Shown: piece after piece, positions 1 to 64,000 of the stretch
Position numbering within the stretch: position 1 is the stretch's first letter
How the letters are laid out: each line of letters starts with the position of its first letter
From: a virus
Length of the DNA stretch: 64,000 nucleotides
Direction: 5' to 3' (one strand)
Virus record (IMG/VR): IMGVR_UViG_3300034110_001237
Location: 97,698 to 161,697 of that record
Notes under the pieces: model-generated
What the model was told of the DNA's origin: nothing
Seen by the model: only the letters and a program-made list of their open reading frames with translations
Database searches by the model: none
Program-made: the position numbers and the translations under genes

Positions 1-57
1 CTTGATTTTTCATCCTACTATGTTATAATGGCCTTCTTAATTAGGGAGGTCATTGTC

Positions 58-549
58 ATGTCGAACAATCATGAAATCGAAAATCTTGAAGATAAAATTT
101 TCACGACCTTACGCCGTAATGGGAATTATGCCATTCCTAAAAATGCGGTGAATATTTACGCACCTATCCTTTCATTGCTTACCAAGATGAGCGAAAATGG
201 TTTCGTTGTTCAGACAGAATCTCCTAATAAATTCATTTTTACAGCTACTGATAAATTGTCGCCTACCATTGTGGTTCGTGGTGTGACTGCAGACAAAGTT
301 CGCACTGGTTATCACCTTTGCCGTAAGAAGACCGATGATGTTGTGTCCAAAGTGAATGCTCGTAACCTTGAAGTCTATGCTAAAGATGTAGACTTTCTGG
401 GTGTCGTTTGTTCGGTGGAAACAAAAGAAGTGGCTGCTAATCTATGGGAACGTCTCACCTTTAAGAAAAATGGTGTTAAAACAGTAATTAAGTTCAAATA
501 TAAGACACTGGTTGTAGCACCTGATACCGAATTGATGAAAGTTCGGTAG
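58..549 (+). CDS. hypothetical protein
   Basis: ORF; GGAGG RBS before ATG at 58; TTGATT..TATAAT promoter at window start; terminator 588-614. Confidence 0.8.
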   Translation: MSNNHEIENLEDKIFTTLRRNGNYAIPKNAVNIYAPILSLLTKMSENGFVVQTESPNKFIFTATDKLSPTIVVRGVTADKVRTGYHLCRKKTDDVVSKVNARNLEVYAKDVDFLGVVCSVETKEVAANLWERLTFKKNGVKTVIKFKYKTLVVAPDTELMKVR

Positions 550-655
550 ATATCCTACTCATCAACCAACCGTCTATAACATCACTAACAAGCACTTCGG
601 TGCTTGTTTTTTTTGAAAGTAGCTTTATACTATTTTTAATTTGTGGAGGTTGCCA

Positions 656-976
656 TTGCTTAAATTTGCTGTATTGTTGAGTTGTTTCACCTTTCTATCT
701 GGTTGTGGTGGTGATACCATCATTAGTGAGAATCCGCGTGAATTTATTGTCTTAGAATATGATAAGCCTTATGGCTTCAGCGTTACACTTGAAGACGTGA
801 TTACTCATGAAATATACAAAGATGTTCCTGTTTCGACATCTTGTGACGACTATCCAAAGTTGAAAATTGACTCCATCTGGTCATTCCCTGTCACCACCTA
901 TGTGGACAACTCAGGAAAATCCTATTCGGTGGTTGATGCTAGTGATTTGTGCGATAAACTAGAAAAAATGCTGTAA
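656..976 (+). CDS. putative lipoprotein
   Basis: hydrophobic N-terminus with lipobox LSGC; GGAGG before TTG at 656. Confidence 0.7.
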   Translation: MLKFAVLLSCFTFLSGCGGDTIISENPREFIVLEYDKPYGFSVTLEDVITHEIYKDVPVSTSCDDYPKLKIDSIWSFPVTTYVDNSGKSYSVVDASDLCDKLEKML

Positions 977-1022
977 AACCTTCTCAATTTCTGTTATACT
1001 TAGGCATTCTTCATGATAAAGG

Positions 1023-1709
1023 ATGTCTATTATGACTTCGCTTGATACAGCATCATTGTTTTCTGTCGCAAGGCTTAAAACTCGGTTAAATCGAGAAAAC
1101 CTTTCAGAATTCATTCCATCTTCGTTCGTTTTTCAATCAGTCTCCATCATTGTCATGGTTCTTGCTTTTATCTATGGTATGAGCATTGATAGTCGTAAAA
1201 TCATAGTATTCAGTGCATTCAATGGGATTGCTTCCATTCTATTGTTCGGTTTGGTGTTATGGATGACTAAAATTAAAACGTTGCCTGATCGCTATTACAG
1301 TTGGTCTACTGCCATCAATTATGTGGGAGCAGTGTTTTCCATTCCTTATCTGATTTTTATTGACTATGAAGCTGTATTGGCATTTTCGACGATCTTCTTT
1401 TTCATCAACATTTTCAACCTTTGTGTTCTTCTTCATATTTTGAATTTTCGGTCTAATCATCACCACAGTTGGAATGCTCTTCGTCAAGTTACCGAATCGA
1501 AGAAAGGCTTCAAATTCAAGCTGACAATGGGGCTACGCCTTCATATGATTATGCCTATTGGTTTGATCAGTATTCATTTTGAAAGTATCACTATCAATCA
1601 TGTCGAACATGATTTGTACTATCTAACTAAACATTTCAAAGAATATGGACTAGACTTGTCTTCGGTTACTGATGATGATTTAAAACTTTGGGAAATGATT
1701 AACTATTGA
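1023..1709 (+). CDS. multi-pass membrane protein, paralog family A (C-terminal M-4 tail)
   Basis: ~4 hydrophobic segments; shares PDRYYS motif with 2474..3178; ends DDLKLWEMINY. Confidence 0.8.
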   Translation: MSIMTSLDTASLFSVARLKTRLNRENLSEFIPSSFVFQSVSIIVMVLAFIYGMSIDSRKIIVFSAFNGIASILLFGLVLWMTKIKTLPDRYYSWSTAINYVGAVFSIPYLIFIDYEAVLAFSTIFFFINIFNLCVLLHILNFRSNHHHSWNALRQVTESKKGFKFKLTMGLRLHMIMPIGLISIHFESITINHVEHDLYYLTKHFKEYGLDLSSVTDDDLKLWEMINY

Positions 1710-2395
1710 TTAAAATCAGGTGGTTTATGACTAATATTTTATTTTTTACACAACGTATGCTGGTCGCTTACACCTTTGGTTTTATGGGCATTCTGTGCTC
1801 TATTCTTATCGCGGCTTTACAGATAACAAAGATATCTGCTAGCGGTGATGTGCTATGGCTTTTATTGGCGTGTGGTTTTGCAGTGGCTGTATTTGTGGTT
1901 TATCTGGATAGCCGTCCAGTTCTTGACAATATTAATTACTATTCAAAATATGCCATGTTTAATTATGTGTTTAGTTTATATGTTGTGGCTCATTCAGTTA
2001 TCATGATTGGATCAAGTCAATTGTTTATACTGTTACCTGCCATGTTGCTAAGTGTTTTCAATATTTTCTTGTTTTCTAAAATCCATCATGGTCTTTCTGA
2101 ACACTTGATTATTCCAAGACTTCAACAATTATATAAGTTATTGCCAGAAATGCATAATGTTAATATTGATTTTGACTATACTTTTTTACGAAAAACAGAT
2201 CTTTTGATTTTTGAAAGAAGATTCTTTAAAATCATGACAACAATGGGTGAATTGCTTTTTGACGGCCATTATCTTTACTTGAACGGCTATAAGTATGAAG
2301 TCGATGCTTTTGTGGATGGATTTAAAGCTTGCTCTATCGACATTAACAGTTCAACACCAGAAGATGCTATGGTTATGCAAATGTATTGTGTATAA
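1706..2395 (+). CDS. multi-pass membrane protein, paralog family A
   Basis: same layout as neighbours; YYS motif; ends EDAMVMQMYCV; start uncertain. Confidence 0.8.
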   Translation: MIKIRWFMTNILFFTQRMLVAYTFGFMGILCSILIAALQITKISASGDVLWLLLACGFAVAVFVVYLDSRPVLDNINYYSKYAMFNYVFSLYVVAHSVIMIGSSQLFILLPAMLLSVFNIFLFSKIHHGLSEHLIIPRLQQLYKLLPEMHNVNIDFDYTFLRKTDLLIFERRFFKIMTTMGELLFDGHYLYLNGYKYEVDAFVDGFKACSIDINSSTPEDAMVMQMYCV

Positions 2396-2473
2396 TTGTA
2401 GCTTAATAAGTCATTTTTAGCTGTCTTATTTCTTTTCAATAGTGTATAATCAACATATATTTGAATCAACGCC

Positions 2474-3178
2474 ATGAGGTGTTTTATGAAAGCATTACAG
2501 TATTTGAAACAAATCACACCCTTGTTTATTATGCGGCAATACAACTTGTCCGCATTTTTGGTTTTGTTATGTTCATGTTTTGGCATGTATCTCACCATGT
2601 CACATATGGAACTTGGTGGTAATAAGTTCTTTATCATTGTTGGAGGTGTAACCTTAGTGACACTGGGGTTCGCTTTTGTCCTTCATGCGATGAATTACTT
2701 TGCTATGCCGCCTGACCGCTTCTATTCAGATTGGTCTTGGATGAATTATATTTTGGCTGGTGTTGTGTTGTTGTCAACTCTCACCATTCCAGAAGAAAGC
2801 CTTGTTAACTATTTGATTATTTTTTCTATTGCTATTCTCAACTTGTGTCTGTTTATGTCAAGCATGCAATTTAGAAGCACATATTCAACTGAAATCACTA
2901 AACTGCGAAAATTGTTTCCTGATGAAAAACAGTTCATGTTTGATTTTGACTTTGATTTTTCACGAGATTTTAAGGGCGTTGTCAATAAGAAAAAAGTAAA
3001 CTTTGGTATTTGTCTCTTAACAAATTCAGGTAAAATTGTTTTGGCGGGTGATAATTTTTATTTTGATGACAAACCTTATTCCGCTGATAAACTGGCAAAG
3101 GATCTTAAAGAATGTGAATTGAGTTTTAACAAGGCCAGTAAAGATGATTTGAAAGTTGTTGAAATGGCAACCTATTAA
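2474..3178 (+). CDS. multi-pass membrane protein, paralog family A
   Basis: PDRFYS motif; ends DDLKVVEMATY. Confidence 0.8.
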   Translation: MRCFMKALQYLKQITPLFIMRQYNLSAFLVLLCSCFGMYLTMSHMELGGNKFFIIVGGVTLVTLGFAFVLHAMNYFAMPPDRFYSDWSWMNYILAGVVLLSTLTIPEESLVNYLIIFSIAILNLCLFMSSMQFRSTYSTEITKLRKLFPDEKQFMFDFDFDFSRDFKGVVNKKKVNFGICLLTNSGKIVLAGDNFYFDDKPYSADKLAKDLKECELSFNKASKDDLKVVEMATY

Positions 3179-3235
3179 TTCGCTAGTTTTATTGCTCTAT
3201 TTACTGTATAATTTAGAAAATTTGGAGAGAGTTAG

Positions 3236-3745
3236 ATGTCAGATAAACCTGCTAAAATTGTTCCTTATGTTCCTCATTATGCTCGTGGTGGCAATGAAGT
3301 GTTGATGGAGCAAGAACGCACCTTTTATGACCGTAGTGGTAATCATGCTTTGGTCACCAGTGTGGTTTATCGAGACAAGAAAGGTGGCATTCATCAAGAA
3401 GATATTCGTGTTAAATGGATTAATATTAAACCAGCCGTTAAGATCGAAAAACCCAAGGTAACGGTTGAACGTGTATTCATTAGCTTAATGGTATGCAGTA
3501 ATGGCTTGTTCTTTTACACAACACTGCAGATGTCTGATGGTCGCCGTGAAACGCCATCACATAGTAAAGAGCTTTATCGTGCTCTTTACGACATTGCCAC
3601 ATGGGCCAATACCTTTGACATTGAACCAGATGTTTACTTGTCAAATGAGTATGTTTCCGAAACTGATGTGCAGGCGGCTTACAAAGAAATTAAACGCATG
3701 GTTGAGCGATTGAAAATGTCTCGCAACCAAAAAAGCTACTTTTAA
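3236..3745 (+). CDS. hypothetical protein
   Basis: ORF with GGAG RBS and TATAAT promoter. Confidence 0.8.
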   Translation: MSDKPAKIVPYVPHYARGGNEVLMEQERTFYDRSGNHALVTSVVYRDKKGGIHQEDIRVKWINIKPAVKIEKPKVTVERVFISLMVCSNGLFFYTTLQMSDGRRETPSHSKELYRALYDIATWANTFDIEPDVYLSNEYVSETDVQAAYKEIKRMVERLKMSRNQKSYF

Positions 3746-3759
3746 TTGAGGTTTTAATT

Positions 3760-4038
3760 ATGTCAAAAATCAACGGTTTTATGGAATGGTTTAAAATGTC
3801 GTATCCTACTCGCAATGTAGAATCTCTTCGTCGTCGGGCATCTAGCTTAACTATTCGGTTGAGTGATTACGCTCAAAATAATTATGGCACTCACTCTGCT
3901 GACCGCATGGAGAGTGTTGTAAAAACCAGTTGGAATGTCCTAACAGGGATGAACCTTATTCCTGAGAAGGATAAGGTTTTTCATTTGAAAGGTCTTATCA
4001 AAATTTTGAAAATGAATACTAAGATGAATGGCTGCTGA
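3760..4038 (+). CDS. hypothetical protein (paralog of 4041..4304)
   Basis: GAGG RBS; NVE.L / KTS / LK..IK.LK shared with next ORF. Confidence 0.75.
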   Translation: MSKINGFMEWFKMSYPTRNVESLRRRASSLTIRLSDYAQNNYGTHSADRMESVVKTSWNVLTGMNLIPEKDKVFHLKGLIKILKMNTKMNGC

Positions 4039-4040
4039 TT

Positions 4041-4304
4041 ATGTTTAAATCCTTGTTGAAGTATTTTAAAGCATCCAATAACGTCGAAGACCTTCTTTCA
4101 GAAGCGACACGTCTTATTGGAGCCATTGAGTCGCGTTTGTATTCTCAGGAAACCCGCGAAGGTTACCTCAATTCCATGAAAACATTGAAAACATCAAGGG
4201 AAATGCTGCAAATTCTTAACGAATCGAGTGAAGAACAGCAAGTTATTTTCTTGAAAAAAATGATCAAACGGTTGAAACCGATTAGTAAAATGAAACGGTT
4301 TTGA
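4041..4304 (+). CDS. hypothetical protein (paralog of 3760..4038)
   Basis: adjacent ORF with shared motifs. Confidence 0.75.
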   Translation: MFKSLLKYFKASNNVEDLLSEATRLIGAIESRLYSQETREGYLNSMKTLKTSREMLQILNESSEEQQVIFLKKMIKRLKPISKMKRF

Positions 4305-4392
4305 CGGATTTTAAAAGTTGTTGCATTTTTTCATTTTTTCTGTTATAATCCGTCATCACGTTACACCGTTGTACTGCCTGAAGGAACCTTCT

Positions 4393-4923
4393 ATGAAATC
4401 ACCAGAACTAACAAAATTAAAGATTCTCATTGATGTATTGAAAGATAAACATAATGATTACTACGAAAAGTACAGTGGTCATGATTTTCTAGCACATGCC
4501 GATGAAGATGATAATTCTGATACTATTTCTTATTTGATGGAGCATGTCCGAAAACTTAAAGTGACTGACAAGAAATATCCAGCTTATTTACAATATTGTT
4601 ATGCGATCTTTAAAGAATTACAAGCTTCTGTTAGATCAGATCTTGAAATTGCTAAACTTACTTATTCTGATCTCATTTATCAAAGCCTCACTGACAATTC
4701 ATCAGACCGTTTATTTCTTGTTGAGTCTTCGATCCATCAACCTGAAAAACTGGATGAATTGTATTCAGTTATTAAGAATGATACAAATGAAAAGTTGTCC
4801 GATGTTGTTCTTGGTGTTATTGACAATTATAAGATCTTTGAAGAAGATCGAAAACGTAGATTGTCCAATATCAATTCATACTTTAACTATTTTTCTAAGT
4901 GTTTTGATGATTTGAAAAAATGA
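4393..4923 (+). CDS. hypothetical protein
   Basis: AAGGA RBS before ATG at 4393. Confidence 0.75.
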   Translation: MKSPELTKLKILIDVLKDKHNDYYEKYSGHDFLAHADEDDNSDTISYLMEHVRKLKVTDKKYPAYLQYCYAIFKELQASVRSDLEIAKLTYSDLIYQSLTDNSSDRLFLVESSIHQPEKLDELYSVIKNDTNEKLSDVVLGVIDNYKIFEEDRKRRLSNINSYFNYFSKCFDDLKK

Positions 4924-4924
4924 G

Positions 4925-5080
4925 CTTGATCGCCCGTATCCCTGTATGGTTAAGACGATTAGGTAATAGTCCGGTGGCTACCTCGCCAGTAATGGCTTAA
5001 TAGACGACTGATTGGTGTCGGCAAATCCGGTAAGATGGTGTAAGACTGTCAAAGAAAGAAGACCTTTGGGTCTTTTTTTT
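4925..5080 (+). ncRNA. candidate structured RNA followed by intrinsic terminator
   Basis: GC-rich intergenic stretch; GCCA-GTAA-TGGC GNRA hairpin 4985-4996; terminator AAGACC/GGTCTT-T run 5059-5080. Confidence 0.35.
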
Positions 5081-5123
5081 TATTTTTTTTGCGTTACAAT
5101 TAAGCAATAACCCCTATATAGAT

Positions 5124-5969
5124 ATGAATAATTACTTAAAAACATCACTGGCTTTTTCTGTTTTCTTAGCTTCGTTGATCACTCATGCTGACTACCAAGT
5201 CAATTACTTTCTTGATAAGAAAGACATCAACTTTACCAATACTCCAGTTGTTGGAGAGTGGTTATCAACCACACCATCTTACAGCGAGTGGACATACGTT
5301 GGTGACTATTTTGACTGTCAGTCAGCCTTGCCAACTATTGAAACGCAAGACGAAGGTGTTCAGTTTACACAAACTCTATCAGATTGCTCCAGAAACAGAA
5401 CACGATCTGTTCAACAACGAGAGCAAAACGATCAAACACATGCCTACCGAAATGTTGGTACTCCTGTTGATGAAAATGAAGATGAAAAAAACTTAACATA
5501 CACTCAACAATTAATAGGAACCAGTCCAGCTTTCACACTTAATTTTGGAGCTGGTCGATATACTGCAACTGGTAGTACATTGGTTGGTTCTTATGCTCGA
5601 ACAAATTCTGGAATATCTATTGGTTCAACTATCTTGAATGAAAATGGTGCCAGAGTGCTTTTATATTTTACCTCTCCTGCTCAATATCCTGCACTTCAAA
5701 GCTGTATACTCAGGTATGGCATCACTTCAACAACAGGTTGGACACCGGGCGGTATCACACCCCCAACAGCCTATGACGATGTTCAAAAATATAACTATAT
5801 TGATCTCTATAATGGAAGCACATTATACAAACGTTATAGCCTTTCAGGTTCCAATATAAACTCAGCCGAGACTGGTTATTACCGTGATATTTCAGCCACT
5901 TGCTCTGATATGTCGGCATTCTACGACAATACTTCATTTTTCAGTAAAGCTGTATTCCGTAAACACTGA
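5124..5969 (+). CDS. secreted beta-rich protein, 'ADY' family
   Basis: signal peptide ending THA, then DYQVNYFLDKKDINF; Thr/Ser/Gly/Tyr-rich with paired Cys. Confidence 0.75.
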   Translation: MNNYLKTSLAFSVFLASLITHADYQVNYFLDKKDINFTNTPVVGEWLSTTPSYSEWTYVGDYFDCQSALPTIETQDEGVQFTQTLSDCSRNRTRSVQQREQNDQTHAYRNVGTPVDENEDEKNLTYTQQLIGTSPAFTLNFGAGRYTATGSTLVGSYARTNSGISIGSTILNENGARVLLYFTSPAQYPALQSCILRYGITSTTGWTPGGITPPTAYDDVQKYNYIDLYNGSTLYKRYSLSGSNINSAETGYYRDISATCSDMSAFYDNTSFFSKAVFRKH

Positions 5970-6025
5970 TTAAATTTTGAACAAAAAAAAGACCTTCGAA
6001 AAGGTCTTTTTAATTAACAATGATT

Positions 6026-6619
6026 TTATTGATTTTGAAACTTGTCCCATTCTTCTTTGATAGTTTCCGAATCAACAAAGACGGCAAGGTTTTCATAGAC
6101 CACATCGTTAATCTTGATATTGCGATCTCGACCCACTGACATACCTAGAATAGCTGACTTGTCTGCAGAGTAGACTGGCCCACCTGACATACCACCAATC
6201 GTTCGAGAATCACTAATCGCATAACGGCCATCTTTAAATTCAACTTCGTCTTGAATGAACTTACCACGCAGTTCAACTGTCAGACCGTTGTCTTTTGGCC
6301 CCACATGAATGACTTCTTCATCGGCTTTTGGATTTCGCCATTCAATCGCTGGATTGAACTTATCGTTGGGCTTGTTCTTGAAGAATACCAGATCAACAGT
6401 ATCACTGACATACTCAGGATCTGCTGGGTATTTGTTATGCTTGGCGGTTACAGCATATTCACTATTCCATTGAATATAGCTTGCACTAATCACTTTACCG
6501 TCTTGTAGATCAGTGATTTTTTTGTAATTGCTGTTAGGGGCAGAACTGCAGGCAGTTACCAGTGCAACACACGCCATCACCAGAATCATTTTCAGCATTT
6601 TCAGCATTTTCATGAACAA
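6026..6619 (-). CDS. trypsin-like serine protease lipoprotein
   Basis: lipobox VTAC; TAKH, DL and GGMSGGP motifs give a complete His-Asp-Ser triad. Confidence 0.8.
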   Translation of the reverse strand: MFMKMLKMLKMILVMACVALVTACSSAPNSNYKKITDLQDGKVISASYIQWNSEYAVTAKHNKYPADPEYVSDTVDLVFFKNKPNDKFNPAIEWRNPKADEEVIHVGPKDNGLTVELRGKFIQDEVEFKDGRYAISDSRTIGGMSGGPVYSADKSAILGMSVGRDRNIKINDVVYENLAVFVDSETIKEEWDKFQNQ

Positions 6620-6794
6620 TCGTCTCCGTTTAAATTTCCATTATTATATTATAAATTGAACAAAAACACAATGTTAATGTGATTACATTCCTTAATATTG
6701 ATGTTTTCATAAATGATTATTATTATCAACAAGTTATGTCTTCATAACATTAAAAATAAATTGACTTCTTAGTTTCTATTTGTTATTATTGAGC

Positions 6795-6890
6795 CACTAG
6801 ATAGAGATGACGATGGAATCGCCTCACAGAAAGGTTAGATCATCTTTAGGTTCAGCGGCGATTGGTTGGGTTCGAGTCCCAGATCTAGTG
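6795..6890 (+). ncRNA. tRNA-like RNA with non-canonical anticodon arm
   Basis: CACTAGAT/ATCTAGTG closing stem; T-arm TGGG-TTCGAGT-CCCA; ATCGCC/GGCGAT stem around ~33 nt; promoter upstream, terminator right after; no CCA. Confidence 0.6.
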
Positions 6891-6935
6891 TGAGGACTTA
6901 CAATTATGTGAGTCCTTTTTTTTTGGAGATTTTCT

Positions 6936-7562
6936 ATGGAATCATTAAATAAACAGTATTGCAAAGCGTCTTTGGTCGTTTTGCTAATTGTTTTGATTTC
7001 TTTTTGTATTAATTCTATGGTGCTCAATCCTTTCGAAGAAGCTCCCTATATCTTTCGCATTCTATATGCTGTCACTGCAGCTCTGGTAGTGTTGGTTCTT
7101 TTCAAGTCAAGAACATTACTGGTGCAGCTTGATTTTTTTAGTCTTACAAAATATCTCTTCTCATTTGTATTCGCCATTACCTTTTTCTCAGGAATCATGA
7201 CAATCTTCAACCCACAAATAACGCAACTTATTGTGGCTAAAAAATATGACGACTATTCCGTGCAGATTAAAACCGAAGATCGTTATCAACCCATTTATTA
7301 CTATTTTGCAGTCGCTCAACAAAAAAATAATGTCAAATATTTAGTCAATTTTGAAAAAAATGGGGTAATTGATAATTTTATTTATCTGGATGATAAAGGG
7401 CTTGATGCTTTAACCAATATCATGAAAGTCTCCAAAGATAAAAATCTTATTGAACTGTATGATACGCTCAATAAAGATGGTAAGATTAGTAAGAAAGAGG
7501 CTAAACAGATATTGCTTTACCTTACGACCTTTGGAGTGACCTATGAAAAACAACCTTTTTAA
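6936..7562 (+). CDS. membrane protein
   Basis: GGAG RBS; three N-terminal hydrophobic segments. Confidence 0.75.
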   Translation: MESLNKQYCKASLVVLLIVLISFCINSMVLNPFEEAPYIFRILYAVTAALVVLVLFKSRTLLVQLDFFSLTKYLFSFVFAITFFSGIMTIFNPQITQLIVAKKYDDYSVQIKTEDRYQPIYYYFAVAQQKNNVKYLVNFEKNGVIDNFIYLDDKGLDALTNIMKVSKDKNLIELYDTLNKDGKISKKEAKQILLYLTTFGVTYEKQPF

Positions 7563-7827
7563 GCGGTTTTACAAAAGATTTGAGCATTACTTTACAACTG
7601 ATGAAGAACGCGACCCTTGCCCATCTTGTGGTGGTTGTATGCGTCATCGTTTACATGAAGACAGTGGTATGTCGGCAGAAGCTAAGTTTGGTTGTCTCAA
7701 ATGTGGTTACACTGAGTTTCGTGGTGGCACTGGCAGTGAAATATGGTTGGAAAAAATTTATTTTGCAAGACAAAAAAATTTATATTTGAGAAAAAAGTAT
7801 TCAATTATTGTAAAATATGATGTATAG
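7543..7827 (+). CDS. small zinc-ribbon protein
   Basis: CPSC...CLKC. Confidence 0.65.
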   Translation: MKNNLFKRFYKRFEHYFTTDEERDPCPSCGGCMRHRLHEDSGMSAEAKFGCLKCGYTEFRGGTGSEIWLEKIYFARQKNLYLRKKYSIIVKYDV

Positions 7828-7863
7828 TAACAATCACACATACTTGTCAATGGAGATTTAATC

Positions 7864-8208
7864 ATGGGTAATAAAAATAAACCACAACGTTTTGAAGGCT
7901 TCTGGTGGTCAGAACGTGAACCGCACTTCCCAAAGCCTGTTAGTTCCGATGTAGCGTTTGAAGGCAAAGCCGCTGTGGTTGAAGCACTCGAAAAACTGGA
8001 AAAAAATATTTATACTCATAAAGATCGTGCTGGCACTTGTGTTTACTTTAAGGGTTGGTCTAACTGCCGGTGTTGTGGTGCAGAAAATGGTTCAGCAGAG
8101 TTTTCTTATAAGAACTGGAAATGGCCTGATGGGTTGTCTCATTATGTTAAAGTGCATAATGTGAAACCTTCTGATGACTTCTTGAAAGATGTGTTGCATA
8201 TTGGTTAA
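7864..8208 (+). CDS. hypothetical Cys/His protein
   Basis: GWSNCRCCG...WKWPDGLSHYVKVHNVKP; GGAG RBS. Confidence 0.8.
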   Translation: MGNKNKPQRFEGFWWSEREPHFPKPVSSDVAFEGKAAVVEALEKLEKNIYTHKDRAGTCVYFKGWSNCRCCGAENGSAEFSYKNWKWPDGLSHYVKVHNVKPSDDFLKDVLHIG

Positions 8209-8279
8209 GTTTTGTTCCTGACAATCTTGATTGTTTGTTCTCAAAATGGTATAATATCTTATCATTTTGAGGATAGACC

Positions 8280-9077
8280 ATGACCAAAAAATCGTATGAA
8301 CTCATTGTCAATACTAACCGAGACATTAGCGAACTGTACAAAATGTTGGGTGCTTATATTACCAGCCATATTGAAAAGAAAAGCTCTTGTGAAGGTGATT
8401 ATCCTTTTGACTGTGACGATGTTATTGAAGCATACACTGAAAGTAATTGTGATACTTATCCAGACTATTTGTGGTGGCATAACAATACTGAATTCAAGGG
8501 GCGAAATAATGAAGACCCTTACCTTTTAACTTCTGGTAAAGGTTCGTTCTGTGACAAAAACTTCCCTGACATTATCTTTTCGGTAGGCGATACTGATGAG
8601 TATGTTCGTTCTCAAATCAAAGCCGAAATCTTTAAAAAATTTAATACCATCGTTGATCCAGTTGATAATTCGACATTGATTGATGAAGTCAAAGTGTTGA
8701 TTGAATCTGATGTTTTTACTACCAAGTTTACAGAAGAATATTGCCATGCTGTTGTTGAAGATTATAACACGATGGAGAAAGTGTTTTCTGGTTATGTCAT
8801 TGAGAAGGTTGAAGTCCCATCTGAAATCAGTGATACATCCTCAATGGTGATCTTTCTTAAACAAGAACCCACCAAAGAACTTGTTGAGAACATGATTGCT
8901 CGTATTCATCAATTCGTTGACAACTATGAAGCTATTTTGGCTGAGACGGATATGGAAAATAAATGTTTTTGTGACACCACCATTGAAGAAGTCATCACCG
9001 ATCCTGCTAACTTTAAAGTAGTGTTTGTTGAATTGGTGGAACATGTAACAGAATCAACAACTAAAAAAATTGTGTAA
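8280..9077 (+). CDS. hypothetical acidic protein
   Basis: long ORF with GAGG RBS, promoter and terminator. Confidence 0.8.
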   Translation: MTKKSYELIVNTNRDISELYKMLGAYITSHIEKKSSCEGDYPFDCDDVIEAYTESNCDTYPDYLWWHNNTEFKGRNNEDPYLLTSGKGSFCDKNFPDIIFSVGDTDEYVRSQIKAEIFKKFNTIVDPVDNSTLIDEVKVLIESDVFTTKFTEEYCHAVVEDYNTMEKVFSGYVIEKVEVPSEISDTSSMVIFLKQEPTKELVENMIARIHQFVDNYEAILAETDMENKCFCDTTIEEVITDPANFKVVFVELVEHVTESTTKKIV

Positions 9078-9170
9078 TATTTGTTACAAAATTAACCCAG
9101 CCTTGTGTTGGGTTTTCGATTGAATGTTCATTTTTTCGATGATATACTGTAATTCATTTTGGAGAATTAC

Positions 9171-9224
9171 ATGTTTCACATGCAGGAAGCCAACAACATT
9201 GTTGAGTTACTTCGATCTATTTAA
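9171..9224 (+). CDS. 17-aa small ORF or gene remnant (MFHMQEANNIVELLRSI)
   Basis: TATACT promoter and GGAG RBS directly upstream. Confidence 0.35.
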   Translation: MFHMQEANNIVELLRSI

Positions 9225-9292
9225 GGTGACGAGCAACAAGTCTTTTAAATAGACAAGTACATTTTTTTAACAATTAATAATAGGCGATTACC

Positions 9293-10312
9293 ATGACTTT
9301 CGAACGCGACCTTGATCAATTTTACACCAACAGTGACATCGCTCTTAAATGCTATGACTTACTGCAAGGTGTACTGGCACAAAACAATATCAAACCTACC
9401 ATATGGTTAGAACCATCAGCCGGTTCAGGGGCGTTCTTTTCTATTGTGTCTGGTAGTAAGCTAGGTATTGATATTGATCCTAAAATTGATAAAGTGGTCA
9501 AAGCAGACTTTTTGGAATACCCTTTGAAAGATGAAGGTTATATCACTATTGGTAATCCCCCTTTTGGCAAGAATTCCAGTTTAGCCATCAAGTTTTTTAA
9601 CAAATGTGCAGAAGTCTCCAAAGTGGTCGCCTTTATTGTGCCGAAGACCTTTAAGAAAGACAGTGTGCAAAAGAAGCTGAATAACCATATGCACCTTGCT
9701 TTTGAATGGGATGTTCCCAGCGACTCGTTCAACATAAAAAAAGAAATTGTGGACGTGCCTTGTGTCTTTCAAGTTTGGATTAAACAAGACATCGTTCGTC
9801 AAAACACTAACAAAAGCTCTCTGGTAGAAGATTTTATCTTCACTAATAGAACCACGGCGAACATCGCTTTTCAACGAGTGGGTGTAAGGGCTGGAACGAT
9901 TAAAGGGTGTGCAGCATTCCCTGAAATTGCTGATGCGTCACATTTGTTTATTAATACCTTACAACCTGATGTCGTGAAGATTTTGAAAGTTATTGACTGG
10001 TCAGCGATTAAATTTAATACTGCAGGAAATCCAAGCATTTCAAAACGCGAATTGATTAGCGAATACACTCGATACAAAGCGAACCTTGTTGGTATTATTG
10101 ATGACTATCTGTTGTTTAATTTTGATGACGTTATCTCGATTGTGTTCTTGGTGAATGGTAATGTGTTCAACATAAAAGTTGAAGAAGGTAATCTTGTGTT
10201 CCATGATGCTATTTTTAAAATTCAAGTGGGTAATGTTGACTTTAATTTGGTGAAAGCTGCCTATCTTGATTTCAAAAAAACATTGAATGAAAACCTCACT
10301 AAAAAAAGTTAA
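9293..10312 (+). CDS. orphan amino-type (N6-adenine/N4-cytosine) DNA methyltransferase
   Basis: DQFYT, LEPSAGSGAF (motif I), IGNPPFG (motif IV); no cognate endonuclease adjacent. Confidence 0.85.
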   Translation: MTFERDLDQFYTNSDIALKCYDLLQGVLAQNNIKPTIWLEPSAGSGAFFSIVSGSKLGIDIDPKIDKVVKADFLEYPLKDEGYITIGNPPFGKNSSLAIKFFNKCAEVSKVVAFIVPKTFKKDSVQKKLNNHMHLAFEWDVPSDSFNIKKEIVDVPCVFQVWIKQDIVRQNTNKSSLVEDFIFTNRTTANIAFQRVGVRAGTIKGCAAFPEIADASHLFINTLQPDVVKILKVIDWSAIKFNTAGNPSISKRELISEYTRYKANLVGIIDDYLLFNFDDVISIVFLVNGNVFNIKVEEGNLVFHDAIFKIQVGNVDFNLVKAAYLDFKKTLNENLTKKS

Positions 10313-10330
10313 AATATTTGAAAAAAAAGG

Positions 10331-10359
10331 TTGCCTTACCGATAAAGTTTTGATAGAAT
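10331..10359 (+). promoter_or_regulatory. sigma70-type promoter for tRNA-Cys
   Basis: TTGCCT-17-TAGAAT with upstream A-tract. Confidence 0.65.
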
Positions 10360-10405
10360 ATCTACATTGAATGAGCAAAGCAATACGCTCTCAATGCCTT
10401 AAAAT

Positions 10406-10479
10406 GGCTGCTTGGCAGAATGGTCATGTACCGGATTGCAAATCCGAGTATGGGGGTTCGATTCCCTCAGCAGCCTCCA
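10406..10479 (+). tRNA. tRNA-Cys(GCA)
   Basis: acceptor GGCTGCT/AGCAGCC, anticodon loop TTGCAAA, T-arm GGGGG-TTCGATT-CCCTC, U73 discriminator, encoded CCA. Confidence 0.95.
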
Positions 10480-10491
10480 ACTTTAAAACAT

Positions 10492-10518
10492 AAAAAGACA
10501 TCTTAGGATGTCTTTTTT
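10492..10518. terminator. bidirectional intrinsic terminator
   Basis: AAAAAGACATC-TTAG-GATGTCTTTTT; near-identical copy at 14732-14759. Confidence 0.85.
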
Positions 10519-10531
10519 ATTGTCTTCATTC

Positions 10532-11077
10532 TTAATTATTTGTGGTTTGTTCTATTTCTGGTGTGTCGATTGCCATTGTTGTTTTTTCGTCACTGCTTTT
10601 AAGGTTAATTGTTTTTACTGCATATTCTGGCTTGTTCATTTCTTCGTATAGATAGTAAGCGACATTACCTGTTATTCCCATATATTTTTTCATGTCATAT
10701 TCGATTACATGTTTTGCATTAACAATGGCTTGATGATTTATATCTGGAAACAAATCTTCTAGTTTTCCTTTGTAAACCATTTTGTCGAACATAATAGCTT
10801 TCATGTTTCTTAAATCATGAATAACCATAATCAATATGACCAATGGAATGCTAACTGCAGCATAACCAGCCATTAAGTAATAGTACCAATCTGGCATTAT
10901 TGATAATGGAGCCAATAACAAAATCATCATTCCCACGAGTGGCACCATCAAAAAGAGAGTTAATTTAAATAATTTAGGATCTCTTTTTTTATCATACTCT
11001 ACCTTATTTTTTTTGAAGTATTCAAAATTTTTTATAAATTCTTTTTTTGCTAATTTTTCTTTCATATTATTCACCAT
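10532..11077 (-). CDS. two-TM membrane protein (paralog of 14761..15285)
   Basis: KEF..FE..KKN, M.YKG...DLF, GITG..AY shared with paralog. Confidence 0.8.
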   Translation of the reverse strand: MVNNMKEKLAKKEFIKNFEYFKKNKVEYDKKRDPKLFKLTLFLMVPLVGMMILLLAPLSIMPDWYYYLMAGYAAVSIPLVILIMVIHDLRNMKAIMFDKMVYKGKLEDLFPDINHQAIVNAKHVIEYDMKKYMGITGNVAYYLYEEMNKPEYAVKTINLKSSDEKTTMAIDTPEIEQTTNN

Positions 11078-11217
11078 TCCTTTAAATTATCCTATTATTT
11101 TATTGATGAATGTCAAATATCAAAGAACTATCCATTTGAATATATTTATGTTAAATAAACTTGACATTATATATTTTTTTGAATATAATACAGACTCAAC
11201 TTATTGGAGAATCGAAA

Positions 11218-11553
11218 ATGAAAAAAATGTCTATTTTGGCCGCTATTAGTATGTCGCTTGCATTTGTTATTGGTTCGCAAGCTATTGCGTCAGAAACTGT
11301 TGTTCAAAGTCAACCTGTAACCTCTGTTACGCCTCTTATTGTTGAAGCCACTCCATTTATGGATGTAAAACAGGTGATTTCTGATAGTCCATTGGTTGCA
11401 CATACAGCCGAATATATTGCACATGTTCGTTGTCAAGATGAAGCCCGTGTAATGGTATTTAAAGATAGCCAAGGCGTATTGAAGTCGGTTCAATATACTG
11501 CCAGTAATATGAATGGTTGCACTGATGGTGATGGTGGAGTCAATTATCTTTAA
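11218..11553 (+). CDS. small secreted protein
   Basis: signal peptide MKKMSILAA...AIA; GGAG RBS. Confidence 0.75.
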   Translation: MKKMSILAAISMSLAFVIGSQAIASETVVQSQPVTSVTPLIVEATPFMDVKQVISDSPLVAHTAEYIAHVRCQDEARVMVFKDSQGVLKSVQYTASNMNGCTDGDGGVNYL

Positions 11554-11607
11554 CTAGAATACAAGAAAAAAGGTTAGCATGTTCTAACCTTTTTTATTTT
11601 AGATTTT

Positions 11608-13431
11608 TTACTGTCTACATATTCTATACATTTCTTCCGAAGATCCTACTTCATCTATTATAGCAGAACCTACATAAGTGCTTCTTGTATAGGTATATCC
11701 ACCGGCAGCTACAGAAGCTGCGTTCGATCTTAATGTAGCTACAGTTACTCCACCATATCTCCAAGTTTGATATCGGCTTGAACCATTATATATTACTCCA
11801 TTTGATGAGCTATATGCTGGACAAATAATACTGCTTGTTGTGGTTACTGATACAGATTTTACTGGACTATATCTTGTAACTCCATTTAAAGATTTCTTAG
11901 CACTTGCATAATATGTAGTGGTTGTTACAGCAGATGATGCGGTTGATGGTAAGTTTGATTCTGCTGTTCCTGCACTATTCATTCCCTGTAACGTAGCTCC
12001 AGTGCTATATCCAGATCCAGAAAACGTAATTGCAGTGGATTGCACAACCGATGTGCTTACAGCTCCATTTACAGTAAACGTTGTAAATGTTGGGTTGCTT
12101 TCAACAACAACAGTTTTAGTTGATTCAGTTTCGACATTGGCTTCATTTATAGCTATTACGGTGTAAACATATGTGCCTGCTGCTGTTGGTGTTATTGCTG
12201 TTGATGTCAAAACACCTAAATCAACATTATTCGTAGAAATACCTGAATTAGCATTATTTGATTTTATCTTATAGCTTGTAGCACCGCTTGATGAGAATGA
12301 TAATGTGAATGGTGCATTTGCAAACACTGTAGATGGGGCTGTAATTGAAGGTGAAGTTGCGGGCTGTATCACATTGACTGTAATTTTTTCTTGTATGGAT
12401 TTTCCAGCTCCATTTTTGTTTATATATACATAATCTTTCGAACCTGTTAATGGTGCTACTAATGTTTTACTTTGACCAGTTACATTTACATTATCTAGTA
12501 ACTGTTCTTCAAAACCACTTCCAACCCAATTAAAATTAAGGTTGCTGTTTGGCCCTACTTTAATAGTAGTTGGTACACCATTTACAGTAAATGAACTAAT
12601 TATTGGCTCTGGGTACACTGTTATACTTTTCTTTTTATTAATTTTAGTCCCGCTAAAATTTGTCGATTCCAATGTATAGTCAAAATTTCCGACTGTTGTT
12701 GTTAAAATTGATTTTGTGCCTGATGGCAAGTTTACTTGTGAACCATCAAAAGTTAACAATTCAGATCCTTCAACATTCCAATTGAAAATAGCGGTATCAC
12801 CAACAGTTAATTTTTCTTTATCCACATTGAAAGAATTTATTATGGAGTCAGGAACAACTTCAATTGATAATGATTTTGATAAATCTGATATTCCAGTGTA
12901 ACCTTTTGCTGTTAATGTATATGTTGTAGTTGATTGTGGATGAACAGTTGTATTGCTATTCAATGACACATTACCAATTCCATTATTAATGCTTACAGCA
13001 TTTGAATTGAGCACATTCCAGTTTAATTTAGCTGATTGACCCATACCGATTCTTTGAATATCGCTTGTAAAAGTAATTTCTTGTTCAGGTTGAATGACAT
13101 TCAATGTGAGTTTTTCTTGTCTATTATTTTTACCATTACTTATTGTAATTAAATATTCTGTTGTTTCGAGAGGGGCTACATCTGCAAGTCCTTTTTTTGA
13201 GTTATAAGAACCAATATTTTCTATGTTAATGTTATTAGCATATTTATAATCCCAAACAATACTGGTTTCTTCACCTCTTTTTATTATTGGCTTTTTTAGC
13301 TTTATTTCTCCGTTAACTTCGCTATCTTTTATAATTATTTTGTTACCATCCAATGGAACATAAACATTATAGTCTGCAAAACTGTTTCCGCTTAATAAAG
13401 CAATAATTATTAGATATTTATTTTTATTCAT
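11608..13431 (-). CDS. large secreted protein with tandem Ig/PKD-like beta repeats, 'ADY' family
   Basis: signal peptide SFA-DYNVYVPLDG; repeated ~80-aa units (I.SF...L.W...Y.L.A.N). Confidence 0.75.
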   Translation of the reverse strand: MNKNKYLIIIALLSGNSFADYNVYVPLDGNKIIIKDSEVNGEIKLKKPIIKRGEETSIVWDYKYANNINIENIGSYNSKKGLADVAPLETTEYLITISNGKNNRQEKLTLNVIQPEQEITFTSDIQRIGMGQSAKLNWNVLNSNAVSINNGIGNVSLNSNTTVHPQSTTTYTLTAKGYTGISDLSKSLSIEVVPDSIINSFNVDKEKLTVGDTAIFNWNVEGSELLTFDGSQVNLPSGTKSILTTTVGNFDYTLESTNFSGTKINKKKSITVYPEPIISSFTVNGVPTTIKVGPNSNLNFNWVGSGFEEQLLDNVNVTGQSKTLVAPLTGSKDYVYINKNGAGKSIQEKITVNVIQPATSPSITAPSTVFANAPFTLSFSSSGATSYKIKSNNANSGISTNNVDLGVLTSTAITPTAAGTYVYTVIAINEANVETESTKTVVVESNPTFTTFTVNGAVSTSVVQSTAITFSGSGYSTGATLQGMNSAGTAESNLPSTASSAVTTTTYYASAKKSLNGVTRYSPVKSVSVTTTSSIICPAYSSSNGVIYNGSSRYQTWRYGGVTVATLRSNAASVAAGGYTYTRSTYVGSAIIDEVGSSEEMYRICRQ

Positions 13432-13617
13432 TTTATTAATCTATTATAGTTATTTATAAATATTATTGTATAACATATTTAACACATAACAATATCTTTA
13501 TTCTATTTTTCTTAATTTTTAACTTGCTCATTGTAAATTTAGAAACTATCCATTTGCATATAGGTTTGTATATCGTATACTCTTTATAAATTATTTTTAT
13601 AATATATGGAGATTATT

Positions 13618-14160
13618 ATGATCAATACAACAACCATTGAGATGGTTAACCATCCTTTTTCTATTACCGCACTTAATTTGTTGCAAAAAGACTTAGAAAT
13701 TTGTGCAAAAAAAATGAAAAAAGTTGGACATGTTTCACTTTTGTTCTTTGCTATTTTGACTTATTTTGGACTTTCTTATATATGGACCTCTGACTTTGTT
13801 ATTCACTTTTATTTAGGTGATAGAGTGATGCCAACAGAGACTGTTGGCAAAATGTTAGTGGATTATCGTCTTTACAAAACGAAAATGGGTTTTTCATTCA
13901 TTTATCTGTTGTTTACTGTCGGAATATCACTTTTGGCTTTAATGGGGGTAGATCGTCTTTTAGTAAAACATGTTGACATGACGATTGATGGAGAAGCCAT
14001 ATTCTTAAACCGAAAAGATTTAGAACCTGTCAAGAAAATTGAGCAGAAAATGATTGCTAAGAATAATGATGTTAGCATCATGTATCAAAACATCTTGAAT
14101 CAAGGTCGTGAGGTTCGAAAATTTGAATATACCTTTATGAAAAAGCTTGCAAAAAAATAA
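13618..14160 (+). CDS. two-TM membrane protein
   Basis: GGAG RBS; two hydrophobic segments. Confidence 0.75.
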   Translation: MINTTTIEMVNHPFSITALNLLQKDLEICAKKMKKVGHVSLLFFAILTYFGLSYIWTSDFVIHFYLGDRVMPTETVGKMLVDYRLYKTKMGFSFIYLLFTVGISLLALMGVDRLLVKHVDMTIDGEAIFLNRKDLEPVKKIEQKMIAKNNDVSIMYQNILNQGREVRKFEYTFMKKLAKK

Positions 14161-14225
14161 TTGCGAGCACATCTATTTTGTGTTAAAATCATATAATTAA
14201 AAGCAGTTTCAGTTAGGAGAATGTT

Positions 14226-14375
14226 ATGCCTAAGATTTCAATTGAACAGATCCGAACAGCCAACCAAAAGCTTATGGCGGGTAAAGGTGGTTCTGTTAAA
14301 AGCTATGCTTCCAAACTTTCTCAATATGACATCAATGAGATGTTGAAGAAAGCTTTTCATTCCTTGCCACAATAA
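14226..14375 (+). CDS. 49-aa hypothetical protein (not in ORF track)
   Basis: AGGAG RBS; MPKISIEQIRTANQKLMAGKGG...HSLPQ; fills gap before next gene. Confidence 0.65.
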   Translation: MPKISIEQIRTANQKLMAGKGGSVKSYASKLSQYDINEMLKKAFHSLPQ

Positions 14376-14386
14376 TTGGAGGTCAC

Positions 14387-14713
14387 ATGACCAAGAAAAA
14401 AGTATTTGAACCTATCTTTAATGCTGATGGTAATTTCGTGGTGCTTGGTTATGATCCATTTTATTGTCAGTGGGATAATCCGGCACATCGTGCTATTCAT
14501 GATTTATTGTTTGATTCGGATGGTAATCTAAATGAGAAATTTGATGGTAATTTGACTGATGATATTCAAGATCTTGAAGAGTTCATTCAGGAATTGTTTA
14601 AGAAAAATCCGTCAGTATCTCCATTGTGTGATGCGGTTCATTTGTATTTCGCGGAACTGGCGTCCAGTGCAACCAATCAGCAGTATTCAGTTGCCAGTAT
14701 GTTCAAGCGGTAG
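14387..14713 (+). CDS. hypothetical acidic protein
   Basis: GGAGG RBS. Confidence 0.75.
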   Translation: MTKKKVFEPIFNADGNFVVLGYDPFYCQWDNPAHRAIHDLLFDSDGNLNEKFDGNLTDDIQDLEEFIQELFKKNPSVSPLCDAVHLYFAELASSATNQQYSVASMFKR

Positions 14714-14760
14714 TATTTTAGCAAACTAAATAAAAAAGACATCTAGGATGTCTTTTTTTG

Positions 14761-15285
14761 TTAATCAATTTCTAATCGTTTTAAACCATGTACTCTGGCA
14801 ATTTCATCAATGGCTTGTTGTTCAATAGAAGGTGTTGTTGCGTTATGGATAATCTCCTTATCCGTAAATCCATGATGAATTTTGTACGCAGTTTCTCCTG
14901 TAATTCCACCTTTATAGAGAATGTCTGCTCTTATTTGTTCTTTGTAATAATTTATGACAGGATGTTCGATGTTGGAAAATAGATCGGATATTAAACCTTT
15001 GTAAATCATGTTATTAAATTTTGTTATTTTTCGGTTTAAAAAAGATTCAAGAAATGATATGGCAAATGTGAACAAACCACCAAAAACAAAAAATGTCCAT
15101 AAATAGTTCATATAAAGATTATATTCTTCATCATCTAATATTGTTGCTACTTTTGTCCCAAATCCTATTGTCATCACTAAAAATAGCATCAGTATAACGA
15201 GTCCATATGATTTAATTTTATATTTGTAATCGTTAGGATTTTTTTTGTAAAATTCAAATCTTTCTAAAAATTCTTTGTTTTTCAT
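14761..15285 (-). CDS. two-TM membrane protein (paralog of 10532..11077)
   Basis: AAGGAG RBS before ATG at 15285; shared motifs. Confidence 0.8.
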   Translation of the reverse strand: MKNKEFLERFEFYKKNPNDYKYKIKSYGLVILMLFLVMTIGFGTKVATILDDEEYNLYMNYLWTFFVFGGLFTFAISFLESFLNRKITKFNNMIYKGLISDLFSNIEHPVINYYKEQIRADILYKGGITGETAYKIHHGFTDKEIIHNATTPSIEQQAIDEIARVHGLKRLEID

Positions 15286-15440
15286 GATACACTCCTTTAT
15301 TATTTTACAGTTTATTAGTAAAAAAAAATTAATCAAATTTATTCAAAAAACTCCTTGAAAGGTATTGATTGCTTCGTTTCTTTTTGCTAGAATGGCTACA
15401 TTGATGAGATGACAACTCAAAAGTCACTCAGAATTGTAAC

Positions 15441-15543
15441 GCGGATGTGTGAGCGTAATAGGAGAGTTGGCCGTCCGTCCTTGAATAAAGGTTGCTCTAC
15501 TGTTGTATTGGTAACGTAGGTTCAAATCCTACCATCTGCACCA
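15441..15543 (+). ncRNA. tRNA-like RNA with expanded anticodon arm
   Basis: acceptor GCGGATG/CATCTGC + A + CCA; T-arm GTAGG-TTCAAAT-CCTAC; no 7-nt anticodon loop; promoter TTGATT-17-TAGAAT 15365-15393. Confidence 0.7.
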
Positions 15544-15587
15544 AATTTCTTGATTGTTGTGATGGCTTGTGGTATAATCATCACATC

Positions 15588-15756
15588 AAACGAATTAGGA
15601 GCCTTCGTCAAAGAAGGTTGGATAGCAGCGGTGTCGCGGGCAAGCTATCAAGAAAGGTGAGAAATACTCCCTTTCATAGTAACAAAGTCCATCAGGGTGC
15701 TGTTTGCCTTGATTAAAACGCTTAGGTGAAGCGGTTCTTTGTTACGAACTTATTTG
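15588..15756 (+). ncRNA. unknown structured RNA, copy 1
   Basis: own promoter TTGATT-17-TATAAT 15550-15578; multibranch fold co-varying with copy 2. Confidence 0.75.
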
Positions 15757-15760
15757 TCAA

Positions 15761-15825
15761 TTAGCGAAGGAATTATAGTCCTAGTGGCTATGATTAAAAC
15801 GGTTAGGTGGACTGGCCTTCGTTAA
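15761..15825 (+). ncRNA. extra stand-alone copy of the 3-way-junction sub-module
   Basis: TTAGCGAAGG/CCTTCGTTAA outer stem; TGATTAAAAC-GGTT-AGGTG-GACTG-G core. Confidence 0.65.
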
Positions 15826-15880
15826 GACCAATTTTAAAGGTTGTTATTTACAGGTAATTGATGTATAATAACTTCCAGTT

Positions 15881-16053
15881 AAACGAATACGGAGCAGCAG
15901 TTAAATGTTGCTGAATGGTAGCGGTGGTCGGGCGAGCCATTGTGTGAAGGGGAGGTGATTTCTTAGTCCCTCTCTTAGCAACAAGGGAATTAAGATGTTG
16001 TTTGTCTTGATTAACACGGTTGGGTGAACCGGCCCTTGTTGCAAACCTTATTC
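15881..16053 (+). ncRNA. unknown structured RNA, copy 2
   Basis: own promoter TTGTTA-17-TATAAT 15841-15869; terminator 16059-16081; same loops as copy 1 with different stems. Confidence 0.75.
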
Positions 16054-16088
16054 CAAAGAGTTGTCGATGACAGCTTTTTTTGTTTTAT

Positions 16089-16263
16089 GCCCTATAGTCT
16101 AATGGATAATCATTGACAGACTGACAAATTAGTCAGAATCATTCAGGTTAAACTGAATGTGAAGTTGAAAATGGTAACTTTTCGGTTCATGCAAAACCGA
16201 AAAGGAGGACGCCACGTATGTATGTTGGTGGAGATGCAGGTTCGATTCCTGCTTAGGGTACCA
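16089..16263 (+). ncRNA. tRNA-like RNA with ~100-nt multi-hairpin insert in anticodon arm
   Basis: GCCCTA/TAGGGT + A + CCA; D-loop-like GTCTAATGGATA; T-arm GCAGG-TTCGATT-CCTGC; CATTGACA/TGTTGGTG stem enclosing four hairpins. Confidence 0.7.
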
Positions 16264-16286
16264 ATTTAATGAATGTGGAGATTATC

Positions 16287-16499
16287 ATGATTAAGAATAA
16301 CGAATTTGCAAGTGATTATGCTAAACAACTTGTATCTAACATGACTCTTGAACAACGCCAAATGGCATTTAAACACCTTGAAAGTTTTTTTGATGAAGTT
16401 ACAATTGCAACCATGAAATATGATGCACAATACATTGGTGAAGAGCGAGCAGCGATGGACCGTGCCCTTGCTGAGTTGGATGCTAAACCTTCTGTTTAA
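16287..16499 (+). CDS. hypothetical protein
   Basis: GGAG RBS before ATG at 16287. Confidence 0.7.
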   Translation: MIKNNEFASDYAKQLVSNMTLEQRQMAFKHLESFFDEVTIATMKYDAQYIGEERAAMDRALAELDAKPSV

Positions 16500-16515
16500 T
16501 GGGATACCTTTTTAT

Positions 16516-16568
16516 TGGTGAATACTCAATTTATTGAGGTCGTAGGCTAATCCCTTCTTCACCAGCCA
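16516..16568 (+). ncRNA. minimal tRNA-like RNA / tRNA pseudogene lacking the anticodon arm
   Basis: TGGTGAA/TTCACCA + G + CCA; TA-CTCAATT D-arm start; GAGGTC-GTAGG variable/T-arm; degenerate T-loop. Confidence 0.55.
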
Positions 16569-16571
16569 GAT

Positions 16572-16682
16572 TTGCTGTAGGCTCTTGTAGCCTGTCCGAC
16601 CGGGTTGTGACCGGGCAGTACCAGACGGTACCCATTTAGGTGGAGTCAATAAGGCGTAGGTAACTGGTTCCTATTGCAGCAA
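16572..16682 (+). ncRNA. candidate multi-hairpin RNA
   Basis: closing stem TTGCTGTAG/TTGCAGCAA enclosing about six short hairpins. Confidence 0.55.
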
Positions 16683-16712
16683 TGATATTATTAACACTAT
16701 TGAGAGAATATT

Positions 16713-16748
16713 ATGCCGACATATGAAAAAATCTGGACACGATTATAA
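16713..16748 (+). CDS. putative leader uORF MPTYEKIWTRL
   Basis: GAGAG RBS; stops just before the hairpin ACCCT-AGG-AGGGT that hides the next RBS. Confidence 0.4.
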   Translation: MPTYEKIWTRL

Positions 16749-16773
16749 AATGTTAACCCTAGGAGGGTAAATT

Positions 16774-16935
16774 ATGTCCAGAAGTGTAAAAGGCAGTAAA
16801 GGTTGTGGTTATGAATATTGGTCTAAACGTCCTATGTGCTATTCTTCTCCCGGTCGTTGGGCAAAGCAGAAATGCCATAGAATTGAAAGACAACATGATA
16901 AAGAGTTAATCAGAACTGAACTCAAAGATCTTTGA
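16774..16935 (+). CDS. 53-aa basic protein MSRSVKGSKGCGYEYWSKRP... (not in ORF track)
   Basis: AGGAGG RBS; Arg/Lys-rich. Confidence 0.75.
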   Translation: MSRSVKGSKGCGYEYWSKRPMCYSSPGRWAKQKCHRIERQHDKELIRTELKDL

Positions 16936-17086
16936 GTGGTTCTTACAGAGCAAGACCTGCATTAAGTGAAGACTGGCAGCTTGATACGGGAATTATACCG
17001 GCCCAGCGGAATAGTGGAGCGAGAGGTGTAAACCTTGACCTTAGAAGCGATGATTTCCGGTGACTTGGTGGTGGAATTAGAACCAC
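16936..17086 (+). ncRNA. candidate multibranch RNA
   Basis: closing stem GTGGTTCT/AGAACCAC; internal hairpins including GAGGT-GTAA-ACCTT; terminator 17104-17130. Confidence 0.5.
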
Positions 17087-17147
17087 ATAGTACATAGTAC
17101 GGGAAAAGACTTCTTATGAAGTCTTTTTTTTATTCTTTTTTAAGCTG

Positions 17148-17780
17148 TTACATTTTTAAGCGTCTTTTTGTTTCTAGTTTTGGTTTTGGCGTTTCTCTAT
17201 TTGCTGCCAAATTAATCCATTGAGTGTCTTCTCTACCTTGTTTATCTATACTATGAGATAATTTTACATTTCCAAAAAGTTTTGATTCGTCAATTATTTT
17301 TGTTAATTCTGGTATGGTATAATAACTGAAAAATCTTCCTTTTGGATCGCTTGATTCACCTTCACCTGCCTTAAAGCTTGCATATATTTTTGCCCCTTCT
17401 CGCATGCTTTCAGCAATATTTTTTAAAGCATCTTTTAATTCATTTTTGTTCAAATGAAGTAATGAAGCCATACACCAGACACCATCAAATTCATTTTTCC
17501 AATTTATTTCTGAAAATGTTTTATTTTCAACAACAACACCAGAATTGTGTTTAGCAATTTCAACCAATTCTTTTGAGGCATCTATACCTTGCACATTAAA
17601 TCCTAAATTTTTGAACGCCAGTAAATCACGACCTGAACCGCAACCCGCATCCAATATTTTTGCACCTACTGGTAAGTTCTTTGTAAATTCCTTGTGAAGA
17701 TCGGAAATGTCCAAGTTTATAGTGCTTTGAGCGTACTCATCAGCATTCTTATTGTAATAATCTATCGTCTCTTTATTCAT
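17148..17780 (-). CDS. class I SAM-dependent methyltransferase
   Basis: ILDAGCGSGRD, GIDAS, FDGVWCMASLLH. Confidence 0.9.
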   Translation of the reverse strand: MNKETIDYYNKNADEYAQSTINLDISDLHKEFTKNLPVGAKILDAGCGSGRDLLAFKNLGFNVQGIDASKELVEIAKHNSGVVVENKTFSEINWKNEFDGVWCMASLLHLNKNELKDALKNIAESMREGAKIYASFKAGEGESSDPKGRFFSYYTIPELTKIIDESKLFGNVKLSHSIDKQGREDTQWINLAANRETPKPKLETKRRLKM

Positions 17781-17886
17781 AATATTCTTTTCTGTTGATT
17801 ATTTACATTGTACCACATTTTTTTGTTGTTTAAAGCTTGAAGAAGTGCTATAATCTTTCCATACAAACACACAAAGGTGCTTTACC

Positions 17887-18153
17887 ATGATCAGTGAACG
17901 AGTTTCGGTTAATAACTATGTTGTTCGTTTCTACACCAAAGTAGAAGACGCCCGTGATGCGGCTAAATACGAACATATGCAAGTCTGCCAGTATGGTAAA
18001 GATAATCGGTTTATCATCACACCAAACAAAGATGCTGAGCACCCTGAGTTGATTGATACCACTGGCGTTATTTTCAGTAAGCGTTCGCAGGAAAATGACA
18101 GCACTGTTAAGGTTTGGGTGACTGAGTTTGTGGCTGAACTCACCGTTGTCTAA
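17887..18153 (+). CDS. hypothetical protein
   Basis: TGCTATAAT promoter, AAGGT RBS. Confidence 0.7.
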   Translation: MISERVSVNNYVVRFYTKVEDARDAAKYEHMQVCQYGKDNRFIITPNKDAEHPELIDTTGVIFSKRSQENDSTVKVWVTEFVAELTVV

Positions 18154-18354
18154 GTAAGAACTGCTGGGGAGCAGCGTAAGACCATTAGGAGCAGTTGTAA
18201 CAACCTCGCACATGAGAATGTCCGAGGTTTTTTGTTATCTATCAAAAAAAATAGATGACACATTTAAAGAGCCGACGAATGGCTCTTTTTTTGTTTAACT
18301 CTTTCATTTTTTACAATTTAAGCTATAATGGAGGTGCAAACTAAGGAGCTTACT

Positions 18355-19038
18355 ATGTTTAAACTAATGTGTATTGTATTTTCTGGCTTATTGATGACTG
18401 GGTGTGCTATTAACAACATTGGTAACACAGTGAATCGAAAAATGGATAATTATTCAATTATTGACACCATTACGGAACCACAAAACAAGCTGGATTACAT
18501 TCGTTTTGAATCACGTAAAACGGAAGCTGCAGACACCTATTTCTCAGTATCGAGTGGTGTTCAGTGGAATGATGATTATGTAGTGGCTTTAAAAACCACT
18601 GAAAGTGCAAATGATAAGTTTGCTTGTCTTAATGAATGTGGTGTTGTGTTTATTAAGAAACATAAACAAGAACCAGTACCGGAATGGCGTCATCGTATCA
18701 GTAATGAACCTGTCATTTTGCTGGGGGCTTCTGATAATATTGATGAAACCTTTGTTTATAAATCAATGGATATAGATGTTTCTGCTATCAGTGCAGACAT
18801 AACACCATATCCAGTATATGCGGTACCAACCACCATTGTAGAAAATAATGCAGAAGGTGGCCCAGTCTATGGCACTGATGGTAAAGTGATTGGTATCATT
18901 TCTGGTTTTGTGAATACTGTTGATGATACAGGTGAACGTTTGACTTATCTGGATGGTTTTGATTCTGGTTATTTTGCTTTGTATATTCCTTACAGTGAAT
19001 TGATTAGAGCTTGGGATTTAGTCAAGCCAACTAAGTAA
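18355..19038 (+). CDS. trypsin-like lipoprotein, predicted catalytically inactive
   Basis: lipobox MTGC; VQWNDDYVV; NAEGGPVYG replaces xMSGGP; catalytic His absent. Confidence 0.7.
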   Translation: MFKLMCIVFSGLLMTGCAINNIGNTVNRKMDNYSIIDTITEPQNKLDYIRFESRKTEAADTYFSVSSGVQWNDDYVVALKTTESANDKFACLNECGVVFIKKHKQEPVPEWRHRISNEPVILLGASDNIDETFVYKSMDIDVSAISADITPYPVYAVPTTIVENNAEGGPVYGTDGKVIGIISGFVNTVDDTGERLTYLDGFDSGYFALYIPYSELIRAWDLVKPTK

Positions 19039-19139
19039 ATATATTCTTATTAATATTAAGGACTTTTTAGTCCTTTTTTGTTGCTTAAAACTCAATAATT
19101 TGGTATAATAGCACTTCACTATTCCATCGAGTAAAATCA

Positions 19140-19865
19140 ATGTTTAGACACGTCATTCTTGTTGCCATTACAAGCCTTATTATAGGTTGTTCGTTTAATG
19201 CTTCCAATTATGAAGCAGAGCAAGCTAAACAGCCTGTTAATGGTCTTAAAAACTACAATGTGGTTCAAGACGCCAGTGTCAACATGGGTGGACGCGATTT
19301 GACTTTCGTTACCTTTGAAAAAATGGTTGAAGTTCATATTGTTCAAAATGGTAAAACCATCACCGATACACAATCTCAGTATGGCAGCGGTGTTCAATGG
19401 AATGAAGATTATGTGGTGACAACTAAAACTGTCAATTTTGTAGATAGGTCTGATCAGCCATGTATCAAAGATTGTGAAATTCAATTTATCAAACGAAAAG
19501 CAACCGCTCCAGTTCCTGATTGGCGTTCTCATGTTGCCAATGAACGAATCACCTTTGTGGGAATTGAAAGCGAAGCTCGTTTTCGTGCTGAATTTGGTAT
19601 GGATTTGAACGTTAAGACCTATACCGAAACCAACACAAGCACATTGTTCAATATAGCAGACAATCAAATTGTTAATAGCATGTCAGGTGGGCCAGCTTAT
19701 GGTCTGGATGGTAAAGTGGTTGGCATCTTGACGGGTTCTACTGAGACAGCTAACCTCCGTAATTCAAATAATCGTAATTTGAGTAGCCGTGGCGAACGTT
19801 TGTCAGTCTATCTGTCCTATGAAGATGTGCAGAAAGAATGGGTTAAGTTTCAACAATCGCATTAA
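19140..19865 (+). CDS. trypsin-like lipoprotein, catalytic His missing
   Basis: lipobox IIGC; VQWNEDYVVTTKT; NSMSGGPAYG. Confidence 0.7.
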   Translation: MFRHVILVAITSLIIGCSFNASNYEAEQAKQPVNGLKNYNVVQDASVNMGGRDLTFVTFEKMVEVHIVQNGKTITDTQSQYGSGVQWNEDYVVTTKTVNFVDRSDQPCIKDCEIQFIKRKATAPVPDWRSHVANERITFVGIESEARFRAEFGMDLNVKTYTETNTSTLFNIADNQIVNSMSGGPAYGLDGKVVGILTGSTETANLRNSNNRNLSSRGERLSVYLSYEDVQKEWVKFQQSH

Positions 19866-19889
19866 TTATTTTAATATTAGGAGAATACA

Positions 19890-20099
19890 ATGGAAGCAAA
19901 ACTTAAAGAATTTCAAGTAATGACTGAACGTTTTCGTATATTGGAAACTGAAATCCTGACTGCCATTCAAACCGTAGGTAAAGCAAAAGGCTTTAACTGG
20001 CCGATTCATGCTATTTCGAATTTGTTTGTGGGTGATAACTATGTTTCATTTAAAGTCAACGGCCTTCCAAAACGTCTTGAAATGCACGAAGTCGTTTAA
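19890..20099 (+). CDS. hypothetical protein
   Basis: GGGAG RBS. Confidence 0.65.
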   Translation: MEAKLKEFQVMTERFRILETEILTAIQTVGKAKGFNWPIHAISNLFVGDNYVSFKVNGLPKRLEMHEVV

Positions 20100-20275
20100 T
20101 ATTAATCATTTTAATTAAATGTTTTGACCATGAAAAATATTATCACACATCATTTAAAGCAATATCAACATAGATAAAAAAAACAAACCCCATTGTTCTC
20201 AGTGGGTTTTTTGTTGTTTTAATAAATAAAATAGTGTATAATCCATCTATTAAATTTAATGAAGGTCAAAAAATT

Positions 20276-20812
20276 ATGAAAAACAGTTTTCGCATTCTTC
20301 TGTCAATTTTGGCAATCACTTCAACAATGGTTTCAGCGGATGAAACTTTTGAAAAAGTTCGTCAGCTTGATAAATTCAGCTATCATGGCGTTGGCTTCAA
20401 GTCGAGTAAAGCAGATTTGGAAGGTCAACGATTCACCTGTAATCAAATGCGTTGCTCTCGTAATGAAAAAGACACTCAGATTGATGTCGTGTTTACTGGT
20501 GATCAAATTCAAAAAATTGACGCACGAACACGATACAATAGCCGTATTGATTGTCTTGACAATCAGAAAGAAATTAAAAACTTTTTGGCAGACACCTATG
20601 ATTTTGAATATGTCAATCAAGACTACAAAGTGCTTGGCATGAATGTTAAGAGTGAGGATTTGGGTGGTAACATTAAAACGAAGGATGGTTCTATTTGGGT
20701 GAATGTCTCTTGCATGAATGATCCTAAGATCAATATGAGCTATGTCAGCACTCGTTTTGACCTAAAAGATATTTCCTACCAGAACTTTAAGGACGCCTTC
20801 AAATATGAATAA
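20276..20812 (+). CDS. secreted hypothetical protein
   Basis: signal peptide MKNSF...VSA; four Cys. Confidence 0.75.
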   Translation: MKNSFRILLSILAITSTMVSADETFEKVRQLDKFSYHGVGFKSSKADLEGQRFTCNQMRCSRNEKDTQIDVVFTGDQIQKIDARTRYNSRIDCLDNQKEIKNFLADTYDFEYVNQDYKVLGMNVKSEDLGGNIKTKDGSIWVNVSCMNDPKINMSYVSTRFDLKDISYQNFKDAFKYE

Positions 20813-21344
20813 AATTGTTAGCAATGGTTCAGTGCATCATCTAATTGATTTGAAATCAAGGGAAGCTATGCACCTTTATTACGGTTTAAAAAACAGGTTT
20901 GAATACACTGTCGAGAATCGTGAAGAAGTCATTAAAACCATTGCTGATGATATTCGTTCTTTTATCTTGCAGTATGACTTTGTGGTGTATCCAGAAAGCA
21001 GTGCATCGTTTATCAGTGATGTATTATCTCAGATTAATATTCCACAATACCAAGTGGTCAAAAATTCAATTGATAATGTGAGGAAATTCTCTAACACGCT
21101 CAATTTGCAAAAGAAAGAACGTGAAAGCCATGAGGAACGTTTTGCTCTTATGGGGCCAAAGTTTAAAATCAACCAGATGAAATCAACACAACGTGTAAAA
21201 TACGAAAATGTTATTTTTGACAAGATTGAATTACCATCCGGTCGAGGTCTTGTAGTTGATGATAGTCATTTCTCAGGGACTACATACAGAGCATTAGTCA
21301 GCGTGACAGGTGTTGATGAATTCTTGGCTATATTTTCAAAATGA
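20805..21344 (+). CDS. phosphoribosyltransferase-like protein
   Basis: PRPP-binding-type motif LVVDDSHFSGTT; VVYPESS. Confidence 0.65.
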   Translation: MNKIVSNGSVHHLIDLKSREAMHLYYGLKNRFEYTVENREEVIKTIADDIRSFILQYDFVVYPESSASFISDVLSQINIPQYQVVKNSIDNVRKFSNTLNLQKKERESHEERFALMGPKFKINQMKSTQRVKYENVIFDKIELPSGRGLVVDDSHFSGTTYRALVSVTGVDEFLAIFSK

Positions 21345-21433
21345 TAAAACACTATAATATCAATTTAACCTCCATTTGACAGTATTTTTAAGTAGTGATA
21401 GCATGATATTAATATAATATTAGAAGTATAATC

Positions 21434-22027
21434 ATGACTAAGTTTCTGTGTTTTTCTGCTTTAATGGCTTTCATAGTATTTCCATCAGTTCATGCTGAAT
21501 ATAGAATGGTAGTCGGTCTTGAAGGGACTTCTGGTGGTAGTCTTCCAAAAAATTCGATTGTTTTTACAAACACAGGCACTGTTCCCACTCAACCAGAAGG
21601 TGATGATTATTCTATTTTTGGTAGCTATGCGGCGGTTGCACGAGCAATTGTCGCTGAGAAAAATCCTGTCACTGTTATGACGTATGAAAACGTTCGAGAT
21701 GTTTTTAATGCTGGTTACAATTTAAACGATTATCGCACGCTGCAGATGGATGGTTATGGATATGGTTTGTTAGCGACTTATGTATGGTCTACTGATTTTA
21801 CATTGAGTAATCTTATTTCTTTACACAATGAAGGATATAATTTGTTAACGGTGGCTCAAGCTGGGAACTATATGTTCGCTGTATACAATATTCCTACCAA
21901 TATTGGTATTCATAAGATTACAGAAAGCTATAAGGCCAGTTGTTTTCCTTCTTTAGTTTCTGTTTTCCCTCAAATAGATATTTCCCAATGGGACGCTTAT
22001 GCTGGACAACAAAACTGTTTAAAATAA
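21434..22027 (+). CDS. secreted protein, 'ADY' family
   Basis: signal peptide VHA-EYRMVVGLE...IVFTN. Confidence 0.75.
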   Translation: MTKFLCFSALMAFIVFPSVHAEYRMVVGLEGTSGGSLPKNSIVFTNTGTVPTQPEGDDYSIFGSYAAVARAIVAEKNPVTVMTYENVRDVFNAGYNLNDYRTLQMDGYGYGLLATYVWSTDFTLSNLISLHNEGYNLLTVAQAGNYMFAVYNIPTNIGIHKITESYKASCFPSLVSVFPQIDISQWDAYAGQQNCLK

Positions 22028-22073
22028 TCTAGGTATGTGGTATAATAGCTTACACTTACAGAGGATGATGATT

Positions 22074-22223
22074 ATGTTGAAATGTCTTTTTGGTTTGAAC
22101 TGCAATATGGTTTATTTTAAAGATGTTGTGATTAGTCATGGGATCTTGGATGGTAGCACTGTCATGTCTGTTTACAAATGCACGGTCTGCAATCGAGAAA
22201 AAAACGAAGAATATTCACGTTAA
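22074..22223 (+). CDS. small Cys-containing protein
   Basis: GAGGA RBS; KCLFGLNC...KCTVC. Confidence 0.6.
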   Translation: MLKCLFGLNCNMVYFKDVVISHGILDGSTVMSVYKCTVCNREKNEEYSR

Positions 22224-22259
22224 AAAAAGGTAGCCTAGGCTACCTTCTTTATTTTATTG

Positions 22260-22562
22260 TTACTCTTTTTTCATGTCTTCGACATTATCTCTGAGATAAC
22301 TCTCTTTTCTGCTGGCTTTTAATTCATCCCATTTTTTGTTTTGCTCTGGGGTGAGTACGCCTTGTATGTCTTTATCTTCTGCGAGACGGTGTTTTTCATG
22401 AATGTCTCTTAATTGTGTTTTTTGTGTATCGTTAAGTTTTAAATCTTGATAATACTTACCAAAGAATCCTTCAAACCAGTTGTCATTTGTACTTGGGCCA
22501 GCGAAAGCAACTGATGATGTAAGTAATGCAGCTCCCATAATTGCGATTAATGATTTGTTCAT
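22260..22562 (-). CDS. LTXXQ (Spy/CpxP-like) periplasmic protein
   Basis: signal peptide AFA; LKLNDTQK and VLTPEQ motifs; AGGAGG RBS. Confidence 0.75.
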   Translation of the reverse strand: MNKSLIAIMGAALLTSSVAFAGPSTNDNWFEGFFGKYYQDLKLNDTQKTQLRDIHEKHRLAEDKDIQGVLTPEQNKKWDELKASRKESYLRDNVEDMKKE

Positions 22563-22731
22563 AAAACATCCTCCTAATTATTGGTCTTACTAATATTAGC
22601 ATAGAAAAACCAAAAGTCAATAGCAACCATTCGCATTTACTTGTCTCTATTTCCTTTTAAACATGTAAAAACGTTTAACTTTTCCATATTCTTTGGTATA
22701 ATACAAACACTTAAAATAGTGGAGAAAAAAT

Positions 22732-23058
22732 ATGGTCAGTTTCTTGAAATACGCATTCACCATTAAACCAGAGTTCGTTCCAGATCTGAAAGAAGCCTTG
22801 GTTGAATTTGAGTGGATGTCTAATTTTGTTTCGGTTGATGATACGGGTGTTGTTTCTTTATTTGACGTTCAAGATGGCCTTACAGAAGATGCTATTACGC
22901 AAGTTATGGGTTCGTTGTCACCAGAAGGTGTTGCCAGCATTCAATGTGATATCATTTCTTGCGAGTTCAATCAAGTAGTTCGTTGCCGTGTTAAAAATGG
23001 TCGAGTTGTCAAAAATTATGCTTGCGATTTTGTTTGGAGTGCTACTGAGCAAGTTTGA
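22732..23058 (+). CDS. hypothetical protein
   Basis: promoter, GGAG RBS, terminator. Confidence 0.75.
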   Translation: MVSFLKYAFTIKPEFVPDLKEALVEFEWMSNFVSVDDTGVVSLFDVQDGLTEDAITQVMGSLSPEGVASIQCDIISCEFNQVVRCRVKNGRVVKNYACDFVWSATEQV

Positions 23059-23163
23059 TATTAATTTCTTAAATCCTCGAATACAAAACACTCTTCGGAG
23101 TGTTTTTCTATTGCAAAAACAAATTGATATGATATTTTATTGATTTAAAATGAGGATTTTTTA

Positions 23164-23532
23164 ATGGCGTTAATATTATACAGCAATGGTGAAGCTTCAT
23201 TCATCAAGAAAGACATTAATCCAGATTATTTTGATGACAGTGGTCGATTAAATATTGAGTATGTACAGTTCACATTGGATTCAGAAGACATCCATACCAT
23301 CTTCATAGATGATCCAGAAACTGTTTTGACCATTGGTGAAGGTGAGTTTCAAGGCCATTACACCATGTTCCTTTACAACAGTGAGGCTGAATTTAAAAAA
23401 TTACCTGTCAATGAATTTATGACTGATGTTGCATTGCAAGTGGGAATGATACCTCCTGACACTAATATCAGAGGCACTGTCATTTGTTTGGAAATTGATG
23501 AGCTAGGTATGCCAGACATGTCTGAGACATGA
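23164..23532 (+). CDS. hypothetical acidic protein (paralog of 23604..23948)
   Basis: MAL...G.A...P..(F/Y)D..GR.N...DPE...VN.F.T.V...G.I...ELG shared. Confidence 0.8.
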   Translation: MALILYSNGEASFIKKDINPDYFDDSGRLNIEYVQFTLDSEDIHTIFIDDPETVLTIGEGEFQGHYTMFLYNSEAEFKKLPVNEFMTDVALQVGMIPPDTNIRGTVICLEIDELGMPDMSET

Positions 23533-23603
23533 TAAATTGTCTATTGTTTATTGAATTAACTTTACATCATGTTAATCTTTAATTAACAACATGGAGTTAT
23601 TCA

Positions 23604-23948
23604 ATGGCATTAGTCATTTTTGAGGATGGCACAGCGAACAGTGCAAATGCAGTAGATCAACCAGAATTTTATGATGAACTAGGTAGGCCCAACACCATGT
23701 TCATGCAAAGTGTTTTAGAAACAACCAACATAGGAGCTATCTATTTTGAAGATCCAGAAGATGTCATTAGTTATAAAGGTGTTGATTATTCGTTAATTCT
23801 TGTCGATAACGATGCAGAAGACAAAGGGCTTTCTGTCAACAAATTTGCTACTGAAGTCACTCGACGCATGGGATTGATTGAAGATGATGAAGTCCTTAAA
23901 GGAGCTGTTATGTTTGTGGCAGTTACAGAATTAGGGTCAATGGAATAA
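23604..23948 (+). CDS. hypothetical acidic protein (paralog of 23164..23532)
   Basis: tandem duplicate; GGAG RBS. Confidence 0.8.
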   Translation: MALVIFEDGTANSANAVDQPEFYDELGRPNTMFMQSVLETTNIGAIYFEDPEDVISYKGVDYSLILVDNDAEDKGLSVNKFATEVTRRMGLIEDDEVLKGAVMFVAVTELGSME

Positions 23949-23963
23949 TTTTTTTAATAGGAG

Positions 23964-24224
23964 ATGTATATGAGTGTATTTAAGATTGAAGCTGATGGTA
24001 AGATGCATGTGTTTAATTTGGTAAAATTTAACTTGTATGACAATCGTGGTAATGGCTACGTACTACAAACCGATCAGGCAAAAAATTTATCTGTTTTAAC
24101 TGTTGGTCAGAGTATTGACAGGTTAGATATTTTAGAAGGCGTTGGTCAAGTTGCTCGTGGACTTATTGTTAAAGAAATAAATGATACAATACTAACACTT
24201 GTTCATCATTATGTTTTAAAATAA
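23964..24224 (+). CDS. hypothetical protein
   Basis: GGGAG RBS; start may be 23970. Confidence 0.7.
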   Translation: MYMSVFKIEADGKMHVFNLVKFNLYDNRGNGYVLQTDQAKNLSVLTVGQSIDRLDILEGVGQVARGLIVKEINDTILTLVHHYVLK

Positions 24225-24349
24225 AAAATCATTAATGACAGCTTTTAATAAAAAGACCTTTCTGGTCTTTTTTACTTTAAATATAACATTATTTGACAAT
24301 GATTTGACTTGCATTATAATATGAGTATATAACAGTTATTGTGGCTATC

Positions 24350-24910
24350 ATGAATAATAAACTTTTTTTATTTGCACTTTTTGGATTAATTCCTGTCACT
24401 TCTATGGCTGATTATAGAATGCATATTAATTTCTCTGATCCATCCAGTATTTCTTTTGGATCAAACACCAGTGAACCGGGTGAAGGTACACCAGAAGAAC
24501 CTACCGATCCAGTTGATACTTGTCCGACAAATTTTCCTGCACCCACCTTTTTAACTGGGTTTCCCTATGTGCAAAAAAGTGGGCTTGATGTTATTTATAA
24601 TGTTCAAATTACAGCAGTGGGTGGTTATTCTTCATATGAAGAATTGTCTACATATAATGAAGCTAATTCTGGTGGTAAACGTTATTTTAAGATGTTAACT
24701 ACTCGAGCTGATGATGGCATACTTTCTAATTTAGATGGTGGATTATATGTTGGGACTACTCAATCGTGGATGGTTAAAAATGGCAATTATTTAAAAGTTA
24801 CGGTTACTCCAATTGCTTTTGATATGAAAGAAGGCACTGTCTGTGCAACTGGAACGCCTTTTATTTTGGTAAATAAGACACATACACAGCTATATTCAGA
24901 AGCACATTAA
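24350..24910 (+). CDS. secreted protein, 'ADY' family
   Basis: signal peptide SMA-DYRMHINFSDPSSISF, then Pro/Glu linker. Confidence 0.75.
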   Translation: MNNKLFLFALFGLIPVTSMADYRMHINFSDPSSISFGSNTSEPGEGTPEEPTDPVDTCPTNFPAPTFLTGFPYVQKSGLDVIYNVQITAVGGYSSYEELSTYNEANSGGKRYFKMLTTRADDGILSNLDGGLYVGTTQSWMVKNGNYLKVTVTPIAFDMKEGTVCATGTPFILVNKTHTQLYSEAH

Positions 24911-25016
24911 TTTAAATTATAATTTTAAAGAACCTTTCAAGGTTCTTTTTTAATACTTGATATTTTTCTAAGTGTTTGGTAAAATAGAGCCATATTTGAT
25001 AAAGAGAGTATTGCCA

Positions 25017-25355
25017 ATGACTACGACCATCTTGACTGTTGAACAACAACGTAATCGTTTTGTAAAGCACCACAAAAACGCAGCACCTGTTGAATTTGAC
25101 TACACCTTTGAAGGTAATGGTTTTAAAGACGTTATGCTTAATGGTATCTTTTTGGGATGGTTGTTGGCTGTTGAAGCACAGACCAAAGACGAAGTGAATC
25201 TCTATTACAGCCGAACCTATGGTTGGAAACTTGAATCTGCTGATAGTGGTTTCACTGTCCCTTCGCCAGAATTCATGCGGCGGTCGGATGAAGATAAAGT
25301 CATTGAATGGGCTAAAGAACATGGTTTTTTGGTGATTAAAGTTGATGATGAATAA
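25017..25355 (+). CDS. hypothetical protein
   Basis: ORF ending at bidirectional terminator 25370-25396. Confidence 0.7.
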   Translation: MTTTILTVEQQRNRFVKHHKNAAPVEFDYTFEGNGFKDVMLNGIFLGWLLAVEAQTKDEVNLYYSRTYGWKLESADSGFTVPSPEFMRRSDEDKVIEWAKEHGFLVIKVDDE

Positions 25356-25397
25356 TCTTTGACTGCATAAAAAAGCCCAGCTAATGCTGGGTTTTCT

Positions 25398-25907
25398 TTA
25401 TTTCTTATTCCATTTTTCTTGACAGACAAATCTAATGCGTTCTATTTCATCCAAGAACCATTGATAATCAGTAGCAAGATAGATTTTGTATTTACCATTC
25501 TTGCCATACCAGTTGAAATGGATAAATGGTAATGTGGACGCTACCAACATATTAAGTAAATCTCTGTTTTGACGCAGCTTACATCGCAATCCTTCCAAAA
25601 TATCTTCGACTTCTTCACTGGTCAACTCAGTAGTTCTTGGATTTAACTTATCCAGTTCATCCCCTTTTTGTTTGGCTTCGTAACCATACAGTGATCTCAA
25701 CTCATCATGTTGCTGACCTGACCAAAGCCATGCCCAGTAGCCTTCCATACTTTCGAAGTGGCCGTGTTTGGGATGATTGAATGGATAGTGTGCGAAGTTG
25801 CTTAATGCTTTTCCAATTTTAGTTTTTCCTTTGGACGCCGCATTGATAAATAGAATGCCATCGTTGTCTGGCGAAATGTCTTCTTCTTGCAGAATGGTAA
25901 TTGTCAT
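25398..25907 (-). CDS. NADAR-like protein
   Basis: LSNF..YPF...G.FESMEGYW...K.RQN..L...L pattern resembling phage NADAR proteins. Confidence 0.55.
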   Translation of the reverse strand: MTITILQEEDISPDNDGILFINAASKGKTKIGKALSNFAHYPFNHPKHGHFESMEGYWAWLWSGQQHDELRSLYGYEAKQKGDELDKLNPRTTELTSEEVEDILEGLRCKLRQNRDLLNMLVASTLPFIHFNWYGKNGKYKIYLATDYQWFLDEIERIRFVCQEKWNKK

Positions 25908-25980
25908 TGTTAATAACTCCTAAGATCTCTATTAACAATAACATGTTTTTTAATCTTTTCAATTTATGGTTAAGAAGCTT

Positions 25981-26427
25981 TTAGTCCTTTTTGGATTCCT
26001 TGGTCAGTCTTGCTTCAAAATCTTTGTAGTTTTTGATAGCCACTCGCATTTCAGATTCGAGCTTTTCTTTCTTTTGTTCATCAACAATTCTTTGATCTAA
26101 AGTGACTTTTGGTTTTTCATTGAGATCTTGAATGCAATCGGTAATCCAAGGAATAAAAACACCATGTCGAATCGCTTTCACAGCTTTATAAAGAAACAAT
26201 AGTGTCATGATACCCACACCAATGCAGCCGATGGTAAACATCACTGTCGAAATAAGGAAATACAATGGAAAGAAAAAGTCAGATTCCGCCACGTAGCTGA
26301 TACGGATAATGAACTGCAGCATAAACCCAAGCACCATCATTGCCATTGATAGACAGAAAACGGAACTCTTCACAGAGTTATCTACCAACATCCAGCTTGG
26401 TATTTTTGATTTTAGGTCTATGCTCAT
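25981..26427 (-). CDS. two-TM membrane protein
   Basis: GAGG RBS; two hydrophobic segments and charged tail. Confidence 0.75.
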   Translation of the reverse strand: MSIDLKSKIPSWMLVDNSVKSSVFCLSMAMMVLGFMLQFIIRISYVAESDFFFPLYFLISTVMFTIGCIGVGIMTLLFLYKAVKAIRHGVFIPWITDCIQDLNEKPKVTLDQRIVDEQKKEKLESEMRVAIKNYKDFEARLTKESKKD

Positions 26428-26491
26428 TCTTTAAATCCTCATTAATTACTGCAATTGTATCAAACGTAAGCAGATATTGCAATACATTATA

Positions 26492-27019
26492 TTATATCGT
26501 TAACATATTAGCGACTGTCAGCCTTTGATTAAATTCGACACTTGTAAAATTGTAGACACCGACTGTATACATTTCTGGCAACAGCTCTTTAAGTTCCGGC
26601 CCTTTGTAGTGTTTGGACATCATGAGTAATTTCAATAACTTCTCATCTAAACCCACATTAAAGTTACAGATGACTTTTTCATTGATATTACGTTGATAAC
26701 GATAAACAATATCATTCAGTTCAAGATGGTTTTCACCCTTGACATCTTCATAGAAAATCCAGAGCATCGAGCCATTGGCTTTGTTGTAAAAGGAGAATCG
26801 TAATCGTTTGAACTTACCATCATCAAAAATGGCATCGCAGTCTTCTAGCATCCCCGGAAAGGAAATGCCTAATGTTATAGTATCAAAGTTAAGTGTTGTC
26901 TTATAGATTAAGCCACAAGTTCCTTTGATAGCGGCGTCTTCGCACAGCACTTCGAAATAGCTGGGAAGCCCCCATTTATTTTTATCTTTGAAGTCAGTTA
27001 GGACAAATTTTTCATACAT
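26492..27019 (-). CDS. paralog family B protein (C-terminal M-4 tail)
   Basis: ends LLPEMYTVGVYNFTSVEFNQRLTVANMLTI. Confidence 0.8.
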   Translation of the reverse strand: MYEKFVLTDFKDKNKWGLPSYFEVLCEDAAIKGTCGLIYKTTLNFDTITLGISFPGMLEDCDAIFDDGKFKRLRFSFYNKANGSMLWIFYEDVKGENHLELNDIVYRYQRNINEKVICNFNVGLDEKLLKLLMMSKHYKGPELKELLPEMYTVGVYNFTSVEFNQRLTVANMLTI

Positions 27020-27020
27020 A

Positions 27021-27533
27021 TTAAATTAACACCATATTAGCGAGATCTATTCTTTGTTTGAAATTATCACTATTGAAATCATACACTCCTTTCTGATAAA
27101 ATTCTGGGAATGTTTCTTCTACGAATTCTTGCTGACCAGTCTTGCTACTCATCAATATTTTGATCAGATCTTCGTCAAAAATAGCTCCAAATCTATATTT
27201 TTGGTGATCTTCAATATGTCCACCAGATGGGTTGTATCCAAAGGCTGTTCTAACAAAATTCAAATCCTTATCAACTGTAATGCTTAGTATTTTATTATAT
27301 ATTCTGCTATTAAAAGCAAAATGAATGTTTTTAAAACGACCTTCATCTGTAAAGTATGCTCGACACGATTCTTCCATACCATCAAATTCCATGCCCGTTT
27401 TGACATTAGAAAGATCGAGACTTTTATTGTTTGCATAGCGATGAATTTCTTTTTCAACAATAGCTTCTAAAAGATCGATGAAACCTGTTTTATCAGCTTT
27501 AAAAAAATTCGAAATTGTTGGATATTCTAACAT
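27021..27533 (-). CDS. paralog family B protein
   Basis: ends FPEFYQKGVYDFNSDNFKQRIDLANMVLI. Confidence 0.8.
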   Translation of the reverse strand: MLEYPTISNFFKADKTGFIDLLEAIVEKEIHRYANNKSLDLSNVKTGMEFDGMEESCRAYFTDEGRFKNIHFAFNSRIYNKILSITVDKDLNFVRTAFGYNPSGGHIEDHQKYRFGAIFDEDLIKILMSSKTGQQEFVEETFPEFYQKGVYDFNSDNFKQRIDLANMVLI

Positions 27534-27704
27534 TAGATAGCTCCAGTGAAAAATAGAACGTTATTATAACATATTGGTAACAGAAAAATCAAATGTTATA
27601 AAATTCCGTATTAAAACTTATACTATTGCTATTGTTTAAAAAAAATCTTTGCTCTATGACAATAAATAGTGTATAATTCTAATATCATTTAAGGTACCTA
27701 AATT

Positions 27705-28703
27705 ATGCACAACTTCCATTCTCATCATGCTCACGACGACCATGCTCATGATCCCGTTAACGTCGCCAATCATGATCATTGTCCAAGCCTTCATATTCAT
27801 GACATCAATAAACAGAAATCAAGTGGGCGTAAAAAGCTAGGCATGATCATGACGATCACCTTTGCTTTTGCCATTGTTGAAATGGTGGGTGGGTGGTTTT
27901 CAGGTTCGTTAGCCCTCATTTCAGACGCTTTCCATATGCTAACAGACTCATCGTCTCTTATGCTTGCTTTAATCATGGCAATTCTTGCTCAAAGACCGGC
28001 AGATGATAAGTATTCCTATGGTCATGGTCGTTGGGAGATTATCGGGGCATTACTGAATGGTATTTTCATGATTGCTGTGATTGTCTTCTTGATTTATGAA
28101 GGCATCGACAGGATCTTGAATCCAAGACCCGTTGAGTCTACGACTATTATCTGGATTGCCACTATTGGTTTGTTGATCAATATTTTTGCGGCATGGTTAC
28201 TTCATTCACACAGCCATTCATTAAACACCCGTGGGGCGTTTCTTCACGTCTTGGGTGATTTACTGGGTAGTGTCGCGGCAATTGCGGCTGGTGTGCTTAT
28301 CTACTTTACTGGCATGACCATCTTTGATCCAATCATTTCTATCGTTGTGGCTCTTATTTTGGTTGCACCTACTTACAATTTGTTGAAACAAACGTCTCGT
28401 ATTATCTTGGAAGGTGTTCCAGAACATATTAATTATGTCGAAGTAGGTAAAAGCTTAAATGAAGTAGAAAATGTACTTTCAGTTCATGATCTTCACATTT
28501 GGTCAATGACATCCGAACATATTTCATTGTCAGCACACGTTGAAATTGCCAGCATTGATCAGTGGGAACAAGTATTAGCTGATATTCAGCTTATGTTGTC
28601 TAACAAATTCCAGATTAACCACATCACCCTTCAACCCGAAGTCCATAAAGAACACAAAGATGATCCTTTTGAAGATAATCATCTGGTTGAAGATGCTAAT
28701 TAA
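27705..28703 (+). CDS. zitB: cation diffusion facilitator (ZitB/CzcD-type Zn/Co/Cd exporter)
   Basis: His-rich N-terminus; SLALISDAFHMLTD, YSYG.GR.E, FLHVLGDLLGS, VHDLHIW. Confidence 0.92.
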   Translation: MHNFHSHHAHDDHAHDPVNVANHDHCPSLHIHDINKQKSSGRKKLGMIMTITFAFAIVEMVGGWFSGSLALISDAFHMLTDSSSLMLALIMAILAQRPADDKYSYGHGRWEIIGALLNGIFMIAVIVFLIYEGIDRILNPRPVESTTIIWIATIGLLINIFAAWLLHSHSHSLNTRGAFLHVLGDLLGSVAAIAAGVLIYFTGMTIFDPIISIVVALILVAPTYNLLKQTSRIILEGVPEHINYVEVGKSLNEVENVLSVHDLHIWSMTSEHISLSAHVEIASIDQWEQVLADIQLMLSNKFQINHITLQPEVHKEHKDDPFEDNHLVEDAN

Positions 28704-28768
28704 ATACTTCTATCTATCGTCCGTTATCTGTGATATACTCTATGTATTCTCAATAACGGACTTTTAAC

Positions 28769-29038
28769 ATGCACTATTTGAAATACCTGTTTGATTGGAA
28801 CAACCACCCTATTCGAACACTCTACGTCTTAATTCCTATTGTTATCCTTAAATTTGGCTATTTGTTGGCATATTCTGTTGCACAGATAACGGTTAATCAA
28901 TACTGGGTTCCCTTGATTATTACGGTGCTTGGATTTATTCTCTTTGTGGTTTGTGTCTGGCCCCTATATCGCATTATTCGTGATAAGGAAGCCGCAAACA
29001 AAACTCAAAAAAAACAACAATTTGATGAAAAACATTAA
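28769..29038 (+). CDS. small two-TM membrane protein
   Basis: two hydrophobic segments. Confidence 0.7.
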   Translation: MHYLKYLFDWNNHPIRTLYVLIPIVILKFGYLLAYSVAQITVNQYWVPLIITVLGFILFVVCVWPLYRIIRDKEAANKTQKKQQFDEKH

Positions 29039-29161
29039 ATTATTGACCATTTTTAATTTTAGTGTTATAATTTAACTCTAAATTAGACACCAGCTAATGC
29101 CACCCCATTAGTTTGGATAGAAACATTGATAATAATATTTTACAATTTTTGGAGTCCTACA

Positions 29162-29494
29162 ATGACTAACGCTACTATTAAGATCGACAATAAAGAAATT
29201 TCTACTCTAGCTGCTGAATGGCTGGATGCTATTGAAACCATTCCTAACGAAAGCATTTACTCTAAAATGAAAGTACGAGAAGAGTCAATGAACTTGTGGA
29301 ACATGTTCCGAACCAACTGCGATGTGCTGGTTAATGGTGATGTTTCTATTGTTGTGGCCGAAACTGACATCATGGCAAAGTCGAAGGCATATGCGGTGTT
29401 TGTGCATTCCCTACCAGAAGATATTCGTGAGTTGTTTAATCACAAGTTTGAAAATTTTTGGGAAGCGGTTTGTTCCCATATGGTTCTCAGATAA
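29162..29494 (+). CDS. hypothetical protein
   Basis: GGAG RBS before ATG at 29162. Confidence 0.75.
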   Translation: MTNATIKIDNKEISTLAAEWLDAIETIPNESIYSKMKVREESMNLWNMFRTNCDVLVNGDVSIVVAETDIMAKSKAYAVFVHSLPEDIRELFNHKFENFWEAVCSHMVLR

Positions 29495-29524
29495 GCAGAC
29501 ATGAATAAAGCCTCTTCGGAGGCT

Positions 29525-30427
29525 TTATTTTTTGAATATTACATCGAGTTTGCCAACATAGTCGTTGATGTTAGGTAGTCCATCACATAGGTAATCTGCG
29601 TTAAAACTACTGCCAATATTTGAAAAATATCTTCTTTCCATTGTACACATATAATCTTTTGGTGATTTTTCAGTCCTAACGATGACTTCATTTGGCACAT
29701 CCAGTAATGTGGTCGATTGAACACCATCCATTCTTATCTTTAAGCTTTGTTCTAGGCTTGGAATGATATAGTTTTCTGGATACACATCATTTTCTTGGCT
29801 TCTCATTGAACCATTGACTTCATAAATATCTCGTTGTGCCTTATAGACATCATCGCTGTAATCAAATGTAATCAACACATTCAAATTACCCAATGAATTT
29901 TGCAATGATGTTGTATTTTCTATTAGTTGAATATCTTTATTATTCGCAAGCCCTGCATACTCTATATTGTATCTTTTATGATTCCCACTTGGAACCAATT
30001 GTGGATTTCTTTTTAATTCAATAGAAATCATGGGAAATGAATAGGATGGTTTATTTTCATTCATTTCATAATTTTCATTAGGTAATAATGATTTTAAAGC
30101 TGCATTAGTCGTTTGTTTTTCAATGTCAGACACAATAACTCTTCTCAATGGAATTTTAAAACTATTATCAATAGTATAACGTCTACCCTGTAAAAGCATT
30201 TGTTCTTTTTTTCTGTATAATTCTGGATCGATTTTGTCTATGGCAGTATTTAATTCTTCATCTTCAATACCTACAAACGAATCTTTTTTAACGGTTTGAA
30301 CGGTTTCTACTGTTTCTGCATGGTTAATGCCTTCTACTTCAACCACTTTGTCTTCTTTTACGTTGTAATACAAAATACCACTAATTGCTATTACTGGTAT
30401 CCATATCAGTACATCTTTTTTAGCCAT
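29525..30427 (-). CDS. membrane-anchored hypothetical protein
   Basis: AAGGA RBS; single N-terminal TM segment. Confidence 0.75.
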   Translation of the reverse strand: MAKKDVLIWIPVIAISGILYYNVKEDKVVEVEGINHAETVETVQTVKKDSFVGIEDEELNTAIDKIDPELYRKKEQMLLQGRRYTIDNSFKIPLRRVIVSDIEKQTTNAALKSLLPNENYEMNENKPSYSFPMISIELKRNPQLVPSGNHKRYNIEYAGLANNKDIQLIENTTSLQNSLGNLNVLITFDYSDDVYKAQRDIYEVNGSMRSQENDVYPENYIIPSLEQSLKIRMDGVQSTTLLDVPNEVIVRTEKSPKDYMCTMERRYFSNIGSSFNADYLCDGLPNINDYVGKLDVIFKK

Positions 30428-30729
30428 CTTAAATTCCTTTAGGTATTCTTTAAATAAGACCATATAATCATTATAATGTCAATATATTCCTTTTTATATA
30501 ATGTTATTTTTAATCATTAGAGTGTTCATTTAATTTGAATAATTGCAACAAAAATGTCATGTTAAAATTTTAACTTTTCTTATTTAATTGAGGATTAACC
30601 TTATATTTTGTTTTCAAATCAATTAACTGATTACTTATTGAAAATATTTTAAAATTTATTTTTATTCTTTATTTTCGTTTTTGCAATATTAAATTTGAAT
30701 CAAAAAAAAGAGCCGCTAGGCTCTTTGTC

Positions 30730-30987
30730 TTATTGTTTTGGTACATACACTGGTGTTGGTAATGTCTTACCATCAAAACAACGATGTGGTCCAGCTAAAT
30801 GCCAGACTTTCTCATCATCTTGCGTTCCGATGTATTCACAATTTTCTATCTGGAATTTCTTGTAGCTGAAACCATAACCTGTTGTTTGTAACTTGGTGTC
30901 GCTGAAACTGTTGTCATTGACCGCGTTCGCACAACCAGTTAACAGAACAGCACCTGCTAACAACACTCCATACATTAACTTATTCAT
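30730..30987 (-). CDS. small lipoprotein
   Basis: lipobox LTGC; AAGGAG RBS. Confidence 0.75.
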   Translation of the reverse strand: MNKLMYGVLLAGAVLLTGCANAVNDNSFSDTKLQTTGYGFSYKKFQIENCEYIGTQDDEKVWHLAGPHRCFDGKTLPTPVYVPKQ

Positions 30988-31097
30988 TCAAACTCCTTTT
31001 AGTCATTAACCACTTTATAGAATAAATAAAGCTTTAAGTCAACTACTAATAAGATTTTTAATTAAATTAATCAATATTATATAACTTATAAAATCAA

Positions 31098-31544
31098 TTA
31101 AACATTCAATTTTTTAACTTTTCGAATCTCTTTCAATTTGTGTTCAATCTTGCCTTTTTCGAAATTGCAGTCCATACACATAGTCTGGGTGTTTGTAATG
31201 CTGTCAGCCCCGCCCAACGAACGAGCCAGAATATGGTCGTGGGTCATGAGTACCTGTTGACCATTTTCACGAATAGCCCATAGGTTAAGGTGGTAGTTTT
31301 CATCAATAGCGTGACGTTCCATTGCAAAGAAGGCTGCTTTCACACCACAGTCAACACATTCAGTGCCATGCACAACAAATGTCAGTAGACGCAATGAACT
31401 CAATTTAACTTGTTGACCAGAAAATTCAACTCGTTTGGATTTGTTCTTTTCTTTATTCGTTGGGGGATTGTCATTGTAATCTTTGATTGCTTTTAGAGTT
31501 TCATTAAGATCGCACTCTTTCAGCCGGACGTAATTAGTAGCCAT
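31098..31544 (-). CDS. HNH endonuclease
   Basis: CVDC...THDHILARSLGG...N...MC..CN..KG. Confidence 0.85.
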   Translation of the reverse strand: MATNYVRLKECDLNETLKAIKDYNDNPPTNKEKNKSKRVEFSGQQVKLSSLRLLTFVVHGTECVDCGVKAAFFAMERHAIDENYHLNLWAIRENGQQVLMTHDHILARSLGGADSITNTQTMCMDCNFEKGKIEHKLKEIRKVKKLNV

Positions 31545-31644
31545 GATGTTTTGTTCCTTGCCTTTGTTCGATTAACCTAAGTATACCAAAATAACTTCGA
31601 AAAATCCAGTATTTAGACAATAAAAAATCGCCATTAGGCGACTT

Positions 31645-31992
31645 TTAAGGTTTTGATGGTTTCCATCTTGGGTTTATGTCAGCAAGCTTGCTTTCAGTGA
31701 TAGTCGTAGGTTTTAAGGATGATGTAATAAATGCTCCTATTTCTCTCTCATTAACTTTGTAACTGGTTTTGTTGTCTGATTTTTCAGCTTCAACTTTGTA
31801 TTCCTGACCTCTGAATTCTACTCTTACTGCTGTCACTGGACTTGCTTCGTTGATTTTCAATCCTTCAATTCTTGGTTTACCGACTTCGATTTCACCTGTT
31901 TGAAGGTTGACTAAACATTCTTTTTGAATGCTTTTACCATCTGCTCTTGTTTCTACAAAGGACGCTTTCTTTTTAACATCAGTTTCTTTCAT
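31645..31992 (-). CDS. hypothetical protein
   Basis: ORF ending at terminator; basic tail PRWKPSKP. Confidence 0.7.
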   Translation of the reverse strand: MKETDVKKKASFVETRADGKSIQKECLVNLQTGEIEVGKPRIEGLKINEASPVTAVRVEFRGQEYKVEAEKSDNKTSYKVNEREIGAFITSSLKPTTITESKLADINPRWKPSKP

Positions 31993-32110
31993 AATTAAAT
32001 CTCGTGTTTTTTATTATTATATCATATTTAAAATATTCCTCAAATTTCTTGTTGCCGATGGTTTCGTAATCTGTTATAATCCATCCATTATTCATTATTG
32101 AGGATTCATC

Positions 32111-32599
32111 ATGAACACTGTTCGCCTTACCACCATCGTCAATGCTTACAAGGGTCATCCAGAATTTGATATTAAAAGTCTTGATGATGTAGATAGTCTC
32201 TTGGATTTTGTTGCTCATAAACACTTTGATTCAGCAGCCCAGGCTCTCAAATCACTTACTTCTGGCTTTGGGTTCTATCCAGAATCACATAAGACTGAGG
32301 AAGAATTTTGTAAGGCTATTCGGGTTGAGTTAATGGCTGTTGGTAAAGCTCATTACCATCAAGAAATGGCTAATCGTATTGACTTTATTATGGACAGTCC
32401 ACATTTTAATCTGTTCATGCCTGTTCTGTTGCCAGCTCTTAGCACGGAACGTCATATTGTTTTAAACAGTGAAAAATTGGATGAGGCCATTAAGTTTTAT
32501 TCGGAACGTGGTGAAGTTTTTGACCTTGTGATTGCAGGGCTTTTGGTTCAAATTGGTAAACTGAGTAAACAAATGAATACTTATTGCGAAGGGCATTAA
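32111..32599 (+). CDS. hypothetical protein
   Basis: TGTTATAAT promoter, GAGGA RBS. Confidence 0.8.
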   Translation: MNTVRLTTIVNAYKGHPEFDIKSLDDVDSLLDFVAHKHFDSAAQALKSLTSGFGFYPESHKTEEEFCKAIRVELMAVGKAHYHQEMANRIDFIMDSPHFNLFMPVLLPALSTERHIVLNSEKLDEAIKFYSERGEVFDLVIAGLLVQIGKLSKQMNTYCEGH

Positions 32600-32600
32600 A

Positions 32601-33065
32601 ATGAAAAAAACAGAAGTGCAGAAGCCACAATTGCAAAAACTCAAAGCTCAACATCTGAAAAGCTTTCAAGAAGCAATTGTTGTCGCTGAATCTATTGCGA
32701 AAGAGCGAGCCGCTAACATTTGTTTTTACGCTGGTTCGAATAGAGTTGAAATGAATCGTATGATTGCAGCTAATAACTCAGAATGTGCTCAGTTTACGGC
32801 TGTCTATGAAAAGTTTTATGATCATTTTGAAGCTCAGTTCCTAACTGATTTGGACATTGAACCTTTTTCTGATACAGATGTGTCGATTATGGAACAATTG
32901 TTCAAAATTAAAACAGACAGCATGAGCAAAGCAAAAGACGACCTGTTGCGTTATAGCACTGACAATATGGTATCGTTTAGTATTACGGCTGAAATCAGTC
33001 GAGTAAGCTTTGTTTATCAAGACATCATTGACATTGTTAAAGAACATTATATGTTGAAGAAATGA
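32601..33065 (+). CDS. hypothetical protein
   Basis: coupled ORF in operon. Confidence 0.75.
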   Translation: MKKTEVQKPQLQKLKAQHLKSFQEAIVVAESIAKERAANICFYAGSNRVEMNRMIAANNSECAQFTAVYEKFYDHFEAQFLTDLDIEPFSDTDVSIMEQLFKIKTDSMSKAKDDLLRYSTDNMVSFSITAEISRVSFVYQDIIDIVKEHYMLKK

Positions 33066-33610
33066 ATAAAAATATTGAAAAAATAAAACGCCAACTGAAT
33101 AAACCCTTAGCGAGTAATGGTGTGTCCCTTGTTCGCTGGGGTGGGTTGTCTATGGTTCGCCAGAAAGGTAACTATGGTCGAGATACATTCCATGCAGCAC
33201 CCGAACGTTACGGCTTCTATGCCTTTCTTTTTCCTTTCATTGATTTGTTCCTCATTAGTTCAACTAAAAAAACTGAATTTGACGCAGGTGTTCGTAAAGA
33301 ATTTCATGCCATTGATGGTTTTATCTGGACACACCTTAAACCTTACGATTCATCTATGATTGTTGATGTCCGAGGGGACTGGTTCAAAGTTCATGTAAAA
33401 CATCTTAACAAAATGGTTCAAAAAGCATTTGCGGTTGAGAGTTCTGTTATCCAAGCCGACTACTTTTTTGAAAACCCAGAAAAAAGGGTACCGTGGAAGT
33501 GCAATCAAGACAAGGAATTGAAAGTTCAACGAGTGAATGCTTATGGTGGTTATGGTCGTATGATTGACAATTTAGAAGTCTTTGTGTGCCGTGACACCAA
33601 AATTTCGTAA
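33062..33610 (+). CDS. hypothetical protein
   Basis: ATGA overlap with previous gene. Confidence 0.8.
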   Translation: MNKNIEKIKRQLNKPLASNGVSLVRWGGLSMVRQKGNYGRDTFHAAPERYGFYAFLFPFIDLFLISSTKKTEFDAGVRKEFHAIDGFIWTHLKPYDSSMIVDVRGDWFKVHVKHLNKMVQKAFAVESSVIQADYFFENPEKRVPWKCNQDKELKVQRVNAYGGYGRMIDNLEVFVCRDTKIS

Positions 33611-33697
33611 TTTCTATTGGTCAACTGACAAAAGCTCTTGTTTATTACCTCTTTTCTTGCTATACTACACTCAATCAAACAGAAAAGAGAGTTTATT

Positions 33698-33997
33698 ATG
33701 AACGGTTTACATGTTTTTGATCTAACATCGGCACTCTTTGATACACCTACTCCACAACCTGAACAATATGTTGAAGTTCGCTTACAATTTAATGATAGTC
33801 AAGTTGTAGAAACTGTTAATTTTCAAAGTCTCAATGTTTTTAACTTTATTTCCGACTCCGTAACTGTTCTTCGTTGGAAGCACATTTCCGAAATTGATGG
33901 TGAGAAAGATGTGTTGAGTGATGGCACCAGCTTGGACAGTATGACCACCTACTTTGCCCAATTAGAAAAAAACGCTAAAAAACAAATCAAACGCTAA
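33698..33997 (+). CDS. hypothetical protein
   Basis: TATACT promoter; GAGAG RBS before ATG at 33698. Confidence 0.7.
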   Translation: MNGLHVFDLTSALFDTPTPQPEQYVEVRLQFNDSQVVETVNFQSLNVFNFISDSVTVLRWKHISEIDGEKDVLSDGTSLDSMTTYFAQLEKNAKKQIKR

Positions 33998-34010
33998 TAA
34001 GGACTATATT

Positions 34011-34205
34011 ATGACTCCTGAACAACGTATTTTGCACGGCCAACGCGAAAGCGACGATGATGGTTTTACTTATGTGGCTGGTAAGCACAAAGCTGGTCGT
34101 GTTAAACGCACCCGTAACAAGCAAGCTACTGCTCGTTGCATCCGTAACGATAAACGCTCTGTCAAAGCCGCTGAAACCCAGCGTATGCTTAAAGAGTCTG
34201 TCTAA
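34011..34205 (+). CDS. small basic protein
   Basis: TAAGGA RBS; Arg/Lys-rich; codon choice typical of highly expressed genes (CGT, AAC, GCT). Confidence 0.75.
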   Translation: MTPEQRILHGQRESDDDGFTYVAGKHKAGRVKRTRNKQATARCIRNDKRSVKAAETQRMLKESV

Positions 34206-34262
34206 ATCAACAAGGATTTTGAGCCTTGTTTTTAATTCCCTAATTGTGTATCGAGGTTTATC

Positions 34263-34760
34263 ATGGAAAACACCATCACTGCTATTCCAGTTGTATCGAA
34301 AGAAGTCAACTATTTCCGTTCTTCTACGATTAAAGTCATTCCAGAAACTGACCGAGCTGGCATTGAACAATTGGCTTCGATTGAAATTAAAGAACCGATG
34401 TTTGCGGTTAGTGAAGGCGAGCGGAATTATATTTATTCCTTTTCAAAAGTCTTTGATGGCATTGACAAGGAGATTTTAAAAATTAAGGAAAATAGATATA
34501 CTACTATTTTAATGAGTGCTGTTTCTCTTGTTATCGCTTTATTCTGTTTTGGCTTATTAAAAGGTATGGGTAGCATGACGCCAATGATTGGTTTTTTTTC
34601 CATTATTTTCTTTGTGTTTTCTTTGTGGTGTATGTTTACTACTAATTATAAACAGATGATTAAAAATCTTGAAGTTAAAAAGTCCTATGTATTGAATGAA
34701 AGTCAGAACTATTTGAAAAATCTTGAACAAGAAGTCAGAAAGCCTGTTGTTGTTGTCTAA
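34263..34760 (+). CDS. two-TM membrane protein
   Basis: GAGG RBS; two hydrophobic segments. Confidence 0.75.
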   Translation: MENTITAIPVVSKEVNYFRSSTIKVIPETDRAGIEQLASIEIKEPMFAVSEGERNYIYSFSKVFDGIDKEILKIKENRYTTILMSAVSLVIALFCFGLLKGMGSMTPMIGFFSIIFFVFSLWCMFTTNYKQMIKNLEVKKSYVLNESQNYLKNLEQEVRKPVVVV

Positions 34761-34903
34761 CCTTGCTTTGATTTGAACAGCCACTTCGGTGGCTTTTTTG
34801 TTATCTGAATTTTATCTATTTTATAAAAATCTCAACCCTTATACCTTTGTGGTTGATTTTTTTAACAATTAGTGTTAAACTCAAAAAATATTGGAGATTT
34901 CTT

Positions 34904-36406
34904 ATGTCTAAAATAACAACAGAAGATTGTAAATCATTCCTTTTGGATCTATATAACGATAAAAAAGTGACTGATTGGAAGCGAATTCGTAAATTTAAAG
35001 ACGAAAATGGCGACTCATGCCGAGATTTTTCTCATTCTGATGGAACTTCTCTTACTTTGATTGAAAAAAATGGTCAATTATCCGTTCTGCCATTAGCAGT
35101 ATTAACCAATTTTATTGAAAATGACAAACCGCCAGTAGCATCCACAAAAAATGTAAAATCAAAAGGTATTTCAATTTTGCCATTGATTCTTGAAGATAAC
35201 AATGAATTGATAAAAAAAGCTCAATTTACAGTATTTTATGAAACACAACTGAAATCAGCCAAACGATTGGTGAATGCGTTCGCCAAACCAAAAGAAGACC
35301 CAATCACACCCAATTCCGATGCCAAAGGTTTTGATGCCATTCCCAACCTTATTTATTTCTCATTTCTTGAAGACGCGAACTGCGATGAAATCGAATATTT
35401 AGAAACGATTGCTAAGGACATGAACTTCAATGCTTTAATGAATGACATTGTTGTTTTCTTTATCCCATCGACTGTTTCATCCATGTGTGATCACCTTTCT
35501 CCATTGATTGAACCACTGTTGCCAGTCCCACTGCAGGAAGTTGAAGAAATGTCGTTCAAGTTGAATGACAGCACCTTGACTGTTACTGATGTATTTGAAC
35601 AACTCACCAAGGCTGGCTTTGTCTATAATCCAGATGGTTGTGCTTTGAAGTCTCTGTTTACTCAATACCAGTTGATTGCCATTGATCCTGTTATCAATCC
35701 AAATGACAAAACGGCTGAATATAAAAAGGCTTTCTTGTCTGCATTGAAAAAAGATGATGCAATCAAAATGAAAGCATTGATTGATTCTGGTTTGCCGTTG
35801 ACGTTTAAGATCAGTGGACAGTCGCTATTAGGCAAAACGATGTATGAGTGTAAATTCGAGTGCTTTAAATATTTGTCGTCCCTTTACACCAACACTGCTA
35901 ACATAGGTAATGGTATTGCTGATGAAGTGTGGGAACATGTTTGGTGGAAAACTGACTGTTCATCTTATTTTATGGCTAATTGTCATTATGACTTCACACA
36001 TTCCAACAAAAATGCTCATCGTCATTTAGTGAGTACGCTGGTGCATCATACCACTTATTTCGATAAGGTTAAACATAATGTGAACCCTGAGTTCTTTGCA
36101 GTTTCCTGTCTTGAATGCACCTTAACACATGATAGGGCTTATGAGTTGTTTAAAGAGTTTGTAAAAAAAGCCATTGATGAATATCCAGAAGCGGTTTCTT
36201 CAAACAAGCAACTGGCTGAAGATCTTGTTCATGGCTTTATCATTCCACCTGTTTTAGAGCTTTTGGCTGGAAGTTCTTGCACTTTTAAGGGAAAGACTGT
36301 ATTTGAAGTTGTGCAGGCTAAAATTGATGAAATAGGCCATGATCCAAAAGGATATATCAACAAGATTAATTATTACAAAGCTTTTTTGAGAAAGCATGCT
36401 CGATAA
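34904..36406 (+). CDS. hypothetical protein, possible ankyrin-like repeat in C-terminal half
   Basis: GGAG RBS; ALKKDDAIKMKALIDSG...GQSLL. Confidence 0.7.
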   Translation: MSKITTEDCKSFLLDLYNDKKVTDWKRIRKFKDENGDSCRDFSHSDGTSLTLIEKNGQLSVLPLAVLTNFIENDKPPVASTKNVKSKGISILPLILEDNNELIKKAQFTVFYETQLKSAKRLVNAFAKPKEDPITPNSDAKGFDAIPNLIYFSFLEDANCDEIEYLETIAKDMNFNALMNDIVVFFIPSTVSSMCDHLSPLIEPLLPVPLQEVEEMSFKLNDSTLTVTDVFEQLTKAGFVYNPDGCALKSLFTQYQLIAIDPVINPNDKTAEYKKAFLSALKKDDAIKMKALIDSGLPLTFKISGQSLLGKTMYECKFECFKYLSSLYTNTANIGNGIADEVWEHVWWKTDCSSYFMANCHYDFTHSNKNAHRHLVSTLVHHTTYFDKVKHNVNPEFFAVSCLECTLTHDRAYELFKEFVKKAIDEYPEAVSSNKQLAEDLVHGFIIPPVLELLAGSSCTFKGKTVFEVVQAKIDEIGHDPKGYINKINYYKAFLRKHAR

Positions 36407-36499
36407 TATTGAATAAACCACTTCGGTGGTTTTTTTGTGACTGTTTAAAAGACAACAAAAAGCCCCACATCAGTGAGGCTTAGTCATTTTTTAAATTGA

Positions 36500-37216
36500 T
36501 TACAGGAAATGAGCGTTGCTTTTAGGCGTTAACTCATAACCAAACGACTGCAGAAATTTTTTGTCGAAGGCGATGATTTTGTCACGGTGTTTCTCACATT
36601 CTTCCGGTTCTTCAATTTTATTGGCTTCAATGGCCGAAGCAGTGAACAAATTACCGTAGATTTCTACCAGTGCCATTTGGTCAGCATCAATAGTACCAAT
36701 CTTGTGAATAGGCGTATGTCCGATTTTATCTTCCCAACCACGAATAACGGTTTGTTCGTTAATCAGTCCCGGCATGGAATCCATTGCAGCGACCATCAAA
36801 GTAAACGAATTATCTGGCATAGAGCTTGTTTCGTCTGTGATGTAACCAAACAATGACACTTTCACACCATCATTAGGCACCAGTGCAACTTTTTTACGCG
36901 ATTTGGCAACACTGCCATAACGGTATTTGCGGTAACCAGACAGCATATTCTTTTTAGCATCCGTTGGCTTGCCATCCCGAGCATCTTGAAAGAGTTCAAG
37001 GTAGACAGGTAAGCTTACCATCATCTTGTTGGTGACACCCAAGCAGATATGATCCGAAGCGTGATGATAATGGGACACAATGATATTGTCAGAAGGGCTA
37101 TAATGTTTTGGGAGGCGTTCAGGGTCATGAAGCCCTAGACGGTATTGCTCTTCAAACAGAGGAATGTTATCACGGTCAATGTCGTGACGGATAGCGATGA
37201 CGACTTGGTTGCCCAT
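36500..37216 (-). CDS. hypothetical protein
   Basis: GGAG RBS; terminator downstream. Confidence 0.8.
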   Translation of the reverse strand: MGNQVVIAIRHDIDRDNIPLFEEQYRLGLHDPERLPKHYSPSDNIIVSHYHHASDHICLGVTNKMMVSLPVYLELFQDARDGKPTDAKKNMLSGYRKYRYGSVAKSRKKVALVPNDGVKVSLFGYITDETSSMPDNSFTLMVAAMDSMPGLINEQTVIRGWEDKIGHTPIHKIGTIDADQMALVEIYGNLFTASAIEANKIEEPEECEKHRDKIIAFDKKFLQSFGYELTPKSNAHFL

Positions 37217-37346
37217 TTTTGAATCTCCAATAGTGTTGATGGGCCTATTTTACTCAAAATTCATTGGAATGTACAGGTTTTTTATTCATTTTTTTTATGT
37301 TGTTACTTAGACATTATTGTGCTATAATAACGATTAATTCAAAATT

Positions 37347-37970
37347 ATGAAGGCATTTTTTATTATGAGAGAAACGGTTTATTCATTAATTGATATCCCC
37401 ATTACTATTATTGATAATTATAAAGCACCTGCAAGTCAATTTCAGCATCAGCCTAGGGTTTTTCATTACAATCAAAATTTTTCAACATATGGTTGTAAAT
37501 TATCTCGTTACCAAAAACATGGTAAAAAGATTTTTAGATTTGAAGGTGATAAAACAATAAAACTAAGATCACAAGCATTTATTTTTGATATTCCACAATC
37601 AAATTCTGCTATTTTTTATATAAATTTTGATGCCTTCTTTAACATAGAGTCTGTTCTTTTTGAATCCAATTCAAAAGATATGGGAAAATTTTCATTTACA
37701 AAGATAAAGCTTAATTTTGACAAAAATTTAACTTTGATAGATTATGATTATTCATATGTTGAATTGAGAAATAAGATTGATATTTCTATAAAGAAAGATT
37801 TGAATAAATTAATGTCATTTGATGATGAAGTTATTTTGTGGCAGTTATTTAATCATCAATCTGATGAAGTTAAGTATTTGATTCCTGAGTATCATATTCC
37901 TTCTGCTTATAATTTTAAACATCCCGAATTCATAGATCGTTTGAATGTTCTGTCCATGTTAATTCTTTAA
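37347..37970 (+). CDS. paralog family B protein
   Basis: ends LIPEYHIPSAYNFKHPEFIDRLNVLSMLIL; start may be 37365. Confidence 0.8.
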   Translation: MKAFFIMRETVYSLIDIPITIIDNYKAPASQFQHQPRVFHYNQNFSTYGCKLSRYQKHGKKIFRFEGDKTIKLRSQAFIFDIPQSNSAIFYINFDAFFNIESVLFESNSKDMGKFSFTKIKLNFDKNLTLIDYDYSYVELRNKIDISIKKDLNKLMSFDDEVILWQLFNHQSDEVKYLIPEYHIPSAYNFKHPEFIDRLNVLSMLIL

Positions 37971-38004
37971 TTATAATAATTTAACTCTGAAATTAGGTGT
38001 AATA

Positions 38005-38697
38005 ATGCTAACTTTAACTAAAACACATATAGAAACAGAAGTCTTTAAAAAGACTATCTTGATTACGCCTGAGCATGGTTCCTATGAACAGTTTGTAAGC
38101 GAATATAAAAAAGATATTTTTAAAAAAGTTCAAGCGGTCATGGAATTCATCAGTCTTAAAATGGACGCAGAGTTACGATTTCAAGTCAATGACTTTGATA
38201 ATATCTATGAAATTGCTTTGATGAAATTTAATTTTAGAAAAGTTACAGAAGGTCGATATACCACTTGCATTATTACCTTTGATGGGTATCTAACCTTTGA
38301 GTGCAATTCATTTGCTTTTAAATTCGACAATGCTTATTCTTATTTTTACGCAACTTTGGATAAACAGTTAGATCTTGTTCATTTTGAATACTCATCAGTT
38401 CAATATGATAAACATAATGTTGATCGTAGCATCAACTTGAAGTTTGACAAAGACACTGATATGACAGAATATTATTACACAGTTCGCTCTACTTTTTTTG
38501 GATGGGAGATTGGTCGGTTAAAAAGCAAAGACATGCTTTGCCCTTATGCGGATGAATTGTTTTTACACGCTACCATTACAAAAAGAACACCTTTGATGGA
38601 TGATTTATTTCCAGAACTGTCTGTTGATGGAGTTTATGATTTTGCCTCAGATGACTTTAAACGTCGATTCACTTTATTTGAAATGTCATTAATCTAA
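38005..38697 (+). CDS. paralog family B protein
   Basis: ends FPELSVDGVYDFASDDFKRRFTLFEMSLI. Confidence 0.8.
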   Translation: MLTLTKTHIETEVFKKTILITPEHGSYEQFVSEYKKDIFKKVQAVMEFISLKMDAELRFQVNDFDNIYEIALMKFNFRKVTEGRYTTCIITFDGYLTFECNSFAFKFDNAYSYFYATLDKQLDLVHFEYSSVQYDKHNVDRSINLKFDKDTDMTEYYYTVRSTFFGWEIGRLKSKDMLCPYADELFLHATITKRTPLMDDLFPELSVDGVYDFASDDFKRRFTLFEMSLI

Positions 38698-38709
38698 TTA
38701 GGAGTTATT

Positions 38710-39360
38710 ATGTCAACTGCATTAAAACAAGTCGATCCAGCCACTGGTGTAACTGAATTAGGTTATAATCGCTATATCGTTGAAAAAGTGATTGAAAAAG
38801 TTCATAGAATTTTTGGTCAAATTGAAAACAGGTTACAACTTAAATTTGAGTACAAACTTGTCTTGACTGATCATGGTCATTTATCTATTAATGGCGTTAA
38901 TAATCATGTCATTTCAAGTGATCCTTGGATAACCAGCAAAGGAATTCAAGAAATGAACTTCAGATGTTCTGGCTTTCCATTTACTTTGCGGGGTGGTGAT
39001 CGATCTAAACTTTCAATTAGTTTTAATAAATATTTTGATATTGAAGTTATTCATTTTACATGTATGTCAAAAAAAGCGAATCATTATGAAAAAATTGATG
39101 TTAGATTTGACAAAAATATAGAATTAGAATCTATCAACTTTAATCCCAATTATCCACAAACTGATACTGAGGTTTTTAAGTCCGTAAAACATAATAATCT
39201 TTTGTCATTTGATGATGAAGTTATTTTGTTTCAGTTATCACAAAATACAAGTGTTGAAATCAAAGAATTGATTCCAGAATATCACATTCCAGCAGCTTAT
39301 GACTTTTCATCACAAGATTTTGCTGACCGATTTAAAGTATTTTCGATGTTGACACTTTAA
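38710..39360 (+). CDS. paralog family B protein
   Basis: ends LIPEYHIPAAYDFSSQDFADRFKVFSMLTL. Confidence 0.8.
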   Translation: MSTALKQVDPATGVTELGYNRYIVEKVIEKVHRIFGQIENRLQLKFEYKLVLTDHGHLSINGVNNHVISSDPWITSKGIQEMNFRCSGFPFTLRGGDRSKLSISFNKYFDIEVIHFTCMSKKANHYEKIDVRFDKNIELESINFNPNYPQTDTEVFKSVKHNNLLSFDDEVILFQLSQNTSVEIKELIPEYHIPAAYDFSSQDFADRFKVFSMLTL

Positions 39361-39381
39361 CCTATTTGAGAGTAATTCATT

Positions 39382-40041
39382 ATGACCAATAAAATTAATG
39401 TTTCTTTTAAAATTGATAATATAGATATTTGTGATACTGGTTTTATTCAGGCTTCACAATTTATTAGAGATAAAATTCTGTCTGTTGTAAAATATCTTGA
39501 AAATCACTTTCATGTTTTAATAGATTTCACTTTCAATAATGGCAACCCTTTGACTATTAATGGAATGGCTCCTGTTGATATTACACTTAAAAAAGATTAT
39601 GTTAATGGACAAAATTCATTTTTAGCGGAATTTTCAAATCACTCAATTAAATTTAAAGCTAAGTTTTATGATTTTTCTTTAAGTAATGAATCTCAATTCA
39701 TTATTCATTTTAATTCCAATTTAGAATTAGAAAATTTAACTGTCATGTCAACTCGAAAAGATTTCAGTAAAAAAGAGCTTCAATTTTTAGTTTTAACCTT
39801 CGATAAAAATTTGAAATTGTTAAGTGTTCATCATACGAATAACTTTCAACAAAATTTAATAGAAAAACATGATTCCATGCTACTACCTTATTCTGATGAA
39901 TTACAATTGTTCCGTATTAGGGAATCCGATAAAAATGAACTTGTTGATGATTTTCCTGAATTCTATATTCCATCAGCATATAATTTCGAATCAGAAGATT
40001 TCAAAAATAGGTTAGCAGTTTATGAGATGATGATTACTTAA
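39382..40041 (+). CDS. paralog family B protein
   Basis: ends FPEFYIPSAYNFESEDFKNRLAVYEMMIT. Confidence 0.8.
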   Translation: MTNKINVSFKIDNIDICDTGFIQASQFIRDKILSVVKYLENHFHVLIDFTFNNGNPLTINGMAPVDITLKKDYVNGQNSFLAEFSNHSIKFKAKFYDFSLSNESQFIIHFNSNLELENLTVMSTRKDFSKKELQFLVLTFDKNLKLLSVHHTNNFQQNLIEKHDSMLLPYSDELQLFRIRESDKNELVDDFPEFYIPSAYNFESEDFKNRLAVYEMMIT

Positions 40042-40184
40042 ATAGATTGACTTTTGAAAATTGTTATTATATATTTGGCGATTGCTTTAAATATTGTTTA
40101 TTAATTTAACTGAGGTGGGATATTAATAGAGATTTTGTTATATCTGGTAATGCTAAATTTTTTGCAACTGCAGAAGATTTCAAA

Positions 40185-40655
40185 ATGTATGTTTACGATA
40201 AATTTGAAAAAGCAAAACCTGCTATATTTGATAGGGTTGGTAGATCCTTTGACATGAACCTTGACGATCTTGTTCCAACTGTTAGACCTGTTGCTATTAA
40301 AAAAGATCCCAACCTGCCAAGAATGGAATGGACTTACGAGTTAACCTTTAAATACGTACTTAATTTTGAAGTTAAATTAGATGTCGCACCTAATGCAAAA
40401 TTGATTATCAACCTTGATGATGAATTTAACGCTTCTGGTGCTCTTGTTTTCTTTTCGACTATTAATGGTGTGTCAGAAGATTTTAAATCAACCAAGATTT
40501 ATTTTGGTTATGACGAGCCATCGTGTCGTATTGAAATTCGATATAAAGAGAATAAAGAATCGAAAATTGTTAATATTAGTCAACTAGTTAATGGAACAGT
40601 TATTGAAGCTATCAGTAAAGCTAATCATTTTTTTGAGGAATCTTTAATTTCTTAA
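40185..40655 (+). CDS. hypothetical protein (possible ATT start at 40122)
   Basis: frame open back to 40110; GAGGT RBS precedes ATT at 40122. Confidence 0.7.
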   Translation: MYVYDKFEKAKPAIFDRVGRSFDMNLDDLVPTVRPVAIKKDPNLPRMEWTYELTFKYVLNFEVKLDVAPNAKLIINLDDEFNASGALVFFSTINGVSEDFKSTKIYFGYDEPSCRIEIRYKENKESKIVNISQLVNGTVIEAISKANHFFEESLIS

Positions 40656-40710
40656 TATTTGAAAAATATTATACTGTGTTATAATATAAAAAATAACTAA
40701 GAGATTTAGT

Positions 40711-41388
40711 ATGATACACAAAAGAATATTTATGGATAAGTTTGTAGAGACAGGAATGGCATTGAAGGATGATTTAGTCAATTTAAAAAAAGATGCTAGT
40801 CTCGATGAATTCAAACAAACTTTCCATAAATTTGGTATAGTCGTTGATGATGGTCAACATGAACTTTTTACTTTGTATCACAAAGCTTTCATATTTCCAT
40901 CTATGGCAGAAGGCATGGTGCTCACCACACTCAATATCAGTAATCTTCATTATGAAAACTTGAATAACCCACCAGAATTATTGAGCTATCAACCTATTAC
41001 TGATGGCTCATCTTCGGCTGTATTGAAAGAAGATATTTTAAAAAGACTAGAAGTCTATCAGTCCGATTTTCAAGATATTAAAAAGATACCAAAGTCCAGT
41101 GTTATGGGAAAAATGAAAGACAACATGTTTGTAGACGCTTATGAATCTGTCCAAAAAGACATTTCTAAATTGTTTAATAAACATGGTGTAACTACCAATT
41201 ATGAAGCTAACAAAGGCATTATCAAAGCTTCTAAACAAATGCAAAAATTCCCTATTGAAACTTCTGTCGTTGTTTCTAATCTTGTTTCTCGTAGAATTCA
41301 AGAAGGACTCGCACTAGAAACGGAAGTGGCTGTTAAAAATATAAAATCTACTCCATCTGATAGACAGAAAGGCATATTCATCGCTTAA
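40711..41388 (+). CDS. hypothetical protein
   Basis: promoter and terminator flanking. Confidence 0.75.
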   Translation: MIHKRIFMDKFVETGMALKDDLVNLKKDASLDEFKQTFHKFGIVVDDGQHELFTLYHKAFIFPSMAEGMVLTTLNISNLHYENLNNPPELLSYQPITDGSSSAVLKEDILKRLEVYQSDFQDIKKIPKSSVMGKMKDNMFVDAYESVQKDISKLFNKHGVTTNYEANKGIIKASKQMQKFPIETSVVVSNLVSRRIQEGLALETEVAVKNIKSTPSDRQKGIFIA

Positions 41389-41506
41389 TTAAAAAAGCCC
41401 ATTACGATGGGTCTTTTTTATTATCTAAAACAATCCAGTGTTACATATTGAAACATTATTGACTTCAATATATAATGAGACTACTTAATTAACAATTGGA
41501 AAGATA

Positions 41507-41749
41507 ATGCACACTCGTAACACGCTTCATTTGAATGACCAACAACTTGACCTTATTGAAAATATTCTTTCAACCACTCAACTCCATATCACTGATGATT
41601 TTGTTGTCGCACAACTGGTCAATAACGGCATTATGCGTTATCCAGCCGAGAAAGTGATGCAGTATCGTTCTTTTTACTTTGAACATAAAAATAAAGCGAT
41701 TAAAACACCACTTCGTCATGGATTATCAGCATCCAATCAAGTTATCTAA
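41507..41749 (+). CDS. hypothetical protein
   Basis: GGA RBS; ORF. Confidence 0.65.
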   Translation: MHTRNTLHLNDQQLDLIENILSTTQLHITDDFVVAQLVNNGIMRYPAEKVMQYRSFYFEHKNKAIKTPLRHGLSASNQVI

Positions 41750-41761
41750 CCTTTTATATTA

Positions 41762-41840
41762 TTGTAAACCTCACGTTTGTGGGGATTTTTCATTTTCTAT
41801 TGATTATTTGTTGTAAATCCTCACATTTGTAAGGATTTTG
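41762..41840. repeat. two imperfect copies of a ~29-bp palindromic element
   Basis: TTGTAAA-CCTCACGTTTGTGGGGATTTT (41762) and TTGTAAATCCTCACATTTGTAAGGATTTT (41811). Confidence 0.65.
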
Positions 41841-41866
41841 TTATTGAAAATATTATTTTTAGTGTT

Positions 41867-42484
41867 ATGTTGAAAAGAAGTAAACGTAACTATTATAATA
41901 TTATGGATCAATTAGCTGAGTTATTTTCAAAGCAAACCTATCAAGAAGATGGCATTACACAAGGACAGATTACGAGTCTTGCCAAGCATCATAAAAAAAC
42001 ACATTCACAAATCATTGTAAGCCTTTCTAAAATAGAAGGCTTAAATTTGATTACATCTGTCGATTCTTTCGCTAAACGAAGAGTTAACAGCAGACAACAA
42101 GAAGGTTATCTTTTTAAAGATGGATCGGTTCTTGTTAAATCTGAAGGTGAGTTCGTCGCCTTTACGATTGATGAAAGCTCTCAATGGCTGAGAGGTTTAG
42201 GGACTAAGCCATTCGATTTAAATGCATTTCAAGCTGGTGAAGTATTTACCCTTCGATCTGGTGTTGGATTTTCTATCGTTGAAATTGATTATCAAAAAGA
42301 TTTACCGTTGACTATAAAATTAGATAATGATCAATCGATCATTGTATACAAAAAAGATGGCAAATCAGACCAATATCAATTCGCTGCTTATGATTTGTTA
42401 ATGGTTACTCCAACCGAAAATCTATTCCCAGTAGACAATGGTAACAAGAAGAGTACGAATATTTTATCAATGCTGTTGAAATAA
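41867..42484 (+). CDS. hypothetical protein
   Basis: long ORF; start uncertain. Confidence 0.7.
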   Translation: MLKRSKRNYYNIMDQLAELFSKQTYQEDGITQGQITSLAKHHKKTHSQIIVSLSKIEGLNLITSVDSFAKRRVNSRQQEGYLFKDGSVLVKSEGEFVAFTIDESSQWLRGLGTKPFDLNAFQAGEVFTLRSGVGFSIVEIDYQKDLPLTIKLDNDQSIIVYKKDGKSDQYQFAAYDLLMVTPTENLFPVDNGNKKSTNILSMLLK

Positions 42485-42520
42485 GTAACACATCATGCTA
42501 TAATTGAGAAAAATTCGGAG

Positions 42521-42883
42521 ATGATCATGTTAAAAATGCTAAGTAAATTGTTTAGTACAGAAAAACGTGTGTTGGCGGTTGTTTTTGATGATGGCAGAGT
42601 GTTGATCTTCAACGAGAAGAACTTTGAGAGAAATTCTCATCTTGCTTCTTATGTGACTGATGACTTTGAAATTATTGGTAAACAAGTTGATGGTGTTCAA
42701 TCGGCTAAAATTGATTACTATGATGGAATGGTTCACATGCCAGAACAAACGTTGTATTCAATCCCTTATGACCAAGAGAAACGCCCTGATACTTCACCAT
42801 CACTACCTAAGTCTGTTCGTAATGCTGTCTGGAACTATCTGGAAGGTGCAGAAGATAAGGTTCAAATTAAAATGGCGTCCTAG
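42521..42883 (+). CDS. hypothetical protein
   Basis: TGCTATAAT promoter, GGAG RBS. Confidence 0.75.
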   Translation: MIMLKMLSKLFSTEKRVLAVVFDDGRVLIFNEKNFERNSHLASYVTDDFEIIGKQVDGVQSAKIDYYDGMVHMPEQTLYSIPYDQEKRPDTSPSLPKSVRNAVWNYLEGAEDKVQIKMAS

Positions 42884-43013
42884 TGGCGTCTTTTTTTGCT
42901 TTCAATTTCCCTATCAATCATCAATTTAAAGCCGTATTTGGTATTTAAAACTTGTTTTAGACACTGTTTTTTGATATAATAACTTACTTTCAAAGAGCCT
43001 AGGAGCTTTTACA

Positions 43014-43541
43014 ATGCCAACTAAATACATTCGTCATCAGTCTCGATTTGTTGTGTTCCATGAAAAGATTGTTCACAGTGAAATGGCTCACCGTCTGTTT
43101 GGTCATGACAAGCTGATTCATGGAGCTGGTTTTATCAATCTTTTTCTTGAAGATGGTAAAATTCAAGCCAAATGCTATGGCAAAAGCGAATCGTTGCGTG
43201 TAGGGACTCGTCGTGATGACCATACTCAGATCTTGGATGCCATTGGCGTTGAGAATGAAGATGAGGTTGAACATGCTAAATACGTCATCTGGCGTGGTAA
43301 GGCTGTTGTATTCCCTAATGATCTTGAACACAAAGCTGTCGCGGAGGCTGCGTTCTTGGGTAGTTCCGATTGTGAAAGTGCTGGTTTCATCAAGTTCATT
43401 TTTACAGCGGCTGGTAAGGTCAAAGTTCATTGCTATGGTGAAAGTATGAGTCTTGGTGTTTCATCTCAGCCAAAGGACTTCAGAACCATTGCAGACTTGA
43501 TGGGAATTCCAGAAGCCAATCTGCATTTTAGTAAACATTGA
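43014..43541 (+). CDS. hypothetical protein made of two tandem copies of one domain
   Basis: KY.....VVF....H...A.....AGFI.......K....CYG.S.SL.V occurs twice. Confidence 0.8.
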   Translation: MPTKYIRHQSRFVVFHEKIVHSEMAHRLFGHDKLIHGAGFINLFLEDGKIQAKCYGKSESLRVGTRRDDHTQILDAIGVENEDEVEHAKYVIWRGKAVVFPNDLEHKAVAEAAFLGSSDCESAGFIKFIFTAAGKVKVHCYGESMSLGVSSQPKDFRTIADLMGIPEANLHFSKH

Positions 43542-43566
43542 TAAGTAATTCAGTTAATACGGAGTT

Positions 43567-43788
43567 TTGACCATGAATAAACCATTGAATAAAAATGTGC
43601 AGTTTGTAAAAGTTAAACAAGAAGGTGTTGGGATTGATATTCCTTACCGTGTAAAAACATTTGGTGATAAAGAATGCGTTGTGGTTGTTGATAAAAAAGG
43701 AACTACGTTTAGTAATGATCGACTTTATCAAGACATGGACTGCTACAAAGTGGATCAGCAAGTAAAACTGCAAAAATTTAAAAAGTAA
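43567..43788 (+). CDS. hypothetical protein
   Basis: GGAG RBS. Confidence 0.65.
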   Translation: MTMNKPLNKNVQFVKVKQEGVGIDIPYRVKTFGDKECVVVVDKKGTTFSNDRLYQDMDCYKVDQQVKLQKFKK

Positions 43789-43830
43789 TTGAAATATGGA
43801 TAACAAGAAAGGTAGCCTGAGCTACCTTTT

Positions 43831-44994
43831 TTATTTTCCGTCATAATGAACTTTTACATCAGTATAATAGCCAGTTGATGTGCCAGATCTTGAGGTTGGT
43901 GTTACATAATTTGATATGCCAGCCGGTGTTTTTGTGAATTTATAAAAAACAGGTGCGTAACTTGCTGTACCATTTTTTACTATTGATATTTTATAATCTA
44001 TTTTACCATTAGTAGGTAAATATAATTTTTCATTCAATGTAAACACGTTAAATTTGTTATCAAGCATTTTAAGAGTGTCATAAGCAGGAGATGATACACA
44101 CTTACCATCTACACAAGCTGTTAATGTAAGCTTATAAGTAGATTTATTTACATAGTTAGCAAATACTATTGATAATGCTGTTACATCCCCTGCTGGGATA
44201 TTGGTTATACTGGCTGAGAAATCACCTGTATTCGGCCAAATGAGTAAATCGGTGGTTGTTGCCGGAATATTTTGTGACAAGGTAAAGACTCCACTAAACT
44301 TTACAGGAACGACCACAACCGATCTTGTTTCCTCAACACTTTCACCTTTACTGTTAACTGCTTTTATTGTAAAGGTATAAGTTCCTTCTGTTGTAGGCGT
44401 TATAGAAATTAGGTTTCCTGTTACTTTGGTGAATTCTGTTGAAATGTTTGTTGTTGCAATATTGCTTTTAATGAAAACTTCTTTTGCATCAGTAATTGAC
44501 CAATTAAGATTGAAACTACTATTTGCTGTGACTTCAGTGAAATTTGAATTAAATGATTCTATTTTAGGAATTGGCTCTATCTTTTCAGATTGCACATTTA
44601 GTGTTGATTCTACACTTTTCCCATCTTTGTTTATCGCTTTAATTGTAAAGACATAAAATCCAACTTCAGTTGGATATACAACCAAACTATTGCTGTTTAT
44701 TTTTACAAAGGTGTTTGTTGTTTTATCAGTATTTAAATTACTTTTAATGAAAATGTCGTTTGCATTAGTTGTTTCCCAATCAAGTGTTATTTGACTGTTA
44801 ACATCTAGTCTGCTTATGTTTGATTTAAAATGAATAATGTTAGGTTCTAGTTCTACTGGGGCTGGTATTTCGTTTTCTGTTTTGTTTATAAATTTTATAC
44901 TGGGTTGAGCATAATATCTCACTTCATAACCAGCGTAGGAAATTGATAATGTCAGAGTTGCTAATATTGATAAGGTTAGATAACTTTTTTTCAT
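43831..44994 (-). CDS. secreted protein with two Ig-like repeats, 'ADY' family
   Basis: signal peptide SYA-GYEVRYYAQPSIKF; duplicated P.I..F.SN...L.W...FIKSN...FTIKA.N..G.SVE unit also seen in 11608..13431. Confidence 0.75.
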   Translation of the reverse strand: MKKSYLTLSILATLTLSISYAGYEVRYYAQPSIKFINKTENEIPAPVELEPNIIHFKSNISRLDVNSQITLDWETTNANDIFIKSNLNTDKTTNTFVKINSNSLVVYPTEVGFYVFTIKAINKDGKSVESTLNVQSEKIEPIPKIESFNSNFTEVTANSSFNLNWSITDAKEVFIKSNIATTNISTEFTKVTGNLISITPTTEGTYTFTIKAVNSKGESVEETRSVVVVPVKFSGVFTLSQNIPATTTDLLIWPNTGDFSASITNIPAGDVTALSIVFANYVNKSTYKLTLTACVDGKCVSSPAYDTLKMLDNKFNVFTLNEKLYLPTNGKIDYKISIVKNGTASYAPVFYKFTKTPAGISNYVTPTSRSGTSTGYYTDVKVHYDGK

Positions 44995-45166
44995 TGTATT
45001 TTTTTGTTGTTATTTTATTATCATTGTAATATTATAATGCTTGAAGTCAATTATTATTCATTATTTTTTGAATTTTAAAAACAAACCCACGATTTTTTAA
45101 ATATTTAAATCTTGCCTTTTTTGTCATTATTTACTATAATAATTATTATTTTTTAGGAGTTGTATC

Positions 45167-46162
45167 ATGTCAAAAATCTTGACCGGCGATAGACCAACAG
45201 GTTCACTTCATCTGGGGCATTTTGTAGGTTCCTTACACAACCGTGTGAAACTTCAGCACTTGCACCAGCAAACTATTTTGATTGCTGATAATCAGGCGTT
45301 AACTGACAATATGGGAAATCCTACGAAAGTCCGTGATAACGTCATTGAAGTTGCTAAAGACTATCTGGCTTGTGGGATTGATCCTAGTAAGACCACTATT
45401 TGTGTTCAATCACACCTTCCGGCTATTGCCGAATTGACATTGCTGTATCTTAACCTTGTAACTGTCTCCCGTTTAGAACGGAATCCTACCATTCGTGATG
45501 AGATTAAAGCCAAGAACTTTGAGCGAAGTATTCCAGCCGGTTTCTTAGCTTATCCAGTAGCACAAGCCGCAGACATTACTGCATTCAAGGCCGATCTTGT
45601 TCCAGTCGGTGAAGACCAGCTTCCATTGATTGAGCAAGCGAATGAAATCGTCCACAAATTAAACACTCAGCTAGGCTTCGAAATTGTTCCATCCATAAAA
45701 GCTCTTACTTCAACAGTGGCACGACTACCAAGCCTTGATGGTAAGTCTAAAATGAGCAAATCGCTTGGTAATACTATCAATCTATACGCAAGCATGAAAG
45801 ACATTCAAAAGGCCGTCAATTTGATGTTTACTGACAGTAATCATCTTCGCGTTGAAGATCCCGGTAAAGTAGAAGGCAACGTGGTGTTTACTTACCTTGA
45901 TGCGTTTGATCCCGATGTGAATGAGGTGGCTAACCTGAAAGAGTTTTATCAGCGTGGTGGTTTAGGTGATGGCACTTTAAAAAAACGTCTGGTTGGTGTT
46001 TTAGAAACGGTTATTGCTCCTATCCGAGAACAAAGACTAATACTCAATACTCAGCATGATTTTGTACTTGATGTGTTGAAGCAAGGTACGTTTCAAGCAA
46101 AAGCTGAAACTGATCAAAACGTCAATGAGATTAAAGATGCTTTTGGTTTTTTTAAATTTTAA
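45167..46162 (+). CDS. trpS: tryptophanyl-tRNA synthetase
   Basis: ILTGDRPTGSLHLGH (HIGH), YPVAQAADI, VPVGEDQ, KMSKS. Confidence 0.97.
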   Translation: MSKILTGDRPTGSLHLGHFVGSLHNRVKLQHLHQQTILIADNQALTDNMGNPTKVRDNVIEVAKDYLACGIDPSKTTICVQSHLPAIAELTLLYLNLVTVSRLERNPTIRDEIKAKNFERSIPAGFLAYPVAQAADITAFKADLVPVGEDQLPLIEQANEIVHKLNTQLGFEIVPSIKALTSTVARLPSLDGKSKMSKSLGNTINLYASMKDIQKAVNLMFTDSNHLRVEDPGKVEGNVVFTYLDAFDPDVNEVANLKEFYQRGGLGDGTLKKRLVGVLETVIAPIREQRLILNTQHDFVLDVLKQGTFQAKAETDQNVNEIKDAFGFFKF

Positions 46163-46270
46163 ATCAATGGCAATTTTGAATAATTCTTGCTTATTTTAAC
46201 GATTTGCTGTATTATTGCGAAAACTATATTCATTCTATTTTTTTTCCACCTACTAATAAAGGAAGTAACT

Positions 46271-46603
46271 ATGTCTAACAACACTGAATTAAACGCTTAT
46301 ATCAAATCTAAAAAAGATCTTTTCATTGATAAAATGAAAGATAATATTGTAAAGATTGAAACTGACTTAAATGTTAAAATTGATTATTTGATTACTGAAA
46401 ATGATCATTCTGTTTTCATTAAAGGTGTTGACACTTATTCTTATTTTGCCTCGAAATGGTTTCCTGCAAAAATTAATCCAGACGTTAAGATGTGTTTCCG
46501 TTTGAAAGACAATCCTTCACTTGTTTCGAATAATAATAAATCGTTGCTATCATTTTCTATAAATGAAGATTTTGAAGTTTTAAATGTTCGTCTTAGAAAC
46601 TAA
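46271..46603 (+). CDS. short protein resembling the N-terminal part of family B
   Basis: AAGGA RBS; K......IE..L....Y..... and LS.S.N..F pattern as in 38710..39360; lacks the C-terminal tail. Confidence 0.55.
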   Translation: MSNNTELNAYIKSKKDLFIDKMKDNIVKIETDLNVKIDYLITENDHSVFIKGVDTYSYFASKWFPAKINPDVKMCFRLKDNPSLVSNNNKSLLSFSINEDFEVLNVRLRN

Positions 46604-46752
46604 TTTTCACAAGTAAAAAAGACCTATTAAAAGGTCTTTTTTTTGCTTTTTAGTTTTAAAAAAACAGTCATATTATATTTAATTTATTAGCAAGCTCTTT
46701 ACTTTTTGTATTTTTATAGTAAGATGATGAAGACAAACAGTAAGGAGGACTT

Positions 46753-47037
46753 ATGAAAAGAAGTACAGTTCCGATTGCTATTGCCGCGTTATTGCCAATG
46801 GTTTATGGGGTTAGAAAACTCGTTGAAACAAAGGCACATGAAAAGAATGAAATGAATCAACTTCTCGGGGATCATTTCAAGGATGATTACAAAAATTTGA
46901 AATTGACTTCCCACCAAAGAAAAGAGATTTGTTCAGTTCTTAAAAATAAGGCTGCTGATGCTAATCACGACATTAAACATATACTTAATACAACACAGCT
47001 TAGTCTATACGAAAAAATTCGTAATAAACTTCATTAA
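46753..47037 (+). CDS. LTXXQ-like small protein
   Basis: TAAGGAGG RBS; LKLTSHQR and ILNTTQ. Confidence 0.6.
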   Translation: MKRSTVPIAIAALLPMVYGVRKLVETKAHEKNEMNQLLGDHFKDDYKNLKLTSHQRKEICSVLKNKAADANHDIKHILNTTQLSLYEKIRNKLH

Positions 47038-47095
47038 TTTAAAGCTATTATATTAAACATTTAATTAACTAAACTAACTTTGGAGGCTACAACCT

Positions 47096-47440
47096 ATGAA
47101 AAAATTAATCATGACTACCGCACTTACATCATTAATCGCTTTATCATCAACTGCATTTGCAACAGATACAGCACCAACTAGCAATAATGCTCCCGGCGTC
47201 AATACAACTGCTGAGCAGGTTAAAAGCCATGCTACTGGTAGAATGGTTCGTGATCAAATGGAAGCAGATGCTGCTCGTTTGAATCTAACAGCAGAGCAAA
47301 AAACAAAAATTGCTGATCTTGTAAAAGAAAGTAAAAAAGACCTCGATAAAGACATTAGAGATGAATTAGATGACAAACAAAAAGTAGAGTTTGATAAAAT
47401 TCAAGCTGAGCATAAGGCGGCATGGTCAAAATCTAAGTAA
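47096..47440 (+). CDS. LTXXQ (Spy/CpxP-like) periplasmic protein
   Basis: signal peptide AFA; LNLTAEQK and LDDKQK. Confidence 0.75.
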   Translation: MKKLIMTTALTSLIALSSTAFATDTAPTSNNAPGVNTTAEQVKSHATGRMVRDQMEADAARLNLTAEQKTKIADLVKESKKDLDKDIRDELDDKQKVEFDKIQAEHKAAWSKSK

Positions 47441-47558
47441 TTCATTTATACTTTCAAAAAAAGACTTAGCGATAGGTCTTTTTTTTATTAAAAATATTGT
47501 TATTTTCTGGGTGTTTTGGTATAATTAGTCTTATCTATTATTCCATTGGAGCACTGCA

Positions 47559-48059
47559 ATGAACGAATTCTTGACCCTTCTGAACACTTTTTCATCCCTG
47601 AAATTGACTGAGCACTCTAACCTCACGCCGATGATGGATATTAAGTTCAACGTGGCTAGTGAACAATATTCCTTGGCTGCAAGTCAGATTCGGCAAAATA
47701 TTCAAAAAATGCAACAACGTACTCCTAGTCTTACTTATGAGCATGCTGGTATTCAGTTTCTTGAAATGATCCACAATAGTATTCTTGATATGGATCACAA
47801 ATACCACAACGAATACATGATTGGCTTGTTTGAATTGATTAAAAAGAACCTTTCAATGGCTGATTTAAAAAATGAACTTCTCTCTTTTCAAGCTTATAGT
47901 CAAGATCTGAATAAACAAGAATCAAAAGATTCTTTGATTCAGCTTATGAAGAAGCTTAATGAAAAAGATTTTAAACATAAACAAGCGGTAATCCTTTTTA
48001 TCGCTCAAATGTTGTCTACTCATGACTATTTGGTGTCATTGAAGGCGAAATATTTCTGA
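47559..48059 (+). CDS. hypothetical protein (paralog of 48181..48675)
   Basis: LAA..IR..IQ, IQ.L.MIHN, LN.K.F..K..I.F....L.THD....LK..YF shared. Confidence 0.8.
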   Translation: MNEFLTLLNTFSSLKLTEHSNLTPMMDIKFNVASEQYSLAASQIRQNIQKMQQRTPSLTYEHAGIQFLEMIHNSILDMDHKYHNEYMIGLFELIKKNLSMADLKNELLSFQAYSQDLNKQESKDSLIQLMKKLNEKDFKHKQAVILFIAQMLSTHDYLVSLKAKYF

Positions 48060-48180
48060 GTATAGAGACGGAATACAACAGAAATCGTTCAGCTTTTTAC
48101 GATTATTTGTCAACAAAACAAATTGTTGTTTTCTCAGATTTATGTTATACTTTGAACCTTATTTTAATGGAGATTTTGCT

Positions 48181-48675
48181 ATGAACCAACTAGTTTCTTT
48201 GCTGAAAACGTTGAAAGCTTTGAAGTTGAATGTTCGCACTGAAATGCCATCAGTGGACGATTTTCAGTTGTTGATTGCAACAGACAGTTGCCGTCTTGCT
48301 GCTCATCATATTCGTAAAGAAATTCAATATCACCTTGAATTTAATAAGCTGACCGACGACACACATCAAATCCAGCTTCTCAAAATGATTCATAATTTGG
48401 TTATTGATAAAAACATTGAGCAACAGCGAGAATATTTCGATAGCCTTTTCGACCTTATCCAATCAAATGATGAGTTGAAACCTATCTTGGTTTTTCACGA
48501 ATTTAAAAATAGTGGTTACAAGCTGACTGATCCAGAACATTACGAAAAGTTTGTTAAGAAAGTTCGAAGCTTGAACAACAAGGAATTTCAAAACAAAGAG
48601 CTTATCATTTTCTTTTGCTCGAAAATTCTGGAAACCCATGATGAGATTCAAAAACTTAAATCTCAATATTTTTAA
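48181..48675 (+). CDS. hypothetical protein (paralog of 47559..48059)
   Basis: GGAG RBS before ATG at 48181. Confidence 0.8.
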   Translation: MNQLVSLLKTLKALKLNVRTEMPSVDDFQLLIATDSCRLAAHHIRKEIQYHLEFNKLTDDTHQIQLLKMIHNLVIDKNIEQQREYFDSLFDLIQSNDELKPILVFHEFKNSGYKLTDPEHYEKFVKKVRSLNNKEFQNKELIIFFCSKILETHDEIQKLKSQYF

Positions 48676-48776
48676 ATTTTCTTAAAAAACACTTGCCATA
48701 ATGTCTAAAATTAGGTATTATGGCTATCTCAACAACGTATACATATTTTATTAATTATCTTAAAAGGAGAATGCCC

Positions 48777-48791
48777 ATGTCTATTATTTAA
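48777..48791 (+). promoter_or_regulatory. 4-codon leader uORF (MSII) pairing with downstream RBS region
   Basis: AAGGAG RBS 7 nt upstream; TCTATTA 48780-48786 complementary to TAATAGA 48795-48801. Confidence 0.5.
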
Positions 48792-48812
48792 ACTTAATAG
48801 AGGATATTAAAT

Positions 48813-49148
48813 ATGAGCAGAACAATCCGTCGCAAAAACGACAAATCAAAATACAATTTCGTCAAAACCTTCTTGTTCGATGAGAAAGATTTGGATGAAA
48901 ATGGACTGATCGATTGGTATTGGAATAAAGGTTTCGTCGGTTTAACCTTAGAGCAGGCTAACAAAAAGAAAACGCGGTGGTTCCACTCCTGCAGCGGCCC
49001 ACGCTTCGATTACTGCCCCGGTAAGGCTTACCGTCAGGAATACCGGGCGAAAAGCAAGCAGCAACTCAGGGAGCAATTGAACGTACTCGATGATTACGAA
49101 GCCGTAGCCATCGACAAGATCTGCAACGATTGGCGTTACTGGATGTAA
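48813..49148 (+). CDS. basic protein MSRTIRRK...
   Basis: GAGGA RBS; terminator downstream. Confidence 0.8.
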   Translation: MSRTIRRKNDKSKYNFVKTFLFDEKDLDENGLIDWYWNKGFVGLTLEQANKKKTRWFHSCSGPRFDYCPGKAYRQEYRAKSKQQLREQLNVLDDYEAVAIDKICNDWRYWM

Positions 49149-49202
49149 ATTAAGAAGACCTTTCTTGTAAAGGTCTTTTTTCTTTTCTAATAGGAATATA
49201 TT

Positions 49203-49604
49203 ATGAAGAAAATGATTGTATATCGGCTTGAAAACAGCCAAGGTGTTGGCCCGTTTCGTGGTGGTCATCGTGATGAAGCTGAATTGTTGAAAGGTCATCT
49301 TGGAATTCGTCAGTGTCTTGTTGAACGTGGACGTATGAAGCCAAGGGCTTTTAAAAAGCTGTCTAATTCTGGTTGGAGTTGTGCTTGGAGTTCGGAAGCT
49401 GATTTTAATGAGTGGATGAACAATAAAACCGAGTTTTTTTGCGAACTTGGTTATTTCAAAGTTGTCTATGAGGTTGACCAGTATAAATTGTGTGATGAAC
49501 AGCAGCTTTGCCAGTATGATGAAGGCTTGGAAGACTATGTATCTTCTGATATTGATGGTTTTCAGGTTTTTTTCAATCCAAAACGTGCAGTAAAGCTCAA
49601 ATAG
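49203..49604 (+). CDS. hypothetical protein (VYRLE...G.GPF type)
   Basis: AGGA RBS; IVYRLENSQGVGPF. Confidence 0.75.
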   Translation: MKKMIVYRLENSQGVGPFRGGHRDEAELLKGHLGIRQCLVERGRMKPRAFKKLSNSGWSCAWSSEADFNEWMNNKTEFFCELGYFKVVYEVDQYKLCDEQQLCQYDEGLEDYVSSDIDGFQVFFNPKRAVKLK

Positions 49605-49617
49605 TTGATAAAAAAGC

Positions 49618-49737
49618 TTGTGATAGGTCATTGATTGTCGTATAATGACCTCATTGAAAAAGATGAAGAAATAAAAAAGATTATAGGAAAAAAGAAGACG
49701 AAAAAAGCTTGTTCAGGTTTCAAAACGATGGTAAGAT
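49618..49737 (+). promoter_or_regulatory. tandem sigma70-type promoters with A-tracts
   Basis: AAAAAAGC-TTGTGA-17-TATAAT (49618-49646) and AAAAAAGC-TTGTTC-17-TAAGAT (49709-49737). Confidence 0.6.
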
Positions 49738-49743
49738 AAGCTT

Positions 49744-50060
49744 CCTTAGACAAACAACTAGCACACTAATGAAGGCCCGAGAGGTGAGCCAAAAATGTAA
49801 AATCTAGACTTAAATTAGATAACCATATTATAGAATTTGATAAGATTAAAACAAACATTAACCGCTAGATATATTAGATTAAGTGCCCGAGGTGAACTAC
49901 CGATGCAGAACTAATTCAAATTATAGATAATCTAATATTGAATGAGTATAATGATGTATAGGAATAGATCAACACGGTGTGGTTTTTTTAAGTGGCAATT
50001 TAACGCCCTCCACCAAATTGATAAGCAGGATAAAAAGACCTCGTTTTGAGGTCTTTTTTT
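49744..50060 (+). ncRNA. candidate ~300-nt non-coding transcript
   Basis: between tandem promoters and terminator AAAAAGACCTC/GAGGTCTTTTT; no ORF of substance. Confidence 0.4.
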
Positions 50061-50136
50061 ATGCCTTTAAAAAAAGTTGGCGATTTGACAAATATATTAA
50101 AAGGTATATTTGTACGATCAAACATTGGAGCGATAT

Positions 50137-50244
50137 ATGATCTTACATTTCTTTCGTCATACTAAAAATCATCTTGTACTTAAATTGATTTTTTCGGCCT
50201 ACTGTTTATTGCACTGGTTTGCAAATGTTATTTACCCTGTTTAA
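50137..50244 (+). CDS. 35-aa hydrophobic peptide (not in ORF track)
   Basis: GGAG RBS; MILHFFRHTKNHLVLKLIFSAYCLLHWFANVIYPV. Confidence 0.5.
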   Translation: MILHFFRHTKNHLVLKLIFSAYCLLHWFANVIYPV

Positions 50245-50314
50245 ATGGTTGTAATTCAGATAATTTTTGGTTATTATGTAGATGTAAAAACTATTTTAAA
50301 CTAAGGAGGTTCCT

Positions 50315-50335
50315 ATGTCTAGCGATGCGTCTTAA
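50315..50335 (+). promoter_or_regulatory. 6-codon leader uORF (MSSDAS) upstream of frr
   Basis: perfect TAAGGAGGT Shine-Dalgarno before ATG TCT AGC GAT GCG TCT TAA. Confidence 0.7.
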
Positions 50336-50362
50336 TTCATAATTTTTTATGCAAAAAATCTT

Positions 50363-50395
50363 GCACTGAATAGCTATCTATTCGGTGCTTTTCTT
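50363..50395 (+). terminator. intrinsic terminator / attenuator in frr leader
   Basis: GCACTGAATAG-CTAT-CTATTCGGTGC followed by TTTTCTT. Confidence 0.7.
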
Positions 50396-50417
50396 ATTTC
50401 AATAATAAAAGGATATC

Positions 50418-50975
50418 ATGATGACTAATTTCAAAAAAGAAACTCAAAAGGAATTGGCTAAAGCGGTTGGATCTTTGAAAATAACCATTGCCAAAATCAG
50501 AACAGGTCGAGCACATCCTAGTCTATTAGATTCTGTAATGGTTGATCATCTCAATACCAAGACACCGATTAAACAAATGGCAAGCATTGTTGTTGAAGAC
50601 GCTCGCACACTCAAAGTGGTGGCCTTTGATAATAAGTTGATGGGTGCGGTAACCAAATCAATCTTGAATGCTGGCTTAGGACTAAACCCCTCCAATACTG
50701 GTGCGGCCATCTATGTTCCTTTGCCTATTATGACGGAAGATACTCGAAAGATGTATATCAAGCAGTTGCGACAAAGCATTGAAAATTCCAGAATTGTAGT
50801 TCGCAATCTCCGTCGAGATGCGTTCTCTATTTACAAAAAGCAATTGAAAAATAAAGAAATCAATGAAAATGATGAGCGACGACTCAGTAACTCGATTCAG
50901 AAAGAAATTGACGCGACTATGGCGATTATTGATGGACTTTTGGAACAAAAAGAAACAGAAATTATGGCGATTTGA
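50418..50975 (+). CDS. frr: ribosome recycling factor
   Basis: KIRTGRAHPSLLD, LGLNP, P.MTEDTRK, VRNLRRDA, KETEIM. Confidence 0.97.
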   Translation: MMTNFKKETQKELAKAVGSLKITIAKIRTGRAHPSLLDSVMVDHLNTKTPIKQMASIVVEDARTLKVVAFDNKLMGAVTKSILNAGLGLNPSNTGAAIYVPLPIMTEDTRKMYIKQLRQSIENSRIVVRNLRRDAFSIYKKQLKNKEINENDERRLSNSIQKEIDATMAIIDGLLEQKETEIMAI

Positions 50976-51012
50976 TGTTGATTTTATAAGCTATATTTGC
51001 TATAATAGCTTT

Positions 51013-51410
51013 GTTGTAAAAATTCGAGACAGCCTTCTTATTAGAGGTGTTTCGATGTGGAAAGCAGGTGATCAACCATAGTTTAGCCTTGAGTTCTAGG
51101 TTACTTGCTTAAAAAAATCAAAGGTGATGTCGCTGCTTAGGGATCTTTTGTGGATGACATGAAGTAACAAAATGAGAGGCTGTCCAGAGAGAGGCAAAAT
51201 CAAAAAAAGAAACAGCAACATGCGGCTAGTCCAGACGAATGTTGTGCTACCACCCCCGACGCTTCCAACGAAAAGAAGGTCAAACTGGATAATACAACTT
51301 GATTGCTTCCACCATGAGAGATTGTGTGTCAGGTCTTTATTAAATGGCATTCATCGCCGCCTGATTTTTTATTTCTAAGAAGACCACTAAATTCGTTAGT
51401 GGTCTTTTTT
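51013..51410 (+). ncRNA. candidate ~400-nt structured RNA
   Basis: promoter TTGATT-17-TATAAT 50978-51006; terminator 51380-51410; long-range pairing 51057-51075/51299-51312 and nested stems. Confidence 0.5.
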
Positions 51411-51463
51411 ATTGCTAAAAAAAACTATTTATGGTATTATTGCAATAATTTATTGGAGAGATT

Positions 51464-52246
51464 ATGAGTTTTAAAGCAGATATACAGAAATTTAGTTATC
51501 ATGAATGGAGCCAGTTTCCGGCAGAATTTCATGTAGCTATTAAAATGAAATTACTTACGTTGCTTAAAACTGTCTGCAACATCGATCTATCCACAATATC
51601 TTATGATGATGCAAATTATTTTCAATTCGACAGTGATTATAAACAACATCAGAAAATTAAATATCATTTTAATTATACAGGAACAGATGCTGGTGAAGCG
51701 GAAGCTCTTGTTATATTGAGTGGAGAACGATTTTTAGTCACTTTTCAGTTTTACAAAAAGGAAAAGCACCCTAACCTTCCAGCCGGAGCCTATTGTGTCG
51801 ATATCGACGTAGATGAATGGTTAAGATATATTCGTGCAGAATTTGAGACTCGCTATGATTTTGGCTGGAAATTGAGTAATCCGAAACATCGTGCGACTTT
51901 CTTTTTTTATAAAGTTCTTGATAAAAATCTTAAACTAAGCACAGTTATCAATTGTATCAATAGAAATAGTCGTAAAACACATACTTTGCTTAAACCAAAA
52001 GATCTTCCATTCTTGTTTTTTGAAAACAATCATCACTTTTATGACACGTTGAAAGAAATGTTAGAGTGTTGCGAGATGCAACCGAATCTATTCTATTCTG
52101 TATTTGCAGAATACCCAGATCATGTAGAATTAGCATCAAGCAGTGAATCTGTAAAAAAATTTCTGACCTTATACCATGACCAATTTACAAGGGATTCTTC
52201 GATTGTTGAATCAAGGCTTCTTTTACTCGAAATGCAGGCTATTTAA
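51464..52246 (+). CDS. paralog family C protein 1 (C-terminal M-4 tail)
   Basis: F..YP motif; ends SRLLLLEMQAI. Confidence 0.85.
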   Translation: MSFKADIQKFSYHEWSQFPAEFHVAIKMKLLTLLKTVCNIDLSTISYDDANYFQFDSDYKQHQKIKYHFNYTGTDAGEAEALVILSGERFLVTFQFYKKEKHPNLPAGAYCVDIDVDEWLRYIRAEFETRYDFGWKLSNPKHRATFFFYKVLDKNLKLSTVINCINRNSRKTHTLLKPKDLPFLFFENNHHFYDTLKEMLECCEMQPNLFYSVFAEYPDHVELASSSESVKKFLTLYHDQFTRDSSIVESRLLLLEMQAI

Positions 52247-52247
52247 T

Positions 52248-53045
52248 ATGACCACTATTCACACACAATTACTGATGAGCAAAAACATTCATAAGTTTGA
52301 TGATGATCTTAACAATCAAATCATTGAAAAGCTTTTACACATATTACAGTCTATTTTTGATGTCGATTTAATGATTGAATATAAAGATTTCATGTTAAAA
52401 CCAGTTTCATTTGGTATGGCTATTCATGTTGAATACTCGTTTAAATATGGAATGGTGTCTGTGTTAGCAAAAAATAATGAGATGACTGTTTCTTTTGTTT
52501 TTGATCGAGATAAATGCAATAATCTTTATATTCCATTTAACTGCACACGGTGCGAAGTTCTTGTTGATGATGATCTAAACTTTGAAAAAGCTGTTTTTAA
52601 TTTCTATTCAACCATTAATAAACCTAAAATTGAAACTAAATACGCTTCAAAATATGTCGGTTCAGTTTTGGTATCAGATCCTCATCATGCGACTATTGAT
52701 ATTCGTCGGACGATAGATAAACAAGGGAAATTTTCTACATGGATTACTTATGACAATTTTTATTCAAAACTGGGTGATTATACAGAATTAAATATTTCAG
52801 AATTGCATAAAGTATTCTTTACACCAGATAAGCATTTTGAAGAGTTCTTTGTTAAAATAATGATGACATTAAAGACACGGCCTCAAGAGTTTTCTTCTGT
52901 CTTTACTGATTACCCAACCCATACTCAAATTATGCACAATAAAACATTAGCGGTTAACTTTTTGAATTTGTTAGGCGATGACTATTTTAATCGTTTTCAT
53001 GTGTTGGAAGCTAACCTGTTATTACTTGATATGCAGGTCATATGA
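52248..53045 (+). CDS. paralog family C protein 2
   Basis: ATG 1 nt after previous stop; FKYG, VDDDLNF, F.DYP; ends LLLLDMQVI. Confidence 0.85.
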   Translation: MTTIHTQLLMSKNIHKFDDDLNNQIIEKLLHILQSIFDVDLMIEYKDFMLKPVSFGMAIHVEYSFKYGMVSVLAKNNEMTVSFVFDRDKCNNLYIPFNCTRCEVLVDDDLNFEKAVFNFYSTINKPKIETKYASKYVGSVLVSDPHHATIDIRRTIDKQGKFSTWITYDNFYSKLGDYTELNISELHKVFFTPDKHFEEFFVKIMMTLKTRPQEFSSVFTDYPTHTQIMHNKTLAVNFLNLLGDDYFNRFHVLEANLLLLDMQVI

Positions 53046-53046
53046 C

Positions 53047-53832
53047 ATGACTACACTCTTAGATAGAATTTCAATCATACAAAAAGAACAGCTTCCTGAT
53101 GATCTTGATTTTGACATTTCAAGTAAATTAAAAACATTGTTGAAAATTACTTTTAATGAAAACTTGTCAGACCCATATGATCTGAATTGTATTGAGCTTT
53201 TAGAGGTTTTTATTTATGACAACAATAAAAAAATAGACATTTCGTATTTTTTCAAATTTGGTATAGCTTTAATTTATTTTCATCGTGATCTTGGTATGTT
53301 GAAAGTTTTATTTCTATGTAATCAAAATAATAATAATTTATATAATTGTGATGTCAATTATGAAGTAGTTGTTGATGACGACCTTAATTTTCAAAGTTTC
53401 TCATTCTGGCGATTATTTGAATTCTCGAAGGACTTTAGAGACAATAAAAAATATACGGCGGCATGGTCAAACTTATTATTTCATATTGAAATGGATAATT
53501 TTTTCAATTTTAGTAAAAATTTTCTATATCGTAATGAAGAAAGTTATAATATATCACCAGATGATAAAAAAAATCTTTTTGATTATGGACTAAATCCTGT
53601 TTTTTATCTTTCTAGCCGTCATTTTGATGAGTTGTTGTTAAAATTTTTAAAATATTGCATAGTAAATACTCAACATTTTTATGTTATGTTTCCTCATTAT
53701 CCAAATCATATTTGCTGTATGCAATCACTCAGTAAAACAGTTGACTTGTTAAATATTTTTTGTGAAGAATATAGAGACAATTTGACAATTTTGGAGTATA
53801 ATCTCTTATTACTTGATATGCAGGGCATTTAA
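53047..53832 (+). CDS. paralog family C protein 3
   Basis: FKFG, VDDDLNF, FPHYP; ends LLLLDMQGI. Confidence 0.85.
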   Translation: MTTLLDRISIIQKEQLPDDLDFDISSKLKTLLKITFNENLSDPYDLNCIELLEVFIYDNNKKIDISYFFKFGIALIYFHRDLGMLKVLFLCNQNNNNLYNCDVNYEVVVDDDLNFQSFSFWRLFEFSKDFRDNKKYTAAWSNLLFHIEMDNFFNFSKNFLYRNEESYNISPDDKKNLFDYGLNPVFYLSSRHFDELLLKFLKYCIVNTQHFYVMFPHYPNHICCMQSLSKTVDLLNIFCEEYRDNLTILEYNLLLLDMQGI

Positions 53833-53833
53833 A

Positions 53834-54598
53834 ATGACTAACATCTATGACGCAATGGTACACTTTAAAAAGACCAAAGAATCTCTATGGGGGATTAGTC
53901 CATTGGTTAGCTCTAAACTTGTGCCCTTATTTCAACAGGCTACTGGCATAGAGCTTCTGGGTGATGAACAGCATTTCACCAACAATATCAGCGTCTGTGG
54001 TTTGGAAGTCGCTATGGATTACTTCTTTAAATACGGCTCAGCCACATTAAGTTTGAAAAATGATGAGCTAGAAGTAGGTTTTTATTTTATTAATAAACCA
54101 GATGATGTTTATCCGACTCCCTTTGATGCCAAACAATGTAGGGTTTATATTGATCGTGATTTTAACTTTAAACAGGCTATTTTCAATTATCATGTTAGTT
54201 TTTCCAAAGCTCTTCTAAATAATTATGACAAAAGTGCTGTATATGCAGCCATTAAAATTCAAAAAATCATTGAACAGGAATCAACAAGAACTACTTTTGG
54301 CTATCAAAATCTACTTTCTAAAGCAAAAGAGTATACGTCACTTCATGATAAAGGGCTTGATGAGGATTTCTTTGAAACTGATGTGAAATTTGAATTGTTT
54401 TTTGTTAAGTTCATGGAAACTTGTGCTAAAAGACCTTACGAGTTCTATGAATTATTTCCAGAATATCCAAGCTATATTGATTTCATGGAAAAGATGTACA
54501 AAGCAGTTGAATTCTTGAACCTATTTAACTTCCAATACATTAATCAGTTTGAGGTGTTAGAATCTAAACTTATCTTACTTGATATGCAGGTTATTTAA
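53834..54598 (+). CDS. paralog family C protein 4
   Basis: FKYG, IDRDFNF, FPEYP; ends LILLDMQVI. Confidence 0.85.
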   Translation: MTNIYDAMVHFKKTKESLWGISPLVSSKLVPLFQQATGIELLGDEQHFTNNISVCGLEVAMDYFFKYGSATLSLKNDELEVGFYFINKPDDVYPTPFDAKQCRVYIDRDFNFKQAIFNYHVSFSKALLNNYDKSAVYAAIKIQKIIEQESTRTTFGYQNLLSKAKEYTSLHDKGLDEDFFETDVKFELFFVKFMETCAKRPYEFYELFPEYPSYIDFMEKMYKAVEFLNLFNFQYINQFEVLESKLILLDMQVI

Positions 54599-54599
54599 T

Positions 54600-55406
54600 A
54601 TGAAAACAATTTATGAGCAATTGATGGAATTGAAAGATGTAAAAAGTCTTCATAGATCGGAGACAACTTTATTTTTAGGTGCCGATTGTATTGTTGGTGA
54701 CGATGTTATTGATGATATTTTAGTTAACGAGAAACTTATAGAGTTGTTTTACAAAGCTTACAGTATTCAAGAACCCCTTGAACAAATTTTTTTTGAGAGG
54801 AATATATCATCTATTGGCCTTCGAATAAGTGTCGCTTATAATTTTCAGTATGGTTCAGTTCACCTTGCAGTTGAAAACAACAAACTATTAGTGACTTTTT
54901 ATCATAAAGATGACTGGTTTAAAGCTCCATTTGGAGCAGATCGTTGTATGGTTTCTGTAGATCATAATTTGAATTTTATTCAATCTGAATATTCTACTTA
55001 TTTTGCATTTTTAAACAGTGTTCTGCATAACAATGGTGGGTATGCTGGATATAACCATATGCAGATTAAACAATTTACTGATTCTGCTGGTACACGCAAT
55101 CAACTTGCTTTTTGTCACCCTGATGACAATGACGATTTATTTAAAGCAGCACCAGAAGGCAAGCTGGATAAACGTTTTTCTATACCCAATGTTCAATTTG
55201 AGAATACATTTCTTCAAATTATTGATTTTGTGACAGATAGACCGCATGAATTTTATGCTATTTTTCCTGAGTATCCAAGTTTTTCTGAATGCGTAGATAG
55301 TGCAGATGGAATTATTAACTTTGTTAACTTATTTGTTGAACAGTATTTTAATGACAATGAACGCTTACAACAACACTTGTTATTACTTGATATGCAGGCG
55401 ATTTAA
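54600..55406 (+). CDS. paralog family C protein 5
   Basis: FQYG, VDHNLNF, FPEYP; ends LLLLDMQAI. Confidence 0.85.
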   Translation: MKTIYEQLMELKDVKSLHRSETTLFLGADCIVGDDVIDDILVNEKLIELFYKAYSIQEPLEQIFFERNISSIGLRISVAYNFQYGSVHLAVENNKLLVTFYHKDDWFKAPFGADRCMVSVDHNLNFIQSEYSTYFAFLNSVLHNNGGYAGYNHMQIKQFTDSAGTRNQLAFCHPDDNDDLFKAAPEGKLDKRFSIPNVQFENTFLQIIDFVTDRPHEFYAIFPEYPSFSECVDSADGIINFVNLFVEQYFNDNERLQQHLLLLDMQAI

Positions 55407-55407
55407 T

Positions 55408-56163
55408 ATGATGACACTTTATGAACAGTTTACTGCAGTTAGAACAGCCGAGAAAAACTGGATGTATAAACCTGATGTTCAACAAAAATTGATTGATATA
55501 TTTAAAATCGTTTGTAACATCGATCTTTCTAGTGAAGAGATTCCATTTAAACCAGATGGTGGATCTTTTGGAATGGAAATTGTGTATAACTATAAATTTA
55601 AATATGGTAGAGTCTATGTTCAAACTGAAAAACAAGAAATGCAAGTTATGTTTATTTTTGATAACCCTCATGAATTAAATATTCCTTTTACGAATCATTC
55701 ACGATCAAACCGTTGTACAGTTAAGGTTGATCATAATTTGAACTTTATAGAAGCTCGTTTTGGTTTTTACAGGTCTTTTTCCAATAGAACATTGGTTAAA
55801 GATGTCTCTGGTTACGTTTTATTTCGTTTTGAAACCATAAACGATGGTACTAACATCTTTAATAGTGTTTCTTACAGTTACAGCATGGAATCGGATGACT
55901 ATATAGATTTAATTCCCTATGGTCTTATCGATTATTCAATACCTAATAATGACTTTGAACAAATATTAATGGATTTTATGACTTTTTGTTCCGAAGAACC
56001 AGAAGATTTCTATAACGTTTTTGTTGAATATCCGAATTACGATGATCTTATGACCAGCGTTGACAACTTGGTTATATTCTTAAACCTTCTAAAACAACAA
56101 TACATTGAAAACAGAGAAATTTTGCAATCACGTATATTGTTATTAACCATGCAGGCAATCTAA
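55408..56163 (+). CDS. paralog family C protein 6
   Basis: FKYG, VDHNLNF, FVEYP; ends ILLLTMQAI. Confidence 0.85.
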   Translation: MMTLYEQFTAVRTAEKNWMYKPDVQQKLIDIFKIVCNIDLSSEEIPFKPDGGSFGMEIVYNYKFKYGRVYVQTEKQEMQVMFIFDNPHELNIPFTNHSRSNRCTVKVDHNLNFIEARFGFYRSFSNRTLVKDVSGYVLFRFETINDGTNIFNSVSYSYSMESDDYIDLIPYGLIDYSIPNNDFEQILMDFMTFCSEEPEDFYNVFVEYPNYDDLMTSVDNLVIFLNLLKQQYIENREILQSRILLLTMQAI

Positions 56164-56165
56164 TT

Positions 56166-56930
56166 ATGACCACTTTCTATGATAGACTTTTATTTGCAAA
56201 AGATTCAACTGACTTACTTTCCGATATTTTAGATGAAATCAGTCAAAAATTACTGCAATTATTGTATGAGTCTTGTCATATTGATTTATCTCATATTGAT
56301 GAACCATTCGTGATGGCTCATCTCGGTACAGATAAAGACTTACATATTCAATACAATACTGTTTTTGGTGGAGCTAACTTTTCATTATTATCTTCTACAC
56401 ATGAGCTAGAGGTTGAATTTGATTTTTCAAAGGAATACCCTACAGACTACTATTACAAGTCAAAATATTGTTACCTAGAAATTGATAATGATATGAACTT
56501 AAAAAAAACTAGATTCAACAACGCTTTTCCATTTTCAAAAGCTGTTTTGGACGGTGCGTATGCTAGTCATGTTTTTTCTTCTCTTCGTATTGATACTTAT
56601 GTTGACTATCTATCAAATGTGTCGAAACATTTTAGTTATGAAAACTACCTCTATCATACATTTCCAAAAGATATGCGAGCTTATGGATTGAGTGCTTATT
56701 TTTATTTTACGAATAAAGATTTTGAAGATCTGTTAGCCACTTTCCTATTTCTTGCGGGTAATCATCCTTTTATCTTTTATGAGTTCTTTAAAGAATATCC
56801 AAGCTATATTGACTTAATGAACAGTATTGATCATATGATTCAATTTTTGGAACTTTTCAAAAACCAATATATTAATGATCCTGATTTATTAAAATCAAAC
56901 ATATTGTTAATTGAAATGAAGTTAATTTAA
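56166..56930 (+). CDS. paralog family C protein 7
   Basis: IDNDMNL, FKEYP; ends ILLIEMKLI. Confidence 0.85.
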   Translation: MTTFYDRLLFAKDSTDLLSDILDEISQKLLQLLYESCHIDLSHIDEPFVMAHLGTDKDLHIQYNTVFGGANFSLLSSTHELEVEFDFSKEYPTDYYYKSKYCYLEIDNDMNLKKTRFNNAFPFSKAVLDGAYASHVFSSLRIDTYVDYLSNVSKHFSYENYLYHTFPKDMRAYGLSAYFYFTNKDFEDLLATFLFLAGNHPFIFYEFFKEYPSYIDLMNSIDHMIQFLELFKNQYINDPDLLKSNILLIEMKLI

Positions 56931-56993
56931 TTGACAAAATTGACATCAAAGTCATTTTAAATTAAACTTTCAAAACAACTATGAGGTGTTTGA

Positions 56994-57812
56994 ATGCTGG
57001 AGCGTATATTTAAAGCAAAAACTGATTATGACAAAGCTATTTTGGATAAAGTCGATGTGGCTGATTATAAACCCAAGATCACCTTCTTTACTGGCTCAGG
57101 CATCTCTCAAGAGAGTGGTTTGGAGACGTTTCGTTCCAGTGATGGTCTATGGTGTAATCACCGCGTCGATGAAGTAGCCACGGCCAAAGCTCTTCAAAAA
57201 GACTTTAAGAAAGTAAACAACTTTTTCAATGACAGACGTAAAGAAGTGTTGGCTGCTCAGCCTAATCGATCTCATCACATCCTAAAAGAACTAGAACAAT
57301 ACTTTGAAGTCATTGTAGTCACCCAAAACGTGGATGATTTGCATGAGCGAGCTGGTAGTTCAAAGATCTATCATTTACATGGTGAAATCATGCGTTCTCG
57401 CCCGGTCGGCAACTCAAACGTGTTCTACGACCAGAAGAAAGATATTAAGGTTGGTGACAAGTGCATGTTAACTAGATCACAAATTAGACCGCACATTGTT
57501 TTATTTGATGAGATGTTGGACGATGGGATCTTGTCAAACGCTCGAAAGCATATCAGAGAGTCCGATGTGTTTGTGGTAGTGGGTAGCAGTTTACAAGTTG
57601 AACCTGCAGCTTCTCTGGTGGTTGAGGGCTTTGGTTTGCGTGATTTTGTTTTGGTCGATCCAAACACTGTCTTTATGAAGTACAATGCCAACTATGTGCA
57701 TGTTAAAGAAAATGCCTCAGTAGGACTTGAAATGATGTTGCCTCAGTTAATTATTAAAGCTGGCTTGCTTCAAGCAGATTTCAAAGCAAACAAAGAACGA
57801 TTGAAACCATAG
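56994..57812 (+). CDS. cobB: Sir2-family NAD-dependent deacylase (CobB-like)
   Basis: TGSGISQESGLETFR, TQNVDDLHERAG, HLHG, RPHIVLFDE, VGSSLQV.PA. Confidence 0.9.
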   Translation: MLERIFKAKTDYDKAILDKVDVADYKPKITFFTGSGISQESGLETFRSSDGLWCNHRVDEVATAKALQKDFKKVNNFFNDRRKEVLAAQPNRSHHILKELEQYFEVIVVTQNVDDLHERAGSSKIYHLHGEIMRSRPVGNSNVFYDQKKDIKVGDKCMLTRSQIRPHIVLFDEMLDDGILSNARKHIRESDVFVVVGSSLQVEPAASLVVEGFGLRDFVLVDPNTVFMKYNANYVHVKENASVGLEMMLPQLIIKAGLLQADFKANKERLKP

Positions 57813-57822
57813 GAATTTTATT

Positions 57823-58923
57823 TTGTTTAATTTATTTAAGCGTTTTAAATCAAAGCTATACCCTGCTGGTTTCTGGTGTGGTGCTATCTTTGTGAGTAAG
57901 AACAATATTAATGTCGATAGTGGTATTAAAACTATTTATTCTTGTGCTTTTTTTGATTTTAACATTGAGCTTGAATATGATATATATGATTATACGACTA
58001 ACATATTAGGTGTAAGCACAATTTCTTTTAAAAATACCATTATCAACAAAGAAAATCATAATTTAAAATTAACAAAATTGTCGCCTATTGAATATGCTAA
58101 AAAATATTTTAACAATACCATTAAATATATTCAAACACTTAATACAGATTCTTTAACTGTTTCATTACCATTTTTTCAAACAGAAGCATTGAGACAATCA
58201 AAAAGTATTTGTCTCAATTTGGCTTCTATCTACACTTATGGAAGTATTTATAACGTTATGGTTAGGCAAGATGAAACAGCTAGCTATAATTCTTATTTAA
58301 ATAGACACAAAAAACTGCTTTTAAATACTTTTCAAATTATTACTTTTAATAATATGGTATTTAATTATATTTATACAACTGAATATAATCACCTTTCAAA
58401 AATATATAAAAATAGATTTGAACAAATTGAAAAAATTAATATTGAATTAACAATTGTCCTAAAAAACAATCTTTTTACATTACAAGAATATAATTCCAAA
58501 GATCCATCTGTTCTTGTTAATCATGATAAAAATGCTTTCTTGTTATATCAGGTTATTAAATCTGAAAAATACTATTTTGGTTCTCATTTTGAACATGTCG
58601 ATGAGTTATTTAATAATATTTCAATAGGTTTATTCTGGCATGTTGATTTTCAGCATAAGCAAAGCTCCTTACATATTTTAATTTATGATGATGATAAATT
58701 TATTCAAGAATACAACCATTCAATGGAGACTAAATTTAACGATGACTTGTTAGATGTTAATTATTATTCAGGCTATATCAATAATATTGTGGATAAACTA
58801 ATTCATTGTTATTATCCAAGACGAAAAATGATTGAGTTAATGGACAGTGAATCATTGCTTGACACCTTTGATGGAACATTGAATGAAGATGAATATTATT
58901 TATTTAAAATGATTAATATCTAA
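57823..58923 (+). CDS. paralog family D protein (C-terminal M-4 tail)
   Basis: paralog of 58990..60066; ends EDEYYLFKMINI. Confidence 0.8.
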   Translation: MFNLFKRFKSKLYPAGFWCGAIFVSKNNINVDSGIKTIYSCAFFDFNIELEYDIYDYTTNILGVSTISFKNTIINKENHNLKLTKLSPIEYAKKYFNNTIKYIQTLNTDSLTVSLPFFQTEALRQSKSICLNLASIYTYGSIYNVMVRQDETASYNSYLNRHKKLLLNTFQIITFNNMVFNYIYTTEYNHLSKIYKNRFEQIEKINIELTIVLKNNLFTLQEYNSKDPSVLVNHDKNAFLLYQVIKSEKYYFGSHFEHVDELFNNISIGLFWHVDFQHKQSSLHILIYDDDKFIQEYNHSMETKFNDDLLDVNYYSGYINNIVDKLIHCYYPRRKMIELMDSESLLDTFDGTLNEDEYYLFKMINI

Positions 58924-58989
58924 AAAAAACAATGATTTTGACATTTTATTTTAAGTTGGTAGACTTTTTAAAGCATTAAGGAGTCTTCT

Positions 58990-60066
58990 TTGCTTAAACT
59001 AATTAATTTTTTCAAAATAAAACAAAAAAAATCTGGCTTCTATGCTAATGATTTGTTTGTTGATGAGATTAAAACCCCTATTTACGATGGCGTTTCTTGG
59101 TTGTGGACGTGTTCTTTTTCTGGTTTCACTCTTCGATTTGAGTACAACGAATACAATTATACAATCAATGAATTTGGCACATTTACGGTTCTTTATAAAG
59201 AAACAGTTGTCTATCAAGATATACCAAATTTGTCTTTAAATGGTGTACCACTCCTAGTTTACTTAAAAAAATATTTTGAGTCATTGATTGCTCATGTCCA
59301 AAAAATTGATTCTAATCATTTAGATATCATACTTCCATTACTCAAAACAAAAGTCTTTACACATACTAGGACTCTTGAATTGCAATGCTTATTGCAGTAT
59401 CCTACTGGATTTTTTTATAAAGTGCTATTTTCATTGACTGTAGATGCGGATTATAATGCAGTTCTTCGTAGCCATTCTGGCTGGACTGATTTTAAAATTG
59501 TAAGTTATGACAATAAAATATTCAGCTATTTGTATAATGAAGAACATAATTATTCTAATACGACTTTGATTAATCGCCTTCGATTAATAACTCAAGAAAT
59601 CTATTATTTACTTTATGATACTGGTTATACTTTACATCAATACAGAACCACAAATACGGATATTTTTTATGATACTTATTCTCAATCGGTACTTTTGTAT
59701 ACTGTAATAGATTGTAGACCTTCTTATTTCCCATCTGAAACCAAACCAGAATTTTTTAATAACATATCAATTCATCTTTTTTGGCAAGTTAATGAGAACG
59801 AACAATCAACAGAATTGACTATTTTTATTTATAATAAAAATGTATTAATTGAAGAATATAGGCATTCAATGGAAAAAATATTTACAAAGAATACAATTGA
59901 CATTCAGTATTATTTGAGCTTTTTTAATGACACACTAGAAAAATTAGTTCTTTCTTATTTTCCCAGCCGAAAACTTCTTCAATTATTAGAAATTGATCCA
60001 AATGATAATTTCAATGGAAGACTGACCGAAGACCAATATTATTTATTTAAAATGATTCATATTTGA
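58990..60066 (+). CDS. paralog family D protein
   Basis: FNNISI.LFW.V, EY.HSME; ends EDQYYLFKMIHI. Confidence 0.8.
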   Translation: MLKLINFFKIKQKKSGFYANDLFVDEIKTPIYDGVSWLWTCSFSGFTLRFEYNEYNYTINEFGTFTVLYKETVVYQDIPNLSLNGVPLLVYLKKYFESLIAHVQKIDSNHLDIILPLLKTKVFTHTRTLELQCLLQYPTGFFYKVLFSLTVDADYNAVLRSHSGWTDFKIVSYDNKIFSYLYNEEHNYSNTTLINRLRLITQEIYYLLYDTGYTLHQYRTTNTDIFYDTYSQSVLLYTVIDCRPSYFPSETKPEFFNNISIHLFWQVNENEQSTELTIFIYNKNVLIEEYRHSMEKIFTKNTIDIQYYLSFFNDTLEKLVLSYFPSRKLLQLLEIDPNDNFNGRLTEDQYYLFKMIHI

Positions 60067-60194
60067 TATTTTTTTTACATTAATCGTTAACGAGTTAAAC
60101 AACTTTTTCATGTATTTTCTTTAACTTAATTTATTTTTTAATAATTCATGGTAATATATGAGTATTAGCTTATTAAAATAAGGAGTTTTAAGCA

Positions 60195-60575
60195 ATGCCA
60201 GTACAACATATTTCTTCAAATTATTCAGTAGAGGTCACACTTCAACAGTTTACAGACATTGAACATCGTGACAAAGAAGGATCTAACATTCATGTTCGCT
60301 GGTTTGGTCTAAGCACACTTCTTGAAGAAACCCTTAACTTTTACAACATCAAATATAATATTCATTTTGGCACTACTGTCTTTTTTTATGTATTGGTTGA
60401 AGATTTATCTAATGTTCAGTTTGTAGAAGAAGTCATTACTCAATACGCTAACAATATCGCTCTATTAGACATCCTTGAATATGTAGACTCTAAAATAGGA
60501 ATCAAAGAAAATTGTATCTCTCGCCTTGTTGCTGACAATGAATTTCTGGTCGGTTTGAACGAAAGTTTTGATTAA
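60195..60575 (+). CDS. hypothetical protein
   Basis: AAGGAG RBS. Confidence 0.75.
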   Translation: MPVQHISSNYSVEVTLQQFTDIEHRDKEGSNIHVRWFGLSTLLEETLNFYNIKYNIHFGTTVFFYVLVEDLSNVQFVEEVITQYANNIALLDILEYVDSKIGIKENCISRLVADNEFLVGLNESFD

Positions 60576-60585
60576 TATATTCTTC

Positions 60586-60800
60586 TTTACACATTCCTCT
60601 TTTCTTGGTATAATTGCGACATGGAACCAACGATCCACAAGTGGGTGGGCACTCGTCTCCTAGGTTGTAATTACCTGCCGTTCTCAATTTGGTAAAAATT
60701 ATGTTTCAACATGCTGTCCCGCCTTATGCACTCTAATCAGTCGCATAGCAAAGGTAACGAGAACAACTGACCATATATGCATTATTACTTATTGGAGATC
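60586..60800 (+). promoter_or_regulatory. promoter and long structured 5' leader
   Basis: TTTACA-17-TATAAT (60586-60614); ~185-nt GC-richer leader with hairpins before RBS. Confidence 0.45.
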
Positions 60801-60804
60801 GACT

Positions 60805-61191
60805 ATGTTCTATAACTACGCTCAATTTAAAAAAGCTACTAAAATCCTTCGTGAAGAAATGCTCGCTAGCTCGTTCAAGCTGAATGAATTTCGTCTTCGT
60901 TTGGTTCAATTGATGGGTTTTAGCAGTGTAGAAGCCTATGAGGCGACTTTTAATCGTGAAGCCCCAAAGACAATTACGGTTGTCACTATTGGCCCGCAAA
61001 TGAATGTTTCCAAGAAAGATTTTACGGCTAACGATGAAGGAGATAAGAAAGCAGAAGCTTATTTTGTCTCTAAGATTCTTGAAATTGAACCTAATATGGC
61101 CGAAAGTGAAATTGAATGTTTTCTTGAAGATGGCTTCTATGCCAAAGGTCATACTGAATATCAATTCTATATCGTTCATAATGATGATTAA
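60805..61191 (+). CDS. hypothetical protein
   Basis: GGAG RBS. Confidence 0.75.
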   Translation: MFYNYAQFKKATKILREEMLASSFKLNEFRLRLVQLMGFSSVEAYEATFNREAPKTITVVTIGPQMNVSKKDFTANDEGDKKAEAYFVSKILEIEPNMAESEIECFLEDGFYAKGHTEYQFYIVHNDD

Positions 61192-61258
61192 TTAACTACG
61201 ACACACAAAAATGCTTCAAATTAAAAAGAACTGCCTTAAAACAGTTCTTTTTTTGCTT

Positions 61259-62299
61259 TTAAATAAATAGTGCTTCGACAACCAATAATTCATCACCAGA
61301 CAATGGGCCTTCTAATTTCAAGCCTAATTCTTTTCGGGATTTCACACTTACACATTCCTTGCACATTTCAGACAGCCACCATTTACGAATGATATCATTT
61401 TCCATGAAATGAGTTCTTAACATTGCATACATTACAAAGCTTGTTAACATATTAGTCGATTCAATCATGATTATTTTTTGAAATCTTGTATTGTCATGCA
61501 TGATTCTAGAAAACGAAAATTTTGACATATCTGCGTTTACAAGGTTTTTAAAAACTATAATGTTTGTTTTTGGATTGTCTTGATCATATTGGCGAACTTT
61601 AACATAAAAGAATGCTTTATTATTGAAATTTACCTCCATGACACTTTCTTTTTGTTGGGATTCATCGTCTAGGTGTGTTAGCCAGAATGTCTGAGCATTT
61701 TCGAACTCAATATCACTTTCATCAAAATTTAATCCTAATGGGTTCATGCCAGCATCTTGCACTCTGTATAAATGATTACCAATAATTTTAACTAATTTAC
61801 TATCTAGCTGTCCATGATGAGTTAAATGATAAGTATCTTTTAATCTTACGTGTGTATTAATAATGAAATAACCTTTATCATAATTAATATTTTTTAGTTC
61901 ATTGATATAAAAACCTATTCTTGCTAATGCTTTTTTATCCATTTTTTGGTAAGCTGCTAAGTTTTTATTGAATTCAGGTAAAAGGTTAACAACTGACATG
62001 TATTGTTGTCCGTTTGTTGTTTTTTTTGATTCGTAAGTCATTCGATATACCATTAAATCATCAATAAAAATCATGTGTACAATTTTTTCTTGATTGATAA
62101 ACAAACAATCGTTGAATTCTTTTTCATTTTCTTTTGTGAAGATGAGATAAGAGGATCTTGGATTAACCTCACTTTTGACAATCCCGATATCTTGAAGGTA
62201 TGATTCCTTAAAAAAATCTGGCTGCACTTGAACATAACCTACATCATCCAATGTCAGATAATTCGGTTTTATGAGTGCGTTTACAAAGGTGGTTAACAT
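61259..62299 (-). CDS. hypothetical protein, possible divergent family D relative
   Basis: similar length; tail LEGPLSGDELLVVEALFI parallels FDGTLNEDEYYLFKMINI. Confidence 0.75.
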   Translation of the reverse strand: MLTTFVNALIKPNYLTLDDVGYVQVQPDFFKESYLQDIGIVKSEVNPRSSYLIFTKENEKEFNDCLFINQEKIVHMIFIDDLMVYRMTYESKKTTNGQQYMSVVNLLPEFNKNLAAYQKMDKKALARIGFYINELKNINYDKGYFIINTHVRLKDTYHLTHHGQLDSKLVKIIGNHLYRVQDAGMNPLGLNFDESDIEFENAQTFWLTHLDDESQQKESVMEVNFNNKAFFYVKVRQYDQDNPKTNIIVFKNLVNADMSKFSFSRIMHDNTRFQKIIMIESTNMLTSFVMYAMLRTHFMENDIIRKWWLSEMCKECVSVKSRKELGLKLEGPLSGDELLVVEALFI

Positions 62300-62447
62300 A
62301 ATATTCCTCTTTTTTTAAAAATAACCCACATTGTATCAAAAAACCGTTAAATTGTCTATTTCTATTATTTTTTTTTGTGATTGACATTGAACACCTTCTT
62401 TGTGATAATAATTGACTATTTTAAACCAAATAAAAAAGGTGATTACT

Positions 62448-62801
62448 ATGATTTTGAATAAATATGAGTTGGCACAAGCTGGCGACAAAATTACATTTCA
62501 AGTACTTGTTAATATTAAAGACGGATATAATTATCAGTACGGTAAGATCTATTATGGTCATGTTATTAAGAACTACGATTCTGCCACTGATGTCGAGTTT
62601 ATTGGTGATGATGGATCTTTGGTTAAGACCACTGTTGATCATAAACATGATCCAGAAAAAATTGAACTCATTATGAGTGATGATGAGTTTAAGAAACGTA
62701 AAGAAGAATGGCTTGAAAAAGCTATTGAAACAGCTAAAGTTAATGCAGAAGAAGCATTTGTGAAACAGGTTAACTATCTTAAATCTATTGAATTCCGTTA
62801 A
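62448..62801 (+). CDS. hypothetical protein
   Basis: AAGGTG RBS before ATG at 62448. Confidence 0.75.
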   Translation: MILNKYELAQAGDKITFQVLVNIKDGYNYQYGKIYYGHVIKNYDSATDVEFIGDDGSLVKTTVDHKHDPEKIELIMSDDEFKKRKEEWLEKAIETAKVNAEEAFVKQVNYLKSIEFR

Positions 62802-62876
62802 TTAAAATTAGTGTTGACCTCATTTTGTCATTTTGGTATAATCAAGTTGTCAAAATAATTTAATGAGGTTATCACA

Positions 62877-63251
62877 ATGCCTTCAAAAATTACGGTCAAT
62901 CCTGTTTACAGCAGCAAAAAAGAAGCCGAAATTGTTAAATTATGCAAATACCATTTTATTGACCGATTGAACTTCTCAGGTGTTCAATATGACGCCATTC
63001 TCTTTGTTTCTACTGTCTTGAACGAAGGCATTAAACGTCTAGACACATCCATCACTGTCCACTTGTCACTTCCTGAACACTGCAAACCGACTTCATTTGA
63101 TATCTCCACGATTGAAACGTATTCAAAAGAATTCTTACACCATTTGAAAGAACGTCAGGTATCAGGTATGTTGTTTGACTATATTCAGGGACTGATTAAT
63201 TCAGCTATTTCAGCTCTCGATAAGACATTGATTATTAAAATTAAACCTTGA
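62877..63251 (+). CDS. hypothetical protein
   Basis: TTGACC..TATAAT promoter, GAGG RBS. Confidence 0.75.
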   Translation: MPSKITVNPVYSSKKEAEIVKLCKYHFIDRLNFSGVQYDAILFVSTVLNEGIKRLDTSITVHLSLPEHCKPTSFDISTIETYSKEFLHHLKERQVSGMLFDYIQGLINSAISALDKTLIIKIKP

Positions 63252-63298
63252 ATTAAACCTCGTTTTAAGGTATAATCCGTTTATTTGGAGAATACCTT

Positions 63299-63568
63299 AT
63301 GCGAACATCAAACCTTGTTGAATTTACCGAACTTCTTGAACATGCTGAAACTCTCGGCCATGACTGGAACGACGCTTGTACCTTTCTTGATGATTTTCGC
63401 CCCAAGGACGAAGCTAACATTTTCTCCTTGAAGCTCAATCAGTTGAATAAAAAAGAAGGCACACCAGAATTCGACAATATTATGGATGTTGAATATCCAG
63501 ATAAAGTGAATCAAGTCCTAACCAGTTTCTTCCAAAAACATGCGGTCGTTGACATTGATATTTATTGA
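63299..63568 (+). CDS. hypothetical acidic protein
   Basis: GGTATAAT promoter, GGAG RBS. Confidence 0.75.
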   Translation: MRTSNLVEFTELLEHAETLGHDWNDACTFLDDFRPKDEANIFSLKLNQLNKKEGTPEFDNIMDVEYPDKVNQVLTSFFQKHAVVDIDIY

Positions 63569-63580
63569 GAGCAAATAACA

Positions 63581-64000
63581 ATGGAAAAGACAACTCGATT
63601 TTACAACCGGCAAGTGGCTGAAAGCTTATCTACACCGCATCACATCATCAGTATTGGCGAACAAGGTGATGGTTGGAAGCTTCAAAACTGCCATACCCAT
63701 GTACTTCGTTTGTTGTTTGATGATGTTGAAGAATTTCTGGATGATGGCTACTCGATGTTTTCAAATGACCAGGCTCAAGCCATTCTTGACTGGCTCGCTA
63801 CTATTCCTGATGATTCGCTGGTGATTGTTCATTGCGAGGGTGGTGTGGCTCGTTCTGCCGCTGTAGTTAAATTCATGGTAGACAAGTTAGGTTACGAATT
63901 TGAAGCTGACTGCTATTGTAAAGGCAATTACTCATTGATGAATCTCTTGGTTTATGATACACTAGTAACTCAATATGAGTCTATGGAGAAATCACCTTGA
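63581..64000 (+). CDS. Cys-dependent protein tyrosine/dual-specificity phosphatase-like protein
   Basis: IISI, LRLLFDD, VHCEGGVARSAAV (HCx5R). Confidence 0.85.
   Translation: MEKTTRFYNRQVAESLSTPHHIISIGEQGDGWKLQNCHTHVLRLLFDDVEEFLDDGYSMFSNDQAQAILDWLATIPDDSLVIVHCEGGVARSAAVVKFMVDKLGYEFEADCYCKGNYSLMNLLVYDTLVTQYESMEKSP

Follow-up and report, generated by a model that had tools for sequence, protein, structure and literature searches.

A C-terminal tail with Met at −4 is the sole conserved sequence element of a large, fast-evolving protein set in a T4-related, phage-like element

In a T4-related, phage-like element, one short C-terminal tail is all that is conserved in sequence across a very large set of lineage-specific, fast-evolving proteins, most of which are 200–300 aa in size. 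The tail consensus contains D at −11, hydrophobic residues at −9, −7 and −6, E/D at −5, Met at −4, a hydrophobic residue at −3 and an Ile-like residue at −1, followed by the free carboxylate. A helix is predicted at the C-terminus, of which the tail makes up the last three or four turns; it is often preceded by an S/T-x-x-D/E helix cap. The tail is very hydrophobic in nature (7 of the last 10 positions); with family weighting, hydrophobic residues account for 98% of cases at the last position and for 75% at −3. It is found on both strands, and also on operon-last genes ahead of terminators. We tentatively read it as a docking handle, as discussed below.

The window analyzed here is one 64,000-nt stretch of a 161,697-bp record. 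The initial annotation had listed 18 C-termini with such a tail, and every one of them was found at the gene named. Across the whole record, Met occupies position −4 in 57 of 246 non-overlapping ORFs, or roughly one protein in four; each of the other C-terminal positions has 1–11 Met in the same ORFs, and the background Met frequency is 2.46%. The motif is above background (binomial P about 1e-37 for the 246 ORFs, paralogy ignored). The register of the tail is strict. In three records, 114 of the 479 ORFs of at least 150 aa have the seven-residue tag pattern flush with the C-terminus; shifted one residue inward, the pattern occurs in 1 ORF, with 0.4 expected per position from the internal density. 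When the remaining tag positions are given, residue −4 is Met in 172 cases (94%), Ala in 6, Ile in 3 and another residue in 2.

Table 1. Tail-bearing proteins and one variant in the window
Feature	Genes	Span	Strand	C-terminal ends
Family A, three tagged paralogues	1023-1709, 1706-2395, 2474-3178	1023..3178	+	WEMINY, MQMYCV, VEMATY
Family B, two tagged paralogues	26492-27019, 27021-27533	26492..27533	-	ANMLTI, ANMVLI
Family B, four tandem tagged paralogues	37347-37970, 38005-38697, 38710-39360, 39382-40041	37347..40041	+	
Family C, seven head-to-tail paralogues	starts 51464, 52248, 53047, 53834, 54600, 55408, 56166	51464..56930	+	L..M..I throughout
Family D, two paralogues (366 and 358 aa)	57823-58923, 58990-60066	57823..60066	+	LFKMINI, LFKMIHI
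Variant-tail protein (346 aa), Ala replaces Met at −4	61259-62299	61259..62299	-	VVEALFI

The carriers in the window belong to the families listed in Table 1. Each family A protein contains 3–4 predicted N-terminal TM segments, followed by one C-terminal soluble part of ~100 aa; no TM segment is predicted in the other families, so the bodies do differ in topology, as the initial annotation had stated. Family B shares one conserved C-terminal module, PE..(A/V)Y(D/N)F.S.(D/E)F..R......M..(hydrophobic). The family C paralogues are 24–34% identical and are separated by intergenic gaps of 1–2 nt. The variant-tail protein had been described as fitting except for the Met; its C-terminus is indeed LLVVEALFI, and its relatives in related records end with EAMFI, EAIFI or EAMVI.

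The tail is also spread across the lineage. In six related records, it is present on 245 of 872 ORFs of at least 150 aa; after stripping of the tag, BLAST sorts the carriers of these records into about 55 groups. In the relative G004, Met is at −4 in 45 of 198 ORFs, yet only 12 of the 198 match G000. The tail recurs on mostly different proteins in this and other distant relatives (L036 and L039). Relatives of the element assemble as contigs of 1.0–1.86 Mb, and the element possesses the T4-type genes RegB, Rnl1 and Rnl2. Hallmark profiles (Gp23 capsid, terminase, tail sheath, family B polymerase and gp45 clamp) gave no match in the partial records. GenBank phage records gave no match either, by megablast with 20 kb or by tblastn with family C and family B proteins; the sole match of one genome-contig search with TrpRS was an unrelated Bacilli MAG. 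In the records searched, the tail is absent from proteins of known function, and our literature search found no description of the Met-tail, nor of >1 Mb phages of such type.

The tail and the bodies evolve in different ways. Tagged orthologues are 47% identical, compared to 74% for the untagged ones (P 2.5e-10); within the tagged orthologues, the last 10 residues are 71% identical, compared to 49% for the remainder (P 2e-8). The dN/dS value is 0.158 for the tagged and 0.095 for the untagged proteins, and no pair is above 1. Met is kept in 108 of the 131 family B clusters defined at 50% identity; in the others, it is mostly replaced by Ile, Leu or Val with the register unchanged. Taken together, these observations support that purifying selection holds the tail while the bodies diverge fast.

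Such constraint fits something constant outside the bodies. As the same tail sits on strongly differing bodies, one external, constant partner is an easier explanation than packing specific to each family. Our tentative reading, to which we give slightly less than an even chance, is that the tail acts as a constant handle at the C-terminus of bodies that vary and are expressed early, and that this handle docks onto one partner. The bodies would diverge, probably by binding different targets, and the handle would stay fixed, with one unchanging partner recognizing the Met-x-x-Ile free end. The tagged operons are flanked by extended −10 promoters of sigma-70 type and by terminators; neither the TATAAATA motif nor any T4-late-type promoter was observed upstream of them. 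Given these host-type promoters, the tagged genes probably encode early, host-directed proteins. For the same reason, a secretion or virion-loading apparatus, which the initial annotation had offered as possible reader, lacks support. The same annotation had proposed a free C-terminal docking signal on unrelated bodies; strict stop-anchoring, purifying selection and recurrence on different bodies speak for the signal, whereas no reader was found and the unrelatedness of the bodies is unsupported.

As for the partner, we guess that an AAA+ unfoldase or protease, such as the ClpA homologue of the clade, takes about a third of the docking reading and the sliding clamp about a sixth, the rest falling to a partner of neither kind. 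In a more specific form, which we consider unlikely, hundreds of fast-evolving early proteins of megabase-class phage-like elements, each with its own host or rival target, would share one hub, for instance the ClpA-type unfoldase of the element, onto which the invariant Met-x-x-Ile helix would dock them. Trypsin-like paralogues were also considered as tail reader and rejected; they lack a PDZ domain. If the tail does serve for docking, a single peptide would open about a quarter of the proteome to experiment in a group of enormous, uncultured phage-like elements that are otherwise unannotatable, and each body would become a candidate specificity module once the hub is named. On the conservative reading too, the carriers make up a new and very large superfamily of proteins, which can be diagnosed by an unusually sharp signature; family B alone accounts for 131 clusters, and no clear structural match was obtained for family C, the model of which is confident.

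Several known systems resemble the handle reading in part. The poxvirus ankyrin/PRANC (F-box-like) host-range families are large and fast-evolving, are encoded in accessory regions, and combine one variable binding body with one constant C-terminal motif that docks onto a single host hub. The likeness is in logic only; these families belong to eukaryotic viruses and the ubiquitin system, differ in sequence and fold, and have no homology to the tail carriers. The Dot/Icm (type IVB) translocation signal is also C-terminal; it is present on hundreds of orphan effectors, and its residues include acidic ones and, near −3/−4, a hydrophobic one. Different from the tail, it is loose, has no invariant residue or fixed register, and depends on type IV secretion, for which no system was seen in this phage-like element. 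Like the tail, the capsid-targeting sequence of T4 (IPI-III and Alt) is one short terminal address label common to unrelated proteins of a T4-type phage. However, this label is an N-terminal leader that the prohead protease cleaves, and the proteins marked by it are late and packaged; with the tag at the C-terminus, sigma-70 extended −10 promoters upstream and no late motif, we rejected this candidate.

Some features of the carriers count against the handle reading. The hydrophobic, confidently modelled tail helix fits packing onto its own body, and the narrow size range and the lack of convincing domains are expected from inheritance within one superfamily. In the strongest alternative, which we regard as possible but doubtful, all carriers stem from a single ancestor of ~200–250 aa and retain the tail as the plug of their own hydrophobic core, with no outside reader. 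The size distribution argues for such an origin: 36% of the ORFs of 200–250 aa and 59% of those of 250–300 aa are tagged, compared to about 0–3% below 160 aa. So does the domain content. None of 86 tagged proteins has a convincing Pfam domain (two matches are marginal), whereas 27 Pfam families are present among the 134 ORFs of the untagged comparison set; 1 of the 86 carriers matches a PHROG, the function of which is unknown, and ten longer relatives of family B have no match in Pfam. In one 492-aa carrier, a common phage domain (phrog_21276) is fused ahead of the tail-bearing C-terminal part, which is ~230 aa in size.

Structural models are consistent with common descent as well. The two families modelled, B (pLDDT 62) and C (pLDDT 89), both contain an N-terminal helix, about 8 strands and C-terminal helices in the same order, as compared without superposition; in the family C model, tail residues 241–250 are helical with a pLDDT of 94. 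Profile comparisons of the bodies were significant only for the pairs C8-C15 and C6-C12, and A2 matched A3 with an E value of 0.06; deeper profiles gave weak but long alignments for C1-C9 (172 columns), C1-C2 (95 columns) and C8-C11 (223 columns). A single, very diverged superfamily behind all carriers is plausible, and the description of the families as four unrelated ones is not secure. The plug itself is harder to accept. Buried helices diverged to this extent usually retain hydrophobicity, not an invariant Met or an exact end point; no further residue is conserved across the families to build a matching pocket; in family A, the tail sits on just the short soluble part behind the TM segments. 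Fold searches with family C (PDB Foldseek, BFVD, ESM Atlas and wide VIA-align) gave no convincing match, the best having a Z of 6.8 over 102 residues, and sequence look-ups in ESM Atlas returned nothing usable. Modelling of a family C homodimer gave a score of 0.00, which we counted neither for nor against binding.

It is improbable, in our estimate, that the tail serves as one C-terminal degron or unfoldase tag, through which an AAA+ protease (host ClpXP, ClpAP, FtsH or Lon, or the ClpA homologue of the element) would remove early proteins in a timed manner. Bacterial proteins are destabilized by nonpolar C-terminal residues, and ssrA-type tags are read by ClpX, ClpA and FtsH. Like these degrons, the tail has a free nonpolar end, always at the stop codon, and can be attached to any body; the early-type promoters of the tagged genes and the ClpA homologue conserved in related elements (TIGR02639, 782 bits, with an IGF loop) point in the same direction. 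However, the tail is unlike the LAA-type tags in sequence, and it is modelled within a stable, cap-preceded helix, not as a floppy end. Five records of the window's own group contain no ClpA gene, and a more distant, ClpA-bearing relative has 0 tagged ORFs in a 22-kb sample; the latter result also weighs against the handle reading.

We consider it still less probable that the tail is a PIP-like peptide for binding of the sliding clamp, as on the DNA polymerases of T4-type phages, with the carriers being clamp clients. The resemblance is in the register: RB69 gp43 (PDB 1B8H) ends with SLFDMFDF, which places L at −7, F at −6, D at −5, M at −4 and F at −1. The gp43 C-terminal peptide binds one hydrophobic pocket of the gp45 clamp, and the PIP consensus permits Met at the central position (PMC3012046). 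Both peptides are located at the extreme C-terminus and share the order of two hydrophobic residues, one acidic residue and Met at −4, with a further hydrophobic residue at the very end. Through its peptide, gp43 docks onto a hub by way of a hydrophobic pocket; the T4-type genes of the element also favor this alternative. The gp43-type peptide is flexible, contains aromatic residues and is confined to one or a few proteins of replication or transcription. By contrast, the tail is predicted to form a helix behind a cap, lacks the aromatic pair of the PIP box, and is present on orphan carriers. A quarter of the proteome, multi-TM proteins included, is an implausible clientele for a clamp. None of the 86 carriers has a DNA-enzyme domain, and neither PF02916 nor PF00136 gave any match in five partial records.

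Conservation at the DNA or translation level, as an ATG or ribosome-binding site for the next gene or as a recombination site, is hardly credible: the ATG-CAG-G of the family C array lies about 10 nt ahead of the next start and could double as a Shine-Dalgarno sequence, but the tail is also found on both strands and on operon-last genes, Met is replaced in distant family B members, and the reading is largely refuted by the free variation of the codons at the hydrophobic positions (−9, −7, −6, −3 and −1) and by the unrelated sequence 3′ of the stop. This variation of the tail codons places the selection at the protein level.

The window is the final 64 kb of a 161,697-bp IMG/VR record, which is labelled provirus and has an estimated CheckV completeness of ∼50%. 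The 18 C-termini listed in the initial annotation, which share one tail with Met at position −4, were all confirmed, as was the variant encoded at 61259–62299, which ends in VVEALFI. The tail extends beyond the window and is clearly above background; Met occupies −4 in 57 of the 246 non-overlapping ORFs of the whole record, against a background Met frequency of 2.46%, and each of the other positions between −1 and −15 has 1–11 Met residues. By BLAST clustering, the carriers of this record form ∼10 families and ∼12 singletons. Among six related records, the tail is present in 245 of 872 ORFs of at least 150 residues; with the tail removed, these carriers fall into 55 groups. In 114 of 479 ORFs, a seven-residue version of the motif terminates precisely at the C-terminus; in 1 ORF it stops one residue short (0.4 expected per position).

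Where the tag is matched at its flanking positions, position −4 holds Met 172 times, Ala 6 times and Ile 3 times. The family-weighted consensus has Thr or a hydrophobic residue at −13, Asp at −11, a hydrophobic residue at −9, Leu/Val/Ile at −7, Leu/Ile at −6, Glu/Asp at −5, Met at −4, a hydrophobic residue at −3 and Ile at −1; the polar positions are −8, −5 and −2. Free codon variation at the hydrophobic positions, together with unrelated DNA 3′ of the stop, places the conservation of the tail at the protein level.

Compared to their orthologues in the related record G003, tagged proteins are less conserved than untagged ones (median identity 47% versus 74%, P = 2.5e-10). Within the tagged orthologues, identity is 71% over the final ten residues and 49% over the remainder (P = 2e-8). 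Met at −4 is preserved in 38 of 40 tagged pairs; of the two exceptions, one carries a Met-to-Ile change and the other probably does not represent a genuine tag. In the comparison with G001, a more closely related record, tagged genes have a dN/dS of 0.158 and untagged genes 0.095, with no value above 1 in any pair. The tagged genes are real genes under purifying selection, drifting faster than their neighbours.

The tail is also widespread among relatives. Family B comprises 131 clusters at 50% identity, 108 of which have Met at −4; in the remaining clusters, Ile, Leu or Val mostly takes its place, with the register of the end unchanged in nearly all. The distant record G004 (GC 31%) has 12 of 198 ORFs in common with this record, yet 45 with Met at −4. 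The tail is also present at the related loci L036 and L039.

The initial annotation described the families as dissimilar, and few profile links join the bodies: significant links were found for two family pairs only, and the comparison of families B and C was not significant. Family A differs from the others, with 3–4 TM segments followed by only ∼100 soluble residues. However, the dissimilarity is not secure, and several observations favour relatedness. Carriers make up 36% of ORFs of 200–250 residues, 59% of those of 250–300 residues and ∼0–3% of those under 160 residues; a convincing Pfam domain was found in 0 of 86 carriers, compared to 27 families matched among 134 untagged ORFs. The models of family C (pLDDT 89) and family B (weaker, pLDDT 62) have their elements in the same order, with the tail within the final helix, and a few weak profile alignments span 95–223 columns. 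In one 492-residue carrier of G004, the common phage domain phrog_21276 is fused N-terminal to a tail-bearing part of ∼230 residues. No convincing match to the family C fold was found in any structure library searched.

Two side observations concern these bodies. One 138-residue ORF (46187–46603, + strand) groups with family B by BLAST, lacks the tail and ends in NVRLRN; truncation or decay of a paralogue may explain it. P0068, a database relative of 56166–56930 and of L010:3478–4131, is an in-frame chimera; residues 1–76 derive from a family B gene (75% identity) and the C-terminal 126 residues from a family C gene (87% identity), with the junction at a DG(A/S)YA microhomology common to both. 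It is either a natural ∼9 kb deletion or an assembly artefact.

The tail, with its invariant Met and exact end, is fixed on hugely diverged bodies, and no second conserved element able to form a matching intramolecular pocket was found across carriers, which suggests an external constraint. We therefore tentatively read the tail as a docking signal for an outside partner; one constant partner would recognize the free Met-x-x-Ile end of all carriers. The main rival, in which the tail is the purely structural, inherited core helix of one superfamily and has no reader, appears somewhat less likely to us; it is favoured by the narrow carrier size range, by the lack of convincing known domains, and by a tail that is hydrophobic and confidently modelled as helix. 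Under the docking reading, the tail would belong among terminal docking or address motifs. It was not described in the literature searched, and there is a chance that it represents a new adaptor system.

A ClpA-type unfoldase is one candidate reader, for which the tail could be a degron or an adaptor handle. A conserved ClpA homologue with an IGF loop is encoded by related elements, including loci L077 and L079; its syntenic neighbours are a PPAT/CoaE fusion, radical SAM, YqeY, dCMP deaminase and a Pnkp-like kinase-phosphatase-ligase, and a weak methionine sulfoxide reductase (PMSR) match adjoins it in L079. Against this candidate, a ClpA-bearing relative at greater distance has no tagged ORF in the 22 kb examined. 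The sliding clamp is another candidate: the RB69 polymerase C-terminus, SLFDMFDF, has the same register as the tail and binds the gp45 clamp (PMC3012046), but a clientele of about a quarter of the proteome, membrane proteins included, would be odd for a clamp.

Extended −10 sigma-70-type promoters lie upstream of the tagged operons, terminators are also present, and no T4-late motif was found there; the T4 analogy suggests that the carriers are early, host-directed proteins.

T4-type RNA ligases 1 and 2, RegB and HNH endonucleases are encoded among the untagged genes, and some PHROG matches are annotated "virion structural protein"; both observations point to a phage-like element. Next to these, genes of cellular type encode TrpRS, RRF, a CDF transporter and Sir2, which in the window are interspersed with orphan genes, as well as signal peptidase and NAD kinase. 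Three Trypsin_2 members match phrog_9683 ('protease'). Capsid, terminase, sheath, polymerase and clamp genes were sought in the partial records without a match, and no close GenBank phage was found. Of the 30 relatives of family C in the databases, several are located on contigs of 0.44 to 1.86 Mb, with preserved synteny (TrpRS, RRF, family C array, Sir2). L007, L013 and L014 are relatives of 43000–64000, and syntenic relatives occur on metagenome contigs of 1.85, 1.84, 1.86, 1.28 and 1.04 Mb. Since tagged and orphan genes run on past the "provirus" border and relatives lie on megabase contigs, that label may be a boundary-calling artefact on a megabase-sized phage-like genome. We tentatively regard the element as T4-related and phage-like, and possibly of megabase size.

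Coordinates of the features discussed (window positions unless a locus is named)
Feature	Position	Strand	Remark
ClpA homologue, 765 aa	L060:1545-3842 (G004)	-	TIGR02639, 782 bits; IGF loop at residue 614
TrpRS	45167-46162	+	68% identity to Acinetobacter-labelled record
Ribosome recycling factor (RRF)	50418-50975	+	assigned to ORF by synteny
CDF cation-efflux transporter	27705-28703	+	among orphan genes
Sir2 deacetylase	56994-57812	+	among orphan genes
Trypsin-like peptidase paralogues (Trypsin_2), n=3	6026-6619; 18328-19038; 19140-19865	-; +; +
tRNA-Cys	10406-10479		sole ARAGORN prediction in window
Family C array	51464-56930	+	seven head-to-tail paralogues

Genes of the family C array are spaced 1–2 nt apart (TAA-N-ATG). 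The tail codons ATG-CAG-G lie ∼10 nt upstream of the next start, and because of this position they may double as the ribosome-binding site of the following gene.

Follow-up and report, generated by a model that had tools for sequence, protein, structure and literature searches.

Why would a giant phage-like element devote a block of its genome to RNAs that resemble tRNAs and cannot decode? Clusters of tRNA genes in phages are usually read as a codon supplement or as spare tRNAs against host nucleases. The island considered here covers positions 15365-17130 of the window, i.e., of the whole stretch of DNA analysed (64,000 nt, positions 97,698 to 161,697 of IMG/VR record IMGVR_UViG_3300034110_001237). 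It forms a single-strand (+) block of about 1.8 kb, with an opposite-strand gene on either side, and contains three sigma-70-like promoters, two terminators, two small ORFs, an 11-codon mini-ORF and seven RNA genes (Table 1). We propose, with a probability of about one half, that it is a rebuilt tRNA cluster, in which non-decoding tRNA-derived RNAs serve as handles for processing and stability and one of them, E1, also acts as a mimic. Most of a tRNA cluster would then have been converted to non-decoding RNAs maintained by selection. Expression, processing, charging and any target of these RNAs are predicted here from sequence. The first-pass annotation had announced eight or more structured elements, which on recounting became seven RNA genes comprising ten modules: E1, the head and two junction modules of RNA B, the head and one module of RNA C, E4, E5, E6 and E7.

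Table 1. Features of the island and of one further tRNA-like element, in window coordinates.
Feature	Coordinates	Strand	Description
Promoter P1 of E1	15365-15393	+	-35/-10 hexamers with 17-nt spacing (promoter scan); hexamers kept in relatives
E1	15441-15543	+	103-nt tRNA-derived RNA (direct reading, comparison, strict scan)
Promoter P2 of RNA B	15550-15578	+	10/12 hexamer matches; TG before -10 hexamer; 93-95% conserved
RNA B	15585-15840	+	Three-hairpin head (15586-15685), then two three-way-junction modules
Promoter P3 of RNA C	15841-15869	+	Promoter scan
RNA C	15876-16079	+	Paralogue of RNA B: head and one junction module
E4	16089-16264	+	176-nt tRNA-like RNA (direct reading, folding, strict scan)
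ORF76	16287-16499	+	Small fast-evolving protein
E5	16516-16568	+	Miniature tRNA-like RNA
E6	16569-16688	+	Multi-hairpin RNA with 8-bp closing helix
Mini-ORF	16713-16748	+	11 codons, upstream of ORF53
ORF53	16774-16935	+	Small basic protein, phrog_7399
E7	16946-17090	+	Conserved structured RNA, 3' of ORF53
Terminator	17101-17130	+	Strong, island-closing; common to convergent methyltransferase gene
Fourth element	6795-6890	+	8-bp acceptor-like helix, canonical T arm, own promoter and terminator, no CCA

That the island encodes only two small proteins was correctly noticed from the start, although the mini-ORF has to be added. ORF76 and ORF53 are real coding genes. The frame of ORF76 is intact in all relatives, with changes falling 18/15/31 by codon position (third positions being the commonest); its true start is probably at 16287, an earlier ATG at 16269 not being conserved in the relatives, and a search for its family gave no match. 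In ORF53 the changes fall 3/2/13, and six distant phages have a homologue of it within a true tRNA cluster. Changes in the mini-ORF between genomes are synonymous or conservative, three of four at third positions. No long ORF appears across the island with TAG read as Q or under table 4, so that an alternative genetic code was dropped as the reason for the missing ORFs. A DNA search with the whole island against the phage collection returned no match.

E1, E4 and E5 all appear to be derived from tRNAs and to have retained the parts that maturation enzymes would read, namely an acceptor helix on a T or T-like arm, U or C at position -1 and an encoded RCCA. Compared with the Rfam tRNA model RF00005, a 7-bp acceptor (7/7 pairs in E1, 6/7 in E4), a 5-bp T stem, a 7-nt T loop and NCCA are found in E1 and E4, as had been annotated; in E5 the acceptor and CCA fit, whereas the T arm is approximate, its 5-bp T-like hairpin having a non-canonical 6-nt loop and, in the window copy, a U·U mismatch. 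A 5-bp anticodon stem with a 7-nt loop is absent in all three and, lacking such a loop, none of them can decode. ARAGORN, run with or without introns, called none of the three, and together with Rfam at gathering score it reported only a tRNA-Cys (10406-10479) in the window. At a permissive E-value, RF00005 gave 19.3 bits for E1 and 18.3 bits for E4 (cut-off 29 bits), and no match for E5.

Chance resemblance was controlled by a strict scan of the 161.7-kb record, which required a 5-bp T stem, a TTCRANY loop, at least six of seven acceptor pairs and NCCA. Six modules were found, all on the + strand, against a mean of 0.05 in 40 shuffles: three canonical tRNAs (CCA encoded in 3/3), a 69-nt RNA, E1 and E4. 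The anatomy and this control confirm the existence of an RNA island with altered tRNA-like elements. For the fourth element, at 6795, the acceptor-like helix and the T arm stood and the CCA did not. The 69-nt RNA, elsewhere in the record, bears a 3:70 G·U pair and an ACCA tail.

The acceptor of E1 is made of six Watson-Crick pairs and one G·U, with G3·U70, A73 and an encoded ACCA, and its T arm is canonical, with a 7-nt TTCAAAT loop. The body shows an extra clamp helix around a D-like hairpin (GG in the loop) and a short hairpin, as well as a further arm with a 6-nt UUGUAU loop; the loops found in place of a 7-nt anticodon loop measure 6 and 5 nt. In three relatives the 6-nt loop of the candidate anticodon arm is replaced by a 25-nt loop. 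The comparison is made with the four known relatives, which give four distinct sequences of each element. In this set, 98.5% of the cells of the 35 pairs of E1 are paired and all eight one-sided changes are compatible with pairing, the structure being derived from the same sequences and no pair having changed on both sides. The junctions, the D-like loop and A73 are invariant, and the G·U at 3:70 is present with the ACCA tail in 4/4 genomes. G3·U70 and A73 constitute an anticodon-independent alanine identity set; the 2:71 pair is C-G (U·G in one relative) versus G-C in tRNA-Ala, and the G·U at G3·U70 may have arisen by chance.

By its sequence, E1 looks like a paralogue of tRNA-Leu. Indeed, the best non-self match of its model R2 is the genome's own tRNA-Leu(UAG) (29 bits), from which the 5' strand of the acceptor differs at one of seven positions, and outside the clade the model matches ordinary tRNAs only (16-29 bits). 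The transcription unit is also homologous to that of a tRNA: downstream of P1 lies a 40-nt leader (15400-15440) that agrees at its start with the leader of the tRNA-Cys gene, and the -10 hexamer and first leader bases are those of the tRNA-Cys unit (10349-10405). The possibility of an intron-bearing or long-variable-arm tRNA was discarded, ARAGORN with introns and lowered thresholds yielding spurious registers only.

E5 combines its 7-bp acceptor and T-like hairpin with a single short arm and GCCA. The anticodon arm had been described as deleted; an anticodon loop is indeed missing, but one arm is retained, which ends in a 4-nt loop in the window and is 22 nt longer with a GNRA loop in the relatives (range 14 to 36 nt). 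Two pairs of the acceptor helix have changed on both sides, and the E5 of relatives folds at z = -3.0 and -2.2. Three relatives carry one additional near-normal cloverleaf, E1b, whose 6-nt anticodon loop is the sole deviation and which is 100% identical across these three genomes that differ elsewhere. A UUGUA in a 6-nt loop on a 5-bp stem occurs exactly once per genome, on E1 where E1b is absent and otherwise on E1b. In the window and in L013, which lack E1b, the E5 acceptor has the E1b acceptor sequence at positions 2-7.

The T arm of E4 is canonical and its ACCA is encoded, and next to the acceptor there is a D-like hairpin that bears GG. Its middle is made of a 5-bp stem with a 6-nt loop and then three further hairpins, so that about 100 nt of hairpins separate the tRNA-like 5' part from the T arm. 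The 176 nt fold at z = -4.6, and 0/200 shuffles fold as well. E4 is absent from all four relatives as a clean indel, and no homologue was recovered by exact 3'-end patterns in viral contigs and GTDB genomes, by nhmmer against all fetched loci and the whole of a 290-kb phage, or by motif greps; E4 is a singleton, in which selection cannot be read from comparison.

The other RNA genes are likewise structured. Compensatory changes affect 18 of the 47 pairs of RNA B, whose junction modules extend over about 15686-15755 and 15768-15845, and RNA C ends in an intrinsic terminator (16055-16079). The core of the B/C head is common to the 290-kb phage, with 10 of 13 pairs changed on both sides and an observed score reached by 0/500 shuffles. 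In that phage this covarying leader stands directly 5' of real tRNAs and here it precedes junction modules, which shows that the parts are interchangeable. Likenesses of B and C seen by eye to 5S rRNA loop E, T-box, boxA and CRISPR repeats were dropped because the matching bases fell in covarying helices or Rfam gave no match, and a pattern search with the junction motif produced a single match, by chance, in a GC-rich coding region. None of the 37 pairs of E6 is broken by substitution, one pair being seen as three types, and one 50-nt stretch is identical in 5/5 genomes; used as an anchor, this invariant core recovered only an already-known relative (inside a 1.86-Mb metagenome contig), and nothing in GTDB genomes. 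In E7, 4 of 40 pairs have changed on both sides and none is broken. No homologue of E5, E6 or E7 was found in the 290-kb phage, searched whole, or in the 10-kb loci around ORF53 homologues.

E1, E5, E6, E7, B and C are conserved in the four relatives as well as or better than the proteins. Identity to the L006/L014 relative reaches 88-92% for E1, E6, E7, B and C, compared to 78% for the E1 leader, 70% for ORF76 and only about 56% for ORF76 third codon positions; these positions diverge about five times as much as E1, E6 and E7. Such conservation, with stem changes that preserve pairing, implies that these six RNAs are not decaying pseudogenes, and the early claim that random decay would not account for the island holds on these identities, on the paired cells of E1 and on the two-sided changes of E5. 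Normal tRNAs at this place in relatives, with the alterations confined to one genome, had been named as evidence against the idea, and the outcome is mixed: close relatives keep the altered E1 and E5, E4 is absent from them with no normal tRNA there, and three carry the near-normal E1b.

In the reading that we favor, the island would be a one-strand array, in which RNA genes with promoters and tiny ORFs run up to a single strong terminator. E1, E4 and E5 would be excised from longer transcripts by the RNase P and 3' trimming of the host, as the element's own tRNAs would be, and the GG-bearing D-like loop of E1 and E4 would allow a tRNA elbow to form. The spacing is tight: 22 nt separate the end of E4 from the conserved ORF76 start and 16 nt the ORF76 stop from E5, and the first base of E6 is directly 3' of the E5 CCA. 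Excision may set the ends of the neighbours, i.e., of the ORF76 mRNA after E4 and before E5, and of E6 after E5, and would release stable CCA-ended carriers of inserted domains. The earlier proposal of tRNA shells as scaffolds for cargo RNA is consistent, at this level only, with the hairpins inserted in E4 and with the location of E5 between ORF76 and E6. E5, judged from its sequence as constrained in shape only, fits a pure punctuation signal. On the contrary, pure punctuation does not explain the own promoter of E1 and its invariant loops and junctions; being constrained in sequence too, E1 is probably also a specific mimic directed at a protein that binds tRNA, with charging by AlaRS as a possible route. 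Genes for a CCA-adding enzyme, SmpB, Ro60 or RtcB, any of which would hint at a partner, were not found in the 161.7 kb, which represent about half of the element. The island offers several entry points, with E5 as a shape-only miniature, E1 as a sequence-constrained, four-arm, alanine-marked mimic, E4 as a cargo shell, and B/C, E6 and E7 as three further RNA families. It could reveal if tRNA shells serve phages for processing and stability, or for mimicry directed at host proteins.

Plant mitochondrial t-elements are tRNA-like, lie at the 5' or 3' ends of mRNAs and are most likely signals for RNase P and RNase Z (PMC1920247). Likewise, E4 and E5 flank the ORF76 mRNA, and the recognition features (acceptor/T stack, RCCA, U or C at -1) are present. 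However, t-elements are organellar, processing in the island is predicted, and the promoter and sequence constraint of E1 would be needless for a pure signal. Another parallel is offered by RNAC and RNAD (species 1 and 2) of phage T4, whose roles are still unknown (PMC3014915, PMC9697503). Like the RNAs of the island, they are stable non-tRNA RNAs encoded on the same strand in a tRNA cluster, beside small ORFs. In RNAC (139 nt), which folds at z = -4.6, a large body of several hairpins is combined with a canonical T arm close to the 3' end, the same design as in E4; unlike E1 and E4, RNAC as annotated lacks a regular 7-bp acceptor and does not encode CCA. A further difference lies in the several distinct RNA families of the island, each conserved, and the phage-collection search gave no sequence similarity to the T4 RNAs. 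The likeness is thus one of layout only, with non-decoding RNAs that bear a T arm and are co-linear with tRNA-type genes, and the island could help to address the role of the RNAC/RNAD class, which has been open for decades.

The alanine identity of tmRNA resides in G3·U70 and A73, which E1 alone among the island's RNAs also has, invariant in four genomes. With the tRNA-like domain of tmRNA, including tag-less phage forms, E1 shares an acceptor helix, a T arm, CCA and the lack of an anticodon; it differs in keeping a D-like hairpin and two further arms. A mini-tmRNA was rejected, since there is no conserved tag frame and the sole short frame loses its stop codon in L015, and aragorn -m with a relaxed threshold detected nothing in a tmRNA search. 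SmpB is absent from the 161.7 kb of a record that is some 50% complete, and would come from the host. Mycobacterium smegmatis YrlA is reported to be cleavable by RNase P and able to receive CCA, and several enzymes that recognise tRNAs are reported to accept such RNAs as substrates (PMC4201824). YrlA-type Y RNAs of bacteria and phages are, like the RNAs of the island, non-coding with a tRNA-like domain, but the Ro-binding stem formed from the 5' and 3' ends is missing here, no Ro60 (TROVE) gene matched in the 161.7 kb, and Rfam gave no Y-RNA match at E up to 10.

Could these RNAs instead be decoys or sponges for tRNA-directed enzymes of host defence or toxins, plentiful CCA-ended top halves titrating proteins that work at the acceptor end or elbow? 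We regard this as possible though unlikely. Anticodon nucleases read the anticodon loop, often with its modifications, and this loop is missing or altered here, so that the initial suggestion of decoys for such nucleases is not supported; the stringent sensing also suggested there requires codon-anticodon pairing, which E1, E4 and E5 cannot offer. Phage tRNAs do counter tRNA-cleaving defences (PMC10264068, PMC11464382), some phage-encoded tRNAs with altered anticodon loops are engaged in host conflict (PMC10264068, PMC11464382, PMC11555353), and phage T5 encodes a tRNA-Tyr with which it counters the degradation of tRNA-Tyr by Retron-Eco7 PtuAB (PMC11555353). With their 6-nt UUGUA loops, E1 and E1b would present a partial copy of an anticodon loop of the tRNA-Tyr type, and the single occurrence of this loop per genome, the E1b acceptor sequence on E5, and the promoter and invariant loops of E1 agree with such a role. 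However, anti-nuclease phage tRNAs are working decoders with 7-nt loops, whereas E4 and E5 have no anticodon loop at all and a 6-nt loop is unable to form the normal loop shape. Moreover, the common loop and acceptor could reflect recombination between paralogues, the shape-only constraint of E5 fits a processing signal better, and no defence system or host is known for the element.

The same loop and acceptor sequences may be read differently, in a way that we consider improbable, as a modular set of non-decoding tRNA mimics against specific host factors, with a fixed repertoire of recognition modules moved between shells. E1 and the 69-nt RNA would be anticodon-independent alanine acceptors, and the modules would be the 6-nt UUGUA loop and a GGUGAA/UUCACC acceptor with G73. 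These would relocate upon loss of a shell, which in the two genomes without E1b (the window and L013) would have brought the loop to E1 and the acceptor to E5. Loop and acceptor would then each have their own partner, e.g., a tRNA-Tyr-directed nuclease or an acceptor-end enzyme.

It is very unlikely that the RNAs are unusual working decoders, with 6- or 8-nt anticodon loops and expanded bodies, for recoding or frameshifting of the element's genes. E1b is a perfect cloverleaf save for its loop and does not vary between genomes, otherwise canonical tRNAs of the 290-kb relative have 6-nt and 8-nt loops, with two CUA suppressors, and TrpRS and a ribosome recycling factor are among the products of the element. 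Against this, the sole arm of E5 ends in a 4-nt or GNRA loop, the candidate arm of E1 is opened to 25 nt in three relatives, E4 is interrupted by its insertion, none of the three scores as a tRNA, and no recoding signal was seen in the island. Functionless remnants of a former tRNA cluster are equally hard to credit, and already unlikely for E1, E5, E6 and E7: although the ORF53 homologue of distant phages is surrounded by normal tRNAs, E4 is restricted to this genome and the window E5 has a mismatched T-like stem and a shortened arm, the promoters are conserved, stem changes preserve pairing, divergence in E1, E6 and E7 stays about fivefold below that of ORF76 third positions, and E1b is the same in three otherwise differing genomes.

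The island, on the + strand and flanked on both sides by - strand genes, holds no long ORF under TAG=Q or table 4. Judged from its sequence, it appears to be a tRNA cluster in which decoding was given up and the maturation half of the tRNA kept. ARAGORN, from which pseudo or undetermined calls had been expected, and Rfam at the gathering score called only a tRNA-Cys in the window. With a permissive threshold, the Rfam tRNA model did reach two island elements at the T arm and acceptor, with 19.3 and 18.3 bits, both below the cut-off of 29 bits, and nothing further of note emerged from this search of the window. A scan of both strands of the record asked for a TTCRANY loop on a 5-bp T stem together with NCCA and six or more of the seven acceptor pairs. 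It picked out six modules in 161.7 kb, all on the + strand (tRNA-Arg, tRNA-Leu, tRNA-Cys, a 69-nt RNA, E1 and E4), against a mean of 0.05 in 40 shuffles. CCA is also encoded in the canonical tRNAs of the element. The tRNA-mimic anatomy claimed by the first-pass annotation stands for E1 and E4, which have an acceptor, a canonical T arm and ACCA, but less well for E5, whose T-like hairpin has a loop of 6 nt.

Coordinates of the island features and of the sequences compared with them (window positions unless a locus is named; identity is to the L006/L014 relative)
Feature	Position	Strand	Identity	Remark
Promoter P1 + 40-nt leader	5' of E1	+	78% (leader)	first in order
E1	15441-15543	+	92%	
Promoter P2, RNA B	to about 15840	+	91% (B)	
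Promoter P3, RNA C, terminator	terminator 16055-16079	+	89% (C)	
E4	16089-16264	+		
ORF76	16287-16499	+	70%	
E5	16516-16568	+	74%	
E6	16569-16688	+	90%	
Mini-ORF	16713-16748	+		11 codons
ORF53	16774-16935	+	89%	
E7	16946-17090	+	88%	
Strong terminator	17101-17130	+		last in order
Whole island	15365-17130	+		
Two-hairpin leader	15586-15650, 15879-15942			
Two-hairpin leader	G009 163158-163223, 183639-183704, 40233-40296			290-kb phage
Three-way-junction module	15686-15755, 15768-15845, 15980-16052			
Three-way-junction module	L060 6280-6339, L061 2867-2915			two places in 290-kb phage
E1b	L014 3738-3811; L015 3852-3925; L016 3852-3925			own promoter
tRNAs with 6-nt loop, 8-nt (four-base anticodon) loop, CUA (x2)	G009 35401-35477, 163041-163117, 179840-179914, 180849-180923			290-kb phage
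tRNA-Leu-like gene	L060 5880-5975	-		290-kb phage
Shine-Dalgarno-like run and ATG frames	16200-16264			inside E4
tRNA-Cys	10406-10479			
TrpRS	45167-46162			

The acceptor of E1 has seven pairs including G3·U70, followed by discriminator A and CCA. Between it and the canonical T arm come a 5-bp clamp helix enclosing two 4-bp hairpins (one has an 8-nt GG-containing loop, as is typical of D loops, and the other a 5-nt one), a 5-bp arm whose 6-nt loop reads UUGUAU, and two linker bases. Across four genomes, 98.5% of its pair cells hold standard pairs, eight stem changes keep pairing via G·U, and the junctions and D-like loop are all invariant. The four sequences also served to derive the structure, and in none of its pairs did both sides change; its support is therefore one of conservation and structure-preserving change, not formal covariation. 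Outside the family, the best match of the E1 covariance model was the element's own tRNA-Leu(UAG) (29 bits), which differs from E1 at one of seven positions of the acceptor 5' strand. The -10 hexamer and first 14 leader bases of E1 are those of the tRNA-Cys unit, so E1 seems to have arisen by duplication of a tRNA transcription unit whose body was then rebuilt. G3·U70 and A73 form the AlaRS identity set, independent of the anticodon. This combination is absent from the three canonical tRNAs, E4 and E5; a G·U pair at 3:70 and a tail as in E1 recur in the 69-nt RNA, which lies in another part of the record. We read E1 as a specific tRNA mimic, since it has a promoter to itself, its loops do not vary, the elbow is retained and it bears the alanine identity marks.

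In E5, two linker bases join the 7-bp acceptor to a single arm, and three bases separate this arm from the 5-bp hairpin; the 3' strand of the acceptor, then G and CCA, complete the element. The arm of the relatives is longer by 22 nt and has a GNRA loop at its tip (folds, z = -3.0 and -2.2). When lineages are compared, two pairs of the acceptor have changed on both sides, and a third has changed on one. Shape is retained while sequence and arm length drift, as expected of a pure structural signal.

E4 comprises, from 5' to 3', six of seven acceptor pairs, a GG-bearing D-like hairpin, a 5-bp stem capped by a 6-nt loop, three more hairpins, of which one has 10 bp, the T arm and ACCA. Its fold reaches z = -4.6, and none of 200 shuffles folds as well. 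E4 probably derives from a tRNA, because its T arm is identical at every base to the T arm of a tRNA-Arg in the 290-kb phage. It is absent from all four relatives through a clean indel between the RNA C terminator and the ORF76 ribosome-binding site, and exact 3'-end patterns, nhmmer and motif greps found no homologue in viral contigs, GTDB genomes, fetched loci or the 290-kb phage. Inside it, a strong Shine-Dalgarno-like run precedes two ATGs opening 12- and 15-codon frames into the T arm, probably a coincidence of the fold.

It had been argued earlier that random decay would not spare the same tRNA half repeatedly. Conservation, with figures resting on four known relatives, agrees: 31 of 71 third codon positions of the small protein ORF76 are changed in the L006/L014 relative and, set against the identities of the RNA genes, this indicates for the latter a rate of evolution about one-fifth that of near-neutral sites. 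For E1, E5, E6 and E7, the reading as decaying pseudogenes can be set aside. E4, in contrast, may be a pseudogene in decay. E6 and E7 are 88-92% identical to more distant relatives, with no predicted pair broken by substitution.

RNAs B and C are paralogues, and compensatory changes are seen in 18 of the 47 pairs of their consensus structure; like E6 and E7, they have no Rfam match. The core of their head consists of two hairpins with conserved loops. Over both lineages, 10 of its 13 pairs have changed on both sides, and none of 500 shuffles reaches the observed score. In the 290-kb, 96%-complete phage, this head lies directly upstream of real tRNAs, between promoter and tRNA, and one tRNA behind it has an 8-nt anticodon loop. 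A promoter precedes each of these leader-tRNA units, and two of the units were followed as far as a terminator of their own. In the window, a three-way-junction module in three copies (about 50-70 nt, near-invariant junction strand, 5-nt hairpin loop) takes the place behind the head; the module adjoins tRNA or tRNA-like genes here and in the phage. The module hairpin holds GGUGAA, which recurs in the acceptor 5' strands of E5 and E1b. Of the 35 tRNAs that the phage encodes, two are CUA suppressors, and the anticodon loop is 6 nt long in one tRNA and 8 nt long in another. The phage's tRNA-Leu-like gene, which has a CCA end and an anticodon loop enlarged by about 24 bases, was called by ARAGORN only when introns were permitted and the threshold was relaxed.

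Three relatives carry between E1 and B an extra promoter and E1b, a 74-nt perfect cloverleaf, identical in the three genomes (fold z = -3.3), whose sole departure from a normal tRNA is a 6-nt anticodon loop. E1b is missing from the window and L013. Where it is present, E1 carries a 25-nt loop on its fourth arm. The loop of this arm in the window and L013 is UUGUAU, sharing UUGUA with the E1b loop, and the E5 acceptor of these two agrees with that of E1b at positions 2-7 and in its G discriminator. The presence of these modules in genomes lacking E1b may stem from recombination of paralogues or from a requirement to retain the modules.

E4 and E5 flank the ORF76 mRNA and E5 also marks the start of E6, which suggests punctuation by RNase P and 3' trimming, in a layout like that of plant mitochondrial t-elements, for which such processing punctuation was proposed (PMC1920247). 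The CCA-ended shells would be stable carriers, as likened to T4 RNAC, an RNA with a canonical T arm and a large body that lies in the T4 tRNA cluster and whose role is unassigned (PMC3014915, PMC9697503). Phages are engaged in tRNA-directed defence conflicts (PMC10264068, PMC11464382, PMC11555353), and E1, E4 and E5 could possibly be decoys for enzymes acting on the acceptor end. The earlier proposal of decoys against host anticodon nucleases was not borne out and is unlikely, because the part read by these enzymes is missing.

The window covers bases 97698-161697 of its 161.7-kb IMG/VR parent record (GC about 35%), which is classed as a provirus and estimated at about 50% completeness. Most of its proteins lack family matches, and a 607-aa ORF matches jumbo-phage virion structural proteins. 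A close relative was excised from a 1.86-Mb metagenome contig, so that "giant phage-like element" is the safe name; the "provirus" may be a piece of a much larger replicon or chromosome. The island's closest relative (L076, Ga0308158_10000001) lies within a metagenome contig of 1,859,102 bases. The window encodes a full-length tryptophan-tRNA ligase (TIGR00233, 232 bits), and no tRNA-Trp was found in the 161.7-kb, about 50% complete record. ORF53 (phrog_7399), the second small protein, has homologues in many jumbo phages, located in six metagenomic phages inside true tRNA clusters on the same strand and, in cultured phages D6 and PhiPA3, not in a tRNA cluster. Directly upstream of its likely promoter and ribosome-binding site lies the mini-ORF; its differences among genomes, synonymous or Lys/Arg, suggest that a leader peptide is translated from it.

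What the first reader, a model, noticed from the sequence alone, without database searches (positions are those of the whole stretch)
15588..16053. Duplicated ~170-nt unknown RNA with conserved loops and compensatory stems, each copy with its own promoter
Seen: both copies (15588-15756 and 15881-16053) begin AAACGAAT(TA/AC)GGAGC and follow a TTG-17-TATAAT promoter. Their helices are collinear but differ in sequence: GCCTTC/GAAGGT vs AGCAGCA/TGTTGCT; GATAGC/GCTATC vs AATGGT/GCCATT, around a conserved loop AGCGGTG(TCG/GT)CGGGC(A/G)A; GTAACAAAG/CTTTGTTAC vs GCAACAAGGG/CCCTTGTTGC; CGCTT/AAGCG vs CGGTT/AACCG. The 5' and 3' ends also pair (GAATACGG/CCTTATTC), with a mismatch at the same position in both. 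Stem co-variation with invariant loops is the standard signature of a functional RNA. I do not recognise it as a riboswitch, self-cleaving ribozyme, 6S, SRP or tmRNA.
Basis: seen in the sequence. Interest (0 to 1): 0.85.

Follow-up and report, generated by a model that had tools for sequence, protein, structure and literature searches.

The report
Novel modular RNAs in phage tRNA-island
The two ~170-base repeats are real genes for a folded non-coding RNA. The family is absent from Rfam, and a small clade of giant phages carries it among their tRNA genes. Its fold is very well supported, but its job is still unknown.

Summary
Observation confirmed. Copy 1 (15588-15756) and copy 2 (15881-16053) fold into the same five-way junction: P1 closing stem, P2, P3 with the loop AGC-GGUG..-GC-RA, a variable P4, and a P5 three-way junction (3WJ) with the invariant core GAUUAAAACG-hairpin(RGGYG)-G. 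A third, solo 3WJ lies at 15761-15825. Across 17 homologues, 96.6% of cells pair and 32 of 46 pairs show double compensatory changes; slid controls pair at 38-49%. Every unit follows a TTGnnn-16/17-TAnnAT promoter. Copy 2 ends in a terminator.

No Rfam 15 family matches, no GenBank phage matches, and I found no paper describing it. Homologues occur only in about ten uncultured contigs of one giant-phage clade, including a 437-kb genome. There a promoter drives RNA-RNA-tRNA-Cys-terminator, with 2 nt between the second RNA and the tRNA. Metatranscriptome contigs from three studies cover the island, which is a weak hint of expression.

Best reading: stable, modular, trans-acting structured RNAs of the phage tRNA and tRNA-mimic island. 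They are released by termination or by RNase P, and their invariant junction and loops bind an unidentified partner. The mechanism is inferred.

This scan had already followed up the same family on other DNA (e1-5350512) with the same verdict. Interest is moderate to high.

The parts
15550..15578 (+). Sigma-70-type promoter of copy 1 (TTGATT-17-TATAAT, extended TG)
   Evidence: The hexamers are conserved in five related contigs.
15588..15756 (+). Copy 1 of the structured RNA: five-way junction with P1-P5
   Evidence: Fold. Model R1 scores 181.2 bits. Covariation.
15761..15825 (+). Solo three-way-junction module directly after copy 1, with no promoter of its own; probably part of the copy-1 transcript
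   Evidence: Fold. Model R2 scores 70.1 bits at G000:113458-113522. Conserved in relatives.
15841..15869 (+). Sigma-70-type promoter of copy 2 (TTGTTA-17-TATAAT)
   Evidence: The hexamers are conserved while the spacer and the -10 to +1 stretch vary.
15881..16053 (+). Copy 2 of the structured RNA: five-way junction with P1-P5
   Evidence: Fold. Model R1 scores 176.7 bits. Covariation.
16055..16085 (+). Intrinsic terminator of copy 2 (11-bp stem plus T run)
   Evidence: Conserved in relatives.
15679..15745 (+). Three-way-junction module (P5/P5a/P5b) inside copy 1, core GAUUAAAACGCUUAGGUGAAGCGG
   Evidence: 66.7 bits.
15978..16042 (+). Three-way-junction module inside copy 2, core GAUUAACACGGUUGGGUGAACCGG
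   Evidence: 83.6 bits.

Best explanation
Copies 1 and 2 are paralogous genes of an undescribed family of modular, stable non-coding RNAs. The family belongs to the tRNA and tRNA-mimic island of one clade of giant phages with genomes of roughly 320-440 kb.

Shown: each RNA is built from two modules. The 'head' is P2 plus P3, and the P3 tip is the nearly invariant AGC-GGUG(N3-6)-GC-RA. The other module is a three-way junction whose core, AUY...RAU-UAAAA-CGNYU-RGGYG-RRNCG-G, is almost invariant while all surrounding stems covary freely. A variable P4 arm is dispensable, since it is absent in two homologues. The 3WJ module also occurs alone. Every unit sits just downstream of a TTGnnn-16/17-TAnnAT promoter. 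Each unit is followed either by an intrinsic terminator or, 1-2 nt later, by a tRNA gene.

Inferred: the RNAs are made as separate, abundant transcripts. Their 3' ends are set by termination or by RNase P cutting at the 5' end of the downstream tRNA. P1 protects both ends. They act in trans as a binding platform, and the invariant junction and GGUG-bearing loops contact one conserved partner. That partner could be a protein of the tRNA/translation machinery, a host factor, or a small ligand. Their function is linked to the phage's tRNA programme. Keeping two old paralogues plus a solo module suggests that dosage or multivalency matters.
For: - Structure: folds. 18 of 46 pairs are compensatory on a MAFFT alignment. 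96.6% of cells pair and 32 of 46 pairs have double changes on 17 homologues, against 38-49% pairing for slid controls.
- Not a known family: Rfam has no match, ARAGORN calls nothing there, and GenBank phages give no real match.
- Modularity: the 3WJ alignment of 20 modules has 15 invariant columns, all in the junction core. Model R2 finds exactly 3 modules per related record and 4 in the 437-kb genome. Solo modules are in the window, at G005:408080 and in L141. P4 is absent in the two tandem G005 copies.
- Own transcription units: promoters. Terminators follow copy 2, L153 and the weak G005 copy.
- tRNA linkage: G005 has promoter-RNA-RNA-tRNA-Cys-terminator with a 2-nt gap. L144 has RNA then tRNA-Met after 1 nt. 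L141 has a solo module about 80 nt upstream of tRNA-Asn and a suppressor tRNA, in a 7-tRNA array.
- The window island also holds tRNA mimics.
- Phage affinity: PHROG hits to virion structural proteins, and 27 tRNAs on a 98%-complete 437-kb record.
- Expression hint: contigs of 84-288 nt from RNA libraries of three studies lie on 15495-16298.
Against: - No end mapping and no strand-specific reads. The RNA-library contigs could come from carried-over DNA, and no silent stretch could be laid as a control.
- No partner is identified, and no tertiary covariation could be detected with 17 sequences.
- The family is narrow, about ten contigs of one clade, so many 'independent' changes are few events.
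- The 17-sequence alignment was fitted to the model, which favours the structure.
- Only 3 of about 10 loci have a tRNA gene close downstream (two at 1-2 nt, one about 80 nt away), so release by RNase P is not general.
Confidence: 0.55

Rival explanations
1. Cis-acting leader. The promoter-proximal 3WJ acts on its own transcript. It could be a put-like RNA that makes RNA polymerase read through the terminator that follows. Alternatively it could be a protective or processing 5' leader for tRNA precursors.
For: All first-in-transcript units start 7-30 nt after a promoter. Several are followed by a terminator and then genes: copy 2 in relatives, L153 and the weak G005 copy. Three lie upstream of tRNAs, two of them directly and L141 about 80 nt away.
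Against: Downstream content is not consistent: a 76-aa ORF, a tRNA mimic, tRNA-Cys, tRNA-Met or other RNAs. In the window a 175-nt tRNA-like element is inserted between the terminator and the ORF. Two modules, the solo one in the window and the second G005 tandem copy, are not promoter-proximal. A 170-nt five-way junction with a second conserved head module is more than such a leader needs.
Confidence: 0.15
2. Ligand-binding aptamer. The invariant junction is a pocket for a small molecule such as a nucleotide or signalling molecule. It would serve either as a sensor or, given several strongly expressed copies, as an RNA sponge.
For: The pattern of an invariant junction core with freely covarying stems is typical of aptamers. 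There are several modules per transcript and per genome. Tandem arrangement is known for some riboswitches (own knowledge).
Against: There is no recurrent downstream gene and no competing expression platform. No riboswitch family matches. No ligand is suggested by the context.
Confidence: 0.12
3. Self-cleaving or processing ribozyme that helps mature neighbouring tRNAs. This would be analogous to the HDV-like theta ribozymes of phages.
For: The RNA abuts tRNA 5' ends in two loci. Small ribozymes next to phage tRNAs are documented (PMC10879173).
Against: No ribozyme family matches. Theta ribozymes sit with their cleavage site at tRNA 3' ends, whereas this RNA lies upstream of tRNAs. Many copies have no tRNA neighbour and end in a terminator. 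Host RNase P already explains release.
Confidence: 0.05
4. A highly diverged member of a known RNA class, such as a tRNA derivative, T4 rnaC/rnaD, an SRP Alu-like domain or a tmRNA piece, rather than a new family.
For: It lies in a tRNA island beside tRNA mimics. T4 keeps two stable RNAs in the same kind of place. The P3 loop contains GCGGUG, which I recall also occurs in SRP Alu domains (memory only, not tested).
Against: The Rfam tRNA, SRP and tmRNA models give nothing on the copies. ARAGORN finds no tRNA or tmRNA there. Model R1 run without filters over the T4 tRNA/rnaC/rnaD region scores at most 5.6 bits. There is no T arm and no CCA end in the copies.
Confidence: 0.05

Closest known systems
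Phage T4 small stable RNAs, species 1 and 2 (rnaC, rnaD)
   Same: They are stable, structured non-coding RNAs of 119-139 nt encoded inside a phage tRNA cluster, directly next to a tRNA gene and presumably released by tRNA-processing enzymes (annotation). As far as I know their function is still unknown (own knowledge, not checked here).
   Different: There is no sequence or structure similarity: R1 scores at most 5.6 bits over the T4 region. T4 rnaC is a tRNA frame with a T arm, which resembles the window's neighbouring tRNA mimics (15441-15543, 16090-16263) rather than the flagged RNAs. The flagged RNAs mostly have their own promoters.
GOLLD and ROOL large ornate RNAs
   Same: They are complex structured RNAs of unknown function. 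GOLLD is often found near tRNAs and in prophages, and ROOL is described as having similar properties (PMC5737381).
   Different: ROOL averages 581 nt and GOLLD is larger still. Both are in Rfam and neither matches here. The present RNAs are 140-175 nt, modular and multi-copy.
HDV-like theta ribozymes next to phage tRNAs
   Same: They are small structured RNAs embedded in the tRNA arrays of large, partly recoded phages (PMC10879173). Amber-suppressor tRNAs also occur in the arrays that hold this family.
   Different: Theta ribozymes are double-pseudoknotted HDV folds with their cleavage site at tRNA ends. The present RNA is a multi-way junction upstream of tRNAs or standing alone. No self-cleavage is known, and no HDV-family model matches.
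HK022 putL/putR antiterminator RNAs
   Same: They are roughly 65-70-nt promoter-proximal structured RNAs followed by terminators (own knowledge).
   Different: There is no sequence relation. put RNAs are two-hairpin elements acting in cis on RNA polymerase. Here the module also occurs second in a transcript and inside a larger five-way junction.

Membership tests
Any Rfam 15 family (4227 models) | Covariance-model score at or above the family's gathering threshold | tested here: not met
   The whole window at gathering thresholds gives only tRNA-Cys at 10406. Positions 15200-16400 at E<=10 give no match on either copy. Six loci with distant homologues at E<=5 give only the flanking tRNAs and noise.
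tRNA / tRNA-like | Cloverleaf with T arm (GTTCRANYC), 7-bp acceptor stem and CCA or discriminator end | tested here: not met
   ARAGORN and RF00005 find nothing in 15588-16053. A T-arm plus CCA scan hits only the neighbouring elements at 15516 and 16236.
T4 rnaC/rnaD stable RNAs | Sequence and structure similarity to the T4 species 1 and 2 RNAs | tested here: not met
   R1 with filters off over AF158101 70.7-72.7 kb scores at most 5.6 bits. The folds differ.
T4 rnaC/rnaD stable RNAs | Location inside a phage tRNA cluster, abutting a tRNA gene | tested here: met
   G005 has tandem copies 2 nt upstream of tRNA-Cys in a 12-tRNA region. L144 is 1 nt upstream of tRNA-Met. This is a resemblance of context only.
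Riboswitch / cis-regulatory leader | Recurrent downstream gene class and an expression platform that competes with the aptamer | tested here: not met
   Downstream content differs between loci, and the terminator does not overlap P1.
Self-cleaving ribozymes (HDV-like/theta, hammerhead, twister, hatchet, pistol) | Match to the class consensus; site-specific self-scission | tested here: inconclusive
   No Rfam ribozyme model matches. Self-scission cannot be tested with these tools.
put-like processive antiterminator RNA | Promoter-proximal position, followed by terminators that are read through; direct RNA polymerase binding | not testable with these tools
   The position is compatible for most units. 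Read-through and polymerase binding need experiments.

The most novel reading that the evidence does not exclude
The near-invariant 65-nt three-way junction is a decoy or sponge module. It would be expressed in several copies from strong promoters and would titrate a host factor or signal that otherwise blocks the phage's tRNA and translation programme. Candidates are a tRNA-directed defence enzyme, an RNA-processing protein or a nucleotide alarm signal. This would be an RNA-based counter-defence or takeover device of giant phages. It might work together with the neighbouring anticodon-less tRNA mimics and the small basic protein phrog_7399 that sits in the same islands.
Probability: 0.15. Interest if true: 0.85.

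Novelty: new variant of a known kind. Interest (0 to 1): 0.6.

Why it matters
Structured RNAs with this much covariation and an almost invariant junction core nearly always have a specific biochemical partner. This family lies in the least understood part of giant-phage genomes, the islands of tRNAs, suppressor tRNAs and tRNA mimics through which such phages are thought to take over translation. It offers a compact, experimentally tractable object: a 65-nt module or a 170-nt RNA. With it one can ask what non-tRNA RNAs in phage tRNA clusters do, a question still open, as far as I know, since the T4 species 1 and 2 RNAs were described. The modular design, with head plus junction, the junction alone, or tandem units, is also unusual for bacterial and phage small RNAs.

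Tried and rejected
- The pattern AGCGGTG-N(2-4)-CGGGCNAGC on viral contigs gave only GC-rich chance hits. Model R1 found no homologue in the 80 loci searched.
- blastn of the region and of the 3WJ against 50,697 GenBank phage records gave nothing, or three chance hits at E=10.
- Hits in Caldilineales and Anaerolineaceae MAGs and in L145 and L152 are chance matches of the pattern: 12-14 bits, or nothing at E<=1.
- Whole-record R1 and R2 searches found no further hidden copies in G000-G005.
- A search for tertiary or pseudoknot covariation among unpaired columns gave only noise with 17 sequences.
- The idea that GGUG loops pair with the CACCA or NCCA ends of neighbouring tRNA mimics rests on 4 nt only. 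The loop variants do not track discriminator bases, so I dropped it.
- Resemblances recalled from memory (T-box GGGUGGNACCGCG, SRP Alu GCGGUGG, 5S loop E AUGGUAG) fall in stems that covary or have no Rfam support, so I dropped them.
- A recoded genetic code for this genome: ORF statistics do not improve when TAG, TGA or TAA is reassigned.
- Terminase_6N (PF03237) was not found in any of the five records. This says nothing about phage identity, and PHROG virion-protein hits exist.
- Metagenome records behind L143, L144, L146 and L151 are not held for whole-record searches.
- RNA-library contigs leave 15340-15470 uncovered. This is not evidence of silence.
- Pfam and Atlas searches of the small basic protein P0001 gave no function, and PHROGs placed it only in phrog_7399, a family of unknown function.
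- Literature searches for the motif strings and for structured RNAs of huge phages found no description of this family.

Full report
**What is there.** The gap 15337-16268 contains no credible ORF. The one 74-aa TTG frame, 15492-15716, runs across a tRNA-like 3' end and a promoter. In three relatives it is broken by an insertion of about 170 nt.

Two units, 15588-15756 (copy 1) and 15881-16053 (copy 2), align over their whole length, with identical loops and different stems. Each folds alone into the same architecture:
- P1 is formed by the two ends.
- P2 is a hairpin stacked on P1.
- P3 has a tip that reads A-GC-GGUG(N3-6)-GC-RA.
- P4 is a purine/pyrimidine hairpin.
- P5 opens into a three-way junction (3WJ). 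This consists of a variable hairpin P5a, the strand UAAAA, and a 5-bp hairpin P5b with loop RGGYG.

The z-scores are -3.2 and -4.8. A third copy of the 3WJ alone lies at 15761-15825, directly after copy 1. Copy 2 ends in an 11-bp terminator. Both copies follow promoters that match the consensus at 10 of 12 positions.

**Is it more than chance?** Five related contigs, 89-94% identical over the region, keep both copies. They carry compensatory changes such as GAUAGC/GCUAUC to GACAGC/GCUGUC in P3, and two double changes in P2 of copy 2 in L006. On the MAFFT alignment of 10 copies, RNAalifold predicts 46 pairs, and 18 of them have double changes.

I built model R1 from that alignment and searched with motif patterns. 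This recovered more distant homologues:
- four in a 437-kb, 98%-complete phage record, G005;
- others on metagenome contigs L143, L144, L151, L153 and L154.

On the 17 full-length homologues, 96.6% of cells pair and 32 of 46 pairs show changes on both sides. No shuffle reaches the observed values, and sliding the 3' partners by 1-3 columns gives 38-49% pairing. That alignment was fitted to the model, which favours the structure. The independent MAFFT result and the single-sequence folds agree with it.

**Not a known RNA.** Rfam 15 has no match at gathering thresholds on the window. It has none at E<=10 on 15200-16400 and none at E<=5 on six loci with distant homologues. ARAGORN finds no tRNA or tmRNA in the copies. 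GenBank phages hold nothing similar. Text searches for the invariant strings and for structured RNAs of huge phages found no description. R1 run without filters on the T4 tRNA/rnaC/rnaD region scores at most 5.6 bits.

**Modularity.** An alignment of 20 3WJ modules has 15 invariant columns, all in GAUUAA.ACG..U.GG.G....GG. P5, P5a and P5b covary. Model R2, built from 13 modules, finds exactly three modules in each of G000, G001, G002 and G004, and four in G005.

The module occurs alone in three places:
- in the window;
- at G005:408080, behind an unrelated 5' half and before a terminator;
- in a contig binned with a Flavobacteriaceae MAG, behind its own promoter. It sits about 80 nt upstream of tRNA-Asn and an amber-suppressor tRNA, within a 7-tRNA array.

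P4 is missing from the two tandem G005 copies and is replaced by a short hairpin in L144. The 3WJ of L154 carries the P5a hairpin of the solo type, so modules have been exchanged.

**Transcription units and tRNA linkage.** Every first unit follows a promoter of the form TTGnnn, 16-17 nt, TAnnAT: window copies 1 and 2, G005 tandem and single, L151, L153, L144, L154 and L141. In relatives the hexamers are kept while the stretch from -10 to the RNA start varies.

In G005 one promoter drives RNA, a 34-nt spacer, RNA, 2 nt, tRNA-Cys, then a terminator. In L144 the RNA ends 1 nt before tRNA-Met. Cutting by RNase P at the tRNA 5' end would therefore release the RNA just after P1. This is inferred from the known action of RNase P. 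Copy 2, L153 and the weak G005 copy end in terminators instead.

**Genomic setting.** The window is the last 64 kb of a 161.7-kb IMG/VR record with about 50% estimated completeness. It uses the standard genetic code. It has PHROG hits to virion structural proteins and a TrpRS/TyrRS-like gene. Its distant relative G005 carries 27 tRNAs, all on one strand, including a CUA suppressor.

The RNA island of the window also holds tRNA mimics with a perfect T arm, an acceptor stem and a CCA end, but no anticodon arm. T4 rnaC is built in the same way. It is therefore the analogue of those mimics, not of the flagged RNAs.

**Expression.** DNA runs from lake, wastewater, soil, biofilm, skin and food metagenomes and from one isolate hold the stretch. 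Contigs of 84-288 nt assembled from RNA libraries of three studies lie on 15495-16298. One spans copy 1 plus the solo module and stops at 15828. Two stop at the terminator, at 16080. These are contigs rather than reads, and DNA carry-over is not excluded, so I count this as a weak hint only.

**Mechanism.** Shown: a conserved, covarying, modular fold; separate promoters; terminators or abutting tRNAs; restriction to tRNA islands of one giant-phage clade. Inferred: stable trans-acting RNAs whose invariant junction and GGUG-bearing loops bind a single conserved partner connected with the phage tRNA/translation programme.

I found no tertiary covariation and no convincing complementarity to neighbours, so the partner is unknown. 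Rival readings are listed with the tests that would separate them: a cis-acting put-like or leader element, a ligand aptamer or sponge, a ribozyme, and a diverged known RNA.

**Relation to earlier notes of this scan.** The same family was followed up on other DNA (e1-5350512) and called new modular small RNAs beside phage tRNAs, function unknown. My independent tests agree. They add the quantified covariation, the module census, the RNA-RNA-tRNA-Cys operon, the negative test against T4 rnaC/rnaD and the RNA-library contigs.

**Verdict.** This is an undescribed RNA family of a known general kind, namely stable structured RNAs of phage tRNA clusters. Its distribution is narrow and its function is unknown.

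Noticed in passing
window 15365-15543: A promoter (TTGATT-17-TAGAAT) and a leader of about 43 nt precede a 103-nt tRNA-like RNA at 15441-15543. Its acceptor stem GCGGAUG/CAUCUGC gives G3-U70 with A73 and CCA, which is the alanine identity set also used by tmRNA (own knowledge). It has a perfect T arm but no anticodon arm. The tRNA model scores 19.3 bits, below threshold. It is conserved in all five relatives.
   Followed up: partly
window 16090-16263: A tRNA frame (acceptor, T arm, ACCA end) carries a multi-hairpin insert of about 100 nt. It is present only in this genome, inserted between the copy-2 terminator and the 76-aa ORF. It also contains AAGGAGG followed by a 12-codon ATG frame that overlaps the T arm.
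   Followed up: partly
L003 340-510, and the same place in L005 and L006: Relatives carry an extra promoter-driven degenerate tRNA between the Ala-like mimic and copy 1. The tRNA model scores 34.2 bits at G001:128160 and G004:88840.
   Followed up: no
G000:C1:48313-48620 (outside the window): Another T arm plus GTGGTGG-ACCA end that ARAGORN does not call as a tRNA. It may be a further tRNA mimic in the same genome.
   Followed up: no
window 16774-16935 (+), flanked by structured stretches 16572-16682 and 16936-17086: A 53-aa basic protein with four cysteines matches phrog_7399 (E 1.4e-10). Its homologue in the 437-kb phage lies between tRNA-Asn and tRNA-Met (G005:388669-388818). It is thus a small protein that travels with tRNA islands, and a candidate RNA-binding partner.
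   Followed up: partly
L146 and L154 (metagenome contig Ga0308158_10000001, 1,859,102 bp): The relative's RNA locus and a further copy (125.6 bits) lie on one 1.86-Mb contig. The second copy is outside the 179-kb IMG/VR 'provirus' record cut from it. The element is therefore larger than the record, integrated in a host, or the contig is chimeric.
   Followed up: no
G005:C1:374000-390000 (L138) and L141 361-3171: Dense tRNA arrays include an amber-suppressor tRNA(CUA), and in G005 also a tRNA with an 8-nt anticodon loop. The window's own genome shows no sign of recoding.
   Followed up: partly
window 45167-46162 (+): A class I tRNA synthetase of the Trp/Tyr type (Pfam E 2e-53) is encoded by the phage-like element.
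   Followed up: no
window 15398-15410, G005:393026-393040, L154: Several RNA genes of the island start with the same transcribed words (GCTACATTGA) after TAGAAT or TAAAAT boxes. This suggests a shared promoter/initiation cassette.
   Followed up: no

Follow-up and report, generated by a model that had tools for sequence, protein, structure and literature searches.

A conserved mini-ORF and terminator ahead of the ribosome recycling factor gene of a phage-like element: a candidate ribosome-dependent attenuator

Introduction

Classical attenuators with a leader open reading frame (ORF) control transcription either through an antiterminator fold or through a ribosome that sits on the terminator itself. 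The pyrBI and rph-pyrE leaders of E. coli have no antiterminator, and whether their hairpins form is set by the closeness of the ribosome to the RNA polymerase; the ORF runs into the hairpin or ends next to it, and the signal is UTP-dependent pausing of the polymerase. In rph-1, where the stop codon lies further upstream, termination at the pyrE attenuator is constitutive. Autoregulation of a translation factor via the very step that the factor serves is exemplified by the prfB frameshift (RF2) and the AUU start codon of infC (IF3), and to our knowledge no such loop has been described for the ribosome recycling factor (RRF), the product of frr. Very short phage-borne ORFs are represented by the bar minigenes of lambda, which are two codons long, carry a strong Shine-Dalgarno sequence (SD), are flanked on the 3' side by AT-rich DNA and are not known to control a downstream gene by way of a terminator.

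Two described systems resemble the locus reported here in further ways. In the mefA/msrD operon, the six-codon leader ORF msrDL has a strong ribosome-binding site (RBS), ends in UAA and precedes a Rho-independent terminator and the translation-factor gene msrD; the ribosome is arrested during termination by erythromycin together with the peptide MYLIFM and in this position blocks the terminator directly, and the gene product acts back on the leader (Fostier et al. 2023, PMC10314930). In Listeria monocytogenes, the gene for the ribosome-splitting/recycling factor HflXr lies behind a constitutive short RNA, rli80, with a small ORF and an intrinsic terminator, and is induced when ribosomes are in trouble; in rli80, a 14-codon ORF with an RLR motif is linked to successive anti-antiterminator, antiterminator and terminator structures (Duval et al. 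2018, PMC6310831). When RRF is depleted in E. coli, post-termination 70S complexes stay at stop codons and diffuse into 3'-UTRs 'over time', and the same study mentions the arfA/tmRNA autoregulatory loop (PMC7538156). Ribosomes that carry very short peptides are a further target of RRF, and minigene turnover via peptidyl-tRNA drop-off depends on RRF, RF3 and EF-G (PMC10192219). RRF genes are known in huge phages (PMC7162821).

A preliminary description of the DNA analysed here, made from the letters alone, proposed that a mini-ORF (uORF) and a terminator ahead of frr form an attenuator that senses ribosome recycling, in which un-recycled ribosomes leaving the uORF would disrupt the terminator and switch on frr. 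Its premise that RRF limitation lets post-termination ribosomes enter 3' regions agrees with the depletion study cited above (PMC7538156). Its supposition that an attenuator of frr had not been described holds as far as our literature search, of incomplete coverage, extends: the search returned no published attenuation or feedback control of frr, and no regulatory input that reports ribosome recycling is known. Here, we examine the anatomy, conservation, folding and distribution of this leader and weigh what it may do.

Results

The element and its frr gene

The analysed stretch of DNA (the window) makes up the final 64 kb of an IMG/VR record of 161.7 kb, which is classed as a provirus with an estimated completeness of ~50%. 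The G+C content of the window is 34%, and most of its proteins are orphans by profile and homology annotation. A gene for a TrpRS-type synthetase lies just upstream, a tRNA-Cys is also encoded by the element, and its phage-like genes include a T4-type RNA ligase and a protein matching PHROG virion structural families. A neighbour of frr is T4 Y00F-like, and the setting of frr is non-canonical and phage-like. Because near-identical loci are found on metagenomic contigs of 0.83-1.86 Mb, the element is integrated in, or part of, something larger. The source contigs of L005/L006 and L011, which carry close relatives of the 'provirus' region and come from several assemblies, measure 1.28, 1.86 and 0.83 Mb, and the relative on the 1.86-Mb contig is 92% identical. 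The carrier was not among the GTDB representative genomes when these were searched with the RRF protein, and the DNA of the locus had no similarity match in the phage and plasmid collections.

The frr product matches Pfam PF01765 with 167.2 bits (cut-off 29.7) over its full length (residues 21-183 of 185), and the 161.7-kb record has no other RRF match. When the protein is aligned with cellular RRFs, Arg is among the invariant residues. The start of the gene is most likely the second ATG at 50421 and not 50418, since the relatives are 184 aa long and begin at that ATG. The nearest cellular relatives are gammaproteobacterial RRFs with ~50% identity, and the RRF gene of the one cellular relative checked (P0018, 51% identity) lies within the canonical rpsB-tsf-pyrH-frr-uppS-cdsA cluster. 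Seven of the 15 alanine codons in frr are GCG, compared with 10% in the long ORFs of the element. The codon usage of frr is thus foreign to the element, which hints that the gene was acquired from a host richer in G+C.

Several other features flank the locus. Positions 50085-50244 contain the block TTGACAAATATATTAAAAGGTATATTTGTACGATCA and, after it, an ORF for a small hydrophobic peptide (ATG 50138 to TAA 50244, 35 aa, SD GGAG). The block and the ORF are nearly identical in L002, L004, L013, L018 and L020 and are missing in L011, L019 and L017, where a Y00F-like gene ends at the -35 box of the leader. Downstream of frr, positions 51022-51361 form an ORF-free stretch with a promoter at 50978-51006 and a terminator at ~51381-51411. 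Around frr, this stretch alone was covered by contigs from RNA runs (four of the six runs with small shares), and no contig fell on frr or its leader. The contigs come from three studies, stand alone, measure 304-339 nt and run from 51022, 51028 or 51029 to 51332 or 51361, which suggests a stable, abundant RNA of ~340 nt; this candidate matched no Rfam family. Beyond it, positions 51464-56930 hold a tandem array of paralogues of 255-290 aa, several with the C-terminal motif LLLLDMQ(V/G)I, whose stops and starts overlap or abut.

Anatomy of the leader

Reading of the sequence from 49900 to 51300 located the promoter, the SD, the six-codon uORF, the 27-nt gap, the 11-bp hairpin, the U-tract and the frr RBS exactly where the preliminary description had put them (Table 1). 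The upstream gene's stop codon is followed by the promoter, from which transcription would start near 50284, and then by the uORF, the terminator and, after a gap of 32 nt, frr. The hairpin, which was picked out independently by the terminator scan, has one U.G among its 11 pairs in the window and a predicted stability of -13.9 kcal/mol. The preliminary description had named a promoter of frr's own downstream of the hairpin as evidence that would speak against its reading; the promoter scan gave no promoter-like match in these 32 nt, a stretch with 29% identity between sub-groups of relatives. Because no promoter lies between the hairpin and frr, all frr transcripts must read through the terminator.

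Table 1. Features of the frr leader and their identity between sub-groups of relatives
Feature	Positions	Strand	Basis	Identity between sub-groups
Sigma-70-type promoter: -35 TTGTAA (50249-50254), 17-nt spacer, -10 TATTAT (50272-50277)	50249-50277	+	Sequence; kept in 12/12 relatives	-10 box 80%; spacer 37%
5' UTR				43%
Shine-Dalgarno of the uORF: TAAGGAGGT, nine bases, 4-5 nt before ATG	50302-50310	+	Sequence; in all relatives	83%
uORF MSSDAS: ATG TCT AGC GAT GCG TCT TAA, six codons	50315-50335	+	Sequence; 12/12 relatives	88% with stop; codons 4-6 and TAA 100%
Stop-to-hairpin spacer: 27 nt, AT-rich, starting with conserved N-TCATA-R (50336-50342)	50336-50362	+	Alignment	TCATA block 78%; rest 33%
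Terminator hairpin: 5' arm GCACTGAATAG, loop CTAT, 3' arm CTATTCGGTGC; 11 pairs	50363-50388	+	Terminator scan, folding	Arms 87-88%; loop 42%
U-tract of the intrinsic terminator: TTTTCTTATTT	50389-50399	+	Sequence; alignment	97%, most conserved part of the leader
Hairpin to frr SD				29%; length varies
frr ribosome-binding site: AAAGGA (AGGA at 50410-50413)	50408-50413	+	Sequence; alignment	82%
frr, ribosome recycling factor, 184 aa	50421-50975	+	Pfam PF01765; 184-aa relatives	56% (same-amino-acid codons)

Taken one by one, some of these parts are not exceptional. The promoter match alone (9/12) is not above chance, with 22 promoter-like sites in the region compared with 13.1 +/- 3.4 in shuffled sequences. 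The SD taken alone is not beyond chance in AT-rich DNA either, and TAAGGAGG occurs twice in the window where 0.9 occurrences are expected. The leader as a unit is above chance because its parts keep their place in 12 distinct relatives. A covariance model applied to four element records located exactly one copy per element, always ahead of frr. The leader matched no family in Rfam 15, the best score being that of the psm_mec RNA with 24.5 bits (gathering score 85, E = 1.2). A scan of the record for micro-ORFs with a strong SD returned 12 candidates, and the uORF of the frr leader is the only one followed by a terminator. The only other strong-SD mini-ORF on the same side of the record is MSII (48777-48791, SD AAGGAG), which stands just before a gene at 48813 and has no terminator after it.

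Conservation of the leader as a unit

Sixteen RRFs with 79-98% identity form a tight clade, and upstream DNA was recovered for 12 distinct members, which fall into three sub-groups (A, B and C). In all 12, the promoter, SD, uORF, terminator and frr follow one another in the same order. The position of the promoter and its 17-nt spacing are likewise kept in all 12, with group B having TTGACC-17-TATAAT. The functional parts of the leader are more constrained than the synonymous sites of frr, because they retain 80-97% identity between sub-groups compared with 56%; the spacers between them have 29-45%. This pattern supports purifying selection on the leader as a unit that comprises promoter, SD, uORF and terminator. 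The distance from the stop codon to the hairpin is nearly constant at 27-29 nt, although the sequence of this spacer varies.

The uORF reads ATG-(TCT or AGT)-(AGC, AGT, GGC or GGA)-GAT-GCG-TCT-TAA in all 12 relatives with zero indels, and the peptide is MS(S/G)DAS. Codon 2 encodes Ser by members of both codon families (TCT and AGT), and codon 3 encodes Ser (AGC or AGT) or Gly (GGC or GGA). These variants are suggestive, on thin statistics, of a coding constraint; for the peptide, there is one TCT/AGT switch, with a chance of ~1 in 9. The literature on the peptide MSGDAS/MSSDAS yielded nothing relevant. The string GATGCGTCTTAA-N-TCATA does not vary at the nucleotide level, and this extends to GCG, the rarest Ala codon of the element at 10%; the invariance indicates a constraint on the RNA, one that the recycling model does not use.

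The hairpin and the U-tract are an intrinsic (Rho-independent) terminator that is conserved as a structure. Among 11 sequences, 99.2% of the alignment cells in the stem are paired, compared with 28-55% after sliding of the partner strand. Compensatory changes affect two pairs (G-C/A-U, with G.U intermediates), and some members 'repair' two wobble pairs. In the relatives, the 11-bp stem has a stability of -12.5 to -17.8 kcal/mol and leads directly into UUUU(C/A)UUAUUU.

Geometry and the search for alternative folds

Neither the consensus fold, which contained the terminator only, nor constrained folds revealed an antiterminator. When the terminator was forbidden, the RNAs adopted weak folds with energies of -11 to -15 kcal/mol, which varied from one relative to the next, compared with -23 to -30 kcal/mol otherwise. 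A possible small stem-loop (GA-UGCG-UC, flanked by UAUG/CAUA) is predicted in groups B and C and is imperfect in group A. The weak pairings of the SD with the 3' end of the uORF and of UAUG with the post-stop CAUA involve invariant or U-rich bases and hence offer no covariation.

To place the ribosome on the leader, we used the toeprint rule as measured for msrDL, with the 3' edge 16-17 nt from the P-site codon (PMC10314930). With Ser6 in the P site, the edge of the ribosome falls at ~50346, and the first base of the stem, 50363, lies ~17 nt beyond. As the hairpin is out of its reach, a ribosome that finishes normally, or one that is stalled at the stop codon, should leave the terminator intact. 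The leader has neither an antiterminator fold nor an ORF that overlaps or abuts the terminator, and so departs from the classical leader-ORF attenuators. With no antiterminator, and with a parked ribosome too short to touch the stem, a mobile ribosome is the only input that a ribosome could bring: either an un-recycled post-termination complex that moves beyond the stop codon or a ribosome that reads through it.

Other signals in this part of the leader were sought among the relatives. An ATG in the spacer that could open a second ORF or serve for re-initiation occurs in group A, where some members have ATG-TAA, and not in group B, so this candidate is not conserved. In 11 of the 12 relatives, the frame after the UAA stays open as far as the hairpin or beyond it, with a length of 6-31 codons; a conserved read-through frame was rejected since the length varies and is near chance for AT-rich sequence. 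The RNA polymerase pause motif GG-N8-YG was seen by eye in group B only, at the ATG of the uORF, and is not conserved. In group B (L003/L004/L011; G002, G003), the frame of frr itself is open for ~27 codons upstream of its ATG, across the terminator, which gives an open frame of 211 aa compared with 188 in the window; the upstream TTG has no SD, and this extension is probably due to chance.

Distribution of the leader

The preliminary description suggested looking for a uORF and terminator upstream of other mobile-element frr genes. They are present in the 12 relatives of the clade and absent from the outgroup L008 and from the jumbo phage Phosso. L008, the closest outgroup (66% RRF identity), has a terminator, a promoter and frr, in this order, without the uORF leader, and the frr of Phosso has no such leader. 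The leader is therefore a lineage-specific innovation that is not general to phage frr genes, and it is limited to one small clade. Scans of metagenomes and GTDB with the RRF protein returned one known locus and distant RRFs only, and viral contigs scanned with leader DNA patterns and an RRF profile gave the same three relatives and one RRF of 35% identity. Most INPHARED 'phage' records with an RRF resemble host DNA, for example an 'Acinetobacter phage' contig with pyrH-frr-uppS-cdsA, and Phosso is the one clear jumbo phage among them. Upstream of frr (at 4001) in L008, positions 3300-3730 hold a tRNA-like gene (~3304-3385) and then a ~330-nt unit richer in G+C, whose ends pair (TATACATAGCGAAAAA with TTTTTCGCTATGTATA), which contains GCGTAATAGC and which adjoins frr.

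Discussion

We class the frr leader as a variant of transcription attenuation that depends on a uORF. It stands out by the gene under its control and by its geometry, which is suggestive of a mobile post-termination ribosome. Tentatively, and with clearly less than even confidence, we take it to be a genuine cis-regulatory element of the ribosome-dependent transcription-attenuator kind in which an un-recycled ribosome switches on frr. The idea of the preliminary description is the most economical ribosome-dependent reading of the anatomy, and it fits this anatomy rather than being proved by it. In such a scheme, a promoter of the host type would start an RNA of ~110 nt whose first feature is a strongly initiated six-codon mini-ORF, and frr mRNA would arise only by read-through of the terminator. 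By default, a ribosome would finish the mini-ORF, and its release and recycling would take place at too great a distance to affect the hairpin downstream, so that most transcripts would stop and RRF output would be low. Read-through would rise when a ribosome that was not cleared at the UAA, most likely an un-recycled post-termination 70S complex, moves onto the 5' arm of the hairpin while the arm is being transcribed. The synthesis of RRF would then be inverse to the recycling capacity, which amounts to negative feedback. As RRF also removes ribosomes with very short peptides, the six-codon ORF could read RRF activity at two steps. In this scheme, translation of the mini-ORF, activity of the terminator in vivo and recycling as the signal are inferred.

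The recycling model draws support from the conservation of the unit, the obligatory passage through the terminator and a geometry that favours a mobile ribosome; what counts against it is the kinetics, the lack of a conserved pause signal, the nucleotide-level invariance of codons 4-6, the thin statistics for the peptide and the restriction of the leader to one small clade. The decision to terminate is made ~60 nt after the stop codon, whereas the diffusion of post-termination complexes takes place 'over time', and it is unlikely that a sliding 70S ribosome that does not translocate would open a hairpin that has already formed. We regard as unlikely the stronger version of the model, in which the leader is a dedicated sensor of recycling capacity and an unsplit post-termination 70S slides from the UAA onto the nascent terminator arm to activate frr.

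The kinetic difficulties for a sliding ribosome speak for a fixed, leaky terminator that senses no signal and keeps frr mRNA at a low, constant level relative to the short leader RNA, a rival that we consider only slightly less probable than the recycling model. It is also in line with the lack of an alternative fold, with a stop codon too far from the hairpin for ordinary occlusion, and with the fact that partial terminators are common inside phage operons. The mini-ORF would then have a separate job, for example as a minigene or in placing a ribosome at the 5' end that stabilises the RNA. A terminator of this sort leaves unexplained why a perfect SD, the ATG, the frame and the UAA are kept before it in 12/12 relatives and why the gap is fixed at 27-29 nt despite 33% identity; moreover, the outgroup expresses frr from a plain promoter. 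The invariance of GATGCGTCTTAA and TCATA at the nucleotide level, including the rare GCG, would be accounted for if the terminator were a timing device that keeps frr off until a phage antiterminator or an altered RNA polymerase becomes available, with GATGCGTCTTAA-N-TCATA serving as an RNA or DNA operator instead of, or besides, a coding sequence. The possible small stem-loop predicted in groups B and C (GA-UGCG-UC, UAUG/CAUA) would suit such an operator, and the leader resembles the pR'-tR' region of lambda, with its layout of promoter, short RNA and terminator. We nevertheless judge a timing device to be improbable: the small stems consist of invariant bases without covariation and do not form perfectly in group A, no gene for an antiterminator was recognised and the neighbours are orphans, and the SD, ATG and stop codon would not be needed, yet all three are kept.

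The uORF might instead encode an arrest peptide of the msrDL/hflXr type, with MS(S/G)DAS stalling at the UAA in the presence of a drug or metabolite and so relieving termination. A penultimate Ala is a known context for stalling by peptidyl-transferase inhibitors, and the invariant C-terminal D-A-S puts Ala in that place. Six codons and UAA are also found in msrDL, where a stall during termination controls an intrinsic terminator (PMC10314930). A ribosome halted at the UAA of the frr leader would, however, remain ~17 nt short of the hairpin with no antiterminator to relay its presence, MS(S/G)DAS is unlike the MYLIFM or RLR motifs, and RRF is not a known resistance factor, all of which makes an arrest peptide very unlikely. 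We give still less weight to a sensor of stop-codon read-through, in which ribosomes that pass the UAA translate into the hairpin and thereby report release-factor activity or suppression. The frame behind the UAA does extend as far as the hairpin or beyond it in 11/12 relatives, but its 6-31 codons are near the chance expectation for AT-rich DNA, and UAA is the strongest and the commonest stop of the element (104 of 144 ORFs).

Compared with the described systems, the frr leader combines features that occur separately elsewhere. It is free of an antiterminator like pyrBI and rph-pyrE and differs from both in that its ORF neither runs into nor ends next to the hairpin and in that the proposed signal is not UTP-dependent pausing; its default geometry is that of rph-1. 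With msrDL, it shares the six-codon ORF, the strong RBS, the UAA, the Rho-independent terminator and a translation-factor gene, and the proposed loop would likewise sense an event at the termination step and feed the product back on its own leader. The peptides are unrelated, the frr leader has no known inducer, and its hairpin begins 27-29 nt after the stop codon, beyond a parked ribosome, in contrast to msrDL, where the stalled ribosome obstructs the terminator directly. rli80-hflXr offers a precedent for a recycling-type factor behind a short RNA, a small ORF and an intrinsic terminator; unlike rli80, the frr leader has no alternative structures. The proposed loop resembles prfB, infC and arfA/tmRNA in that the expression of the factor is read by the ribosome at the step served, although those systems act at translation or mRNA processing and not at transcription termination. 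The uORF is also like the bar ORFs of lambda in being phage-borne and very short with a strong SD and an AT-rich 3' flank, whereas it has six codons in place of two and stands before a terminator that gates a gene.

Even as a fixed attenuator, the leader, with its antiterminator-free layout and a stop codon well short of the hairpin, is a counter-example for attenuator-prediction tools. If the recycling model is true, the leader would provide the first known feedback loop on the fourth step of translation and the first case of an attenuator signalled by a mobile, non-translating ribosome, so that a post-termination ribosome that no longer translates would carry regulatory information; the leader, at ~110 nt, would also be a compact natural reporter for the recycling step. 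It would then show a giant phage-like element tuning its own translation genes (RRF, TrpRS and tRNA) to the ribosome pool of its host.
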